A stretch of 64,000 bases of DNA from Narcine bancroftii (GCF_036971445.1 NC_091476.1:10974001-11038000), one strand, 5' to 3'; counted from the stretch's first letter, positions 1-64,000 are shown. A program made the numbers and translations. The notes: generated from the letters alone by a model not told the origin.

Positions 1-355
1 TTGGCACAGCATTGTGGGCTGAAGGGCCTGTGCTGTCTTATAGAACATTACAGCACAGAAACAGGCCCTTTGGTCCTTCTAAGCTGTGCCAAAATATCTG
101 CTTTGCACCCAGACTATGTCTTTCCATTACTCCTCCCATCTATGTACCTGTCCAATATTTTTTCTTAAATGCCACAATTGAGCTCACATTTACCAGTTTA
201 TTCAGGCGCCTGTCTACATTTTGCTTGTATCTTCATCTTTGCACCAAACACTGTTTGACCTGTATTGTGTTTTAACTGGTGATAAACTAAGTTATGTTTA
301 ATGCAAATGATCTTAATGGACAGAAAATTGTTAACTGGCCTTGCTCTCCAATTAG

Positions 356-514
356 TTACCTTCACTGTTGCAATGACATTACTCTGGATAAGAGCAACTC
401 TGAAAGTTGGGGATTTAGCATTGTTGGAGGCTTTGAGGACAGCAAAGAAAACCAGCCTTTCTTTATCAAAACCATTGTACCCGGCACACCAGCATACTTT
501 GATGGAAGACTAAA
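356..514 (+). CDS. lnx2b: LNX-family E3/PDZ protein (LNX2-like; probably LNX3/lnx2b), penultimate coding exon, PDZ4 N-half
   Basis: Acceptor caattag|T and donor AA|gtaagt. Encodes [54 protein letters not shown], resembling LNX2 [36 protein letters not shown]. Confidence 0.88.
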
Positions 515-2544
515 GTAAGTGAAATCAACATCTTTGGCTGCATTAAAGAGGAAACTACTGTCTGTATAAGGTGACTGGGTGTATCAGACAACCCTCAGCA
601 TTTCTGCTTAAAATGTAGGTTTTGAGCCGTATCAGACTACCCCAAGTCTGGCGCTGCTGAGAGCTTACTGACCTAAGTCCTTTACAGACTAATGGAGAGA
701 TGGTGTTAAGCACACAACTAAGCAACACCGTCTTGATTATTTAAAATTTAGCCAATTCAAGTAATGGCAAAATACTGTCAATTACCTACCATGATATGCA
801 TCAACCGTTCTCAGCTGGTGTAACGTAATCACTAGTGACGGAACTTGTGTGTTGGTTCTTTTACAGGAAACAACTGTGGTGTTGAGTATAATTTTACCAT
901 TTACTTGAAATTGATTTACTGATGTATAATATACTGGAAATGTTCACATAAAGTACATTGCAGGAATTTTCTTTAAGTTAGAAACTCAGTCTTGTGAACC
1001 AAGACTATCAATAGGACAAATGTTCAGACTTTGGTCTTGTCTATTCTAGTTCATTTGATTACACCAATAGGTGTTTCATTAATACATTTTTTATTGTTTT
1101 ATTACTATTAATCCAGTTCCTAAATGCAAGTTTCAGTAGAAAAATGTTTAATGGCAGGAATTTAGGGGGCAAAACTTTAGGAGTAATATTCACTCAGAGT
1201 GGAATGATCTTCCAGAAGAAGTAGTTGCAGCAGGGTCAATTCTGTCATTTAAGAGGCTAGATGGATGTGAGGGGGGTTGGAGGGTTATGGGCATGGGAGT
1301 GGGTAGGTGGAACTAGTGGAGTTTCACGTAAATTGATGTGGATTAGAAGGGCCTGTTTCCGTACTGTAAATGGTTATGTTGTGTATTTTATGCTGTTCTC
1401 CATCGCTACGGGTTCAAATTCCATCTTATTCGCTGACATATATGGTAGCCGTGGAGCTTTATCACATCAGAAAAGCTTAGAGATTATGTGGCTTAATAAG
1501 GCATTGGTAGAGGTGGAGGAATATGTGCACAAGTGGTAACTGAATCTTACCACTTGACAAATTTGTAATCAACATTTTCAAAGGTTTATGTTACCAAAAA
1601 AATTTGATAGAATACATATTTTCTTTTTGAAATTCCAATGAGAACTACAAATCAACCTGAACATTTCCTTGAGCCAACAGACAGCCGATTCTGGGATCTA
1701 CAGCAAGAAAAAATAAACTGCTGAAAGAAATAAAATGGTTAAATGGCATCTGTGGAGACAAAGGGATGGTTAACATTTTGTATCGTGACTGAGGGAAGAT
1801 GCCAGAATGTACAAGTGAGAAGGATAAGGCAGTCCTGTGGGTGATGGGTTGAACCAGATAAAGTGAAGGAGGGAATGTTGAACCAGAGGCTGATAGATGC
1901 AAGGGTGAAATGGAGGGGGGGGGGGGGGGGGGGGGAGATGGAGTCATTGAATTTTCCAATTTCAAATAACCTACATGTCTTTTGTGCCCTTTCCATTTGT
2001 CACACCAGTTCTCTTTTTTCATGTTTTCTATCGTTTCACCACCCCCCCCCCCCGAAAAAAAAAACTGGTCCTATGACCCATACCAATCCAGCTGAAGTTT
2101 TCACCCTCCCTGCATGGCCTCATCTGCCTATCTCTGTTCCTTACCTTTCCCCGTTATATTTCTGTCATCTATCAGGCTCACCTCTCACTTCCATACAGTG
2201 GTAATCTTCCCTCTATGCTCTTCAGTCCTGATGTACGTTCTTGACTCAAAACATCAACCAGCTCTTAGCTTCCACCGATGCTGTAACCTGGTGTGCTCTT
2301 CCAGCAGCTTATTTAAAAAAATATATAATTTGTTTCATCAATTCTATTTCCCTATCCCCATGTTTTTCCTCTCTCTTCCCCCCTTCCCTCATCCAATTAA
2401 GACCTTTTTGTCTGATGGTGTGTATACTCCTCCCTAGCCTTTTAATTCAGACACCTGCCAATTTTAAACTCTAACTTGAAGAAGGGTTCAGGCCCTGAAA
2501 ATCAGTTTTTAAAAAATACATATAAATAAATATTAATTTAGATC

Positions 2545-2630
2545 TATATATATATTTACACACACACACACACACACACATATATCTATATATATATATA
2601 TATATATAGATATATATTAATATATGTATA
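2545..2630. repeat. (TA)n(CA)n(TA)n microsatellite
   Basis: Direct observation. Confidence 0.9.
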
Positions 2631-3921
2631 TCTTTAGCTCCTATGGATGCTGAGACACCTGTTGAGCTCTTCCAGCATTTCTGTGTTTTTACTACAATTA
2701 TTGACTGCAGGATTTTTGTTTCACTCGTTTCACAGGATAGTAAAACAAATAATGGCAAAGTTTAATTTCCAAAGTTACCCTTATGGAGGCCTTTTTTCTT
2801 GGGTGGGGGGGCGGCGGGTTGAGATGTGGGATAGAATTCAACAGCTGAGGTCCTTATCAGCTAATTGTCAGTGGTGTGGACAATACAAAAACACATCACA
2901 AAAATAGAGCAAGGAATTGCTGTTTGACTTGGGTTCCAGGTCTGAAGCCTTTAGCGAGACTAAGGTAGAATGAGTGAAATTACACACGCGATGGAGGAAG
3001 AAAGCTGGGGAGAGGCCAAGAGGTGATAACAGTATAGGACAGAAGGTGTGGGAGGAGCAGCAGGAACCATGAAGGGCATTGGAAAGAGAGAGGGAGAGTA
3101 CAGGTGTAGGTAGTTACTAAAAATGAGCAATGTCAATGTTCATGCCATTAGTTTAAGGCTGTCCAGGAGGAATATGATTTGTTCCTTGGGATTATGTTTA
3201 GCCTTGCTCCAACAATGAATAAGGCTAAAGCCAGACATGTCATTGTAGGGAGGTAAAACCCAGATGGTCAGAATCTTTCCCCCCAGGGCAAAACTATTTC
3301 ACACTAGAGGAAATGCATTTAAGGTGAGGCAGGGGAAAGAGTTTAAGGGAAATTGTGGGGCTAATATTTTTTTTACATAGTAGTTGGTGCCCAGAATGGG
3401 CAGTGGAAGCAGATACAGTCCTAGTTTCCACATAGACACATGAATATAAAGGGTGGTAGCATATTATCAGATTGAAGTAGCAGATTTGGGCATTGCTTGC
3501 CACTGACACAGCCTGTTGCTGAGCTGCACTATTCCATATTCATCAACTTTAAAGGGAGGAGTATGAATGGTAGGCTTGTTAGAGATGATGAATAGGAGTG
3601 GAAGAATTCAAAGGAATGATTTTAAATACTACCCTCCCACCTAAATTAATTAAATAAAAAGGAATGATTTTAAAATTGAGGCATTGATGTGATGGGAGAC
3701 TGCTAGATTGAATACAGATTTTGGAGCACTGATGTTCCAGGCTGAGGTAACAAAAACAGACAATGTATAAATCAGTAATGATCTGTTTGAGTGGCAGGGA
3801 AAGCTTAGATGTGTTATTTGTATGACTGTCAAAATACCCTTTATTAAAGAATCTAAATAACTTGTATTTTGCACTTTTCCATGCTTAAGAGCAGTGTCTC
3901 ATGTTCTCTTATCATCCACAG

Positions 3922-4057
3922 GTGTGGGGATGAAATTGTCGCTGTTAATGGAGTTTCCACAGCAGGCATGAGCAACTCAGCTGTAATCCCAATGCTGAAA
4001 GAACAAAGAAATAGAGTCACTCTCACAGTTGTCTCTTGGCCAGGAAGTTGTGTGTGA
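3922..4057 (+). CDS. lnx2b: LNX2-like/LNX3 last coding exon (PDZ4 C-half, stop TGA)
   Basis: Acceptor atccacag|G, phase matches the previous exon. [44 protein letters not shown] is much closer to the LNX2 C-terminus ([22 protein letters not shown]) than to LNX1. Confidence 0.88.
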
Positions 4058-4145
4058 AAGTGGCACGACAAAAATCGGTATCTATAAAAATGACCAGATC
4101 ACCAAAGTGCAATTTTTTTTGAAGTTTTTAAGCAGCGTGTTTTAA

Positions 4146-4965
4146 AATAAATTTGTAAAGGTAAGAAAGTCCTGCCATGAAGTCCAAATTGGTGTCCAAA
4201 ACTTAGCTTCTGCATGAAGTCATACAACTGCCTTGAACGTGGACTTCAGAGTACGGACTGATCTGCCCAGTCAAAGCATTCAGTCAGACTTGTTAAGCAC
4301 AATTTTTTTTAAAATCTAAAGAGTATCAACATTATCTGCATAAGCAGGCCAGGCTGTGCAAATACTAGTTCACTTTTTTTCAGATCTACTCAAGTATAAC
4401 AGTGAAAATAAATTCTGGAGATTGAGATAAAACTTTGTTGTACTTCATTTCTTTCCTATGATATTGTTATATAAATGAATTAGTGCTGCCATCAAGGTGG
4501 ACATTCATAATTGGGATATGGAGATAATTCAGGAAACAACGAGGGGATAAAGTTTACAGTTTAAGATTATTGCATGAACTAGCTGAATCTAGCAATGTCA
4601 TTGGGTGGGCATGTATTCCTTGAAGTTTAAAAGAATTATGGGGGTCATTTTTCTTGGAGAGATTAGTGGAAATATTTCAGAAAACAAGAGGGATATGGCC
4701 CAATCCCAGGTAGGTGCAACATTTTGGTCAGAGTCAGAGAGCTGGGCCAAAGGGCCTGTTTCTATGCTGTATGACCCAGTAGATGGATAAATAGCACAGA
4801 AGTTGTTGAGTGCAGCTCAGCATCATATTAATAGTTGGGGAATCTTGAAGGGCTTGATGAATTACAACTGCTCCTATTTTGTGATCTGTGTTTTCTCACT
4901 CAACATTTTGTTTATGAAGTTATTTTGACTGTTACATAGTGGCAATTTAAAATTGTAACATTAAA
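4146..4965 (+). terminator. Candidate polyadenylation signals of the LNX gene (AATAAA 4146-4151, 4407-4412; ATTAAA 4960-4965)
   Basis: Hexamers downstream of the stop; which one is used is unknown. Confidence 0.4.
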
Positions 4966-5098
4966 TCATCAATTTATCATCTGAATCAGGTTTTGAAAGT
5001 TAGTACTTTAAATCTTTGATTTGAAAATCTATTTTAATTTTCTCGAAAGTTAGATCCTAACTTACAAGAAAAATAGTACAAATTATTTAGAAAATTTT

Positions 5099-5104
5099 TT
5101 TAAT
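5099..5104 (-). terminator. Candidate polyA signal (ATTAAA) of the FIP1L gene
   Basis: ATTAAA on - strand ~180 nt after the stop, preceded by several TGTA (CFIm-type) motifs. Confidence 0.45.
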
Positions 5105-5286
5105 GTTTGTTTTACAATTACACTTTACAAAAATCCAAGTGTAAGTATGTAGAAATATGGGATCAGGCTTCTCATTGAATTATTAGGCGTTCAAGTCCAT
5201 GGAATTGATTTTTCCCCTTAAAGTTGCGTTCACTGATCTGCACATGACGAATATACCTGGATGTGGAAACCAGCTCAGCAACTGAG

Positions 5287-5416
5287 TTATTCTTTTGTCT
5301 CCGCCTCTGGTGCTGCACCTCCTTCATCCCCAGCCTCCTTGTCTTCTTTGCTTCGTTTATTCTTCTTGTGTTTGTGGCGTCTGTGACCTTCTCCTTCCTC
5401 ATTGTCATGCTGTTTG
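5287..5416 (-). CDS. FIP1L1: FIP1L exon 16 (last coding)
   Basis: ttttacag|C AAA...; [42 protein letters not shown]. Confidence 0.9.
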
Positions 5417-8400
5417 CTGTAAAAGGAAGCAAGCACCAGTAAACATCTCTTTGTAATCCAGAGCTCAAGTATATAGCAGTGGATTTAGATAATTCTTGAT
5501 GGAAGAACCCAGAAATGCTTGAATAATGTTTTCACTTGTTTACTGAAGTCTTGCTGCAGTTACATCTCGACAATTCCAAGCACTTCCACCCCCTCCCCAG
5601 TGACTATTGAGAAAGTTATGATGCAACCAGTAAATCTATGAACAATGATAACTTGGTTAAATATTACAGGTTCCCTAAAGAAAATAATTCTGTGATTTGA
5701 CCATTTCAGTCCATGCAATCGGTAAGGTCTTTTCACATTGCTGTGTACAAGTGGGTTAACTAGGTAATTTACCCAGCTACCTACCCAGGAGTCGTGCAGT
5801 GTGAAAAGGTCAGACCAGACAGGGCCGGTCAAAATCAACCAGGCTCCAAGACCTAGGTCGGGAGTAGTCTTGGAGCTTGGCTGAGTTCGCCTGCCAATCT
5901 CCTGGTGGTGTGAAACCACAAATGGCTTACCAGGTAAGCTTTGTGATGTCAGCCTGCGTCACATGAAACCTGACTAACGCGTCTGTGTGACCTCGGACAA
6001 ATGAGAAAAATCGCAAACAATTACTAGAAATAATTAAACCTCCCTTATTAAGGAAGCAAACTTTAAATTTCTTGATTGTCTTTTACTAGTAAGAATGCTG
6101 ACCACTTCAGATCACCCTGTACTTGAAAACAGACCCATTTTAGGGGCAAAGTAACAACTCTGGGAGTGTATTAAAATCATTTGTGTGCATTTCAAGAGCA
6201 GATTTGAATATATTTTTTAACTTAGCCCACTGAAACCTTGACATGCTGGCCTGTGGATTAGATTTCGAGCTTGTGAAGACTAATAGGTTTGAAAAAAAAA
6301 AAGAGTGATTGTTGCACTTTGGAGAGTGAGCTCACTAAGCAGCAGACAAAGAATCAATAGAAGAACGTCAGAAGCTTTTCCTCACGCAGATTCACCATCT
6401 TGCAGTGAAACAGAGGTATTAATTCAACCTCAAATGTTAAAAAAGTGAAAAATTTAGAAGAATCCTCACCACAAATGTTTTAAAATGAAATAATTACCAT
6501 TTATTTCATATATTTGGTATATGTGGTATATAGTCTAACAATCTTCAAACCCTTAGCGTCCAATGGATCTCAGACCATCATACCAGAACCAAACCATGCA
6601 CTTTGTACAGTGATATTTAATCTTGTCAAAGAACAAAAATTGAAAACAGTAGAATTTCTGAAGTACACACCGCCTTGATGACTTGTGCTTGGAATCATCT
6701 TTATCTTTGTGCCTCCGTTCCCTATGGCGATCTTCCCTGTCTCTACTGCGATCTCTGCTCCGATGATATTCTCTGTCGTAGTTTCGTTCTCTGCTGCAAA
6801 ACCATACATTATTAATGAATAATTTGAACAAATCCAACCAACTGAAAACTAAATTAGAAACTTAATCAAATTGATCTTGCATCCAACATTGATAATAACA
6901 GGAGTGGAAAAATAAAAAGTGAAATGACAAATTGTATAAATTCTGAAAATTAGACAATGAATGGTTGGATCTTGGGGAGTTTGAGGAACAAAGCGACCTC
7001 TGAACAAATCCACGGATCCCTTCTGCGATAATACAGGTGTAGATAAGATGATGAAAAGTGCACGCGAGTTTTAATTTAATATTTAAAAAAATTAATTTAG
7101 ATATACAGCACAGTCCCTTCTAGCCCAATGTTCTCAAATACCCCAATTAATCTCCAACCCCTGTATGATTTTTTTTGAAGGGTGGGAGGAGACACGGAGA
7201 AAATAAAAACTTCTTAAAGACAGACGTTTGCCTTCATTAGTCAGGACACAGTACAAGAGCAGAGGGGTTAAAGTACTTGATAAAACATTATTCTATCAAT
7301 GGCTGAAGTACTGTGTACAGTTCTAGTCAGCATGTGGTGATTGTAGTGGCGAGGATGCAGAGATTCATTAAGATGTTGCCTGGGAAGGAGTGGTTCAGTT
7401 CTGAGAAGAAGCTACATAGGCTTTGTTTGCTTGCCTTGAAAGGTGGGGTGGGGGGAGAAAGGGAAAAGAATCTGCAAGAATCAGATGGTAGGAAACTTTT
7501 CCTCTTAGCAGAGGTATCAAGAGTAGAGGCTGTAGATCTGGGGTAAGAGTTGATTTTGGAGGGTATGTGAGGAAGAACCTTTATCCACTTGACGTATCTA
7601 GGCAAGCATGTGAATCAACAATGCATAGACAACTACTATTCTGGCCTTTATCCTGATTCCAGCCATATGGTTTTCCCTCAACTGCTACCTCAATTCAAGA
7701 GCAATGAGGCATGGACAACCAAAGCTTAGCATCGTTAGGGATGTCAACATCCTGTAAGTTCAAAACATAATATTTACTCACTTGTATTCAGTCGTTGGGG
7801 TTGGGCCTCGATCTCTCTCTCTATTTCGTTCTCGGTCAGGTTCTCGCTCACGCTCACGTTCACGCTCTCGCTCTCGCTCCCGTCGTGGCCCTTTGTACTC
7901 CCAGTGGCTACTGGTGTTTTTATCAACTGTGCTCATCCAGGGTGCTTGTGCTGTGGAGGCTGCTGGATAACCAATCAATCCAGATTCTGGAAAATACATT
8001 TTAAGAAAGGAGGATTGACGTCATCAGAGAAGGAAAGTCATTTACAAAAAATGGTCTATAATACAAAATCTAATGAGTAAGTTTTATATATATAAATATA
8101 AGAAAGGGATGAGAACCTTAATAAAGTTAAAATTTTGGTTTACATGGGGAATGCAACCGAACGCCATTTTTTATACTTTTGGAAATTAGTCAATAAGCAA
8201 ATATCACATTAAACTGAAATGCAGGACAAGTATGAAATTGTTAATCTTCCGGAGTTATCCCAACCATCTCTATAAAACAGTTTCTATTAACATGGCAAAT
8301 TATATTCTGAAAGCTATATTATTGCAGCCTGATTTCTCATCAAATGAGAGAGGATTAGCAGTCATTGCTTTTGGTCAAGAGATCATTTGGGAGTATTAAT

Positions 8401-11400
8401 TGGAGGAGAGGATGGATGGGAGGGTTATGGAGAGAAATGGATTGGGTGCAGATCAGTGGGACTACAGATTATAATAGTTTGGGACAGATTAGAAGGGTTA
8501 AAGGGCCCGCTTCTGTGTTGCAATGTTCAATGGTTCTAATTACCTGTTGGATTATAGGGAAACAGAGGTGGAGGCCTGTTGTCATAGCCTGGAGGTGGAG
8601 CACTGGAAGAGAAGGCACAAATATTCACCATTATTCACACTACAATGCATTTCTTAAATTTCCATTTATATTGTATTTTTCAAGTTAAACTGTCTTATCA
8701 GCATGGCGTCATGTAATTAAAATTAAGCCTAGGCAGGGCTTTCCACAGTTTCTAGGATTATTGATCATATTTTACAATAACAATCTGGGACCAGGAATGC
8801 AATTTCAAACACCTGGAATGTAGATAACACTGAAGGTTGAATCTGACACAAGATTTTGTAAAAGGTTTGCAGAGTAGTTCTGAATGGCCTACACATTGGA
8901 GAGACTCCATTCTACTTGATAATTATAAAATATTAATTACTAATTAATAACCTCCCTTCTCCCCATAAAATCTACATCAGCATCTCACAAGATCTATGAA
9001 ACTTAGAAAGTTGACAAGTACAAAGAAAATTTTATGAAATTATGTGGAGGGGTGATCAGGCAGGTCGTTAATGCAGAAAATAGAAAAATGACCAATGACA
9101 TGGGATTTCCAATATTATGCCCTCCATCTGGTCCCCAATTGTGCTGGGCTGGGAGCAATTAGTGGGAGAGGTTGTAGTCTATGGCACTGTTCCAATTGTG
9201 GAGTGATGAGGCTTGTGAAAGGTTAATGAAAAGCTTGCAGATGGTCAAGGGAAAAAGAATTTACTGGGTTGCCTTTGTTTCTTCAGACCCTTGGTCACCT
9301 AGCTCTTTGAGGCCTTTCCAATGCATTTCTCAATGTTGGGGGAAATCTGGCACATGTCCATTTATAAATAGAACTATTGTCCTGAGGCTCCATGTGTTTA
9401 TTTTAATATCAGACAGACTAGGAAGGCTATCTTCATTCCCCCTTTTGATGTAGGAGACTGCTTGGCGCACTAAATCTACAAGCTCTTGGGAGCAATCCTA
9501 TCAACCTCATTCCCTCACATTATTTCCCTGCATCCATTCTTCAACATCATATTTACTATTAGTGTTTTCTGATTTGTGGAAGGGGAAACAAAGACTAACA
9601 TTAGATGGGCAGGAGGGGATCCCAGGTACTGAGTTGCTTGGAGATGTTTGCTTTCAAAGATGACATACAGAATGAATGACAGGATTTGAAGACATTTAGT
9701 TTTCATAGCTGTACTGACAGGTGAGGCTTCAACTAGGTTTGTAGATCTGGCAAAGCAGTAGAAATGGGGTCATCAACACAAACTATTTTGATTGATCTTT
9801 CCCTGAGTGACAGCATTTTTTAAATATAAAATTTGCTGAATTCATTATTGCCAACAACTAAAGTTTAAACATTATTTCCAGATGTGTGAAATAGAAAACT
9901 ATCAATTTCCAAGATGAAATTGAAATCGGTTAGTATTGCACAAAGTGTTAATTTGAAATTGATGACTTTTTAAATTCATATTCCTTTTTAATAGTTTGCT
10001 GAATAGAATTGATTTACAGTGCCATAGACTACAACCTCTCCCACTAATTGCTCCCAGCCCAGCACAATTGGGGACCAGATGGAGGGCATAATATTGAAAA
10101 TCCCATGTCATTGGTCATTTTTCTATTTTCTGCATTAACGACCTGCCTGATCACCCCTCCACATATTTTCATAAAATTTTCTTTGTACTTGTCAACTTTC
10201 TAAGTTTCATAGATCTTGTGAGATGCTGATGTAGATTTTATGGGGAGAAGGGAGGTCGGGTCAGATACAGCAATGAGCTCTCTGAACCCTTCTCCATTAA
10301 CAATGGCGTGAAGCAAGGCTGTGTTCTGGCACCAACCCTCTTTTCAATCTTCTTCAGCATGATGCTGAACCAAGCCATGAAAGACCCCAACAATGAAGAC
10401 GCTGTTTACATCCGGTACCGCACGGATGGCAGTCTCTTCAATCTGAGGCGCCTGCAAGCTCACACCAAGACACAAGAGAAACTTGTCCGTGAACTACTCT
10501 TTGCAGACGATGCCGCTTTAGTTGCCCATTCAGAGCCAGCTCTTCAGCGCTTGACGTCCTGCTTTGCGGAAACTGCCAAAATGTTTGGCCTGGAAGTCAG
10601 CCTGAAGAAAACTGAGGTCCTCCATCAGCCAGCTCCCCACCATGACTACCAGCCCCCCCACATCTCCATCGGGCACACAAAACTCAAAACGGTCAACCAG
10701 TTTACCTATCTCGGCTGCACCATTTCATCAGATGCAAGGATCGACAATGAGATAGACAACAGACTCGCCAAGGCAAATAGCGCCTTTGGAAGACTACACA
10801 AAAGAGTCTGGAAAAACAACCAACTGAAAAACCTCACAAAGATAAGCGTATACAGAGCCGTTGTCATACCCACACTCCTGTTCGGCTCCGAATCATGGGT
10901 CCTCTACCGGCACCACCTACGGCTCCTAGAACGCTTCCACCAGCGTTGTCTCCGCTCCATCCTCAACATCCATTGGAGCGCTTTCATCCCTAACGTCGAA
11001 GTACTCGAGATGGCAGAGGTCGACAGCATCGAGTCCACGCTGCTGAAGATCCAGCTGCGCTGGATGGGTCACGTCTCCAGAATGGAGGACCATCGCCTTC
11101 CCAAGATCGTATTATATGGCGAGCTCTCCACTGGCCACCGTGACAGAGGTGCACCAAAGAAAAGGTACAAGGACTGCCTAAAGAAATCTCTTGGTGCCTG
11201 CCACATTGACCACCGCCAGTGGGCTGATAACGCCTCAAACCGTGCATCTTGGCGCCTCACAGTTTGGCGGGCAGCAACCTCCTTTGAAGAAGACCGCAGA
11301 GCCCACCTCACTGACAAAAGGCAAAGGAGGAAAGACCCAACACCCAACCCCAACCAACCAATTTTCCCTTGCAACCGCTGCAATCGTGTCTGCCTGTCCC

Positions 11401-14400
11401 GCATCGGACTTGTCAGCCACAAACGAGCCTGCAGCTGACGTGGACTTTTTACCCCCTCCATAAATCTTCGTCCGCGAAGCCAAGCCAAAGAAAAGAATTA
11501 GTAATTAATATTTTATAATTATCAAGTAGAATGGAGTCTCTCCAATGTGTAGGCCATTCAGAACTACTCTGCAAACCTTTTGCAAAATCTTGTGTCAGAT
11601 TCAACCTTCAGTGTTATCTACATTCCAGGTGTTTGAAATTGCATTCCTGGTCCCAGATTGTTATTGTAAAATATGATCAATAATCCTAGAAACTGTGGAA
11701 AGCCCTGCCACTGTCCATTTGTCTGAGTGCTTTATCTCTGAATCTCAAACTCCTTATTTCTGTTTTGTAGCAAGCTTGCTATTCAATTCACTTTTCCTCA
11801 ATTTCACATGTATTAACTGACCTCAACTTTACACATGCTGAATTTTCCCACAATGTAACAATAACCAGGTTTCAAATACAAGTATTGTATATTAACTGTA
11901 TAGTGGACACAACCAGAAGTCTAAAGTGAATGCAAAATCTTTCTTGCTTTGCACTGTAAATTTTTTTCCTCCATTCTGACAAACATCAGTAACTCATGAT
12001 GTGAGAACATTTTATCTTACCCTTCTACAGTTGGCAACAGTAAAGCTGGAGGGGGCACAATTGGTGGTGGAAATAATCCTGCATAAAGAAAGCAAATTCA
12101 ATTTACAAAGCCAAATAAATTTAAAAAAAAACCAATTTCATTAAAACTACAAAATTTGGTGCCTGGCTCACAAGTTTACATGTTAGATCTACTTGGTACA
12201 TTGCAATTTGCCATCCTGGTTTGACTGATCAGAAATGATAAGAATAACTACATGGATATTTCCCAACAGTTTAATCATTCATATAGATCAGAAAACTACA
12301 GAATTTGATCCCAGATCGTGCTGTTAGTCAACCTCAGCTTGGGGATCAATGAGAACTTTTAAGTAAGTTCAACCAATCACATTAAAGATGGAAATATGGA
12401 CAATTTGCAAAAACAATGTCTTAAATTTTACTACACCATTCAATGCTCATTTTGCATTACAATAAACTTATCAGGAATATTTTAAGGAATGCTGCAAGAG
12501 GCAGATGTATCTGTATTATCCATTTATATCCATATCATACAGCAACATAATTTAGAATTCATTCTTGTGGAATTAAATTAGTTTGCATACAGTTGTATTT
12601 GCTGGATTAAAAAAAAAATTAAAAGTACAGTACAACTCCGATTATCCAAAAAATGGATTCTCCAAAATCTTCATTTATCCAAATTTTTTTTTTAATTCGG
12701 AAAAATTAGGATATCCAAAATAAATTAATTATTTTTGGAGCCAAACTGACCTCAAAGGTTGAAAAAAACTTCACCCGACATGAAATTAGAACTATTGTCC
12801 TTGTTTCAGGTAACTCCCTCCCCTCTCTCTTTTCATTTCTTCTTTACCTTTCCCTTTTGACTTTTCTTTCCAACTCTTCCTCTCAAACTGTGTCACTGTC
12901 TCCCAGCTGCAAATGGTTGGAAGAATCCTTTGTACTGGCGACATCAAGGAGAGCAGCCTCCTGGGCAGGAGTGGGACCTCTGGCTCAGTGGCGTACCCCC
13001 TCCCCGTTGGCACATCAGACACTGAGTCTGAATCCTCCCATTGGCCTATTTCCCTGGTGTGCATATGCGGTAGGCCTAGGGGAGAATATGAAGTCAGGAC
13101 TCCGGCGTCAGGGCCCCCGGTGACCAGGGAGACAAGAGCCTGCTGACTCGCCAGTGAGTGTTCCACCAGCCCGGGGATCAGCAGTGGGTTCGTGTCAGGG
13201 ATCGACATTGGCGGTTGAGTTCATCTTGGTGATCAGCAGCAGGTAGCATTTTTTTTTTTGGTGAGAATTAAACATTATCTTAATGCTTAAAAAGCCTTCC
13301 CTTGTTGTTTGTTGTTTAAACATGGATACAAGTGATTTGCCGTTGCTACTGGGCTGTTTTTAAAGTGACCAGTTCTCCAGAAAAACGTTTATCTGATATA
13401 GGCCTGGTCCCGACCATTTCAGATAAATTGGAGTTGTACTGTATATACCTTTCTGTCACAAATTTAAAGCTGACCCTATGCAAAACATACTCTGTTCCAA
13501 GTGTGAGATTATTTTATCGGTAAGGCTCCTGTCATTGTGAAATCAACTGTTATTACTTCAGACTCGAATTGTTGATCATTTGAGAAAACCAAATAAATTT
13601 ATCACAGTTGTACATGTAAATTGAATGCAGGATTACCTGGTAGAGATCCAGGTGGCGGCATTCCTGTAAAGAAAAGAAGTTTCACTGTCTTTAAAACAAA
13701 CCAACTATATAAATTGACAATATAAAGTTCTCCAGTTACCTGACAGAGAGGTTCCTTCTGAACCATCCCAAGGCAGAAAAAAAATCTTTTAATCTAATGA
13801 TATTATTGGCAAGTTACAGATTATTGTTTCATTCATCACCTCCATCACAGAACATCTTGATGAGCACACATTTTACAGTATTCCAAATAACCATTTACGG
13901 AGCGGAAACAGGCCATGTTGGCCTTTCGAGTCCGCACCGGTTCACTGATTTTGTGCACCCTCTTCAGGCATTGGTCCCGGTAGATCTTCATTCAATAACG
14001 ATGGGCGAATTCAATGCAGGTGGAATCAGATATTAGCAAAACTATGAGCATTCCGAGAAATTGATTTTAATTTCAGTATCACCATTGAAACAATGGGAAC
14101 TACTAAGAGTTAATGTTTCCAAATCAAAGTACAGTGCAGATTTTATGTGCATAACTGTATTGCAAGTCTGATTTATGCTGTTGAACAAGAAAGCCTGCAG
14201 ATGCTGGGGTCAAGTGCAATGCACAAGCATGTTGGAAGAAATAAAAACACAAAATGCTGGAGAAGCTCAGCACATCAAACGGTCCTTTATGTAGCAAAGG
14301 CAAAGATACAGAACTGCGTTTCAGGCTTGAGACCTTCAACAAAGTACGAGAAAATGCCAGTGAACGTCAAAATAAGAGGGGGTAGCAGGGCAGGAGATGA

Positions 14401-17400
14401 TAGGTGGAGAAGGGAGGGAACAGCAGCACGGATTGTCGGGGGGGGGGAAGGCAGGGCTGTATAGGTGAAAGAACTGGAAAGCAGGAAATGTGGAAGGGGA
14501 AGAAAAGGCAAGCAGGTTTAATCAATGTTCATGCTATTTGGAAAATAAGGTGGTGTTTGTTCAATCTGCGGGTGGTCACGGTGGGACAGTACAACATGCT
14601 GAAGAAACTCAGCAGGTCTTGCAGCATCCTCAAACAGTACCTGACGAAGGGCCCAGGCCCAAAATATTGGTTACCCTTTACTTCCTATTGTTTCTCCAGC
14701 ATGTTTGTGTATTAGTGTGGCACCAAGGGCCCTTCTATCCCCTGAAAGGAGACATCCATTGAGGTTTTGTATCAATAAAAAGTTTCCAATGTTCATAATT
14801 TTTCAACAGAGCCCACAATAATTTAAATATATCTGATGGAATAAAATTGAAAAGTGGCCATCCTGCTTGTTCTATAAGGATAGAAAGGATAGATACAGAT
14901 GCAAGCGAACAGACTGGCATTCGAAATGACGAACGCGTTTAGCGTTTATCTTGTCCTTCCCAGAATAGAAAATGGGAAACGAATAGCCGTTTCAATCTCA
15001 AGAATGTAATTTATTTAATTTCATTAGCTATGCAACTACAGGGTAAATCTGGCAAATAAAAATAATGAGTGACATTTATAGGGAAATTAAATTCATGTGG
15101 ATTCTCCCTTATTTGGTATAACTCATAGCTGCAATTCTCTGATCATGCTCAAGATATTACTCAAATTATTTAACATGAAGACATCATACCAAAAATTATT
15201 TTCCTTTCCACTTGATTTTCACAAGCATACGCATTTCAAAAATAGCATCCTGTTCCAAAGATTTTTAATACCCTAATACTCTTCACAGACCACAGAACAA
15301 CTGCAAGTAATAACACTTTAAACCATTTGAAATTTAAAAAAAAACATTTTGAGGCAACTTAAAACATATGAAGAAATTCTGCTCATCTCATGCTGTCCAA
15401 AATTCAGAAAAAAATTTAAATCTAAGCAGGTAACAAATTAAGGTAATGTAGCAAATTAGAAATCATATTTATAGGTGAGCACTGGCAGTTAATTTCTGGT
15501 AGAAGCATTTTAAAATATCTTCTCACAATGCATTGTCAAAGACAATTACAGTAAATAGAAATTTAAGTACTCTTCCCAACACACTATTCCTTTGTTATTG
15601 AGACTTTATTAGATTATATGACAATTAGAAAGTACAGTTGTACTTTGTGGTTCTTACCAGGTGGGTGCATGGGTGGTGGTCCACTTGTGACAGGAGGGGG
15701 TGGGTGCAAGAAATGAGGGGGTGGTCCAGGTAATGGAGGAGGAGGACCAGTAGGGAATGGCGGTCTTTTGTTTCCTTGATCTCCAAGAACCTAATCGCAT
15801 AAAAAACACAACCTTTTTAATAAAACAGTCTATAGATCTTTAATTGTCCTCAGCAATGGGTTCTATTCCAAGCTATGTCACAAGGCACTCAAAAGATTAC
15901 CGCATGATAGGTTTGGAGCCACAAGGCTAGAGCAGGTTAAAAGAATGCAGATTAAGAAATTTGAAATAAAACACAAGTCAGGCATCTGTGGAAAGTGATT
16001 CTGAGTTACATTTCAAGTCAAAGAACCTGAAATATTAACTTTATTTTCCTTTTCATAGGTACTCTGAACTATTTCCAGCATTTCCTTTATTTTAATAGCC
16101 AATTTCATTCCACAAATCTGCTGGTTTGACAAACATTATGACTGATATTATATTTTTATTACTGATTTATACAAATGCTTGAGCTAGCAGCAAGGCAGGC
16201 AATCGGATTCATAGACTTGCCACTTTGCAAAGGTGGTAAATCCATTCTCAATCACTATTTCCATTTAGAATTCAAATAGATCAGAATTTGCAGCTTTTTC
16301 AGTATTTATATGTAAACCCATTACATTTTTCTAACCACTGAAAGGTCTTCTCTAATGCATTATTATTCTTTGCAGTTCAAGTGACAAACTTTCTGCATCA
16401 ACTTACAGTCAGTGCCTCACCCAAGATAAATGAATTGTTTTTGGGTTGGGACAAACCAATGCTCCTCACAAATGGCCCAGGAATTTGTTACATCCATTGA
16501 AACTGTGCCTGCCTTTCTTTGCTTGGCTGTTTTATCTTGCAATGCGTTTCATAAGCTTTTATCACTCAGATTTACAACACAGAACTCAGGTCCTTCAGTG
16601 CAACTTGCCTGTGCTGACCAAATTCATCCCATTTGCCTGCGTTTGCCCCACATCCCTTTAAACTTTTCTCATCCATGAATTTGTTCACATGTCTTTTAAA
16701 AGTTACAATTGTCCTAACCTGTACCATTTTCTCTGGCAGCTCATTCCATAAACTCACTAGCTTATTGTGTGATGGCACCCCTCAGATCCCTTTTAAATCT
16801 TTTCCCTCTCACCTTAAATCTATGCTCTTTAATTACAGATTCCCCAACCTGGTTAAAAATGACCTGATCTATCCCCCTCATAATTTTTTAAACCTCGACA
16901 AGGCTCCCCCCCCACCTCCACCACCCCAGCCTCCTATGTTCTAAGGAGATAAGTCCCAGATGCTCCTTGGAATTCAACACCACCAGTCTTGGCAACATCC
17001 TTGTGAAACTTTTCTGTACCCTTTTCAATGTAATGATATCTTTCTTATAGCAGGGTGATCAGAACATAATACTCCACTTTTGAATCTTCTCATGTAATGA
17101 CATTCTACAGTTAAGAATATATTCCCACTGTTGATTTCCATATCCCAGGTGCTTCACTTTATTGTATTTATCATTTCTTCCCCCCCACCCCCCCCCATCA
17201 CTTATCTACATAGATCTCTGTAGATCACAATAATAGGTCAGTTTTGCATGCGAAAAGTAGCAAACTGCTACAAGTTGAAATCATTAATGATACAAGTTAA
17301 AATGGCAGAAAATAACCCTTTGTTCTGAACCAAAATTATGTTTATGATCTAATTGTGGGATTAGCTTGGCAAATGTTTCTATCCACCTAAACAAGATGAA

Positions 17401-20400
17401 GGAGCCTTCAATACGTTTCTCCTTAAGATGACAGTCACCCAGTGTCTGTCGGCCTTTATAAAAAAAAACTAATATAAAGGTGGATATTCTCTGCCTTTAC
17501 ATCATTTAAATTACCTTCTTGAAAGCTCCAAGGGCAGATTCAGGAGGCGAACTCCGATCTGCCTAGGGGAATTCACTCAGAGGTGGAGCAACTCTCTCCA
17601 CCTCTTCCATGAAGGCAATTCTGCTGAAAGCAGCTGCGAAAGGGTGGGCTGATGAAGTTGCAATGACGTCAGTCTACGACCCAGTAGCGTGAATTTTAAA
17701 GCGCTCCGTGTGGTCAGATCCTTAATTTAAAATATTGTAGATTTTTTTTTTTTTTTTTTTTTTACACAGTACCCGTTTGACTGCAGTAAGAATTTTGTTC
17801 TTTTGGGTGGGAGGGAATGTCTCTATTAATTTTTCACTTCCTGGTGCACGTGGATGATGTCACAGTGATGGGCGGCAATATTGCACAACTTGCTCTGCCT
17901 CCCTCAGTTCCGGAAGATGGCTTCCGACGCTGCTCAGTAAAAAAGCAAAGCCGAACCAGCCTTGTAGACCTTCTCCATAAAAAGGTAAATTCAACTTTTT
18001 TCATTGAGCCACCTTTCAGGTGGCATGGCACCATGAAAAGGCCTTGTAAGTGATAATTCAATGCTTAAATAAGTGAATTCTGGATGATGACCACTTACTA
18101 TTTATCACTGTTATCACCAACCCCAAACTATGATTAATTCCCAACATAAAATGACCTTTCTCATTTTCATTATTGAAAATTATGACTTTGATATAGTTTT
18201 GGGCATGGACTGATCTTTGAAACCTCTCAAAATGACACTTCAAAATAGACCATGTCTGTTTACACATCAGTCATAAAGAGCAGAGTAGCAGGAATGTGCT
18301 TTGCACAACTTTTAATATAAACAATCCAATTTTATTTTTGTCATTCATATGAAGAAGAAAATTATTTACTTGAATAGCACTCTCATCTCCTCCATGCTTG
18401 TCTCGTCGCCTTCCTTCTACCCTCCTGATGGAACCCGTGTATCCACCAATTACATCAATCGTTCCAGCAAGTTTTCTAGAAGAAATACTTAATTTTACAT
18501 TAAATCTGATAGTTCCAAAAGATGAGTCAAACAAAATTCTGAGAATTAGTATCATTTAAAAGTAACAATTTCAAAAGATACCAAGTTAATTCAGATTTTC
18601 CAACAACATTCTTTAGATTCCAAATGCAGGCGACTTCTACAATCCATCCCTAGAAAGCAGTCCATATTTCCAAAATAGTGTTTACTTTTCATCCTCCACA
18701 CAAGTTCCCTGATAGTGGATTTAATTACATATTGCAAAATGTTTCTATTAAGAGTTTTGAAATTTGCAAGGGCAAATTTCCACGACTTGAATGGCACAAC
18801 TCAGGATCATCAGTATATAGTTACACTACAACCCCGATTATACAAAATGGTCGGGACCGGGCCCATTTCAGATAAATTTTTTTTTCCAGTCTTTTTTTTA
18901 AAAGCAGCCCAGTAGAAACAGCAAATTACTTGCAACAGTGTTTAAACAATGACAAACAATAAAGTAAGGCTCTTAAAGCATTAAAATATTGTTTAATTCT
19001 CACAAAAAACAAAAATGTTGGCCAACACCAATCACCAACACCTCCCCACCGATCTCCCGCTCGTGCTGGGAGCCCGAGGTCCCTTGCTGCCGGTGCTGAG
19101 AGCCCGAGGTCCTAGTCAGATTGGCTCCAAAAAAATTTCGGATGACTGAGGATTTTGGAGAATCTGATTTTGGATAATCAGAGTTGTGCTGTATGCCCAC
19201 AAAACACATTTAGGTGAATGTAAATGTTAAGTGCTCCTACAGTCATGCAAAGATTATGCAAAATAAAGGCATCTTGGAATAAAAAGAATTTCAAGATAAT
19301 TTAAACAATGTGGAAGAAAATCTTCTGTTTTCCTACATTATTGAATTAACGTTGCGGGATCAGTGTTAATTTATTCCGAAGGACAGAAGATGTCACAGAT
19401 TCAAAGAATTTGGTCCTGACAAATATTACATTTTCAAAATATATCCAACGTGTTCAAGGACATTTATATGAAGTTGATGTTGAGTTTGTCCAGGGCTGAC
19501 TTGGAAAAGGTTATATGAATTACATTAAAATACAGTGCAATAACTAGTAACTTAAAAACCTTCTATAAAGCTATCACCATGGATAAAATATTAATGCATA
19601 TGGGTTCCACTTGCTAAATAAAAGAAATCTACATATTTATGTCAGTTATCACATATAAAATGAATATTTAGCTTAAGAGTCATAAATGTACATTTTGGTA
19701 AATTGTATTAAAAATAGCTACACTTTCACCATTCTGCTTTTAATTACTGCAAAGCGATCAACATTGAAATAAACACCGTTAAAGGTGTTTGAGTAGTGGA
19801 GGAGGAATTTCTCTCGTGCAATTTTGAGATGTCAAATTACTGCATTGAAAACAATTGCCTTTGTACATTGTTTTAAACTTTTTTGTTGACTATTTTTGTT
19901 TTAAGACCATACAGATGGAGTCTTAAAGAACAAATGAAATAGTACAATGGCATTAATAGAAGCCCTATATTATTTATCCTCGTTTCTTTTATATCTGCTT
20001 GTTTCAAGGCTTTATTCATTTCATGATTTTTAAACTATTAAAAATGCTTTAATCCTCATTAAGGCAATGGACACTAGCTGCAGACAGATTTGCAACAATG
20101 GCATTAATAATGGCGAACAGCTCGTCTGACTTTGCAACATAATCCATTCAGTTTGAGTGCATCCAACAAACAATTCCAGGATTAACATTTGGCTTGTTGG
20201 CCTTTGCTGCATGACGCACACACACATTTCAAAATACAGGTATGCCCCACTTAACGTCCACAATATGTTATGTGAAATTGGGCTTTATGCAATATAGCAA
20301 AGCTATATGGGATACTGCAGTGTACCTGTAAACTTTTTATTTGTAAGAAGGGATCAGTGTGAGGACTGACACGGGGCAGTGGAATTAGTTTAGGGACTGA

Positions 20401-23400
20401 TACAGGGCTGTGGGGAGAGAGCTGGGCAGTCGGATCAGTTTGGGTATACAGTATACAATTTCCTATAGCTAGCTTTTTCTAAATTGCTGTGGACTTGCTC
20501 GTGGTAACTGAATAATTATGGGATCGGACGTTGCCCGAATGGGTGTTAAGCAGCGCATACCTGTATTTAATCCCATCCACATCCACCGTAAATGGATCAG
20601 TACTGTTATTTTTTAAAAATTCCTGACTGCCAAATTAGGGTTTGCTTATTAATTTGAGACAAATATGCGGTTGTGAACTGGGTGGCATTTTTCACGCTTT
20701 GCTGGATTTCTCCTGCACTCCCGCGGTCAAAATTTTTTAATATATAAAAAAAAAATGCGGTTGTTATTAGTTATTCTAACTTCTGCACCAATTACTATGG
20801 CTGGTTTACAGTGGCCATTGATATGAGAGTTCGGAATTTTCCAAAACTATATGGCTTAGCTGCACGATGCCTATAATTGGACGTAAACTATCCAGTCAGC
20901 AAAGTTTTACATTTTAGATTTTCTTCACTCACAATCTGAAGTCCGTAAACAACTTAAAAAGGAAAATGTTATCACTTAAGTAGAAACATTTTCAATGTTA
21001 ATTTCATTTACAAATAATTTTAAAGGTAATAGTGAGAATTCTGGGAATTATAGACCAGTGAGTCTTACATCAGTGGTCAGCAAACTATTAGAGAGGATTC
21101 CTAAGGACACGATTTTTGAGCATACAAGGAGAAGGTCAAGCATCACAAACCTGATTACATTTGATTTTGAGAAGAACTTGATGAAGGTAGGATTGTAGAT
21201 GTGATGTAAATGGATTTTATTAAAAGGCATTTGACATGAGATAATCATTATTGAACATCATGAGGCATGGGATCAATGGAACTTTGGCTGTGTGGATTCA
21301 GAATTGGCTTGTTTGTAGAGGGGAGGGAGGGGTGGTCAGAAAGTATTCTGCCTGGAAGTCGGTGATTAGTGGTGTTCTGTAAGGATCTGTTCTGTGACTC
21401 CTGTTCTTTGTGATTAAAAAAAAAAAGATCTGGACAAAGAGGAGGGATGGGTCAGTAAATTTGCAGATGATAAGAAGGTCGGAGGAGTTGTGGATAGTGT
21501 TGAAGGTTGTCGTAGGTTACAACAAAATATTAACAGGATGGAGGGTTGGGGAGAAAAGTGGCAGATCAGAGAAGTGAGAGGTGATGCATTTTGGAAAATC
21601 ATACGAAGGCAGAGTACAAGATTAATGGTACCATACTTAACAGCATGGAAGAACTGAGGGACCTTGGGATCCATCCAGAGATCTCACAAGGTTGCCACAC
21701 AGGTTGATAGGTTAGTTAAGGCGGCTTATAGAGTGCTGGGCTTCATTAATCCAGGGAAGGAGTTCAAGAGTCGTGAGGTAATGTTGCAGCTCTACAAATC
21801 TCTTGTGAGTCCACACTTGGAATATTGCATTCAGTTCTGGTCACCTCATGACAGGATGGATGAGGAAGCTCTGGAGAGGGAATGGAAGAAATTTCCCAGG
21901 ATATTGCCTTGATTGGAAAATGGGTCTTATGAGGAAAGTTAGCAGAGGTAGGGCTGTTTTCTTTGGAGCAAAGGATGAGAGGGGTCTTTAATGGAGGTTT
22001 ACAAGATTCTGAGAGGCATAGATAAGGTAGTCTCCCAGCACTTTATTTCCACAACAGGGGCTAGCAAACACCAGAGGTCATCTGTACAAGTGAAAGGAGG
22101 AAAGTTTAGGGGAGACAGCAGGGGTGTTTTAAAAAAAATATATATTCACAGAGCAGTGGGTGCCTGGAATGCATTGCCAGGGGTGGTGGCAGAGGCTGGG
22201 GCAATAGGGGCATTTAAGAGACTCTTTGACAGGCAAATGGATGAAAGAAAAATTGAGGGTGATGAGGGAAGGAAGGGTTTAAGTTTTTTTTTGGGTAGGT
22301 ATATGTAGGTTGGCACCACATTGTGGATCAAAGGGCGTGTGCTGTGCGGTCCAGAAGAAATTTACGAGAGAACACATGAACTTACATTTTCCTATCACTT
22401 ATAAAAAACCTCTCTTTTTAGAGGCCTAAAAGCATCACAAAATTTCCAAGTTGTTCAAGGTTTGTCTAGCATTCCAAATCGAAAATAGCTGTGGAATTTA
22501 CCTATTGGGTGGTGGGCCCACTTTCATCCTTCCTCCAGGTGGAGATACAAAGTCAGCCTTCAATTCCACTTTTGGCAAATTGTTTTCTATATCCTTCTCC
22601 ACGTTCCCTACTCTCCCTTGCTGAAACTAGGTAAAAGGAAAGTATCTTAAATAATATTTAAGGTATATAGGTGAAATTTTAACAAAATCTTGTGAGCCTT
22701 TTCAGATGGATAAAAGAATGACATGGTACTATTTAACAGGTTTAAGAGAAAACGTCTCATAGACAATGCCCATCAAAGCACTTTTTAAAAAATTCACAAA
22801 AAAGTATTTTTACTCAAAGAGACATGCACATGTTTTAAAGTGTTTCAACATTACAAAGATAAAGCTGACTATACATATCCCAGTTCTTTGCTTGCTCACA
22901 ATCAACTGTACATTCCAGTATGAAAACTTGTGTTCGATGCAGTGTGCTCAATCTATTTCTTTAAGAATCAAATGTGGACTATTTTTTTTGACACATATTT
23001 GATCCAATACATCAACTTTTTGGGAGACTTTCTAAAGGTCTGGCTTTAGATCAATTTTTAAAGATGAACTTTAGACATATAGGATGGTAACTGGCCCATA
23101 AGCCCGTGTTGCCCAAATACACCAATTAACCTATAACCCCCGTACATTTGGAAGGGTAGGAGAAAACCAGAGCATCCAAAAGAAACTCAAGCAGATACAG
23201 AAAGAATATACAAACTTCTTATAGACAGCACCGGATTTGAACCCCAGTCACTGGTGCCCCAATAGAGTTGCGCTAACCACGCTGCCCTTTCTTGACTAAC
23301 TTAGTACAAAGAGAACCTGTAACCTCGATCTGTTAGTGCAAAAGAAGGACTCAAGAACTCCTTGACTTCATTTTGAACTTACTCCATCCAAAGCAGTTTA

Positions 23401-26400
23401 AAGAATTCTGCATTCTATGCCATAAAATTTAAATTTTAATCATTAAGCTTAGTTTTCTGTACCAATATCTTGCTCTCTGAACCAGAAGCAAGGATAGGGT
23501 CAAGTCCTAACTGAAGTCTTCGTTGTTTCTCACAATAGGCTTTCCATGTTTCTTCATTGAAGCCATAGTTAAAATAATCTGAAAGGTCAGCTCCTGAGAA
23601 AAAGCACAGAAACAAAATATGTACAATGTTTGCTCAAGGGTCAATTAATCCAACAGGAATTTTCTCTCCAATGTTTCAAATGGTACATTCGTTCTCATTA
23701 ACTTTACCGCTCCACTTCCCCATCTACCCATATAAATCATAGAAGGATTCATCACGTGCTCCATCTTATCTGCACTGGTCTATCCACGACAATCCAAAGT
23801 TATTGTTTGTTGTCCTTTCACTTTTTATTTTATAGCATATATATCCATCTTTCCTCAGAAAGTTTCCTGGCTCTGCTACACAAAAATGAGAATTACATAA
23901 CAGGCAATTAAACATTAATGGTTTAAAAGTTGTATTCGTTTGTGCAATTAAACCCTTAATCTTGACTCATTTTGATTTGTAACTTTGCCTGCATCAGAAT
24001 CCATTAATAGATTACATTTGAGGCCTTTGCCAACTACTCAGTTATCAAAAGGATTCATAAACTGCTGGGAAGTTGCAGATAATAATCCCGGATTCCTTTG
24101 ACTCCATCAAGATGCCATCAAGCCTCCAGGAACCATATACAGAATATATTAGAAACCGCCGATTTCAGACCTCCAACTCAAAGTGATACTTAAATATGGA
24201 ATTTTGAACGACGCAATTTCTTTTGTGTTCTTTTATTCTTGCTTTATGGGGAGGGTGGGGGAAGGGGGAAAATGTCACTGTGTATATTTTAATGATGAAT
24301 GTTTGTATATATTGCTATTGAAATGGTTCACGGTGAAGTATTTAAAAAAAAAAATTAAAAAGCCTCCTTTCTGGAATTACCACAGGAATAGGAAAGCTGC
24401 TACAAATTCTGTTGTTAATTTTATAAGAGATTTACAAAAATAGGGATTTTATGGTGTGATCAAGAATTGTTGAGCTAAAACACTTCAGGCAAAAAAAAAT
24501 CCAATTATTCTACCAACAATGACCTAACAAAATGGATCTACCTTTGTACATGTACAGCATCAACCACTTTGAAATCAATTAGTTGATTGTAAGGTCATCG
24601 AAGTTTAAATAACAGATATAGAAGCATGCTTTGCCATGTACAAAAAGGGCAAAAGGTCTCACTTTAAATTTACCTGGTTTCCTCCACGGTTTATCTTCAA
24701 ATGAGTCCAAGTCTGCTTCAATCACAGGAATTCCATTAATGCTTCCAGGAGAATCAAAGTCAATGCCTCTAGAATGCAGCTTTGCTAGAAAGAACAGAGC
24801 ACACATGTTATGATTCAATTCACCTGTATGATTCCTATAGCACCTCTTCATAGATTTCCAACACCGGCTAGCCATCTCTATACTCACCTTATTTATCTCC
24901 CACTATGCTACTGACTACTTGAACATTATGGGAATCTGATCAGACTAATAAAAAATATCACTCAAATTATATATACTTATGACAAAGGAGAGGTCATTGT
25001 TCGATCAGATCCATGACTGTTTTGGACTGCTCTGACTGCCAGTACTATTTGTTTCCCTGTGATCTGTTTTCTTAATGCTAGCCCATTATTATTATTCTAA
25101 TCTACCTACTGCCCATTGGCAGTAGGAGCAACTTACAATAGGCAATTCACCTAACAACTAGCGTGTCTTTGGAACGTAGGAGGGAACCAGAGCACCTGCA
25201 GAAATGAAAATCAAATCCTGGTTGCTGGAGCTGTTACATAGCTGCAATACTTCCAGTGTTACTGTGCTACCTTCTTATTAAAAAAGTTATATAAATATAA
25301 TTTTTCAAGGAACAGCGTTTGTTTTTGTGAAGTGCTTTAATCTGTATGAATATATGTATTTGATAGAGTGGATCATTTAAAATAGGAGAATCATACTAAG
25401 AATCCATTAACATTTATTTTAATCATCTCTTCATTCTCTACATAATTTTCCTTTATTTTGATCAGGAAAAAATGGCAAATTAATATTTTAAACAACCTTT
25501 TATTGAAACCAAAACACTGAGTAGATACAATAAATATCTAATGGCTTCAATAATATATTTAATGTTTTAATTGTTAAATCAACTACTTTTGTTGACTTTT
25601 TTTAAAAAATGGTGCATTCTATAGATGTCTCCAAGAACATTGGTCAGCTTTAATTATTCATCTGTGTGGTTTTGTATCACAGGCAGCCATTGAAAAACTA
25701 TCATCAACCTGTTTAACTGTGAGCACCATTGACTGCTCAAAAATACTCCCTAATACTGCACATTGGAACTTCCTCTTTCTTTGGCTTGGCTTCGCGGACG
25801 AAGATTTATGGAGGGGTAAAGTCCACGTCAGCTGCAGGCTCGTTTGTGGCTGACAAGTCCGATGCGGGACAGGCAGACACGGTTGTAGCGATTGCAGGGG
25901 AAAATTGGTGGGTTGGGGTTGGGTGTTGGGTTTTTCCTCCTTTGTCTTTTGTCAGTGAGGTGGGCTCTGCGGTCTTCTTCAAAGGAGGTTGCTGCCCGCC
26001 GAACTGTGAGGCGCCAAGATGCACGGTTTGAGGCGAGATCAGGCCACTGGCGGTGGTCAATGTGGCAGGCACCAAGAGATTTCTTTAGGCAGTCCTTGTA
26101 CCTCTTCTTTGGTGCACCTCTGTCACGGTGGCCAGTGGCGAGCTCGCCATATAACACGATCTTGGGAAGGCGATGGTCCTCCATTCTGGAGACGTGACCT
26201 ACCCAGCAATTACTCATCAAAAACATGATTTTTGTTTTTCTTCTTCCAGGACCATAGGGGCCAATTGATGTGAATTCACTGCTAACCCAGTCAAGAATAG
26301 CCGACACAGCCCAGGACATTACAGGGAAAACCCTCCCCACTATTGAGCACATCTACAAGGAACTCTGCTGCCAGAGGGGAGCAGTGATCATCAAAGACCC

Positions 26401-29400
26401 ACATTACCCAGCACACACTCTGTTCTCACTGCTGCCATCAGGAAAAGGTATAGGTGCCACAAGACTCACTCCACTAGGTTCAAGAACAGATGCTATCCTT
26501 CCACCACCAGAATCCTCAATGACAAAGTCAACCCGAAATCTGATCTGAATCGTAACCCTGGAAATTATTTATTGACAGTGAGCATGATGTCAGTAGTAAG
26601 TAAATTATTGGAAGGTGTTCTAAGAAATCAGATATACAATTATTTAGATTGCCAGTGACTGATTAGGGATGGTCAGTATGGCTTTATGCATGGTAGATCA
26701 CATTTAACTAATTTTACAGAGTTTTTCGAGGAGGTTGCCACGAGAGTTGACAAATGAAAGGCTGTGGATGTTGTCTTTATCATGGTCCCTCATGGGAGGT
26801 TAGCCAAGAACGTTCAAACACTAGGTATTCATGGAGAAGTAGTAAAATAGATTCAACAATGGCTGGTCGAGAGTAATGGTGGATAATTGCTTATCAGATT
26901 GGAGGCCTGTGACTAGTGGTGTGCCTCAGGGATCAATACTGGGATCATTTTTGTTTGTCATCTATATCAATGATCTGGATGATACTGTGGTAAATTGGAT
27001 TAGTAAATTTGCAAATTACACTGAGATTGGAGGAGTTGTGAGCATCGAAGAAGGTTTTCAAAGCTTGCATAGGGATCTGGACCAGCAGATAAAGTGGGAT
27101 GAAAAATGGCAGATGGAATTTAATGCAGACAAGTGTGAGGTGTTGCATTTTGGAAGCACAAACCAAGAAGACATTCATGGTAAATGATAGGGCATGAGGA
27201 GAGAGGGAGAACAGAGCAATCTGGGAATATGGATACATAATTCCCTGAAAGTGGCATCACATGTGGATAGGGTTGTAAAGAAAGCTTTTAGCATAATTAC
27301 CTTCATAAATCAAAGTACTGAGTACAGGAGTTGGGATGTTATGTTAAAGTTATATCAGACATTAGTGAGGCCAATTTTGGAGTATTGTGTGCAGTTTTGG
27401 TCGCCTCACTCTAGGAAGGATATCAATAAGATCGAAAGAGTGCAAAGAAGATTTACTAAGATGTTACCTGGACTTCTGGGACTGAATTACAGAGAAATGT
27501 TAAACAGGTTAGGACTTTATTCCCTGGAGTGCAGAAGAATGAGGGGTGATTTGATAGAGGTATTTAAAATTATGAGGGGGATAGACAAAATAAAGATAGG
27601 CTTTTTTCCATTGAAGGAGGGTGAGATGCAAACAAGAGGATGTGGGTTAAGGGGAAAAGTTTAGGGGGAAACAGGAGGGGGATCTTCTTCATTCAGAAAG
27701 TGGTGGGAGTGTGGAATGAGCTTCCAGCAGAAATTGTAGATATGGGCTCGATTTTAACATTTAAGGGAGATTTGGACAGGACGGGAAAGGTATGGATTGC
27801 TATGAACTGAGTGCAGGTCAGAGGGGCTGAGGTGGCCTCTTTCTGCACTGCAACTGTTCTATGGTAAAAGTCAAATATTGAATGATGTAGATGAATATGG
27901 ACTCAGAAACATTGCTATACACCTATAACTATAGCTCAGTACGACAGCAACACCATCTACAAATTCGCTGATGATACCACCGTAGTGGGCTTATAAATAG
28001 GGCGATGAGTCACCATTCTGGATGGAAACTGAAAACTTGGCTGAATGGTATACCAACAACCTCGCACTCAATGTCACCAAAATCAAGGAGCTGATTGTTG
28101 ACTTCAGGAAGGGAAAACCAGAGGTGTACGATCCAATGATCGTTGGGGGATCAGAGATGGAGAGAGTGATCAAATTTAAGTTCTTGGGAGTCACAATTTT
28201 AGAGGATCTTTCCTTGTCTCAACATATTAATCACGTAGAAAGCACGGCAGTGCCTCTACTTCCTCAGGAGTTTGCAGAGGTTTGATATGCCATCTGAAAC
28301 CCTGGAAAATTTGTACAGATGTGGTGGAAAGTGTGCTGACCGGCTGCATCATGGTCTGGTGTGGGGACACCAATACCCCCGAATGAAAAGCCTTGGTAAC
28401 GAGCACAGCCCATGACATCATGGGTAAAACCCACTCCAGCATCGAGAACATCTACAGGAAACACTGACATCAAAGACCCTCAGCAATCATCAAGGATCCA
28501 TATCACCCAGCACATGCTCTGTTCTTGCTACTACCATCAAGAAAGAGGTAGAGGTGCCATAAGGCTCACACCACCAGGTTCAGGAACAGATGCTACTCCT
28601 CAACAGCAAACTCAATCAGGGACATTTAAAGCCTCTTACTTTTGGACTTTATTGATTTTTTTTTCTCTCTGTACTGCACAGTTTGTATGTTGAGTACACT
28701 ACCAATAAGTGGTATTTCTGCCTTGTTCACAGCTAAAATAATCTCAGGGTTGTATGTGATGTCATGCATGTACTCTGACAATATAAGTGAAATCTAGATC
28801 ACAACATGTGATTCAGAACATCCCACTTAATGAGAATGTTAATGGAGAGCAACATAGATTCAGAACCAAGAACATCCCACTTAATGAGGCTGTTAATGGA
28901 GAGCAACATAGATTCAGAACCAAGAACATCCCACTTAATGAGGCTGTTAATGGAGAGCAACATAGATTCAGAACCAAGAACATCCCACTTAATGAGAATG
29001 TTAATGGAGAGCAACATAGATTCAGAACCAAGAACAAGCATATTACAAAAATAAAACATTTTGAGAAAATCGGAGATAATGAAGACAATTGAAAATGCAG
29101 TATTTTGACAGCACAGCTTGGAAAACACTTTCTCTGGCCAGGATACAAAAATGTAAAACACATTATAGGGGAGAGATTACGGGAAATTTCTATGCACTGT
29201 GTTAAGAGCTTTAGGACTTAACTTAAACATGGTTAACATTACGAAATTAAACACACACACAACCAGAACTCTGGGAAGGTGGCAGAATGGTGGAATTGCC
29301 TTGGGGCTACTTTAGCAAGATACCAGTACAAACTTGATTGATCTACTTTGAACCTTCTATGACATAAGGTTTGTTGTGCAGGTTCAACAGTTTTGGCATT

Positions 29401-32400
29401 GAGCTCAGTCTGTAAACAAAAACATGAGTTCTCAATTTATCCACCAACTGCTGAATAAACCTTCACTAACCTGCAGTAGAGCTATAGGTGCGCCCAGTCT
29501 TCAGATTCAAATTCATTGGTGTGCCCCTATAAAAATCATCAAATTAAAACAATTTCCAAAACACAACTTTAAAATAAATTAGTGTACACAATATGGTGGT
29601 GGTAATACAAACTTGCTTCACTTATTTATCCATTATTTCATCTTACTGTTCAATTGAATGAAAAAATATTTTGGTGTAAATAACTACTTTAAAAAAAACT
29701 TTCATTTGCTCAAAAATAGGATGGTTAGGATTATCAGAAGGCAGTACACCATAAAATATCAACATGCATTTTTACCGTTTACTTGCTATAACAGGTAATT
29801 GGGCCCATTAGATCCATGCCAGCTCCCTGGAGAACAATCCTTCTCGTCTGATTCCCTTGTCTCCTCATTTCCCTGTATTCTTGCAACTTATTTCCTCCCC
29901 ATTTGCCTAACAACTCTCCTTTGATTCTTTTGCCATAAACCTACATTAAGAGTTACTTTACACTAGGTAATTTGTCTACCTGAATGTTTTAGGAATGTGG
30001 GAGGCAATTTTATTAAACATGCAAGCTCATACAACAACGGAGTACCTGGAGCTAAGGAAAAAATGCTAACTACTGCACCCTTTCTAGTAGGTCTCTGATG
30101 ATGCCAATATAACTGTCAACTCAGTTCTTCTCTCTCTCTCCACAAATGTTAGCTGACCTATTGGGTAATTCTAGCATTCTGTTTCACTTCAGATTTCCAA
30201 TGTCTTTAACCGGCCGCCATTAATTTCCTTCTATTTCCTTCATTTAGGTGTTATTAACAAGTCTTTACTAATCTCTCAATTAACAAATCTCAAACAACAC
30301 AGCTTTCTTTATTATCTAATCCTTTCCAGTCTCCATTCTTTCAAGGACTTGCCATTTACTCCTTCTCCCATTCTCTGCAAATTAAAACACTTTTTAATTT
30401 TTTCTAGTTCTGATGAATGGCCATCAACCAGAAATATTGACAATGGCAGAAAGATAAATGCTGCTCAGGCAAAACTTGAAACCTCTGCCATTTCAATACT
30501 GCCATGAAGGTATGATGGCAGCGAGAGATTGGATGAGATGTTACAGTAACTAAATCCTGAAGGAAAGTACCTCTGTATTGCACAATATGAAGGACCAGGC
30601 TAAATCACATCAACAAATCCCTGGGGTGGGAAATGAATTTGCAATTTTTGGCCTGGTACCATTTGTGATTCCGCTAGAATGGACCAAAAGCCTATTTTGT
30701 GCAAACAAGCTAAGAAAGCAACATTGCACAATATTCTCTCTGTTGTTATTAGCAATTTATAGCACTTTGCAAAAGGCATCAGTGTCTACAAATGTGTCTT
30801 CATTTTTTTTTTTAAGTGAAATGTTTGCTGGAGGTATGGTCAAGCAACAGATGATCTTGGGCTATTAACAACTCTAAATTTGAAAAAAAATATAGCTAGT
30901 TTCATTTCTAGCTTTTGAAGCAACCAACAACATGGAAAGATGATGGCCACTTTTCTCTTATGTGGTGGACTTGACAACAGGAAATCCAGCTAAAGGTGGC
31001 CACATACATTCCGGAATGTTATAAAGTTAGCCCAAAGTCAATTTTCATTTGTCTTATTTTGCTAACTTCGGTGAAACAAAGAATACACATTTGTGAGACC
31101 ACGCCACTGCACTTACATATACTGTGGTGCACCCGTTTTAATGTTGCCAATGGTAACCTTCACGTCGTCCTCATCACTGTCACTGTCAGTGTCGTCCTCT
31201 TCACCATTTTGTGACACCTAAAAATACAAAAATCCTTTACAATCACACTGTTCCATCCTCTTCATGCAGATCTGGATAATATTATCAAATAAACTCTATT
31301 GCTAGGTGGTTGATTATTCCTTTTTCAAGAGCTTATCGGGATTCTATTGTCAATTTCTTAGGTCTATTTAAGTTGGGGAAGGAGCACACTGGTGTTTTAA
31401 TAAATTGTAAATCCAGCAGTTCATTGATGAGAGAAAGGATTCTCTGCTCCAAGTGCAAGAATCCTCCAAGAGTAAAGCCAATGTAGTTTCAAATCAGTTT
31501 TTAGGAGTCTGCAATTCAGCTGTGCATCATTTCGGGTTCAGACATTTTGGTGCTCACATTTTGGCAACAGACACTTTAACCAAAAAAAAAGAGGGACTTC
31601 TGTACCCCTTAGGATATTTTGGCACTCACACCTTTTGGATTTGGCCTCAGCTTTGTACACCATGCCAAGCAGTTATTTTTAAAAATAACCCAATTGCCTG
31701 CTGCACGATACTGCAACCAACATCCACGTCTTTCACATGTAGATTCCTTCAAACATTCTGAAGGTGGATCGAGCAAATATTCCAAGACATTGTTTGGCTG
31801 CTTTAGTTCATAGCAGTGAAACTAAAAGGCAACAATTAAGATCAAATGGATCTGCAATGAAAAATATTGAACACACTAGACTCTGCCCTCGTCGTCAGAC
31901 CCTTTTATTAGTCTTTTGTTTCTTTCTTTCATAAACCTCTGTTTTAACTATCTATAATGTCTTATATTTCACGATTTAGAGCGAGTAAAAGCAGAAATTG
32001 GCTTTTCAGACTGATGACCAGAGTTATAAAAAGAAGTTGCAGTACAGGATTATTAACTAGCTCATCCTTCAAATTCTGAAACCTCTTATCAGCAAAATGG
32101 AGAAATTAATGTCATACTAATGCAGCTGGGGTCAAAAGCAGCACCCAAGTACAAGATGACAGAAGTATCTGTACAATCCTTTCAACTAAAGCTGCCGCTC
32201 AGTGGGATAATATTGCAATTTTAAATCTACTGATTCTAAAATTATCCATAAAAATATTTCAACTCAATTAAATAAAGAATGTAATCTAATGATAAAAAAT
32301 AAGAAGAATACTGTTCCAAAACTTACACCTTCAGCCATTTCCAAGTTGTTGACTTTGAATTCAGTTGCCGTCTTCTGCAGTGGTTTTACAGGGTCTTCAT

Positions 32401-35400
32401 TCCTGCATATGCAAATGTATTAAAATGAGTAGCTACAAGTAGGATTAAACAATTTGATACACTTGAAAGGCTTCAAAAACTGCAACATTATGTGACTCCA
32501 TTATTTGCTTTATATTTACAATTAATACATTGATATTTTACAATTGTTGCCTGGAAACTAGAAGTTATGATTATATGCCAATAGCCACACTTTAATTGTG
32601 AGCTTAGATAATGTAGTCATTTGCACAGCAAGATTGCTTTCATAGTTGGTTGGCAAATGTTCAATTTAAAAAAAAATACTTTTTGTGGTGTGCTCCTTTG
32701 TAAAGATAACCTCACAAAACTCCAGCTAATGATAAAGCACAAAATGTATTTTCCACATAGATTTCTATGTGCATTTTTTTTTTATATGCAAAGCTACTGA
32801 ATTAGATACAATATATTAAACCCAAACTTAAATGGTTTCTATTAACCTGCAAAATGTTTATGTCAGTTAACACCTGAGCAAGAAATCCTTTCTGCATAGA
32901 GCCCAAGAATGGAAGTAAAAGAAAAGGATGGGAAAGAGATTTTTATGATACAAGCAAGCAGTTTCTCAAAACAAATGTTTAGTCACAGAAAGTAGATCTC
33001 TGAATGTTTGATAACCTGCTTTATTTCACAAATCTCATCAAAAATATTGCTTGCTGAACTTAGCAATAATAGAGAGCAAAAGTGAACTGAAAAAAAAAAT
33101 CAGTCATAACAAATAATACATTTTGAAAAATAAGCTAAAATATAAAAGTAAATACCAATTATGCAGAGTCCAGATTGGTTTTTAAACCTACACGTTCAGC
33201 AGACTGCATATAAATATTTTTAAAACATTTACAAATGTTTCACAATTCTGGAAAAAAAAACATGAGGATATCTAGCTTGTATGCCAATTAGTTAAAAGAA
33301 CTGAAAAACCAGAGGAATGGAAAAATAGAGCTAGGAAGCCCAGGAGAATAAACTTACATTTTAAATTTCTTTTTCGACCCAAGAGCCCATGCCACCCAAA
33401 TTACACCCAAGTAACTTTCAACCCCGGTACTTTTTGAAGGGTGGGAGGAAACCTTCGCAGATATGGGGAGAACATACAAACTCCTTACAGACAGAGCCAG
33501 ATTCAAACCCAGATCACGGCTACAATAACCACACCACCCTCAAATAGAAACCACCCTGCCAATAAAGAACAGATCAGAAAATAATGAGGCAGATATTTTA
33601 GAATAGCATGGTGATCGCATCTGAAAAGACATGATTAAATAAACCACTTGCACAGAAATACAGGAATATTAAAATGTACAGAGAGCATTTAAAAAGCTTT
33701 CAATTGAATAAAGGGTTAAAACTATAGGACTAATAGCATGAAGGACATCATTCAAATTCTTAATGAAAGAGTAAAGGAATCCAAAGCATCCAATGGAATA
33801 CCATTTTTTAAAAATGAGATACTTACACATCAACCAAAGCCACTTCTTCTTGCTTACCAGGATTTTCGTCTATAAATAAAAGAAAAATGGCATAATTCAA
33901 TGGACAATTTCAAGCTTAATGATTTGGAAAAATAGCCAGAACTGTGCAAAATACACCCTTCAGATTGAAACTGATGGGATGATTGACCAGCCTTGAAATT
34001 GTTGCAATGCTAAACTTCAAGTACACTTTGCATCCAAATGTCATTCTGTTGCTCATTATGTTAAATCTTTGCAGTATAAGTGGATCTCCAGTAGGTAAAC
34101 TTGCACTGTCTGAAGAATATTCCAGTATTGTTTAGTCAGTGGTGGTTTAAAAACTCTTCTCGATGAGCCCTGCATCGTTCTTCAGGGTAGCCTAATTACA
34201 ATAACAGGGTTGTCCTTCATATAATAAAATCTTTAGATAAAAAAGATAAAAACTATCAATACCATTCCCTCAAAACCCCAACCAATTCCATGGCTCCAGC
34301 AATTATTCTCAGGCAAATCCCAATCTCATCTGTGCAGGGATGCTGGAGTTTTCCAAAGTAGGATCATAACCAACCTTTGATTCAGCAGGAATTAATTTAG
34401 TATCATCTTCCTACCAACAGAAACATAATAGTTTACCATTAAAACAGAACCAAAATGATACGCAGGCTAATTGTGTTAAATGATGGAGAGATGGTGTTTT
34501 TGAGTAAACCTCTAGAATTTCCTGTTGGTGGGAATAGTGTGGACATGAAAGATCAGGGTATGAAGGTTAATGGGAAATTGATTCAGAAGAGAACTTGATT
34601 CTAGCATAGATCAACCGTGAATGGAGCAGGCTTGTAACCGGGTGGTTACTCCTTTCCAAATATCTTTTGTCCTTGAATGGACAAAAACTTCATATACAAT
34701 TTTTTGGGGGTACAGGATTCTTCAATTTACAATCATTTCACATACTTTTGTTGCAACTCATTCAACTTTTCAGGCCAGTCATTCTCAATGGCCCCCTGGG
34801 GACTACAGCACATCTAAGAGAGGGGGGCGGGGGGGACATGAACAGAAATTATCATTTTTTTTATATAGTTGGTAGGAGAGAAGTACAGAAGAAACCAACT
34901 AAATTTGACTGTTTCACAGGGAAGGGGGCCCATGAACTCTGAGCAAAGTCTTAAGGGGGCCATGGCCTAAAAAAAGGTTGAGAATGGTGCTTTGGGGTAC
35001 ATGTTCAGTTAAAGAGTAGGGCAGCAAATGGAGGAGAGGCTGGCAGATGCAATGATAGCCAGGCTTGTACGTGATTGTGAAGAAGACGCTGTTACCCATC
35101 TTCACTGATTTGCAGTCTGTAAACAAGAAGTCAAGGATCCATTTGCTGAAGTGGGATGCTGAAGCCTAGATCCCACCCAAAGTTTGGGAATGAGTTTGCT
35201 TGGGACTATATTGGTATTGAAAATAGAAGTGTGGTCTATGGACAGTAGTCTCATATCAGTCTTTAGTAACCATGTATTTCATAGCTGAGTGGAGAGTCAA
35301 GGAGTTGACATCTGCCCTAAATCTGTTTGAATGGTAGGCAAATTGAAATGGGTCAAGGCTGGCTGGTGAGCCATGACCAGCCTCTCAAAGCACTTAATGA

Positions 35401-38400
35401 TGGTGGATGACAGAGCCTCTGGTCATTTTGGCATGATATTGTGTTTCTTTGGATCTGGAAGAAAGTAGGAATTGAAGCCTGTTGCAGGAGGAGACCAAAG
35501 ATTTCTGTGAATGATATGTGCAGGCTAGGGAAATCTTACATGGTCAGTAGTGTTAACAATCCTCAGACAAAATAAAAGCTGGTGTCCAAAATGTTATCAC
35601 TGGAATGAAAAACATGTTACAAAAAGCAAAGATATTATAATGAAGAAAACAGAAAAGGGATTAAAAACAGAATCAGTGTCACCTGCCCCCAAGTTTCATC
35701 CAGGAAAAGCAAGTCATTTAGGAAAGACGAAAGAATGTGGAGGACAGAGGGGTTTTAGTGAATTTGCTGCAAGTCCCAATATGTTGAAGGACAGAAAGTC
35801 TGAGAAAAATCAACTCAACTGCTTAGTATTTGTTTTGTGGGGAGACATCAACTGTATATAGCACGGCAAAAGGGAATTTTCTCAAGCAGAAGCAACTGAA
35901 TATAAATCTTCGTCCGCAAAGCCAAGCCAAAGAGGAGAGAGATATATATATTAAATGTAGTTGGTCAGAGAGAAGCATAGTAGAAACCAAAACTTGACTG
36001 CTTCACAGGACCCACAAACTTTGTGCAGAGTCCTAGGAGAAAAGGTTAAGACTAGCTGGCTTAGACCACTGTGGGCAGTCTGGTTGTCAGATGACAGTAA
36101 GGACGTATTCATGGTGGATGAGTGCTGAGGACATTTACCAGGATTTTACTAGGATCAGAGGACTTTCATTATGGGAAGAGATTGGACATGTAGGATAAAC
36201 AGGCCTTGTTTTCCTGGAGTGATGCAGGTTGAGAGGTATATAAATTAAAAGACATTCATTGGGTAGATAGTCAGTAATTTTTCATCCCATGATAGGGGTA
36301 TCAAAAACAAACCAGCGTAGCTTAAAGGTGAGAGGAAGTTTTTAAAGGGGATGCAATTAGATGTAAATCTAAAGTTGGAACATTTTTTTATTCAACTTGG
36401 CAATGTCCAAAAGTTAGACAATTTTGGTTAGGGGTAGGTAATTTTTTGGGATGAATTAATGGGGTCAAATTCCCACAGGACCTGATGTTATTTTTACTTA
36501 GTAATATTAAGGTTATAAAGCCAAAATTAAATTTAAATATTTATCAAATTGAATTTAGCAGTTTCTAGAAAATGTGTAACAATATCATGGAAGTCAGAAA
36601 TAGATTTAGGCATGAAAGATGGCAGGCAGAACTTCGTGGTTGTACACCATTAGAGAAAATTACTTATAATCTGCGAGATAAATAACATTTTTTGGAAAAT
36701 ATGGAGCCCATATTTATAAAATTTTGGTTTGCATGTATGATTGACTCTGAAGACCTCACTTCTTGGTAACCTCCAATAGATTTTTCTGTATAAATGTTTT
36801 ATTTTCTTGGCATTCTCCAGTTTTTTCTTTCTTTTCTTTTTTGCAGGGGTTGAGTGGATGGGTTGAGGGGGATGGGTGTGTGTGATATATATATATATAT
36901 ATACCACATGTATAATTTTTTTTGAAATAATTGAATGTAATGTAATTACATTGTGGTTAAAAATTTATGTATTAAAAAAGGGGATGCAAGAGGAGTTCTT
37001 TTACAGAACATGGTTGATATCTGAAACTGTCAAAGGAGCTGGTGGAATTGGATACAATCACTAGGTTTAAGAGACTGCTCGACATAAAATGATATCACAG
37101 ATAATCTCTTTTCCACACTGTGTGCTGCCATCTTACTTCTTTCTACAATTGAGTGGGCAAAGCCACTGAGCTGAGGAATGCATGGTTATATGCACAAAAC
37201 CAATAAAGCAAGATCTTTTAGAGGCAGGTTATCTGGCAAGTGCAGAGTATTAGTTAATAAGAAAACAAAATTCAGCAGTTTGTTTCTTTAACAAATGATC
37301 GAGGCAAAAAAAAATGAAGGAAGGAAGAACTTGGATACAAAAGAAAGAGGTGGAAAATGCGAAAAATTTAATTGTGCATTTTTTTTAAAAGAACAAAATT
37401 ATTTGTAGGAAATGAGACCACATTAAATAATTAACTTGCAAGGTTGAAGAGGGTGCTTGTCATTCCAGTAATATAAATCTCCATTTAAAATTTATTAATC
37501 ATATCATTTACAAGTCATAATTTTCCTTAACATGTTAAACAGGCAATCAATCAGTAATAGCAGCAAGTTCATTAAATTCGTAGGAAAGTTCACAGTTATC
37601 TGGTTTCTTTATGAAGTTAACAGTGGGTGCACTGACAAAAGTTGTTGAGCAGTCTACTGATTCTCAATTCATGCTTAATTTTTTCATCTCAGAGTGCTTG
37701 AATTTTCTATTTATTTCAGTTCAGTTTTGCGATGTTTTTCAGTTATCAATTGGTTGACAATATCTGGCCACTTACATTCTTAAACATCCAGGCAAATACA
37801 TCAACTCTTAGATTCTATTAAAAAATTGTCATTAAATATCAGTAATATCTGTATATTCAAAGTCATCCTCAAATCAACTCCTCACCCAAAATTGAACTTC
37901 ACAAAACAATTATCCATCATGCTCCTGATGAGCACATTCTAATAGATCCATTAAAAAATCTAATCTGTGCAAAATTTTCTGCATTTTGGAAAATATTTTG
38001 GGCAAAATGCTTCAATGACGTTACCAGATTGCCATCACAGCAGTTTAAAAATATAAATACCAGTAATAAAAATCAAGACCCAAGTGGATTTTCCAGAGTC
38101 TTTTCCTCCAACAGAGAAATATAATTTCTATTTACACATGCAATTTATTTCATGGACATCAGTGCCCATTATTATTTTTAAATGACATTGCTTCCTCTGG
38201 AATGAACAAGTCAAATGCTGAATGAATAGGTGACCACATTTCAATGCCATTGAATCCACAACTGGCAGTCCTTCTGGAGCTGCTCTGATGGCAATACTGC
38301 CACTGGTGCAGACCCGTGGAGAGCAAAGTCTCAGTGTTCCCCACAGTTCCAACTGCCCAATACAAATGCTGTCAGCTCTGTACAGGCTTTAAGCAGCCTG

Positions 38401-41400
38401 TTAAAGGAGCCAACAGTGGTTTATTTTATAATCCTGCAACCACATGGTCTGACCCAAGATGGCAGCGCCTATGATAGGCAGCAGCAACTAGGGGTTGCAG
38501 AGTCCTGGGATCCGGAGGACTGGTGCAGGGCACCAGAAGACAGGAAGACCATGCCCCTGTTTGAGAAGCAGAGGAGACGAACCATGGGACAGTGACCATG
38601 AAGGTGGACCAGTGAGGGGCTGAAGCACAGGCTGTTGATGACAAGGCGAGGAACTCACACAGTCTGTGGGCTGATGGCAACTGTGGTCAAAGGACTAACA
38701 CCAGGCTGCGGACTGCTGGAGACTGGCTGGAGGGGTACTCAGGTATCAGAACTGGAATGCAACAGGGTGCTGGAAGCTGCCTGTTTGTGTCAGAAGTGTG
38801 CACCTGGAGCTCAGGTTGCCGATGGTTTGGACTAACGGCTGTGTGGCTGTGGGAGCACTGCAAGTTAATCCATGGACACTCAATATCTCGGGGGGGGGGG
38901 GGGGGGAGGGGGGGAGAAAAGACTCTCTATTGCTTCTCTTTCTCTGGCTGTAAGGGGCACTGGGCTATTTTTGCTGATAGCGAATCTTCATCTGCCTTAA
39001 AGTAGACTTAAGGAAATTTCATGCAATATTACATTCCAAATGGTCTAGCATTTGCAAAGAAACTCAATGCATGTTCAAGTAACATCTCATCTTCTGACTT
39101 GGCACAGTGAAGTCCTGAATTCAATAGTTTCAGATAATCAGCCATTCCAATCATGGATCTCATTTCTGTTTATATTTTCATGTCATCTGCAATTTTTCTC
39201 TCTGGTGAAAAGTTTAGATTTCATTATCTAGAAAGCAACTATAAAACTGAATGCCAACACAGGTTATAAAAATCAGGGATTAAATAGGTCAAATTCCTGT
39301 TTTTAAGAAGTTGCAGGAATAAACTCATTGACTATGAATCAGTCAGTTTAATGTTGATGGTGCATAATATTCCCCAGAAACAACGATCAGTGAAAATTAA
39401 CCAATTAACAAATTGATTAATTAAAGAATGCAGGTATGGATTTGTTTGAGCCAAATTTGTGAGATAATTTTCTGAAGAATTAACAGAGGGATTAATTGCA
39501 GTTCATGTGATATATAGTAAAACCCCTGGTATCCGGCACCTATGGGGAATGGTAGATGACGAACAAGTGTATTTTCTGGTTGCTTGAGACTTACTTTTAA
39601 AATAGCTCACAAAAATACCTTCATTAAGAATAAACAGTTTAAAAGACAAAAATACACTGAACAAACTTCACTTGCATTATATTTTATTTTAAGTCACATT
39701 CTTTGAAAATATTTAACCGTCACTACATCTGCAGCTCCTTCCATGGACCAATCCAAATGACAAGGTAACCCTAATGTTTCTTTCCCCCCCCCCGCCCCCC
39801 ATTAGATTGGTTCTGATGCAGACTCTGGGGACAGCAGAGAACCAAGTACAGTGGAGGGTAAAGAAGAAATGGAAAGAGAGAGGGGAAGGAGTTACCTAAA
39901 AGGAGGACAATCTCCCCATCCGCTGACTTCCTCCAGTCGCTCACTGATGTGACCGAACTGGTGCTAACAGCGCACAAGTGAGGTGAATTTTATTTCCAAA
40001 CTTGGAACGTCATGTTGCTACCGAAAAATATTTCGGATAACTGAGAAGTTCTGATAAGCGGTTTTCAGATAAATTGAAATGTACTGTACTGGTTTTACTG
40101 CAAATAGATTCTGAGTGGCACACTAAGAAAGACATGAAGTCTTTAGAGAGTGTGCCAAACTAAAATGATTTGATGAATAAGGGGTATTAGTTATGCATAG
40201 ATGCTGCATCAGTATTGTTCTTCTTGTGATACAGGAATAAATCTTAAAATTATGAAGGGTGTCGAGAGCAATTCTTTGGGGTGGGATAGGGGCAGGAGAA
40301 AGAGGTGACTATCAAGAACTAGAACACATAAAATGAAGGCGATTGGTAACAAAGAAAAAGTAGGATTTTCTGGTTTCTGGCAAATTACTATAACCTGAAG
40401 TGCATTTCCCAGACCAAATTCAATTTGTGGGTGCAAAAAGGTTCCAGAAAAAGTTTCCAGGCTCTGGGACCATTGCTCTCTTTGAGATCTGGTATGGACT
40501 CAACTGGTCAGGGGCGGGGGATATTCCTATTGCAATTATAGTTTGGCTGAGCTATCATCTTTCAGACGAGGGGCCTGGATGCTCCCTCGGGAGGGCTGCA
40601 AGTTTCCCCACGCACAATTAGGAGGGACAGCTGGAGTGATTCCTGGTCCCTCTGGCCAGATCCTCCCATTCATCAGGGACGTGCCGTCCTTCACCTGTTC
40701 TCTTGTCGGGGGGGTGGGGGGACACACGACTCGGGCTCGCGTTGCTTTGCCTCCTGGGGGTCCTGCCCAGTTTCTCCGGCGCATTCACCTCCCATCACAG
40801 CGTCCGCCCGCTCATTGCAGCAGATGCAAACCTCGAACAGCCCCAGCCCCTCCTCCACTGCCGGCAGAGTCTGCACCAGCTTGGCGGACGTTGCAACTGC
40901 ACGTCACCGTCTTACCTGGACGCAGACGGAGCGCCGCATTTTCGGTTCGGCCGACACAAAAGGGCATCGTCCCTTTAAGGGACCTGTTTACCCGCGCCCC
41001 AGTTCGTCACACTCACGAACTCCCGCATAAAAAAGGGTTCCCCTCCCCCCTCAACTCCCCACCCTCACCCCCTACTCCTCCCCACCCCCTCCACCCTCCT
41101 CCACCCTCCTCCACCCTCCCCAATCCCCCTACTCCTCCCCACCACCCCTCCACGCCCCCCACCCTCACCCCCCCACCCTCACCCCCTCACCCCCCCCACC
41201 CTCACCCCCTCCACCCTCACCCCCTCCACCCTCACCCCCTCCACCCTCACCCCCTCCACCCTCACCCCCTCCACCCTCACCCCCTACTCCTCCCCATCCC
41301 TCTCCACCCCCCACCACCCCCAACCCCCTACTCCTCCCCACCCCCACTCACCCCCACCCTCACCCCCTCCACCTTCCCCACTCACCCCCCACCCTCACCC

Positions 41401-42122
41401 CCTCCACCTTCCCCACTCACCCCCCACCCTCACCCCCTCCACCTTCCCCACTCACCCCCCACCCTCACCCCCTCCACCTTCCCCACTCACCCCCCACCCT
41501 CACCCCCTCCACCTTCCCCACTCACCCCCTCCACCTTCCCCACTCACCCCCTCCACCTTCCCCACTCACCCCCTCCACCTTCCCCACACCCCCACCTTCC
41601 TCACTCACCTCCCCACCCTCACCCCCACATATCCTCCCTACCCCCCTCACTCCTCCCCAGCCCCTCCCTCCCCCCTCCCCAGCCCCTCCACGCCCCCCTC
41701 TCCCCGACCCCCCCCCTCCCCCGACCCCCCCCTCCCCCGACCCCCCCCCTCCCCCGACCCCCCCCTCCCCCAACCCCCCCCTCCCCCGACCCCCCCCTCC
41801 CCCGACCCCCCCCTCCCCCGACCCCCCCCTCCCCCGACCCCCCCCTCCCCCGACCCCCCCCCTCCCCCGACCCCCCCCTCCCCCGACCCCCCCCTCCCCC
41901 GACCCCCCCCTCCCCCGACCCCCCCCTCCCCCGACCCCCCCCCTCCCCCGACCCCCCCCCTCCCCCGAACCCCCCCCCCCCTCCCCCGAACCCCCCCCCC
42001 CCTCCCCGTGGACGCTCACCTCCGTACAGCCAGCTCTCCTCCTCGTCGTCCAGGCCGCTCCCGCTGCCCGGCGCTGCCGTCGCCTCCGCGGCCGAGCTCA
42101 GCGCCTCCATGTCGGTGGCCAT
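5287..42122 (-). CDS. FIP1L1: Pre-mRNA 3'-end-processing factor FIP1-like gene, 16 coding exons, 528 aa (FIP1L1 family; by synteny the FIP1L2-type paralog)
   Basis: Exons 42020-42122, 33827-33869, 32327-32402, 31117-31217, 29471-29526, 24674-24784, 23463-23593, 22502-22626, 18370-18475, 15658-15790, 13637-13663, 12021-12078, 8544-8602, 7782-7986, 6671-6793, 5287-5416. All introns GT-AG, total 1587 nt in frame. Contains the acidic N-terminus, Fip1 motif, Pro-rich region and RE/RD and Arg-rich C-terminus. Confidence 0.93.
6671..6793 (-). CDS. FIP1L1: FIP1L exon 15 (Arg-rich)
   Basis: [40 protein letters not shown]; NAGNAG acceptor (gcag cag), donor gtgtgt. Confidence 0.88.
7782..7986 (-). CDS. 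FIP1L1: FIP1L exon 14 (RE/RD dipeptide domain)
   Basis: [41 protein letters not shown]...[10 protein letters not shown]; flanks tttccag / gtgagt. Confidence 0.9.
8544..8602 (-). CDS. FIP1L1: FIP1L exon 13
   Basis: [19 protein letters not shown], resembling human GYDSRSARAFPYGN; flanks ctcttccag / gtaatt; restores phase. Confidence 0.85.
8732..11709. repeat. Long near-perfect inverted repeat: arm 8732-9190 vs arm 10016-10256 + 11496-11709 (split by the RTE)
   Basis: Direct base-by-base reverse-complement match with ~3 substitutions in ~455 bp. Confidence 0.92.
10257..11495 (+). mobile_element. 5'-truncated RTE-clade LINE (RT C-terminal part + 3' UTR), young copy
   Basis: Uninterrupted ORF 10308-11438 with [11 protein letters not shown] and LFADD RT motifs, a C-terminal Cys/His motif and a (GCCAA)2AGAAAAG tail; near-identical to copies at 25.8 kb and 54.9 kb. 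Confidence 0.93.
12021..12078 (-). CDS. FIP1L1: FIP1L exon 12
   Basis: [20 protein letters not shown]; flanks atgcag / gtaaga. Confidence 0.85.
12628..13441. mobile_element. Tc1/mariner-pogo-type MITE with TA TSD
   Basis: TA|CAGTACAACTCCGATTATCC ... AGATAAATTGGAGTTGTACTG|TA terminal inverted repeats. Confidence 0.8.
13637..13663 (-). CDS. FIP1L1: FIP1L exon 11 (27-nt microexon)
   Basis: GMPPPGSLP; flanks tctttacag / gtaatc; symmetric phase 1. Confidence 0.75.
14190..14715. mobile_element. Penelope-associated terminal repeat remnants with hammerhead-like cores
   Basis: ctgcagatgctgg...aaatgctggagaagctcagc motif shared with 1690-2490, 51245-51430, 54240-54310 and 57000; CTGACGA-A-GGGC-ccag-GCCC-aAAA at 14641. 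Confidence 0.55.
15658..15790 (-). CDS. FIP1L1: FIP1L exon 10 (Pro-rich)
   Basis: [44 protein letters not shown]; flanks attag / gtaaga. Confidence 0.88.
16560..17070 (-). mobile_element. CR1 3' fragment
   Basis: [10 protein letters not shown]...[10 protein letters not shown], typical of the CR1 3' end. Confidence 0.7.
18370..18475 (-). CDS. FIP1L1: FIP1L exon 9
   Basis: [36 protein letters not shown], resembling human [24 protein letters not shown]. Confidence 0.9.
18824..19191. mobile_element. Second copy of the same MITE family (opposite orientation, internally deleted)
   Basis: TA|CACTACAACCCCGATTATAC ... GGATAATCAGAGTTGTGCTG|TA; internal sequence is the reverse complement of parts of 12628-13441. 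Confidence 0.75.
20237..20563. mobile_element. Tigger/pogo-like MITE
   Basis: TA|CAGGTATGCCCCACTTAAC ... GTTAAGCAGCGCATACCTG|TA. Confidence 0.7.
21010..22345 (+). mobile_element. Degenerate CR1 LINE (RT 3' part)
   Basis: [22 protein letters not shown]-like and [19 protein letters not shown] motifs with frameshifts. Confidence 0.88.
22502..22626 (-). CDS. FIP1L1: FIP1L exon 8
   Basis: [41 protein letters not shown], resembling human VQQGRTGNSEKE...KAEFTSPP. Confidence 0.88.
23070..23290 (-). mobile_element. tRNA-derived SINE, same family
   Basis: Reverse-complement similarity to 46134-46395 (gggttcaaatccggtgctgtctataag). Confidence 0.7.
23463..23593 (-). CDS. FIP1L1: FIP1L exon 7 (Fip1 motif, CPSF30-binding region)
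   Basis: [43 protein letters not shown]. Confidence 0.95.
24674..24784 (-). CDS. FIP1L1: FIP1L exon 6 (start of Fip1 motif)
   Basis: [37 protein letters not shown]. Confidence 0.95.
25774..26207 (-). mobile_element. 5'-truncated RTE LINE, same family
   Basis: Reverse complement of the 3' end of 10257-11495 ([19 protein letters not shown]...SHKRACS). Confidence 0.92.
26280..26530 (+). mobile_element. Rex1/Babar- or L2-type LINE 3' fragment
   Basis: [17 protein letters not shown]...[19 protein letters not shown]; same family as 27920-28790. Confidence 0.7.
26550..27865 (+). mobile_element. Degenerate CR1 LINE
   Basis: [36 protein letters not shown] and [15 protein letters not shown] motifs. 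Confidence 0.9.
27920..28790 (+). mobile_element. Degenerate Rex1/Babar- or L2-type LINE
   Basis: [31 protein letters not shown] and FKFLGVTI motifs. Confidence 0.8.
28810..29036. repeat. 54-bp minisatellite, ~4 copies
   Basis: Unit aacatcccacttaatgag(aa/gc)tgttaatggagagcaacatagattcagaaccaag. Confidence 0.95.
29471..29526 (-). CDS. FIP1L1: FIP1L exon 5
   Basis: [18 protein letters not shown], resembling human GTAPVNLNIKTGGRVYG. Confidence 0.88.
31117..31217 (-). CDS. FIP1L1: FIP1L exon 4 (acidic region)
   Basis: [33 protein letters not shown], resembling human [27 protein letters not shown]. Confidence 0.92.
32327..32402 (-). CDS. FIP1L1: FIP1L exon 3
   Basis: [25 protein letters not shown]; flanks atgcag / gtaagt; phase-consistent but weakly conserved. 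Confidence 0.72.
33827..33869 (-). CDS. FIP1L1: FIP1L exon 2
   Basis: [14 protein letters not shown]; flanks ttatttatag / gtaagt; phase-consistent. Confidence 0.75.
35902..35935 (+). mobile_element. RTE 3'-tail-only insertion
   Basis: ataaatcttcgtccgcaaagccaagccaaaga matches the 3' terminus of the RTE copies. Confidence 0.7.
39515..40086. mobile_element. Degenerate pogo-like MITE
   Basis: TAGTAAAACCCCTGGTATCCGG ... CAGATAAATTGAAATGTACTG|TA imperfect TIRs. Confidence 0.5.
41040..42007. repeat. C-rich (G-rich on the FIP1L sense strand) compound low-complexity repeat in intron 1
   Basis: Blocks of CCCTCCACCCTCACC, CCACCTTCCCCACTCAC and CCCCGACCCCCCCT units. Confidence 0.9.
42020..42122 (-). 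CDS. FIP1L1: FIP1L exon 1 (start codon)
   Basis: [34 protein letters not shown], resembling human GGDEEEEWLYG; Kozak gccATGG; donor G|gtgagc. Confidence 0.9.
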
Positions 42123-43169
42123 GGCCGGGGGGGGGGGGTGGGGGGTGGAGAGGAGGGAGTGGGGGGGGGGCGCTCACACGCGGGAGGTCTTGAAAGGAAC
42201 TAAGACCCCTTGAACGAGGCGCTGGGCCGCTCAGACCGCCCTTCCCGCCGGCCGCATCCTCCCTCGCCCGGGTCCGCGCCGACGTGCGCCTCTCCTGGGT
42301 CATAGTGCCCATCCGCTGCAGGGACCGCACCGACCTCGCTCAGCCACCCGCATGACCGTTTAAGGGGCTCGGAGGCAAAGTGCTCAAAAGAAGGGTTGGC
42401 CGTCGGCTCATCTCCACGTTAATAACCCTGCAGACCCATCAGGTCCAGCAATGCAGCGACCCTTTTAAAGTTTGTTCAGGGCGCCTTTCAGATCATGACC
42501 AGGAAGGCTGTCCAAGTCCTCCTGCTCCTCTTGCCACTGGAGAGGGAGGGATTGCAGACAGGAGCCAATCCTGCGTTCTTCCCTCCACTTGCATTGCAAC
42601 TCCGTCTTCTGCAAGAGTTCTCTTGGTGGATGGCTGACACTAGGCAAGTCTCAGGTTCCAAAAACAACAAAACCACGTCGTTTTGTAACACGAGTTGGGA
42701 GAGATCATCCAACAATTAACCGGAGTAACCAATGATCTCAAAGTATTGGGGAGGTCTTCTTGTTTAACGTGATCTTCAATTGAGCAAGGTTAAAGGACTG
42801 GAACCAATGGATGGCATTCAAAAATGGCAGGCTGGAGACAGAGTCATTGCTGGCCTAATTTGCTTACTTTATCTGCTGTGAATATTGTTGGTTCATATAT
42901 GCAAAATATTTTCTTTCTCTGAATTAAAAAGATTTCCCCCCCCCCCTTATCCTAAAACAAACCGACCTGTTAATGTAATATGTCCTCGATGGAGTGAAGT
43001 CTGGTTTCTGTGATGTCACAGGTCGAGTTAACAACCCCTGGTGTTTATTCTTGTCCAGAGAGTTGGCACCTCCATACCAGAATGCTCTCCACGGTACACA
43101 AGAAGTTTATGAGAGTCTTCAGTGATTCCAAATCTTCTCAGACCAGTATAAGCGTTTAGGATTTTTCTT

Positions 43170-44520
43170 CACCTTATCTGCCAAAGTAATCTCATGGTTT
43201 TTTTTCCCCCAAAGCTCTCTGGATTTACCTCAAGGATTTTCCTGCATTTTTTATACTCAAGGACCTAATTTGTTCCTTGTTGCTTATATCTGCTATACAC
43301 CTCTCGTCTTCTTAACCAGATCACCAATATCCCTCGAAAACCAAGATTCCTGATGCATGTTAACTTTGCTTTTAATCTTTGCCAAAACACAACCTATTCC
43401 AATCCATGCTTTCTAGATCCCTTCTCTTTTCCTCAAAATTGGCTTTTCTCCCATTTAGAATCTGAACCCAAGGATCAGGCCTATCCTTCTCCATAACCAT
43501 CTTGAAACCATCTTGGACCCAAAGTGTTCCCCTACACATACTTCTGTTACCTGTCCTGCCTAATTCCTCACTGAAGATCCAATATTTCACTCTCTCTAGT
43601 TGGGACCTCAATATATTAATTTAGAAAACCTTTCTGAACATATTTGAAACACTTTAAGCCATCCAGCCCTTTTACAGTATGGGTGCCCCAATTCATACGT
43701 GTAAAGTTAGAAATTACCTAATATGATAACTTTCTGTTTCCTGCAGATGTCTGCTATCTCCCTGCAGATTTGCTCCTTCAAATCTCTCATAACCCCATTA
43801 ATGTGGATATACCTTTCCCATTCCTCAGCTTCACCCATATAGATTCAGTAGATGAATCCTCTGGTCCGCCCTGTCTAAGCACAGCTGTGATCTTTTCCCA
43901 GGTGAGCAATGCTACTCCTCCCCCTTTATCTCTCCCACTCTGAAACAACTGAACTCTGGAACATTGAGCTGCCAGTCCTGCCACCAAGTTTCACTAATGG
44001 CCTCAACGTCATAATTCCTTGTGCTCTAAGCTCATCTCCCTTTCCTACAATACTCCTTTATTGAAATAGATGCTCCTGAGAACATTATTTACTCCACAAC
44101 CTTTTGATTTCTGTATTTATATGCAGTTTCAAAATCATACTTTTCCTCCTCTACTATCTTCTCTGGTTTCCATCCCTTTGCAAATCTAGTGTAAACCCAC
44201 CTAGAGCAGCACTAGCAAACCTTCCTGCAAGGATATTAGTTCCTCTCCCGTTCAGGTCCCACATTCCATGGAAGAGAGGCGAATGATCCAGACATCTTAA
44301 GTCTTCCCTCCGACATCATCTCTTTAGCTACGTGCATTATCCTCCTACGTCTAAGCTCACTAGCATGTGGTACAGGTAGAAATCCTGAAATCACGACTCT
44401 GAAGGTCCTGTCCTTCAACATCACACCCAACACCCTGAACTTTCTTTGCAGGACCTCATCATTCTTCCTACCCGCGTCATTTGTCCACAACATTTGGCTT
44501 CTCACACAGGAGGAGCTGTT
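43170..44520 (-). mobile_element. Degenerate CR1 LINE (ORF1 esterase / APE region)
   Basis: RVVISGFLPVPHASE, GGGVALL...ITAVLR...STESIWVKLRN and KANFEE remnants. Confidence 0.75.
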
Positions 44521-45238
44521 TCTTTGGTGCATCTCGGAATTAAAATATATTTAGCAGTGTGTACACGCTCTAACAAGCTCAGCCAAAGCTGGATTTGGTG
44601 CAGGCAGCATCACCATTTAATTCAGAGAGAAATGCTCATATGGGAAGAAAGCAAATATTAATTTTATAGAGAGTTTAAACATTTTAAAATCAATAATTTA
44701 AATTTTAGCAGTTTAGGTTTCTTTAGTATTTGACATTCGCAGACAATATTTTTGACATCTGGCTATGTCTGGGGCATAGCTTAACCAGTTACCAGATTTT
44801 TATAGCACAATGTATAAAATCATGCTTTTCTAACATAGGGTTAGGATCTGAGGAAAGGATATCCAGCCACTGCATTTAATTCTGATCAAGATAACCAATT
44901 CTATGCAAGTCACTTTTAACATTTTTTAAAAATATGATGCAAGGCAATACTTTGGAGGAAAAAAAAGTAATTTGGGAAGAATGATGATTTCACATTAGTG
45001 TGTGGTTAGCTCTATCATCTCCAGAGACTGAAAGTGCTATACTGTATAGGAATTAGATGGTCGTAATGACTATATGAAAATACTTAACATTACCACCTGC
45101 CCAGAATCCTAAACCCCCACATTAACCCATGCAAAATTGAAATGGTGGGTTGATAGTATTTTTGTAATAATTACACATGAAGACTTAATAGTAGGTGAAC
45201 AGAAGAAAGTCTAAAAATCATACTATAATTAAATTCAC

Positions 45239-45244
45239 TTTATT
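45239..45244 (-). terminator. Candidate distal polyA signal of a long CHIC1 3' UTR
   Basis: tgtgtaAATAAA on - strand at the end of an AT-rich, TGTA-rich, repeat-poor stretch (~45250-46100). Confidence 0.35.
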
Positions 45245-46133
45245 TACACATATTGATAAATGGCTTGGTAAGTGGAAAAACCATCAGCTGAAAATAATAC
45301 ATTTCAGAAATAGACAAATAGTTAACAGTTGAAATATTACATAAGATTCAAAACAATTATAAATAAATGGTAGAACCAAAGGCCTGTTAAAATTTTTTTA
45401 ATGCCTTGTACAATTCACAAGTATAGCATTTTACTGTTTTGGCCAATGCTTTTTCACAAAACAATAGATGTTTAATCAGATACTTATCCATTGCTTTACT
45501 GTACATTCAACACTTTAGCATGTATTTTAAATAAAGAACTTGAAATACAGTGCAAAGACTAATGTTTAAGTACTTTTTTCCTCCTCGTGGTTAATAATTC
45601 ACAAGCCAACAGTACAGAACCATGATGAACTTTTGCAAAGTTGACTCTTTATTCTAATATCTTTCAATATCCTTCTGCTGACATCAGTTAAAAACTAATA
45701 TGCTTCACTTGATGCTTAATCTGTCAAATAATGTTATGAAACGATGAAAATTAACAATGTGTGTTCTGCATTTCCCATTAAAAATGCAAATAATAGCTTT
45801 CATTTTGACCTACAAACGTTGAATCCATCATCTATCTGCATTGTAATCTTGATTGCTGGAAAAAAAATTAAACTGCTTTTATAGACAAGTGGACTCCAAC
45901 AATTTGCATCAATTTTACGTTCATCACGTAAAACTACAATTTTTTTAAATTGTTTCCACAGTTGACATCCATTTATAGCACGTTCAAATTAAAATAGAAC
46001 TTGAAACTTGTGATTTAAAAATATTTGAAACTGAACATTGCTTTTCTTTTAAAAGGTCAAAATCTAAAAGATTTTAAAAGATATTGTGCAGGAATATCAG
46101 GGTTGACATAGCTATCTCCTGAATATTTCAAAT

Positions 46134-46395
46134 GGGGCAGCATGGTTGGCGTAGCGGTTAGTGCAACACCTTTACAGTGCCAGTGATTGGGACTGGACGG
46201 GGGTTTTAATCCCGCGCTGTAAGGAGTTTATACGTTCTCTGTGTCTGCGTGGGTTTTCCCCGGGGGCTCCAGTATCCTCCCACTGTTCGAAACATACCAG
46301 GGGTGTAGGTTAATTGGGTGTAAATTGGGCAGCATGGACTCGAGGGGTGAAATGGCCTGTTACCATGCTGTATGACTAAACTTTTTTTTTAAATT
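46134..46395 (+). mobile_element. tRNA-derived SINE (V-SINE/HE1-like)
   Basis: A-box-like TGGCGTAGCGG, B-box-like GGTTTTAATCC, core gtgtctgcgtgggttttcc, A/T tail; reverse copies at ~7080-7230, 23070-23290, 25090-25270 and 33360-33540. Confidence 0.75.
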
Positions 46396-47689
46396 TAAAG
46401 TTAATATATGTTTTCTATCCCTTTATGTTGAAAACATTTGGCAAAATGTACAATAAATAGGCAACACAAAGCGAGTATGCAGGAAACAGCTTTCTAAGCA
46501 CACAAGTTTTAAAAATCTGATTCAAATTAAATTTGACCTCATTACTACCTCTTTCCTATTACAATGTTAGTGAGTTGAGTGTATGTATATATATTTTTTT
46601 AATAAACCCACCCAAGATTAAGGAAGTATATGGCAGGTTTGGTTCATTTTCTGTATGGTAATCGATATGCTTTGTGTTTATGGAAACCCATTCTAATAAT
46701 TAGAAGCTACTGTGAAATAAGTTCATTTGGCACAATAAACCAAGAAGGGTTCTTCTGCAAACTGACCAACAGGTTATCTCTAACATCGCGCACAGCTGTG
46801 GATAGAGCACAATTTATAAAATGTAGAATTACAATGAAAAGGAAGATAAATTTGCACCAAGCAAGCACTGTTATGGGTTTATTCAGGAGGCCCATAACAA
46901 TGCAGGAAAAAAAAAAAACTGTCCTTAAGCCTATTAATGTGTGTTTTCAAACTCTTAAGGGGAGAAGGGAGTGGCCTGGTGTTTAGTGGGTTTTTTCAGG
47001 ATGTTTTTCCTAGGTAGCTATCCTCTGAGATGTAGTCCATGGAGGGGAGCGAGAGGGAGAGATTTTGTTATACTCTGAGCTGCATTCTCAGTACCTTCTG
47101 TAGTTCCACGTCAGGTCATTGGAGATATTTATTCAATTGCAGTTTTGATATATATTATTATTTGGATTTGTTATTTATGTTTAAAGACAAAATTCTCATC
47201 AATTTTAGTAGTTTGAGGAATTACCTCCACAGGTGCAACTATATACTTATTTTGGCACTTCCACCATATCTCAATCAATGTTACTTATTTGAAAAACTAG
47301 TTCAAACTTACCTTTGACAAATTCATAAAAGTTCTAGAAATAAAGGAATATATGGGCTCATGGTGGAAGGGAGAGTGATAGATTGAGGCAGAGGGGAATA
47401 AATAAAAAGGAGTCCTCAATAATGAACCAGATAAAAACTGATTTGATTAGACATTATTAAGCAAAAAGGACAAATCTATGGAGAAATTCAGGAAAGGAAT
47501 TGTTTACGAGTGAAGTTCAGTATCAGGACGGTGCATGGAGAGCGAAAATGGCCACTATAAAGAGCAGTTACTTCTACCTCCTGTGTTCTCCTCTTTCATC
47601 TCTTCTGATCGACTTCTGGCCCTCCTATTTTTATCCACCATCTCATTATGTCCCTCCCCAAGGAAAGGGAGGAAGTAAAAAAAAAGCAT

Positions 47690-49080
47690 AGGAGGGTTAT
47701 TTGAAATTGTAAAATTAAAATGATATTCAATTGGTTTGTAGACTACCCATAGACAACATGTTGATCCTCCAGTTTGGGTTGGGCCTCATTTGGCAGCAGA
47801 GAACATGCAGTTCAGAATGGGAAGGGTAATTGAAATGCCATGCAAACAGAACTCAGGACAGAAGATGTGAACTCTGCTCTGCAAATCTTGATCTTGCTGA
47901 TGTACACGAGCACAGAACAAAATAGAAAAGATTGGAGGAAGTGCACATGAATCTTGATCTCATCTGAAATGGTGGTTCACATCCCTGAAAGTGCTGCATC
48001 TCCTGTGGTTGCAGAGGAAAGTTCCAGGGGTCAGAAATAGGTGCACAAGAGAATGAGGAGGGAGCAGTTTCTGAAGGCAGAAAAGTGTAGGGTGGGAAGG
48101 ATGTGGCTAGCGATGGGATCCTATTGCATTTGGTAGAAATTATGTGCTGGATGTGGAAGTTAATAGAGTGAAAGGAGAGGACAGGGAAACAAATTCTGCC
48201 TTTTGCTTGGGGAAGAGATTGAGAGCAAAAGTCTAAGAAATGTAAGAAATGCAAGAGTACTCCATCAACTCTGGTAAAAGAAAAGCCAGGTTTCCTGAAA
48301 GAAGAGGACATTTCAAATGACCTGAAAAGGAAGGTCACATCTTGAGTAGATGGAGCTGAAACAGAAACTGGGAGAAAGGGATGGCATCCTCACAAAAGAC
48401 AGAATAGGAAGAGATGTAGCCTAGGTTATTAAGGAGTGAGTGAGCTTCTTGTAAATGTCAGGATAGTTTGCTTCTGAGATAGATTCAGAGAGAGATCCAA
48501 AACAGGGTAAGAAATGTCAAAAATAGTCCGTGAATTTGAGGGTGGAATAATAGCAAAGAAAGAGATAAAATTGACAAGTTCCACATGTTCAGAAAGCAGT
48601 ACCAACACTGCTATTGATATAACGGAGAAAGTTGGGGAATGATACCAAATATTTGGAACAAGGTCTTTCCATAAAGCCAATGAAAAGATGGGCATAGCTT
48701 GGACCTATACAATCGTCTCTGGCTACACCTTTGGCTTGTAGGAAGTGAGGAATAAAAAGAGAGGTTGTTCAGGGCAAGAACAAGTTCTACCAGGAAGATG
48801 AGAACTAGTTGGACTCATGTTGCAGGAATAGAGGGCTTGATATGATGACCATCCATAATGAAGATGAGGCAATTGGAGGCCAGGGAATCGTAAGCTGTCG
48901 TAATGGTGGTTGGCTTGCAAGGTGTCCTGAATGTATATGGGAAGGGACTGAACAAGGTATGATGAATAAGTTCAGAGGATTAAAAGCAGGAAGAAATAGT
49001 AGGCCTACCAGGAAAGGCTTGTTTGTGGATCTTGAGTAAGATAGAAGGGGGAAGTGCAAGGTTGAGTGCACTAACATGGA
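47690..49080 (-). mobile_element. Degenerate Penelope-like element (RT / GIY-YIG remnant)
   Basis: FMCTSSNLFYFVLCS...RFAE resembles a decayed PLE GIY-YIG domain; many stops. Confidence 0.55.
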
Positions 49081-50587
49081 ACCATCTTTATTTAAATAAT
49101 GAAATTCTTAGAATAAGGTACGAGGCAGTGTGGAACCAAACACATTAAACAGGGTGTAACTGGGTACTGTGGCAGGATAATTATGGTAACTATACTGATT
49201 TTATTTCCTAATCCCCAGCACAAAAATGGCTATCTTCTATGATCATAAAACAGTTGAACGGAATGCAATAGGAGTACAGATTGAGTTCAAGATGCTAGTT
49301 ATCTAGCATCTCAAACAATATGGAAAAAACAAGAGATTAAACGATCATTTTTAAAGTTCGGAGGAACAACTCTTCTCTCTAAATTAGGTCTAGTGATGCA
49401 TTTACATGCAAAATTTGCAATTGAAATTAACATTCAGAATAAAAAGTTCAACAACACAAAACTTCACTAACCTAGTCTCCAGTTTCTTTGGAGACAAATA
49501 TTCCAATTCCACTTGAGCATGCTTTGGAGTAAGAGAAACTTGTACATTTTTTTTGCTGAAGCAAATAATGATTTTTTTTTTCCTACAATAATAACTTCCA
49601 TTACTTGAGTACTACTTGACAGGAGTCAAACCAATGAAGCCAAGAATTTGTAAATTTAAGGAAGGACTAACAAAATGAAGCAAGGACTAATAAAGCAGGT
49701 CTTTGTCTGCAAGGGTTAGGTGGGTGTGATAGAGGCCTCATCATGTGGATAATCTGATTACTGGAACCATAGGAAAACAAACTTCTTTTGCTATATGCTT
49801 AAATCTTTCAACCGATTGTTCCTTCATCTCAAAATTAGATAATATTCAACATTAGTTTAAATGACTAGCACATTAAAATTTACATTTAATGACCGAAATG
49901 CTGGAGAAAATCAATTACTGTCAGAAATATTGAGGGAGAAATTAGTTTTTGGATGTGACTATCTGTACTTCCCTTCAAAATTGTAGCTCTGTCTGATCTG
50001 AATTTCAGATGTCAAGCACAAGTAGTGGCTGATGCTTCATGTCAATTTAGCACACATTTCCTCAACTCCACTTGGTCATTTTCAAATGCAGAATATATTA
50101 GATTTTTTTTTCCCAACTTCATTGGGAGATATTTTTCCTCCATCAACACCAAGGCACTTTCTCTTCCAATTGCATTGCTTATCTTATTATGAATACAGAT
50201 TGAAATCTACGCAAACATTGTCACATTTAATTAAAAAAAAGTCCTTCTATATTTTACTATTCCTGGGGTGTAGTAAAAGAGCAACATTTTGTAAACATTA
50301 ACATACCACACTGTACAATATGAACTTAAGCATTATGTACAAGACGGAATTTCTTTCAAAGTGATACACCTCAGGCTTAATCAAGTGAGGGAGAGCAACA
50401 CTTCAAAGAAAAAATAATATGTGCAAAATATGCTTGTGAAGGAAAAATACATTAGACAGGTATCTACACTCACGACAGTAGATTACTTTTACAACAGGTG
50501 TATTGGCAGTCATCTGTTCAAGTATCTACAAGGCACTCAGGGTAGGAATGATATGCTTTTTCTTGATGGTTGGCCTTTTTTACCCCC

Positions 50588-50638
50588 TTAGTCCGGTCGA
50601 AATATAGGAAATTTTGGTAAGAATTCTATTAGTATTAC
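50588..50638 (-). CDS. CHIC1: CHIC1-like cysteine-rich hydrophobic domain protein, last coding exon
   Basis: ctttatag|GTA...TAA encodes VILIEFLPKFPIFRPD*, the CHIC1/2 C-terminus. Confidence 0.9.
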   Translation of the reverse strand, partial: VILIEFLPKFPIFRPD

Positions 50639-53600
50639 CTATAAAGATTAAGAGAAAAATAGTTTGACCTGAAACAGCAATTAGTGTTGAACATTTAAAC
50701 ATTTTGAAGACAGCAAAACAAAGATCTAAAATGTTCAGAGAACATTAGTGTGCAAATATTGATATAAATTACATATAAAAAATAAATTTGTGTAAAAGAA
50801 GAAAAAGTGAGTTAATGTCTGTGGTTCGCTGTCCATTCAGATGGTAGAGGGGAAGAAGCTTAAAGTAAAATATGAATTTTTATATACCCACACATTTTAT
50901 ACGCATTATCTACAAACATTGTTATGTTTCACATGTTCTAAACTAAGCAGGTGAGCTTCAGGATTCAGATTTCGACAAAAGTTATTCTTGAACTATCTGT
51001 TAAGAATCAGATGTGTGGTGGCAATGACCTTACTCACTTGTGTCTCCTTTCCTCACTTTAATTCAAGGTCTATAATTGGTTAGACAGCTGTAACAGCTAA
51101 TAAGTTCCAATCCCAGAGACATTGAGAAGATTTTACTGAATGACCTGCGCATTTCTTGTTGTGAAAGTTGATCTACAATGATGTTGGAAGTTTCAGGATT
51201 TTGACGAAGCAAATCCATGTTAGGCTAGCGTGCAAGGTGGGGATGCAGATGCTGCGGCCTAGTGTTGCATACAAAATGATGGCGAAGCTCAGCAGGTCAT
51301 GCAGCATCCATGAAAAGTAGTCGGCATTTTGGGCCCAAACCATTCTTCAGGTGTGATTTCAGGCCTGAACAATGGTCGTGCCTGAAATTTTCCATGGATG
51401 CTGCATGACTTGCTGAGTTTCTCCAGCCCTTTTGAGTTATAAGGGGTTAATTATGTTTGTAGGTGTTGTTGCCGCCATGTACAACCTCTTGCCTCAGTGC
51501 ATTTGCACATTTTATTCATTTCAACCATGTTAGAAGGAATGAATTGTCAGTATGTTGGATGGTGTGCCTTATTCTGCAGAGTATCAAACCTCCAGTTTCA
51601 TAACTGCAACCAAACGTTCTGTATTTTATTCTGGTCACTACTTTTACCTTGTCGATAGGGGTTGGTAGAGAGGGTGGTGCTGTGCTTCGAGTTGGGAAAA
51701 CCCCTCACCAAATAAACATAGCTCATGAATTACTGTTGTATCCACTTAGGTGACCTGAAGCTTCCAGTCAAAGAAGGGGTGTGGCCATGCAAAGGACTTA
51801 GATATGTTTTGGTTGAGCTCTTCGTGAAGAGTTAAGACGATTAAAATCTCAAAATTAAGAATTTTTTTTCCCCCACCAAAAGTGGATAAAGTAAGTACCA
51901 AGAGACCAAGGCAGCAGAAAACAAAAGCCAAGGAAGTTTCTACTTAACCAGGAACATGGAGCAAGAGCCTGAAAGGGAACAGTGCAAGAATGGCCTCAGG
52001 ACCAGCAGATCCTGGCAGAGCTGGGGAGTCAGGACAAGAACTGGAGTAACCAATCTGTAGGTGTCGAAAGACATGAGAGACAAGTTTGAAAGGATGACAA
52101 ATTAAATAAATCGTTGAAGACAAATGATAGGATAGGCTAAAAGCTATGCAAAGAAAAGCTATGCAAAGAAATAGGAATCAGACAAACAAGGTCTGCTGGA
52201 CAAGATTGACCACATGGAGAATGTTGGAATTATTGGACCGAGAAAAGGGATCAAGGGAAGAGATCCGGTGAACTTCTTTGAAACATGGATCCTGCGAGTT
52301 CTGAGAGAAGACAAATTCAGAGAAAAATTACATATTCAAAAGGCTCACTGGACCTTCGGACTCAGAAGAACTAGCGATTAGCAACCACGACCGGTCCTAG
52401 TAAGACTACTTGTGAGGAGTTTGAAAAGAATAAGGCAGCCAAAGAAGATTATTATGAAGAATGTTTATTTACATTTTTAAACTGTCTTTTATTTATTATT
52501 GAAAAGGAAATTTTATTGAAATGTTCACGGAGAGCTCAGTGAACATTCCCACGCTCTTTAAAAATTGTCCACTATTGCTATTTATAGTTAGCATTTTCCC
52601 ATGGTCTCTTATAAAGGTTTATATAGGTTGGCACAACAAGCTTAATTATGTTATAATTAGGTATGATTAATTTTGTTTGAATACATTGATCAGGATTTAG
52701 GGCAGGTCCACCATTGCTTGATGAGTCTTGATGTCACTGATAGAAGGAAGAACAGTCCTAACCCTGGGGTTGGCTCCTTTTAAGTGTGAACATGTTCAGT
52801 ATCCCAGTTAAGAGTGGTCAAGTGTGAACAGCAAAAAACACCATTCCTATCCTGGGACACTGAAGAGCCAATTTAGTGGGATGCAAGTGTAAAAGGGGCT
52901 ACTGATTGTCAAGGAGAATTGCTTCCGAATTATGGTCAATGCCTGGTACTCCCAGAACAAAAAGTGTCAATCAACACTCCAACTCAACTTGAATGCTGCC
53001 CTGTCCTTGCTGCTTTATTTCCATGGAGTTATTGTACATATGGAATGGTATACTTTGCAAATAGTAAACATCTTTAGAAGTCATGTTGGAGAAAAAGATA
53101 ATTTGAAGGTAACCAGCTAAGGAACTTTCCTGCCATGAGAAACTTCCCTGATTATGTCCTGGTACAACTGGGCAACAACAAAAATATTCTTTTCTTTAAA
53201 CCATTACATTTTCATTAAAGTCACACCTGGAAAATAGTTATCAAAGGAATCACATCTGACCTAACATCAGTAATTAACGTTTAATTTTGTTCACGTCTGA
53301 GCAAAGCTCTAATGAGCTCTAGTGTTATTGGAGAAAAAAACACAAGTTTTGGTGAGTAGATGCATTTTGATACAGCTATCAATTATTTTCTGGTGATTTG
53401 AGAGGAGGCCAATAGGACAATAATAAGATAGGGCACTGCCTATCTTTCTATGCCCAGGATCTACCCACTTCCCCACAGAGGTCAAGTTGATGACTATGTT
53501 GTAGTATTATTGGAAGAGATCAGAGATGCAGCTAATACTGATGCACTACTTTTTCAGTGCTTCGACCAAATTATTACTAGGGCCCAAAGTCTTGGTTGCA

Positions 53601-54030
53601 TCAAATAGATCACTGAGTAAAATCAGTTTGGTCAAAGACTGTCTATTGTGATGAAGTTATCAGGAGGAAACTTCTGACAAGGGATGGGAACAAAAGATTA
53701 AAAGTTGCTTTATCATTTCACAAAATAAATTTTCTATGCTATTGAGTAAATCCTGTTAAAAGTTCTTCATTAAGGTTTGAACAAGATGAAACATGAATGT
53801 GACATCCTCCAGAATCTTGAAGCTGGAGAATGCTAGCTCATACAAGACAATTGGCCTTCCCCCACCTCCCTCCCCCCCAACCCCCCACAGAAACTTTGGA
53901 ATTATTCCAAATAAAAAAATTAGCATACTTACCTCCGGTGTGTCCCAATGTGGTCATTTAAAACAGGGACACTTTCACACAGCCTTCCTGTCTTGTTGAA
54001 TTTGTCGGAGGGGGAACGTCGTGTTCATTA

Positions 54031-54219
54031 GGCCAGTTTCTTACTGCGTGGCTGTGGTCAATTTACACTGCAGCCGCTCCGTAAAAACGTGTAGGTTTAT
54101 GAGTGGAAAAATTACGGGATGGAATTTGCATAAAAATTCCATCCAGACATTTTTACCCTGCCATCGCAGCAGAAATTTTCCTGAAATTTTCTGCTGTTCA
54201 GTGGCTGTGTAAAAGTGCC
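54031..54219. mobile_element. Possible PIF/Harbinger-like MITE
   Basis: TTA|GGCCAGTTTC ... GTAAAAGTGCC|TAA imperfect TIRs and an internal palindrome. Confidence 0.4.
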
Positions 54220-54358
54220 TAATGCCAAAGCCCTTAGGAAAAACACAAAATACTGGAGAAACTCAGCATGTCAAACAGTGTCCTTTATGTAGCAAAGGCA
54301 AAGATTCAGAACTGCCCTTAAAATCATTATCAACACATCTCCTTTGAAGAGACTGTCA

Positions 54359-54463
<105 letters not shown>

Positions 54464-54903
54464 CTAATTCCAAAACAAGAAAAACAGATTTACTTGATAA
54501 ACAAGAAAAAATTAGCTGAGCTAAACTTCAGAAGTAATCACACTACATAAATCAACAAAAATTCCAGTAAATTATTAAACCATCTATTCAGAATATTGGA
54601 GGATCTTTGTATTGGTATCACTGAAATGGGCGAGAATCATTCTTTCTCCTTCTCTGTAAATTTAACAAATACAAGTTGTTCTTCATCAATGAAGATGCAA
54701 CAAGTTCAAGATATCCTGAAAAATAGTCTATACAGAATTAATGACAGACATTTACTAAATCATATGTTGGGAGACCAAAAGGCAATAATGAAAAGATGGA
54801 CAAAAGATTATTGAGAATGCAAGAGATCATTGGAATTAGGAACAAAATTCAAGAGAACGATTTAGTCAAAGTCTGATAGCTCTGCCATACATGAAACATG
54901 TAT

Positions 54904-55591
54904 GTCTGGAAAAACAACCAACTGAAAAACCTCACAAAGATAAGCGTATACAGAGCCGTTGTCATACCCACACTCCTGTTCGGCTCCGAATCATGGGTCC
55001 TCTACCGGCACCACCTACGGCTCCTAGAACGCTTCCACCAGCGTTGTCTCCGCTCCATCCTCAACATCCATTGGAGCGCTTACATCCCTAACGTCGAAGT
55101 ACTCGAGATGGCAGAGGTCGACAGCATCGAGTCCACGCTGCTGAAGATCCAGCTGCGCTGGATGGGTCACGTCTCCAGAATGGAGGACCATCGCCTTCCC
55201 AAGATCGTGTTATATGGCGAGCTCTCCACTGGCCACCGTGACAGAGGTGCACCAAAGAAAAGGTACAAGGACTGCCTAAAGAAATCTCTTGGTGCCTGCC
55301 ACATTGACCACCGCCAGTGGGCTGATATCGCCTCAAACCGTGCATCTTGGCGCCTCACAGTTTGGCGGGCAGCAACCTCCTTTGAAGAAGACTGCAGAGC
55401 CTACCTCACTGACAAAAGGCAAAGGAGGAAAAACCCAACACCCAACCCCAACCCACCAATTTTCCCCTGCAACCGCTGCAATCGTGTCTGCCTGTCCCGC
55501 ATCGGACTTGTCAGCCACAAACGAGCCTGCAGCTGACGTGGACTTTTTACCCCCTCCATAAATCTTCGTCCGCGAAGCCAAGCCAAAGAAG
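54904..55591 (+). mobile_element. 5'-truncated RTE LINE, same family, with 10-bp TSD ACATGAAACA
   Basis: Near-identical to 10806-11495; TSD copies at 54889-54898 and 55592-55601. Confidence 0.93.
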
Positions 55592-56442
55592 ACATGAAAC
55601 AGATGAGAAATAACAAGGGGAATTCATAGCAGCCCAGAGTTTCAGGATTGATGAAAAATTTAGCAAGGTTGACAAAATAAACATGGTTCTCCTTGAATTC
55701 AAAACAAGATCAGGGATTGAAATTAAATATACAGAGAACATTTTAAATTAAGATAGTCCAACACCATGAAAGTGATTATGGCATGATCAACCAGTGATAA
55801 TAGAGTAGATCTGTTTGTAATCAGTATACATATGGAAGCTGATTCTAGGCATGCAGAAGAAATCATCAAGGAAGCCTCTCCCCACTCACAAAATGTTGTT
55901 TTGGATGATTAGCTGCAAGTGAAAGGAGCCTTTAGATAATATGCACCGTCATGGAGAAGCAACGAAGGTGAACTGAACAAGATTGCTGTGGAATGTTAGT
56001 TTTAATAATTTTAGAAGCAACTTGAGAATTGAGCTCGGGACAATACAGTGATAAATCCTGAAAGTTAGACCACATTGGATAGATTCAGTTTCAGGATTAG
56101 TTCACCAAGATTTTCCAACTTGGTAAAAAATCCAAAAGTTAAAATTTTAATTTAGCTTTCCTTTAAATAAACATCAACAAGACAATGATTTAGAATCAGA
56201 TTAGATAGTTGACCAAATTCAAATATAATAGCTTGAATGTAGAGAAAATACAAAGAAGATCTTTAAATTAAATACTTCCCCTCGATTCAAGGTGCTGAAG
56301 TGAGCAAGCAAAATATAGCGCCACCATGTGGAATTTCTTTTGTCATAAACCTATGTTGATCATCTTTATCACTAGACCTATGCAAATATTTTATCAAGTT
56401 TAGGACAGAATTATGATATGTATATAATCATTAATTCCTCAC

Positions 56443-56499
56443 CTTGTGATACAATCTGTTGTTCTCCCATTCTAACAGCTTTTGTATTGATTTTCTAGT
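56443..56499 (-). CDS. CHIC1: CHIC1-like, third-to-last coding exon (upstream exons lie beyond the window)
   Basis: TRKSIQKLLEWENNRLYHK; flanks ttttccag / gtgagg; SIQK as in CHIC1 (CHIC2 has SIEK). Confidence 0.9.
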
Positions 56500-59400
56500 C
56501 TGGAAAATATTAAATAGAAGATTCTCTATTGTCTAAATGCTTAAACACAAACCATTTATATAAAATGGTTGTCCTGTAGTAAAAGAGAAGATTAGTTATG
56601 CAAAAAGTGACATTGCTATAGAATTACAAAACTTGCCCATTACAGAATTGGGCAGCGCGAGCAGAGAAACACACATTTTTTTTTTTTAATTGAGTGGCGT
56701 TGGCTCCAGAAATCACTCTTAGCTAGAAATTATACGAATGAGTTGCAAACATTTTATGCTTTTTTTTTGGTGAGGGGAAAGGAAAAAATACGAGGGTTGT
56801 AATAGAATGCAAATACAATTTCTTCCTTACATCCATTTCTTGTATCTGGTACAGTGGCATAAAGCTGCAGATGACAACTGCTGACAACATTACTTCAAAA
56901 TAAAAAGAAGAGCATTTGTGGCAAAAATAACTTCAAGGGTTACAAGTTATTACAGAATATACTAAAAGTGTAGAGCATCACAAAGCTCTGAAATAGAAAC
57001 AAAAAATGCTGGAAATATTCTGGTCAAACAGCATCTGGAGAGCGAGAAAAAGACAGTTAACTTTTCATAAGAATGAAGCTGGAAAATCATGTTTTAAGTT
57101 GCAGAGAGGGAGTGGTGGAAAGAACAAACATCTATAACAGGGTGGAGTCTGCAAATATCTAGGTCTTCAAATTGTCTAACAACCATATTCAGACAAAACT
57201 GAGCATGACACAAACATGAATTAGCGCATTAGTCAACATTCATAAAATTCCAAACATACAATAGGTGTTTAAGAACAGATGATGCAGGGGAGGAGGGTAG
57301 AAATGCAGGGAGTGCACTGGGTAGTTGGACTACCTGCTTTGCAAGTTAACTTGTGGTGACGTTGAATGCTGGATGCACCCACGGGGATTGGTAGATACCA
57401 AGTTTGCCAGTTGCTTGAGACTCAATGCCTTAATTTGAAATTTAAAAAAAACTATTTTAGTCCTTAATTATGTAAAGTTCACTTTAATCAGGTAATTCCT
57501 GCAACTTACAAAATTTAAATTCGAATCCCAGTCACTGGTGTTGTAACAGTGTTAAGTACTGCTGTCATAATTAACCCCCTTCCCCAAGTTTTCAGATAAA
57601 GTCTTACTAATATACTTAATAATATGCCAATAAAGACTCTTACTAAACAGGGATAAGGAGACACTTTAAGGGAATCACCCCAACAGTGAGCAGCATTAAA
57701 CAACTTTTCATCATGGGCAAATATAATTTTACTCAAACCCAACTTTATTCAAACTTTCTTCAAAGAGCTATGAGCAATGAACGACCAAGGCACTCCACTA
57801 GCTGAATATTTGCTCCCATTTTCAAAGGTTTGCGTTACTTCAGAGAACATTTAATTTAAAATTTTTATTTATTCTTATTTAATTTAATATTTATTTTTTT
57901 TCCTTGATTTTTTTTGCCAGTCGCTTAAATTTCAGATAATACGAGTTATACTACCAGCTTCATTTTCTTTAACTCTTTCCCAGCTACCTCGAGCTCTAGA
58001 ACTTTAAAAAAATTATTTGATTTGAGATTTGAATGCTTTGATTCTGATTTTTGTTTTACCCTCAACTTTTAATTTATCCAAGGAGAAGTAATGAGAAAAT
58101 GCACAAGCAAACACTTTGTGGTTCATTTTATTCATAAATAGGCCTAGAAGTGATTCCTGTTTTATAACCGACTGTGTTTGTAGGGATCATTTTGAGGACA
58201 AAATAGAAAGCATTCCTGGAAATCAAATGATCAAGGTACATGTAGAGGAATACTTCAACTATTTGGAAAAATGCAGAATTCATGGGAAAATAAAGCCCTT
58301 AATTCTGTTTTATGCTCTCAGAAACAAGGCCATCTGATTTCGGAATATGTTATTGAAATCCCATTATATCTGCTCTGCTAGTCAAAACATCTCAAAACCA
58401 TTCCACTTTATTTTTTAAAAATTGGCATTAAACATTAGATTTTGCATTTTACAATGTGATCAGTAAGTGCTAGAAGAGACTAGTCCTTTCTTATGCAGCA
58501 GAATGTGATTGTTGAGAGAAATGGAGGATGCAAAATGTGGCTCTTGTAATTGACAGCTTCACTATCTCGTACTTAAATTGTCATTTGTGCGTATGATCTA
58601 CCTAAATATTAAACATTCTGGCTGTGTAATTTGATTATCCAATTTTTTTAAAAATTTCACCACCACACAACTAAGGAGCTAGATGCTGCTTAGTTCAATT
58701 TATATCATTCCAGAAATTCAACAAGCCAGAAGATTATGAATTCAAGTTCCACTCCAGAAACATGAACACAAAATTCATATGAACATTTCACTGAAGGAAG
58801 TATTTTGAGTAAGGGATTTAATCCACAACTTATTTATTGTTATTGACAATTGCAAGAGGATTTCAGAGATGACTTAATAAGATCAGAGAACAGTCAAAGA
58901 ACTCAAGATGATATTGATTTCTCAAACAAATTAAAGATCATTACTGAAGTTTGTTGTGAGAAAACTGGCTGCCAGATTTCCTACATTACAGTAACTACAA
59001 AGTTGGGACACCTTGAAAATAATTTACATCAATGAAAAACTTTCTGGCTATGTCTGATCATTGCAATATGTTAAATGTCACAAATATCAAATGTAAATCC
59101 ACTTTGTTCAAAGGTTTGCCTAAGTGTGGATTGAACAAGTACACCAGCATTAATTTCTAGACAGCTGCATCAATCTACAGAACTGTGTTCATCTTTCAGG
59201 CAGAAAACATGCATAGATCAGTTGCAAACACATTTTAAGAACAGACTTTAGTGAAATACTCAAATATTACTTCCTCATTCTCTCTTTAGAAAGGACGTTA
59301 TAAAAATAGTACATTTAATGTTTTGCAGCAGCTTCCTTCATTAACTTTGGCAGTGATGTTGAAACAATACACTCACCTAACAACAGACATATAAATGAGG

Positions 59401-59697
59401 TTCATTAGAGCAACATTGTTCTATCTGCATGCCATTTGTGGTCAATATCTACTCCTTCAACAGTCCCTCAGGAGTTACTTTTAACATATCTACGTTCCTC
59501 CTGGAAATCACATCATGTTGGAGCTTCAAATAGAATGCTTGCTTTATCAAACTAGTGTCTGAAAAATATGGAGGGTGGGTGGGGGTCAGCAATTATGCCT
59601 GCCTAATAGATCACAAGCTGGAGGCTGGATTTGAGATCACGATACTCTTATAATCTTTTTTTTCTACAGGCACCAACAAGTTGGGTTGGTAGACTGG

Positions 59698-62600
59698 GGG
59701 TTGGGCGCGTTGGGTTGGGCGCGTTGGGTTGGGCGCGTTGGGTTGGGCGCGTTGGGTTGGGCGCGTTGGGTTGGGCGCGTTGGGTTGGGCGCGTTGGGTT
59801 GGGCGCGTTGGGTTGGGCGCGTTGGGTTGGGCGCGTTGGGTTGGGCGCGTTGGGTTGGGCGCGTTGGGTTGGGCGCGTTGGGTTGGGCGCGTTGGGTTGG
59901 GCGCGTTGGGTTGGGCGCGTTGGGTTGGGCGCGTTGGGTTGGGCGCGTTGGGTTGGGCGCGTTGGGTTGGGCGCGTTGGGTTGGGCGCGTTGGGTTGGGC
60001 GCGTTGGGTTGGGCGCGTTGGGTTGGGCGCGTTGGGTTGGGCGCGTTGGGTTGGGCGCGTTGGGTTGGGCGCGTTGGGTTGGGCGCGTTGGGTTGGGCGC
60101 GTTGGGTTGGGCGCGTTGGGTTGGGCGCGTTGGGTTGGGCGCGTTGGGTTGGGCGCGTTGGGTTGGGCGCGTTGGGTTGGGCGCGTTGGGTTGGGCGCGT
60201 TGGGTTGGGCGCGTTGGGTTGGGCGCGTTGGGTTGGGCGCGTTGGGTTGGGCGCGTTGGGTTGGGCGCGTTGGGTTGGGCGCGTTGGGTTGGGCGCGTTG
60301 GGTTGGGCGCGTTGGGTTGGGCGCGTTGGGTTGGGCGCGTTGGGTTGGGCGCGTTGGGTTGGGCGCGTTGGGTTGGGCGCGTTGGGTTGGGCGCGTTGGG
60401 TTGGGCGCGTTGGGTTGGGCGCGTTGGGTTGGGCGCGTTGGGTTGGGCGCGTTGGGTTGGGCGCGTTGGGTTGGGCGCGTTGGGTTGGGCGCGTTGGGTT
60501 GGGCGCGTTGGGTTGGGCGCGTTGGGTTGGGCGCGTTGGGTTGGGCGCGTTGGGTTGGGCGCGTTGGGTTGGGCGCGTTGGGTTGGGCGCGTTGGGTTGG
60601 GCGCGTTGGGTTGGGCGCGTTGGGTTGGGCGCGTTGGGTTGGGCGCGTTGGGTTGGGCGCGTTGGGTTGGGCGCGTTGGGTTGGGCGCGTTGGGTTGGGC
60701 GCGTTGGGTTGGGCGCGTTGGGTTGGGCGCGTTGGGTTGGGCGCGTTGGGTTGGGCGCGTTGGGTTGGGCGCGTTGGGTTGGGCGCGTTGGGTTGGGCGC
60801 GTTGGGTTGGGCGCGTTGGGTTGGGCGCGTTGGGTTGGGCGCGTTGGGTTGGGCGCGTTGGGTTGGGCGCGTTGGGTTGGGCGCGTTGGGTTGGGCGCGT
60901 TGGGTTGGGCGCGTTGGGTTGGGCGCGTTGGGTTGGGCGCGTTGGGTTGGGCGCGTTGGGTTGGGCGCGTTGGGTTGGGCGCGTTGGGTTGGGCGCGTTG
61001 GGTTGGGCGCGTTGGGTTGGGCGCGTTGGGTTGGGCGCGTTGGGTTGGGCGCGTTGGGTTGGGCGCGTTGGGTTGGGCGCGTTGGGTTGGGCGCGTTGGG
61101 TTGGGCGCGTTGGGTTGGGCGCGTTGGGTTGGGCGCGTTGGGTTGGGCGCGTTGGGTTGGGCGCGTTGGGTTGGGCGCGTTGGGTTGGGCGCGTTGGGTT
61201 GGGCGCGTTGGGTTGGGCGCGTTGGGTTGGGCGCGTTGGGTTGGGCGCGTTGGGTTGGGCGCGTTGGGTTGGGCGCGTTGGGTTGGGCGCGTTGGGTTGG
61301 GCGCGTTGGGTTGGGCGCGTTGGGTTGGGCGCGTTGGGTTGGGCGCGTTGGGTTGGGCGCGTTGGGTTGGGCGCGTTGGGTTGGGCGCGTTGGGTTGGGC
61401 GCGTTGGGTTGGGCGCGTTGGGTTGGGCGCGTTGGGTTGGGCGCGTTGGGTTGGGCGCGTTGGGTTGGGCGCGTTGGGTTGGGCGCGTTGGGTTGGGCGC
61501 GTTGGGTTGGGCGCGTTGGGTTGGGCGCGTTGGGTTGGGCGCGTTGGGTTGGGCGCGTTGGGTTGGGCGCGTTGGGTTGGGCGCGTTGGGTTGGGCGCGT
61601 TGGGTTGGGCGCGTTGGGTTGGGCGCGTTGGGTTGGGCGCGTTGGGTTGGGCGCGTTGGGTTGGGCGCGTTGGGTTGGGCGCGTTGGGTTGGGCGCGTTG
61701 GGTTGGGCGCGTTGGGTTGGGCGCGTTGGGTTGGGCGCGTTGGGTTGGGCGCGTTGGGTTGGGCGCGTTGGGTTGGGCGCGTTGGGTTGGGCGCGTTGGG
61801 TTGGGCGCGTTGGGTTGGGCGCGTTGGGTTGGGCGCGTTGGGTTGGGCGCGTTGGGTTGGGCGCGTTGGGTTGGGCGCGTTGGGTTGGGCGCGTTGGGTT
61901 GGGCGCGTTGGGTTGGGCGCGTTGGGTTGGGCGCGTTGGGTTGGGCGCGTTGGGTTGGGCGCGTTGGGTTGGGCGCGTTGGGTTGGGCGCGTTGGGTTGG
62001 GCGCGTTGGGTTGGGCGCGTTGGGTTGGGCGCGTTGGGTTGGGCGCGTTGGGTTGGGCGCGTTGGGTTGGGCGCGTTGGGTTGGGCGCGTTGGGTTGGGC
62101 GCGTTGGGTTGGGCGCGTTGGGTTGGGCGCGTTGGGTTGGGCGCGTTGGGTTGGGCGCGTTGGGTTGGGCGCGTTGGGTTGGGCGCGTTGGGTTGGGCGC
62201 GTTGGGTTGGGCGCGTTGGGTTGGGCGCGTTGGGTTGGGCGCGTTGGGTTGGGCGCGTTGGGTTGGGCGCGTTGGGTTGGGCGCGTTGGGTTGGGCGCGT
62301 TGGGTTGGGCGCGTTGGGTTGGGCGCGTTGGGTTGGGCGCGTTGGGTTGGGCGCGTTGGGTTGGGCGCGTTGGGTTGGGCGCGTTGGGTTGGGCGCGTTG
62401 GGTTGGGCGCGTTGGGTTGGGCGCGTTGGGTTGGGCGCGTTGGGTTGGGCGCGTTGGGTTGGGCGCGTTGGGTTGGGCGCGTTGGGTTGGGCGCGTTGGG
62501 TTGGGCGCGTTGGGTTGGGCGCGTTGGGTTGGGCGCGTTGGGTTGGGCGCGTTGGGTTGGGCGCGTTGGGTTGGGCGCGTTGGGTTGGGCGCGTTGGGTT

Positions 62601-63093
62601 GGGCGCGTTGGGTTGGGCGCGTTGGGTTGGGCGCGTTGGGTTGGGCGCGTTGGGTTGGGCGCGTTGGGTTGGGCGCGTTGGGTTGGGCGCGTTGGGTTGG
62701 GCGCGTTGGGTTGGGCGCGTTGGGTTGGGCGCGTTGGGTTGGGCGCGTTGGGTTGGGCGCGTTGGGTTGGGCGCGTTGGGTTGGGCGCGTTGGGTTGGGC
62801 GCGTTGGGTTGGGCGCGTTGGGTTGGGCGCGTTGGGTTGGGCGCGTTGGGTTGGGCGCGTTGGGTTGGGCGCGTTGGGTTGGGCGCGTTGGGTTGGGCGC
62901 GTTGGGTTGGGCGCGTTGGGTTGGGCGCGTTGGGTTGGGCGCGTTGGGTTGGGCGCGTTGGGTTGGGCGCGTTGGGTTGGGCGCGTTGGGTTGGGCGCGT
63001 TGGGTTGGGCGCGTTGGGTTGGGCGCGTTGGGTTGGGCGCGTTGGGTTGGGCGCGTTGGGTTGGGCGCGTTGGGTTGGGCGCGTTGGGTTGGG
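59698..63093. repeat. Perfect 14-bp satellite (GGGTTGGGCGCGTT)n, ~243 copies, in a CHIC1 intron
   Basis: No visible variant units over ~3.4 kb. Confidence 0.97.
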
Positions 63094-63167
63094 TAGTGCT
63101 GAATTTTGTCTTCAATATTTGAAACGTGAGTCAAGTTGATCAGGGTCTAATCACATCTTTTGAATAT

Positions 63168-63398
63168 TGTGATAGTACAGATTCTATCACCAATGTGTAT
63201 ATGTACAGATGGTAGTGTAGGATGACTGTGAATGGCTGAAAGTGTAGCCACACCTACTGGCAGGTCTTAAAGGGTTGCTCCTAACCAGACCAGGTCATTC
63301 TGGACTGGTCAACCTACTTGTGATATGTTCCAGTCTTTTAGTTAATAAAAGCCTTGGTTTGGATCAACAAATCTTTGGTTCTTTCGACGCGCACGACA
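63168..63398 (+). mobile_element. Solo LTR (231 bp)
   Basis: TG...CA termini, 5-bp TSD AATAT (63163-63167 / 63399-63403), internal AATAAA near 63344. Confidence 0.75.
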
Positions 63399-64000
63399 AA
63401 TATCAAAGGGTTGTATGACAGAAAACTTTATCCAAGCAATTTTAATTAGTTCAAAGCTGATCTTCAGTTATTCAGCACAGAAACAGGCTCAGGTTGTCCA
63501 TATCAAATTACACACCCTCCTGCTTTGGTCCCATTTGCCTGCATTAGCTCCTTACCCCTCTAATCCCTTCCCATTATGTAACTATCCAAGTATTTCTTAC
63601 AGGAAGTTAACACATCACCCAGCTCATTCCACCCTCTGAGTGAAGAACTGTCCCCTCACATCCTTTCTACATCCCACCCCCTCACATTACATTTATGCCT
63701 TCTCATCTTAGTCACTATTCACTTTATTTATGCCCCTCGTGATTTTTTTTTGCAGACCTCAATAAGATCCCCTCTCAGCTCCTAAGGTCAAACCAAAACA
63801 GGCCCAGTTTTTTTCCAAGTATGCATTAGTAAACAAATCAGAGATTTGGTAAATGGCCCTGGTATGCAAATATGCTGTGTTTGAATGTGTAATATTGTTC
63901 AGTAATTCAGCCAGAAATCAAGGTAACAAAAATGTTGAACTGTAGATTCATTCCGGAGAATTAGGGTTTTCTGGAAAGTGAGGAATGAAAAGAGGGTTGG

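Follow-up and report, generated by a model that had tools for sequence, protein, structure and literature searches.

A proto-X-inactivation centre was reportedly described in chicken and Xenopus by Duret in 2006, and human 4q12 carries the FIP1L1-LNX1-CHIC2 order of the ParaHox paralogon. In the accessible part of one account (PMC2430539), the chicken and Xenopus locus reads Cdx4-Chic1-Fip1l2-Lnx3-Rasl11c-Uspl-Wave4-Slc16a2-Rnf12, and the insertion of Fip1l2 is assigned to an amphibian ancestor. Conservation of the LNX3/USPL/WAVE cluster across chicken, lizard, Xenopus, coelacanth and gar, alongside two paralogous clusters, is stated in the accessible part of PMC5577775, in which 'shark', 'fip1' and 'tsix' are, to that extent, absent from the main text. 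Tsix, a long non-coding RNA transcribed from a promoter of its own, represses Xist in mouse (PMC12101419).

In this study, a stretch of 64,000 nucleotides of the ray Narcine bancroftii (the window) was analysed. It contains the last two of nine coding exons of LNX2b ('Lnx3') on the plus strand, the whole of FIP1L2 on the minus strand, and the last three of six exons of CHIC1, also on the minus strand (Table 1). With considerable confidence, we regard it as the ray's intact orthologue of the LNX2b-FIP1L2-CHIC1 block that became the mammalian X-inactivation centre, and as a likely twin, through vertebrate genome duplication, of the LNX1-FIP1L1-CHIC2 block; in this ray copy, FIP1L2 transcripts likely include a spliced form with a second 3′ end, antisense to the last LNX2b exon. 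The exon models bore out the gene order and strands proposed in a preliminary description (LNX plus, FIP1L and CHIC minus, FIP1L between them), and its span of 356..56499 proved exact, with coding exon 8 of LNX beginning at 356 and coding exon 4 of CHIC at 56499.

Table 1. Features of the window, with positions counted from its first letter.
Feature	Position	Strand	Basis or remark
LNX2b (Lnx3) coding exon 8/9, PDZ4 start	356..514	+	exact model, identical to P0121; PDZ match; joint 514|3922
Candidate alternative FIP1L2 terminal exon	3825..3994	-	joint 3994|5257; 3′ end (~3825) inferred from AATAAA 3845-3840
LNX2b coding exon 9/9, stop codon, PDZ4 end	3922..4057	+	gene model
FIP1L2 3′ UTR intron, 1262 nt, GT-AG (candidate)	3995..5256	-	covers LNX2b coding end and intergenic stretch
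Intergenic stretch, 1229 nt between convergent stops	4058..5286	.	poly(A)-type hexamers: plus 4146, 4407, 4960; minus 5104, 5038
FIP1L2 exon 16 (stop)	5287..5416	-	model; joint 5416|6671 in 4/4 runs
FIP1L2 exon 15 (RE/RD-rich)	6671..6793	-	acceptor 6793; in-frame alternative at 6790
FIP1L2 exon 14	7782..7986	-	model and contigs
FIP1L2 exon 13	8544..8602	-	model and contigs
FIP1L2 exons 9-12, proline-rich region	18487-18370, 15790-15658, 13663-13637, 12078-12021	-	model
FIP1L2 exons 6-8, Fip1 motif (CPSF30-binding region)	24784-24674, 23593-23463, 22626-22502	-	model
FIP1L2 exons 1-5, acidic N-terminus	42122-42020, 33869-33827, 32402-32327, 31217-31117, 29526-29471	-	model
CHIC1 coding exon 6/6 (stop)	50588..50638	-	model
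CHIC1 coding exon 5	54404..54463	-	model
CHIC1 coding exon 4	56443..56499	-	model

On C17, the contig of the window, the order from 11.08 to 10.65 Mb is WASF4-GPR-USPL-RASL11C-LNX2b-FIP1L2-CHIC1-CDX4-KDRL. Outward of CHIC1 lie the CDX gene that had been anticipated there and, further on, a lone VEGFR-type kinase; outward of LNX2b lie RASL11, a USP12/46-type gene and a WASF gene (the names CHIC1, CDX4 and those of the kinases were assigned by position, not from trees). The core order Cdx4-Chic1-Fip1l2-Lnx3-Rasl11c-Uspl-Wave4 is present, as in chicken and Xenopus, with all seven genes coding. Unlike those two, the ray has a GPR gene between USPL and WASF4, and its SLC16A2 and RLIM lie 3.5 Mb off on the same contig (7.07-7.16 Mb), inverted together, so that of the flank expected beyond LNX the RASL11 and USP12/46-type genes were found and SLC16A2 was not adjacent. 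Past WASF4 come a serpin and two connexins, not Slc16a2-Rnf12, whose adjoining Wave4 is a tetrapod flank state outside the core block. FIP1-like and LNX2b genes share a same-sized contig in all five other chondrichthyans with sizes for both. This synteny is mostly known already, the block having been described from chicken to gar. The reading of the locus as a proto-X-inactivation centre was upheld by flanks, paralogue loci and trees, except for the word "ancestor", since the locus is a living orthologue.

Two further blocks of these families were mapped. The C8 block, on a different chromosome from the window, holds a VEGFR-type and two PDGFR-type kinases, PDX2, GSX2, CHIC, LNX, FIP1L, a Sec1-family gene, RASL11 and USP, and is the separate SCFD2-FIP1L1-LNX1-CHIC2-GSX2-PDGFRA-type locus that the preliminary description had predicted elsewhere in the genome. 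GSX2 lies at 101.266 Mb; a homeobox at 101.214 Mb was rejected as GSX2, being of PDX2 type. A USP46 motif scan of C8 102.355-102.455 Mb gave no match, the gene sitting further out, and in an unfiltered exon-by-exon tblastn search against C8, repeat matches predominated. The C16 block holds WASF, USP, RASL11, LNX, GSX, PDX, CDX, and kinases of PDGFR and VEGFR type; a Fip1 gene next to its LNX2 was not found. C17, C8 and C16 correspond to the three LNX clusters in the accessible part of PMC5577775.

FIP1L2 comprises 16 coding exons from 42122 to 5287 on the minus strand; all 15 introns are GT-AG, and no internal stop occurs. With the contig-supported acceptor 6793, the protein has 532 aa, an intact open frame with the Fip1 motif (PF05182), and 90% identity to the stingray FIP1-like protein P0006 (472/525 aligned columns). 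The stingray orthologue aligns with the human FIP1 chains 7zyh_B and 7k95_B in a sequence match. From family knowledge, a role as a second Fip1 subunit in cleavage and polyadenylation is predicted for FIP1L2, with presumed binding of CPSF30 and poly(A) polymerase. An exon-like ORF at 12900-13100 gave no match in a protein search and lies outside the final model.

The LNX2b exons of the window, with seven upstream exons outside it, translate identically to P0121 (660 aa), which has a RING and four PDZ domains and is presumably a RING/PDZ ubiquitin ligase. The 514|3922 joint (GT..AG) is present in contigs of two of four runs; it is unlisted in the other two, absence from contigs being uninformative. 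An intact Tsx precursor and open Xist-precursor exons, as claimed at the outset, were what the models yielded. The C-terminus had been called LNX2-like, and in the tree (with a long-branch outgroup) the protein falls inside a 17-row LNX2b clade (100/100), apart from LNX1, carried by C8, and LNX2, carried by C16; the C16 protein groups with armadillo and marsupial LNX2 (98/94). The three CHIC exons of the window and three beyond it give an open 166-aa protein, presumably a small cysteine-rich membrane protein. Two CHIC loci occur in the genome, one beside CDX4 (C17) and one beside GSX2 (C8), and by synteny the window gene is CHIC1; a PF10256 profile search matched neither, and an Atlas look-up for CHIC yielded leads below 0.9 only. 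The feared mislabelling does not apply to LNX2b in this ray, which NCBI already names lnx2b, but it does elsewhere: databases call FIP1L2 plain 'FIP1' in elephant shark, cavefish, salmon and chicken, and LNX2b 'LNX2' in zebra finch, alligator and a caecilian.

Contigs of all four runs contain a joint from 5257 to 3994, whose sole canonical reading is a minus-strand GT-AG intron (CT..AC on plus); therefore, a further terminal exon of FIP1L2, lying opposite the last LNX2b exon, is likely. The joint fixes its 5′ boundary at 3994, while its strand, source gene and 3′ end are inferred. The runs come from a single study in contig form and are presumed to be RNA; contigs carry no strand, end or level, and none of those listed connects this exon with FIP1L2 coding exons. 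On the opposite strand, the candidate exon would cover the initial 73 nt of LNX2b exon 9 together with the splice acceptor of that exon. Its own acceptor (3994) scores above 34 of 43 real acceptors, while the donor, 30 nt past the FIP1L2 stop, scores above 22 of the 43 real donors and highest of all 53 GT sites in 4000-5287.

Because the two stop codons are only 1.2 kb apart, a FIP1L2 transcript passing the weak proximal signals (ATTAAA) could use this donor and join it to the strong acceptor, which lies opposite the LNX codons that encode L-K-E-Q; such a transcript would finish at the AATAAA within the last LNX2b intron. The FIP1L2 protein would stay unchanged, and by the 50-nt rule the junction would be too near the stop for nonsense-mediated decay. 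The overlap could dampen LNX2b through polymerase collision or masking of its last splice acceptor. The exon is probably a by-product of the tight tail-to-tail spacing. In a rough depth model, a short antisense exon was predicted at 42-64 against 31-49 observed, and one running the whole contig at 351-468; neither is evidence, as contig depth cannot rank gene parts. Contigs break near 5086, a point not usable as evidence on exon extent.

A selected, conserved regulator, with FIP1L2 read-through controlling LNX2b and its own poly(A) choice sensing Fip1 activity, is an unlikely alternative to a by-product. The joint in all four runs, the strong splice sites, the weak proximal and canonical distal hexamers and the exon's would-be cover of the LNX2b acceptor fit it, and the tail-to-tail gap is held at 1229 nt (C17) and 1316 nt (C8) in both twin pairs though introns reach many kb. 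Against it, the acceptor is accounted for by protein constraint, because the same acceptor-like sequence is also present in C16 LNX2 (score 9.9 vs. 10.4), where no Fip1 neighbour was found, and L-K-E-Q is kept in 103 of 104 scorable LNX2/LNX2b proteins (16 of 120 were not scorable). Moreover, C8 LNX1, unlike LNX2b, has no antisense YAG acceptor, its site ending in GAG and scoring 6.5, and the alignment of the C17 with the C8 intergenic stretch scores within the range of shuffled sequence (47 vs. a maximum of 48.5).

By geometry alone, the candidate exon is likened to Tsix/TSIX, whose antisense transcript comes from the Fip1l2/Tsx side and runs, on the strand of Fip1l2, into the 3′ end of Lnx3/Xist; the joint and splice signals, from unstranded contigs, fit this arrangement. 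Unlike Tsix, the ray element would be a short exon in the 3′ UTR of an mRNA that encodes a protein. The candidate exon bears on the origin of Tsix, and a quite improbable extension would be that FIP1L2 has been read and spliced across the LNX2b 3′ end since the first jawed vertebrates, Tsix/TSIX being the surviving read-through of a dead Fip1l2 3′ half. If so, antisense transcription over the Xist precursor would predate Xist, and the Xist-Tsix pair would descend from two convergent protein genes instead of being an invention of placental mammals.

More doubtful still is that the joint reflects a template switch, an assembly chimera, a genomic deletion allele or a 3′-end retrocopy elsewhere. 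Artefacts do occur in these contigs, since the same table holds seven non-canonical joints, and here the shorter side is 27 nt, three letters fit both sides, and the runs, from one study, are not on record as RNA. Nevertheless, the ends coincide exactly with a minus-strand GT-AG intron with a pyrimidine tract and the top-ranked donor, the same runs join across all four predicted introns in the stretch examined, and the real LNX2b joint has similar sides (28-30 nt), against 20-25 nt for the non-canonical ones. LNX2b, FIP1L2 and CHIC1 likely work as ordinary protein genes in the ray; a dosage-compensation role there already, for which only orthology to the X-inactivation centre speaks, is scarcely credible, as all three are intact protein genes and chromosome-level dosage compensation is reported absent in sharks and rays in the accessible part of PMC12318234.

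The C17 and C8 FIP1L genes have the same 16-exon plan with 15/15 intron phases in common, and their proteins are 61% identical (302/496 columns). Together with paralogous neighbours and a split before the shark/bony-fish divergence, the shared phases make it likely that FIP1L2 and FIP1L1 are twins from a genome duplication. The LNX2b-FIP1L2-CHIC1 and LNX1-FIP1L1-CHIC2 blocks are likewise likely twins, sharing the tail-to-tail FIP1L/LNX pair and near-equal gap, although on C8 this pair is inverted relative to CHIC and RASL11. In a FIP1L tree of 30 rows (of 49, long-branch Pleuronectes, Hyla and Myxocyprinus and 16 redundant rows were omitted), the window protein belongs to a 19-row FIP1L2 clade (100/100), apart from FIP1L1, as its proposed identity implied. 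The clade includes chimaera, sharks, lungfish, caecilian, turtle, bird, gecko, echidna, bichir, gar, bowfin and four teleosts; chicken P0273 belongs to the 90% cluster of row P0036. Under the root, a hagfish fragment filling 25% of columns, the FIP1L1 rows do not form one clade. That the window is instead the human chromosome 4-type LNX1/FIP1L1/CHIC2 block, or a duplication private to cartilaginous fishes, as shared gene families and the database name 'FIP1' for some orthologues might suggest, is already refuted by the FIP1L and LNX trees and the C8 map: a chromosome 4-type block exists separately, the window is flanked by CDX and a single VEGFR-type kinase, and the AU test rejects a single chondrichthyan FIP1L clade (p=5e-5).

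FIP1L2 is present, by sequence, in sharks, rays, chimaera and many ray-finned fishes, contrary to the amphibian insertion given in the accessible part of PMC2430539. By synteny, the entire block from WASF4 to CDX4, with FIP1L2 in it, goes back to the jawed-vertebrate common ancestor, which corrects that published entry. Added here, besides the likely antisense terminal exon, is FIP1L2 as a likely twin of FIP1L1 in cartilaginous and ray-finned fishes. Outside placental mammals, a second predicted Fip1 poly(A) factor, mostly without a name of its own and often called FIP1 in databases, exists in many jawed vertebrates (chimaera, sharks, rays, gar, salmon, lungfish, reptiles, birds and echidna).

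A Pfam TSX scan of the whole ray genome matched nowhere, controls included, and is hence uninformative. At the protein level, TSX matched 19 of 20 FIP1L2-group proteins at E<=0.01 (nine above cut-off) and one of nine FIP1L1-group proteins (none above). In orthologues, the matched part is the one encoded by FIP1L2 exons 1-5. The stingray orthologue scored 20.9 bits against TSX (PF17397), below the 25.8 cut-off, over an acidic, low-complexity stretch; the cut-off was reached by 9 of 14 bony-vertebrate FIP1L2 orthologues and by 0 of 6 chondrichthyan ones.

Exon models confirmed the gene content given in the preliminary description, namely an LNX gene on the plus strand followed by FIP1L and CHIC genes on the minus strand. 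The nine coding exons of LNX translate exactly to P0121, the ray LNX2b protein, and the upstream RING exon is identical to the Narcine bancroftii entry 'ligand of Numb protein X 2b', which bears out the chondrichthyan source suspected in the preliminary description. The FIP1L frame was open throughout, yielding a 532-aa product with the acceptor at 6793 and 90% identity to a stingray FIP1-like protein, while CHIC has six exons (166 aa, minus strand), the last three of them within the window (C17:10,974,001-11,038,000 of a 3.33-Gb genome). Contigs of four public runs from one study, presumed to be RNA, were examined over window 300-9000, and they bridged four of the four predicted introns in this stretch. 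An alternative minor FIP1L2 joint (5416|5931, CT..AC, two of four runs) retains part of the last intron (5931-6700). The Fip1 motif of the stingray FIP1L2 orthologue aligned to the human FIP1 chains 7zyh_B and 7k95_B, which belong to CPSF30 complexes, and on this alignment rests the prediction that FIP1L2 acts as a second Fip1.

Gene models, contig joints and paralogous blocks of the ray (window positions, or chromosome positions in Mb)
Feature	Position	Strand	Remarks
LNX, last two coding exons	356-514, 3922-4057	+	only these two of nine in window
FIP1L	42122 to 5287	-	16 exons, 15 GT-AG introns, frame open
LNX joint	514|3922		contigs, 2/4 runs
FIP1L joint	5416|6671		contigs, 4/4 runs
FIP1L joint	6793|7782		contigs, 3/4 runs
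FIP1L joint	7986|8544		contigs, 4/4 runs
C17, first part	WASF 10.65-10.67; GPR 10.706; USP 10.80-10.82; RASL11 10.85	+; -; -; +
C17, middle	LNX 10.935-10.978; FIP1L; CHIC 11.025-11.063	+; -; -
C17, end	CDX 11.073-11.081; VEGFR-type 11.18	-; -
C8, first part	VEGFR-type 100.65; PDGFR-types 100.94 and 101.10; PDX2-type 101.21; GSX2 101.27
C8, middle	CHIC 101.31-101.38; LNX 101.78-101.97; FIP1L 101.98-102.08
C8, end	Sec1-family gene; RASL11 102.39; USP 102.58		Sec1-family gene head to head with FIP1L
C16, first part	WASF 177.53; USP 177.90; RASL11 177.97; LNX 178.19-178.26
C16, end	GSX 178.40; PDX 178.45; CDX 178.47; PDGFR-type 178.56; VEGFR-type 178.94

The proposed paralogue identities of FIP1L and LNX were borne out by phylogeny. 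In a 30-row FIP1L tree, whose hagfish-fragment root is weak and leaves the FIP1L1 rows outside a single clade, the window protein fell into a 19-row FIP1L2-type clade (support 100/100) together with chimaera, sharks, lungfish, caecilian, turtle, sparrow, gecko and echidna, and with bichir, gar, bowfin, salmon, milkfish and two characins, while the protein encoded on chromosome C8 grouped with shark and ray FIP1. A single clade of all 12 chondrichthyan FIP1L rows was rejected (AU p=5.1e-5). Similarly, in a 26-row LNX tree with the long-branched C8 LNX as outgroup, the window LNX belonged to a 17-row LNX2b clade (100/100), and the C16 LNX grouped with armadillo and marsupial LNX2 (98/94). All 15 of 15 intron phases were common to the C17 and C8 FIP1L genes, which points to an origin of FIP1L1 and FIP1L2 by DNA-level duplication along with the whole block. 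At E<=0.01 the Pfam TSX model matched 19 of 20 proteins in the FIP1L2 group, nine of them above the cut-off (0/6 of the chondrichthyan ones), and one of nine in the FIP1L1 group, none above it; this would fit the known Fip1l2-to-Tsx descent.

Some database labels hide the paralogue: the FIP1L2 proteins of elephant shark, cavefish, salmon and chicken (P0010, P0025, P0077, P0273) are listed as 'FIP1', and the LNX2b proteins of zebra finch, alligator and a caecilian (P0155, P0181, P0203) as 'LNX2'. The sawfish FIP1-like isoform P0003 ends at 298 aa after an apparent frame shift in the proline-rich exon, likely an assembly or annotation error.

An own-genome search, in which the best candidates alone were scored and counts are lower bounds, gave at least three LNX1/2-type, two Fip1, two CHIC, three Cdx, four VEGFR-type, three RASL11, three USP12/46-type and four WASF loci. 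Loci of these families line up in three blocks on C17, C8 and C16, which match the blocks on human X, chr4 and chr13; CDX4, KDRL, RASL11C, USPL, WASF4, CHIC1, SLC16A2 and RLIM are named by position and family motifs, not by trees. As anticipated, a CDX gene lies beyond CHIC, and a separate FIP1L1-LNX1-CHIC2-GSX2-PDGFRA-type locus was found on C8, with a Sec1-family gene that we take to be SCFD2. The flank predicted beyond LNX was recovered in part: RASL11 and a USP-type gene are present, while the pair SLC16A2(+) and RLIM(-) is found 3.5 Mb away from WASF4, at C17 7.07-7.16 Mb, in an order inverted vs that of tetrapods. The three window genes are most likely ordinary protein genes that have stayed together since the vertebrate genome duplications, and the proto-XIC identity is supported, with 'orthologue' replacing the earlier word 'ancestor'.

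In place of SLC16A2-RLIM, WASF4 is bordered by one serpin gene and two connexin genes (C17 10.48-10.57 Mb). Immediately upstream of SLC16A2 is a provirus-like element, L147-L148 (G000:C17:7,065,700-7,072,500), with gag-, pol- and env-like frames matching Gag_p30, RNase H, integrase and TLV_coat, the env-like part being split over two frames. On C8, a second Pdx-type homeobox gene, L132 (G000:C8:101,214,428-101,218,093), lies between GSX2 and a PDGFR-type kinase, in keeping with the Pdx2 known from cartilaginous fishes.

PMC2430539 gives the chicken and Xenopus proto-XIC block, dates it to amphibians and has Fip1l2 arriving there by insertion ('was inserted') in an early member of that group. 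In contrast to this insertion, FIP1L2 was found here in ray, sharks, chimaera and ray-finned fishes, which corrects the literature on its age and origin. The LNX3/USPL/WAVE cluster is known from chicken, lizard, Xenopus, coelacanth and gar, plus two paralogous clusters (PMC5577775), and 'shark', 'fip1' and 'tsix' are absent from the main text of that paper. Other papers cover the name LNX2b and its origin in genome duplications (PMC3162930), the pairing of Chic1/Kdrl with Chic2/Kdr (PMC4898815), and sharks and rays having no chromosome-level dosage compensation (PMC12318234). Descent of Tsx from Fip1l2 or of Xist from Lnx3 is restated in PMC3164691, PMC3695352 and PMC12101419, the available sections of which give no origin of Tsix. 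Among the titles and abstract openings of a literature search that takes in few subscription papers, none concerned a proto-XIC of chondrichthyans or an antisense overlap between Fip1l2 and Lnx3.

A candidate antisense exon of FIP1L2 is a new, testable feature. Between the stop codons of FIP1L2 and LNX2b lie 1229 nt (1316 nt for the C8 pair), and contigs of four of four runs, unstranded and from one study, share the joint 3994|5257. The 1262 nt left out by it have CT..AC ends and read as a GT-AG intron of the minus strand. The donor of this intron is 30 nt downstream of the FIP1L2 stop, and its acceptor, inside the last LNX2b coding exon, is the reverse strand of the L-K-E-Q codons. By splice-site matrices built from 43 introns of the four genes modelled here, the donor scored above 22 of 43 real donors, and of the 53 GT sites between 4000 and 5287 it ranked first. 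The acceptor scored above 34 of 43 real acceptors and came second among 247 AG sites in 600-5200. An AATAAA at 3845 follows 150 nt past the acceptor, within the last LNX2b intron. Against a spliced FIP1L2 terminal exon count the single source study, the unstranded contig form of the data, the 27-nt shorter side of the joint and seven non-canonical joints in the same contig table; none of the contigs listed linked the antisense exon to FIP1L2 coding exons. The product is likely a FIP1L2 mRNA that would encode the normal protein and carry a terminal exon of ~170 nt, which would overlap 73 nt of LNX2b exon 9, and the acceptor of exon 9, in antisense.

This exon is most likely a by-product. A regulatory role is unlikely, whether through colliding polymerases, a masked acceptor or feedback that acts on the choice of poly(A) site: the same acceptor-like sequence occurs in C16 LNX2 (score 9.9 vs 10.4 in the window), for which the own-genome search found no Fip1 neighbour, L-K-E-Q is retained in 103 of 104 scorable proteins (120 in total), and the intergenic stretches of the C17 and C8 pairs are no more similar than shuffles. 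Still less probable is that convergent FIP1L2/LNX2b read-through was the seed of Tsix, an analogy that would draw on the geometry and on a remnant of Fip1l2 exon 17 that lies 2 kb away from the end of XIST (PMC2430539).

Several repeats were also observed. CHIC1 intron 3 holds a 14-bp G-rich tandem array (59698-63093; 242.6 copies at 100% match, the plus strand being free of A), possibly a minisatellite of the G-quadruplex type or an artefact of the assembly. Directly after FIP1L2 exon 1 come C-rich repeats, tandem and low-complexity (41042-42007), whose transcribed strand is G-rich, and FIP1L2 intron 5 contains a 54-bp tandem repeat (28815-29036, 4.1 copies). A young LINE is present in three pieces (10230-11500, with a reverse-transcriptase match, 25660-26350 and 54840-55620), and copies in the C8 region match it at 93-100% in translation.
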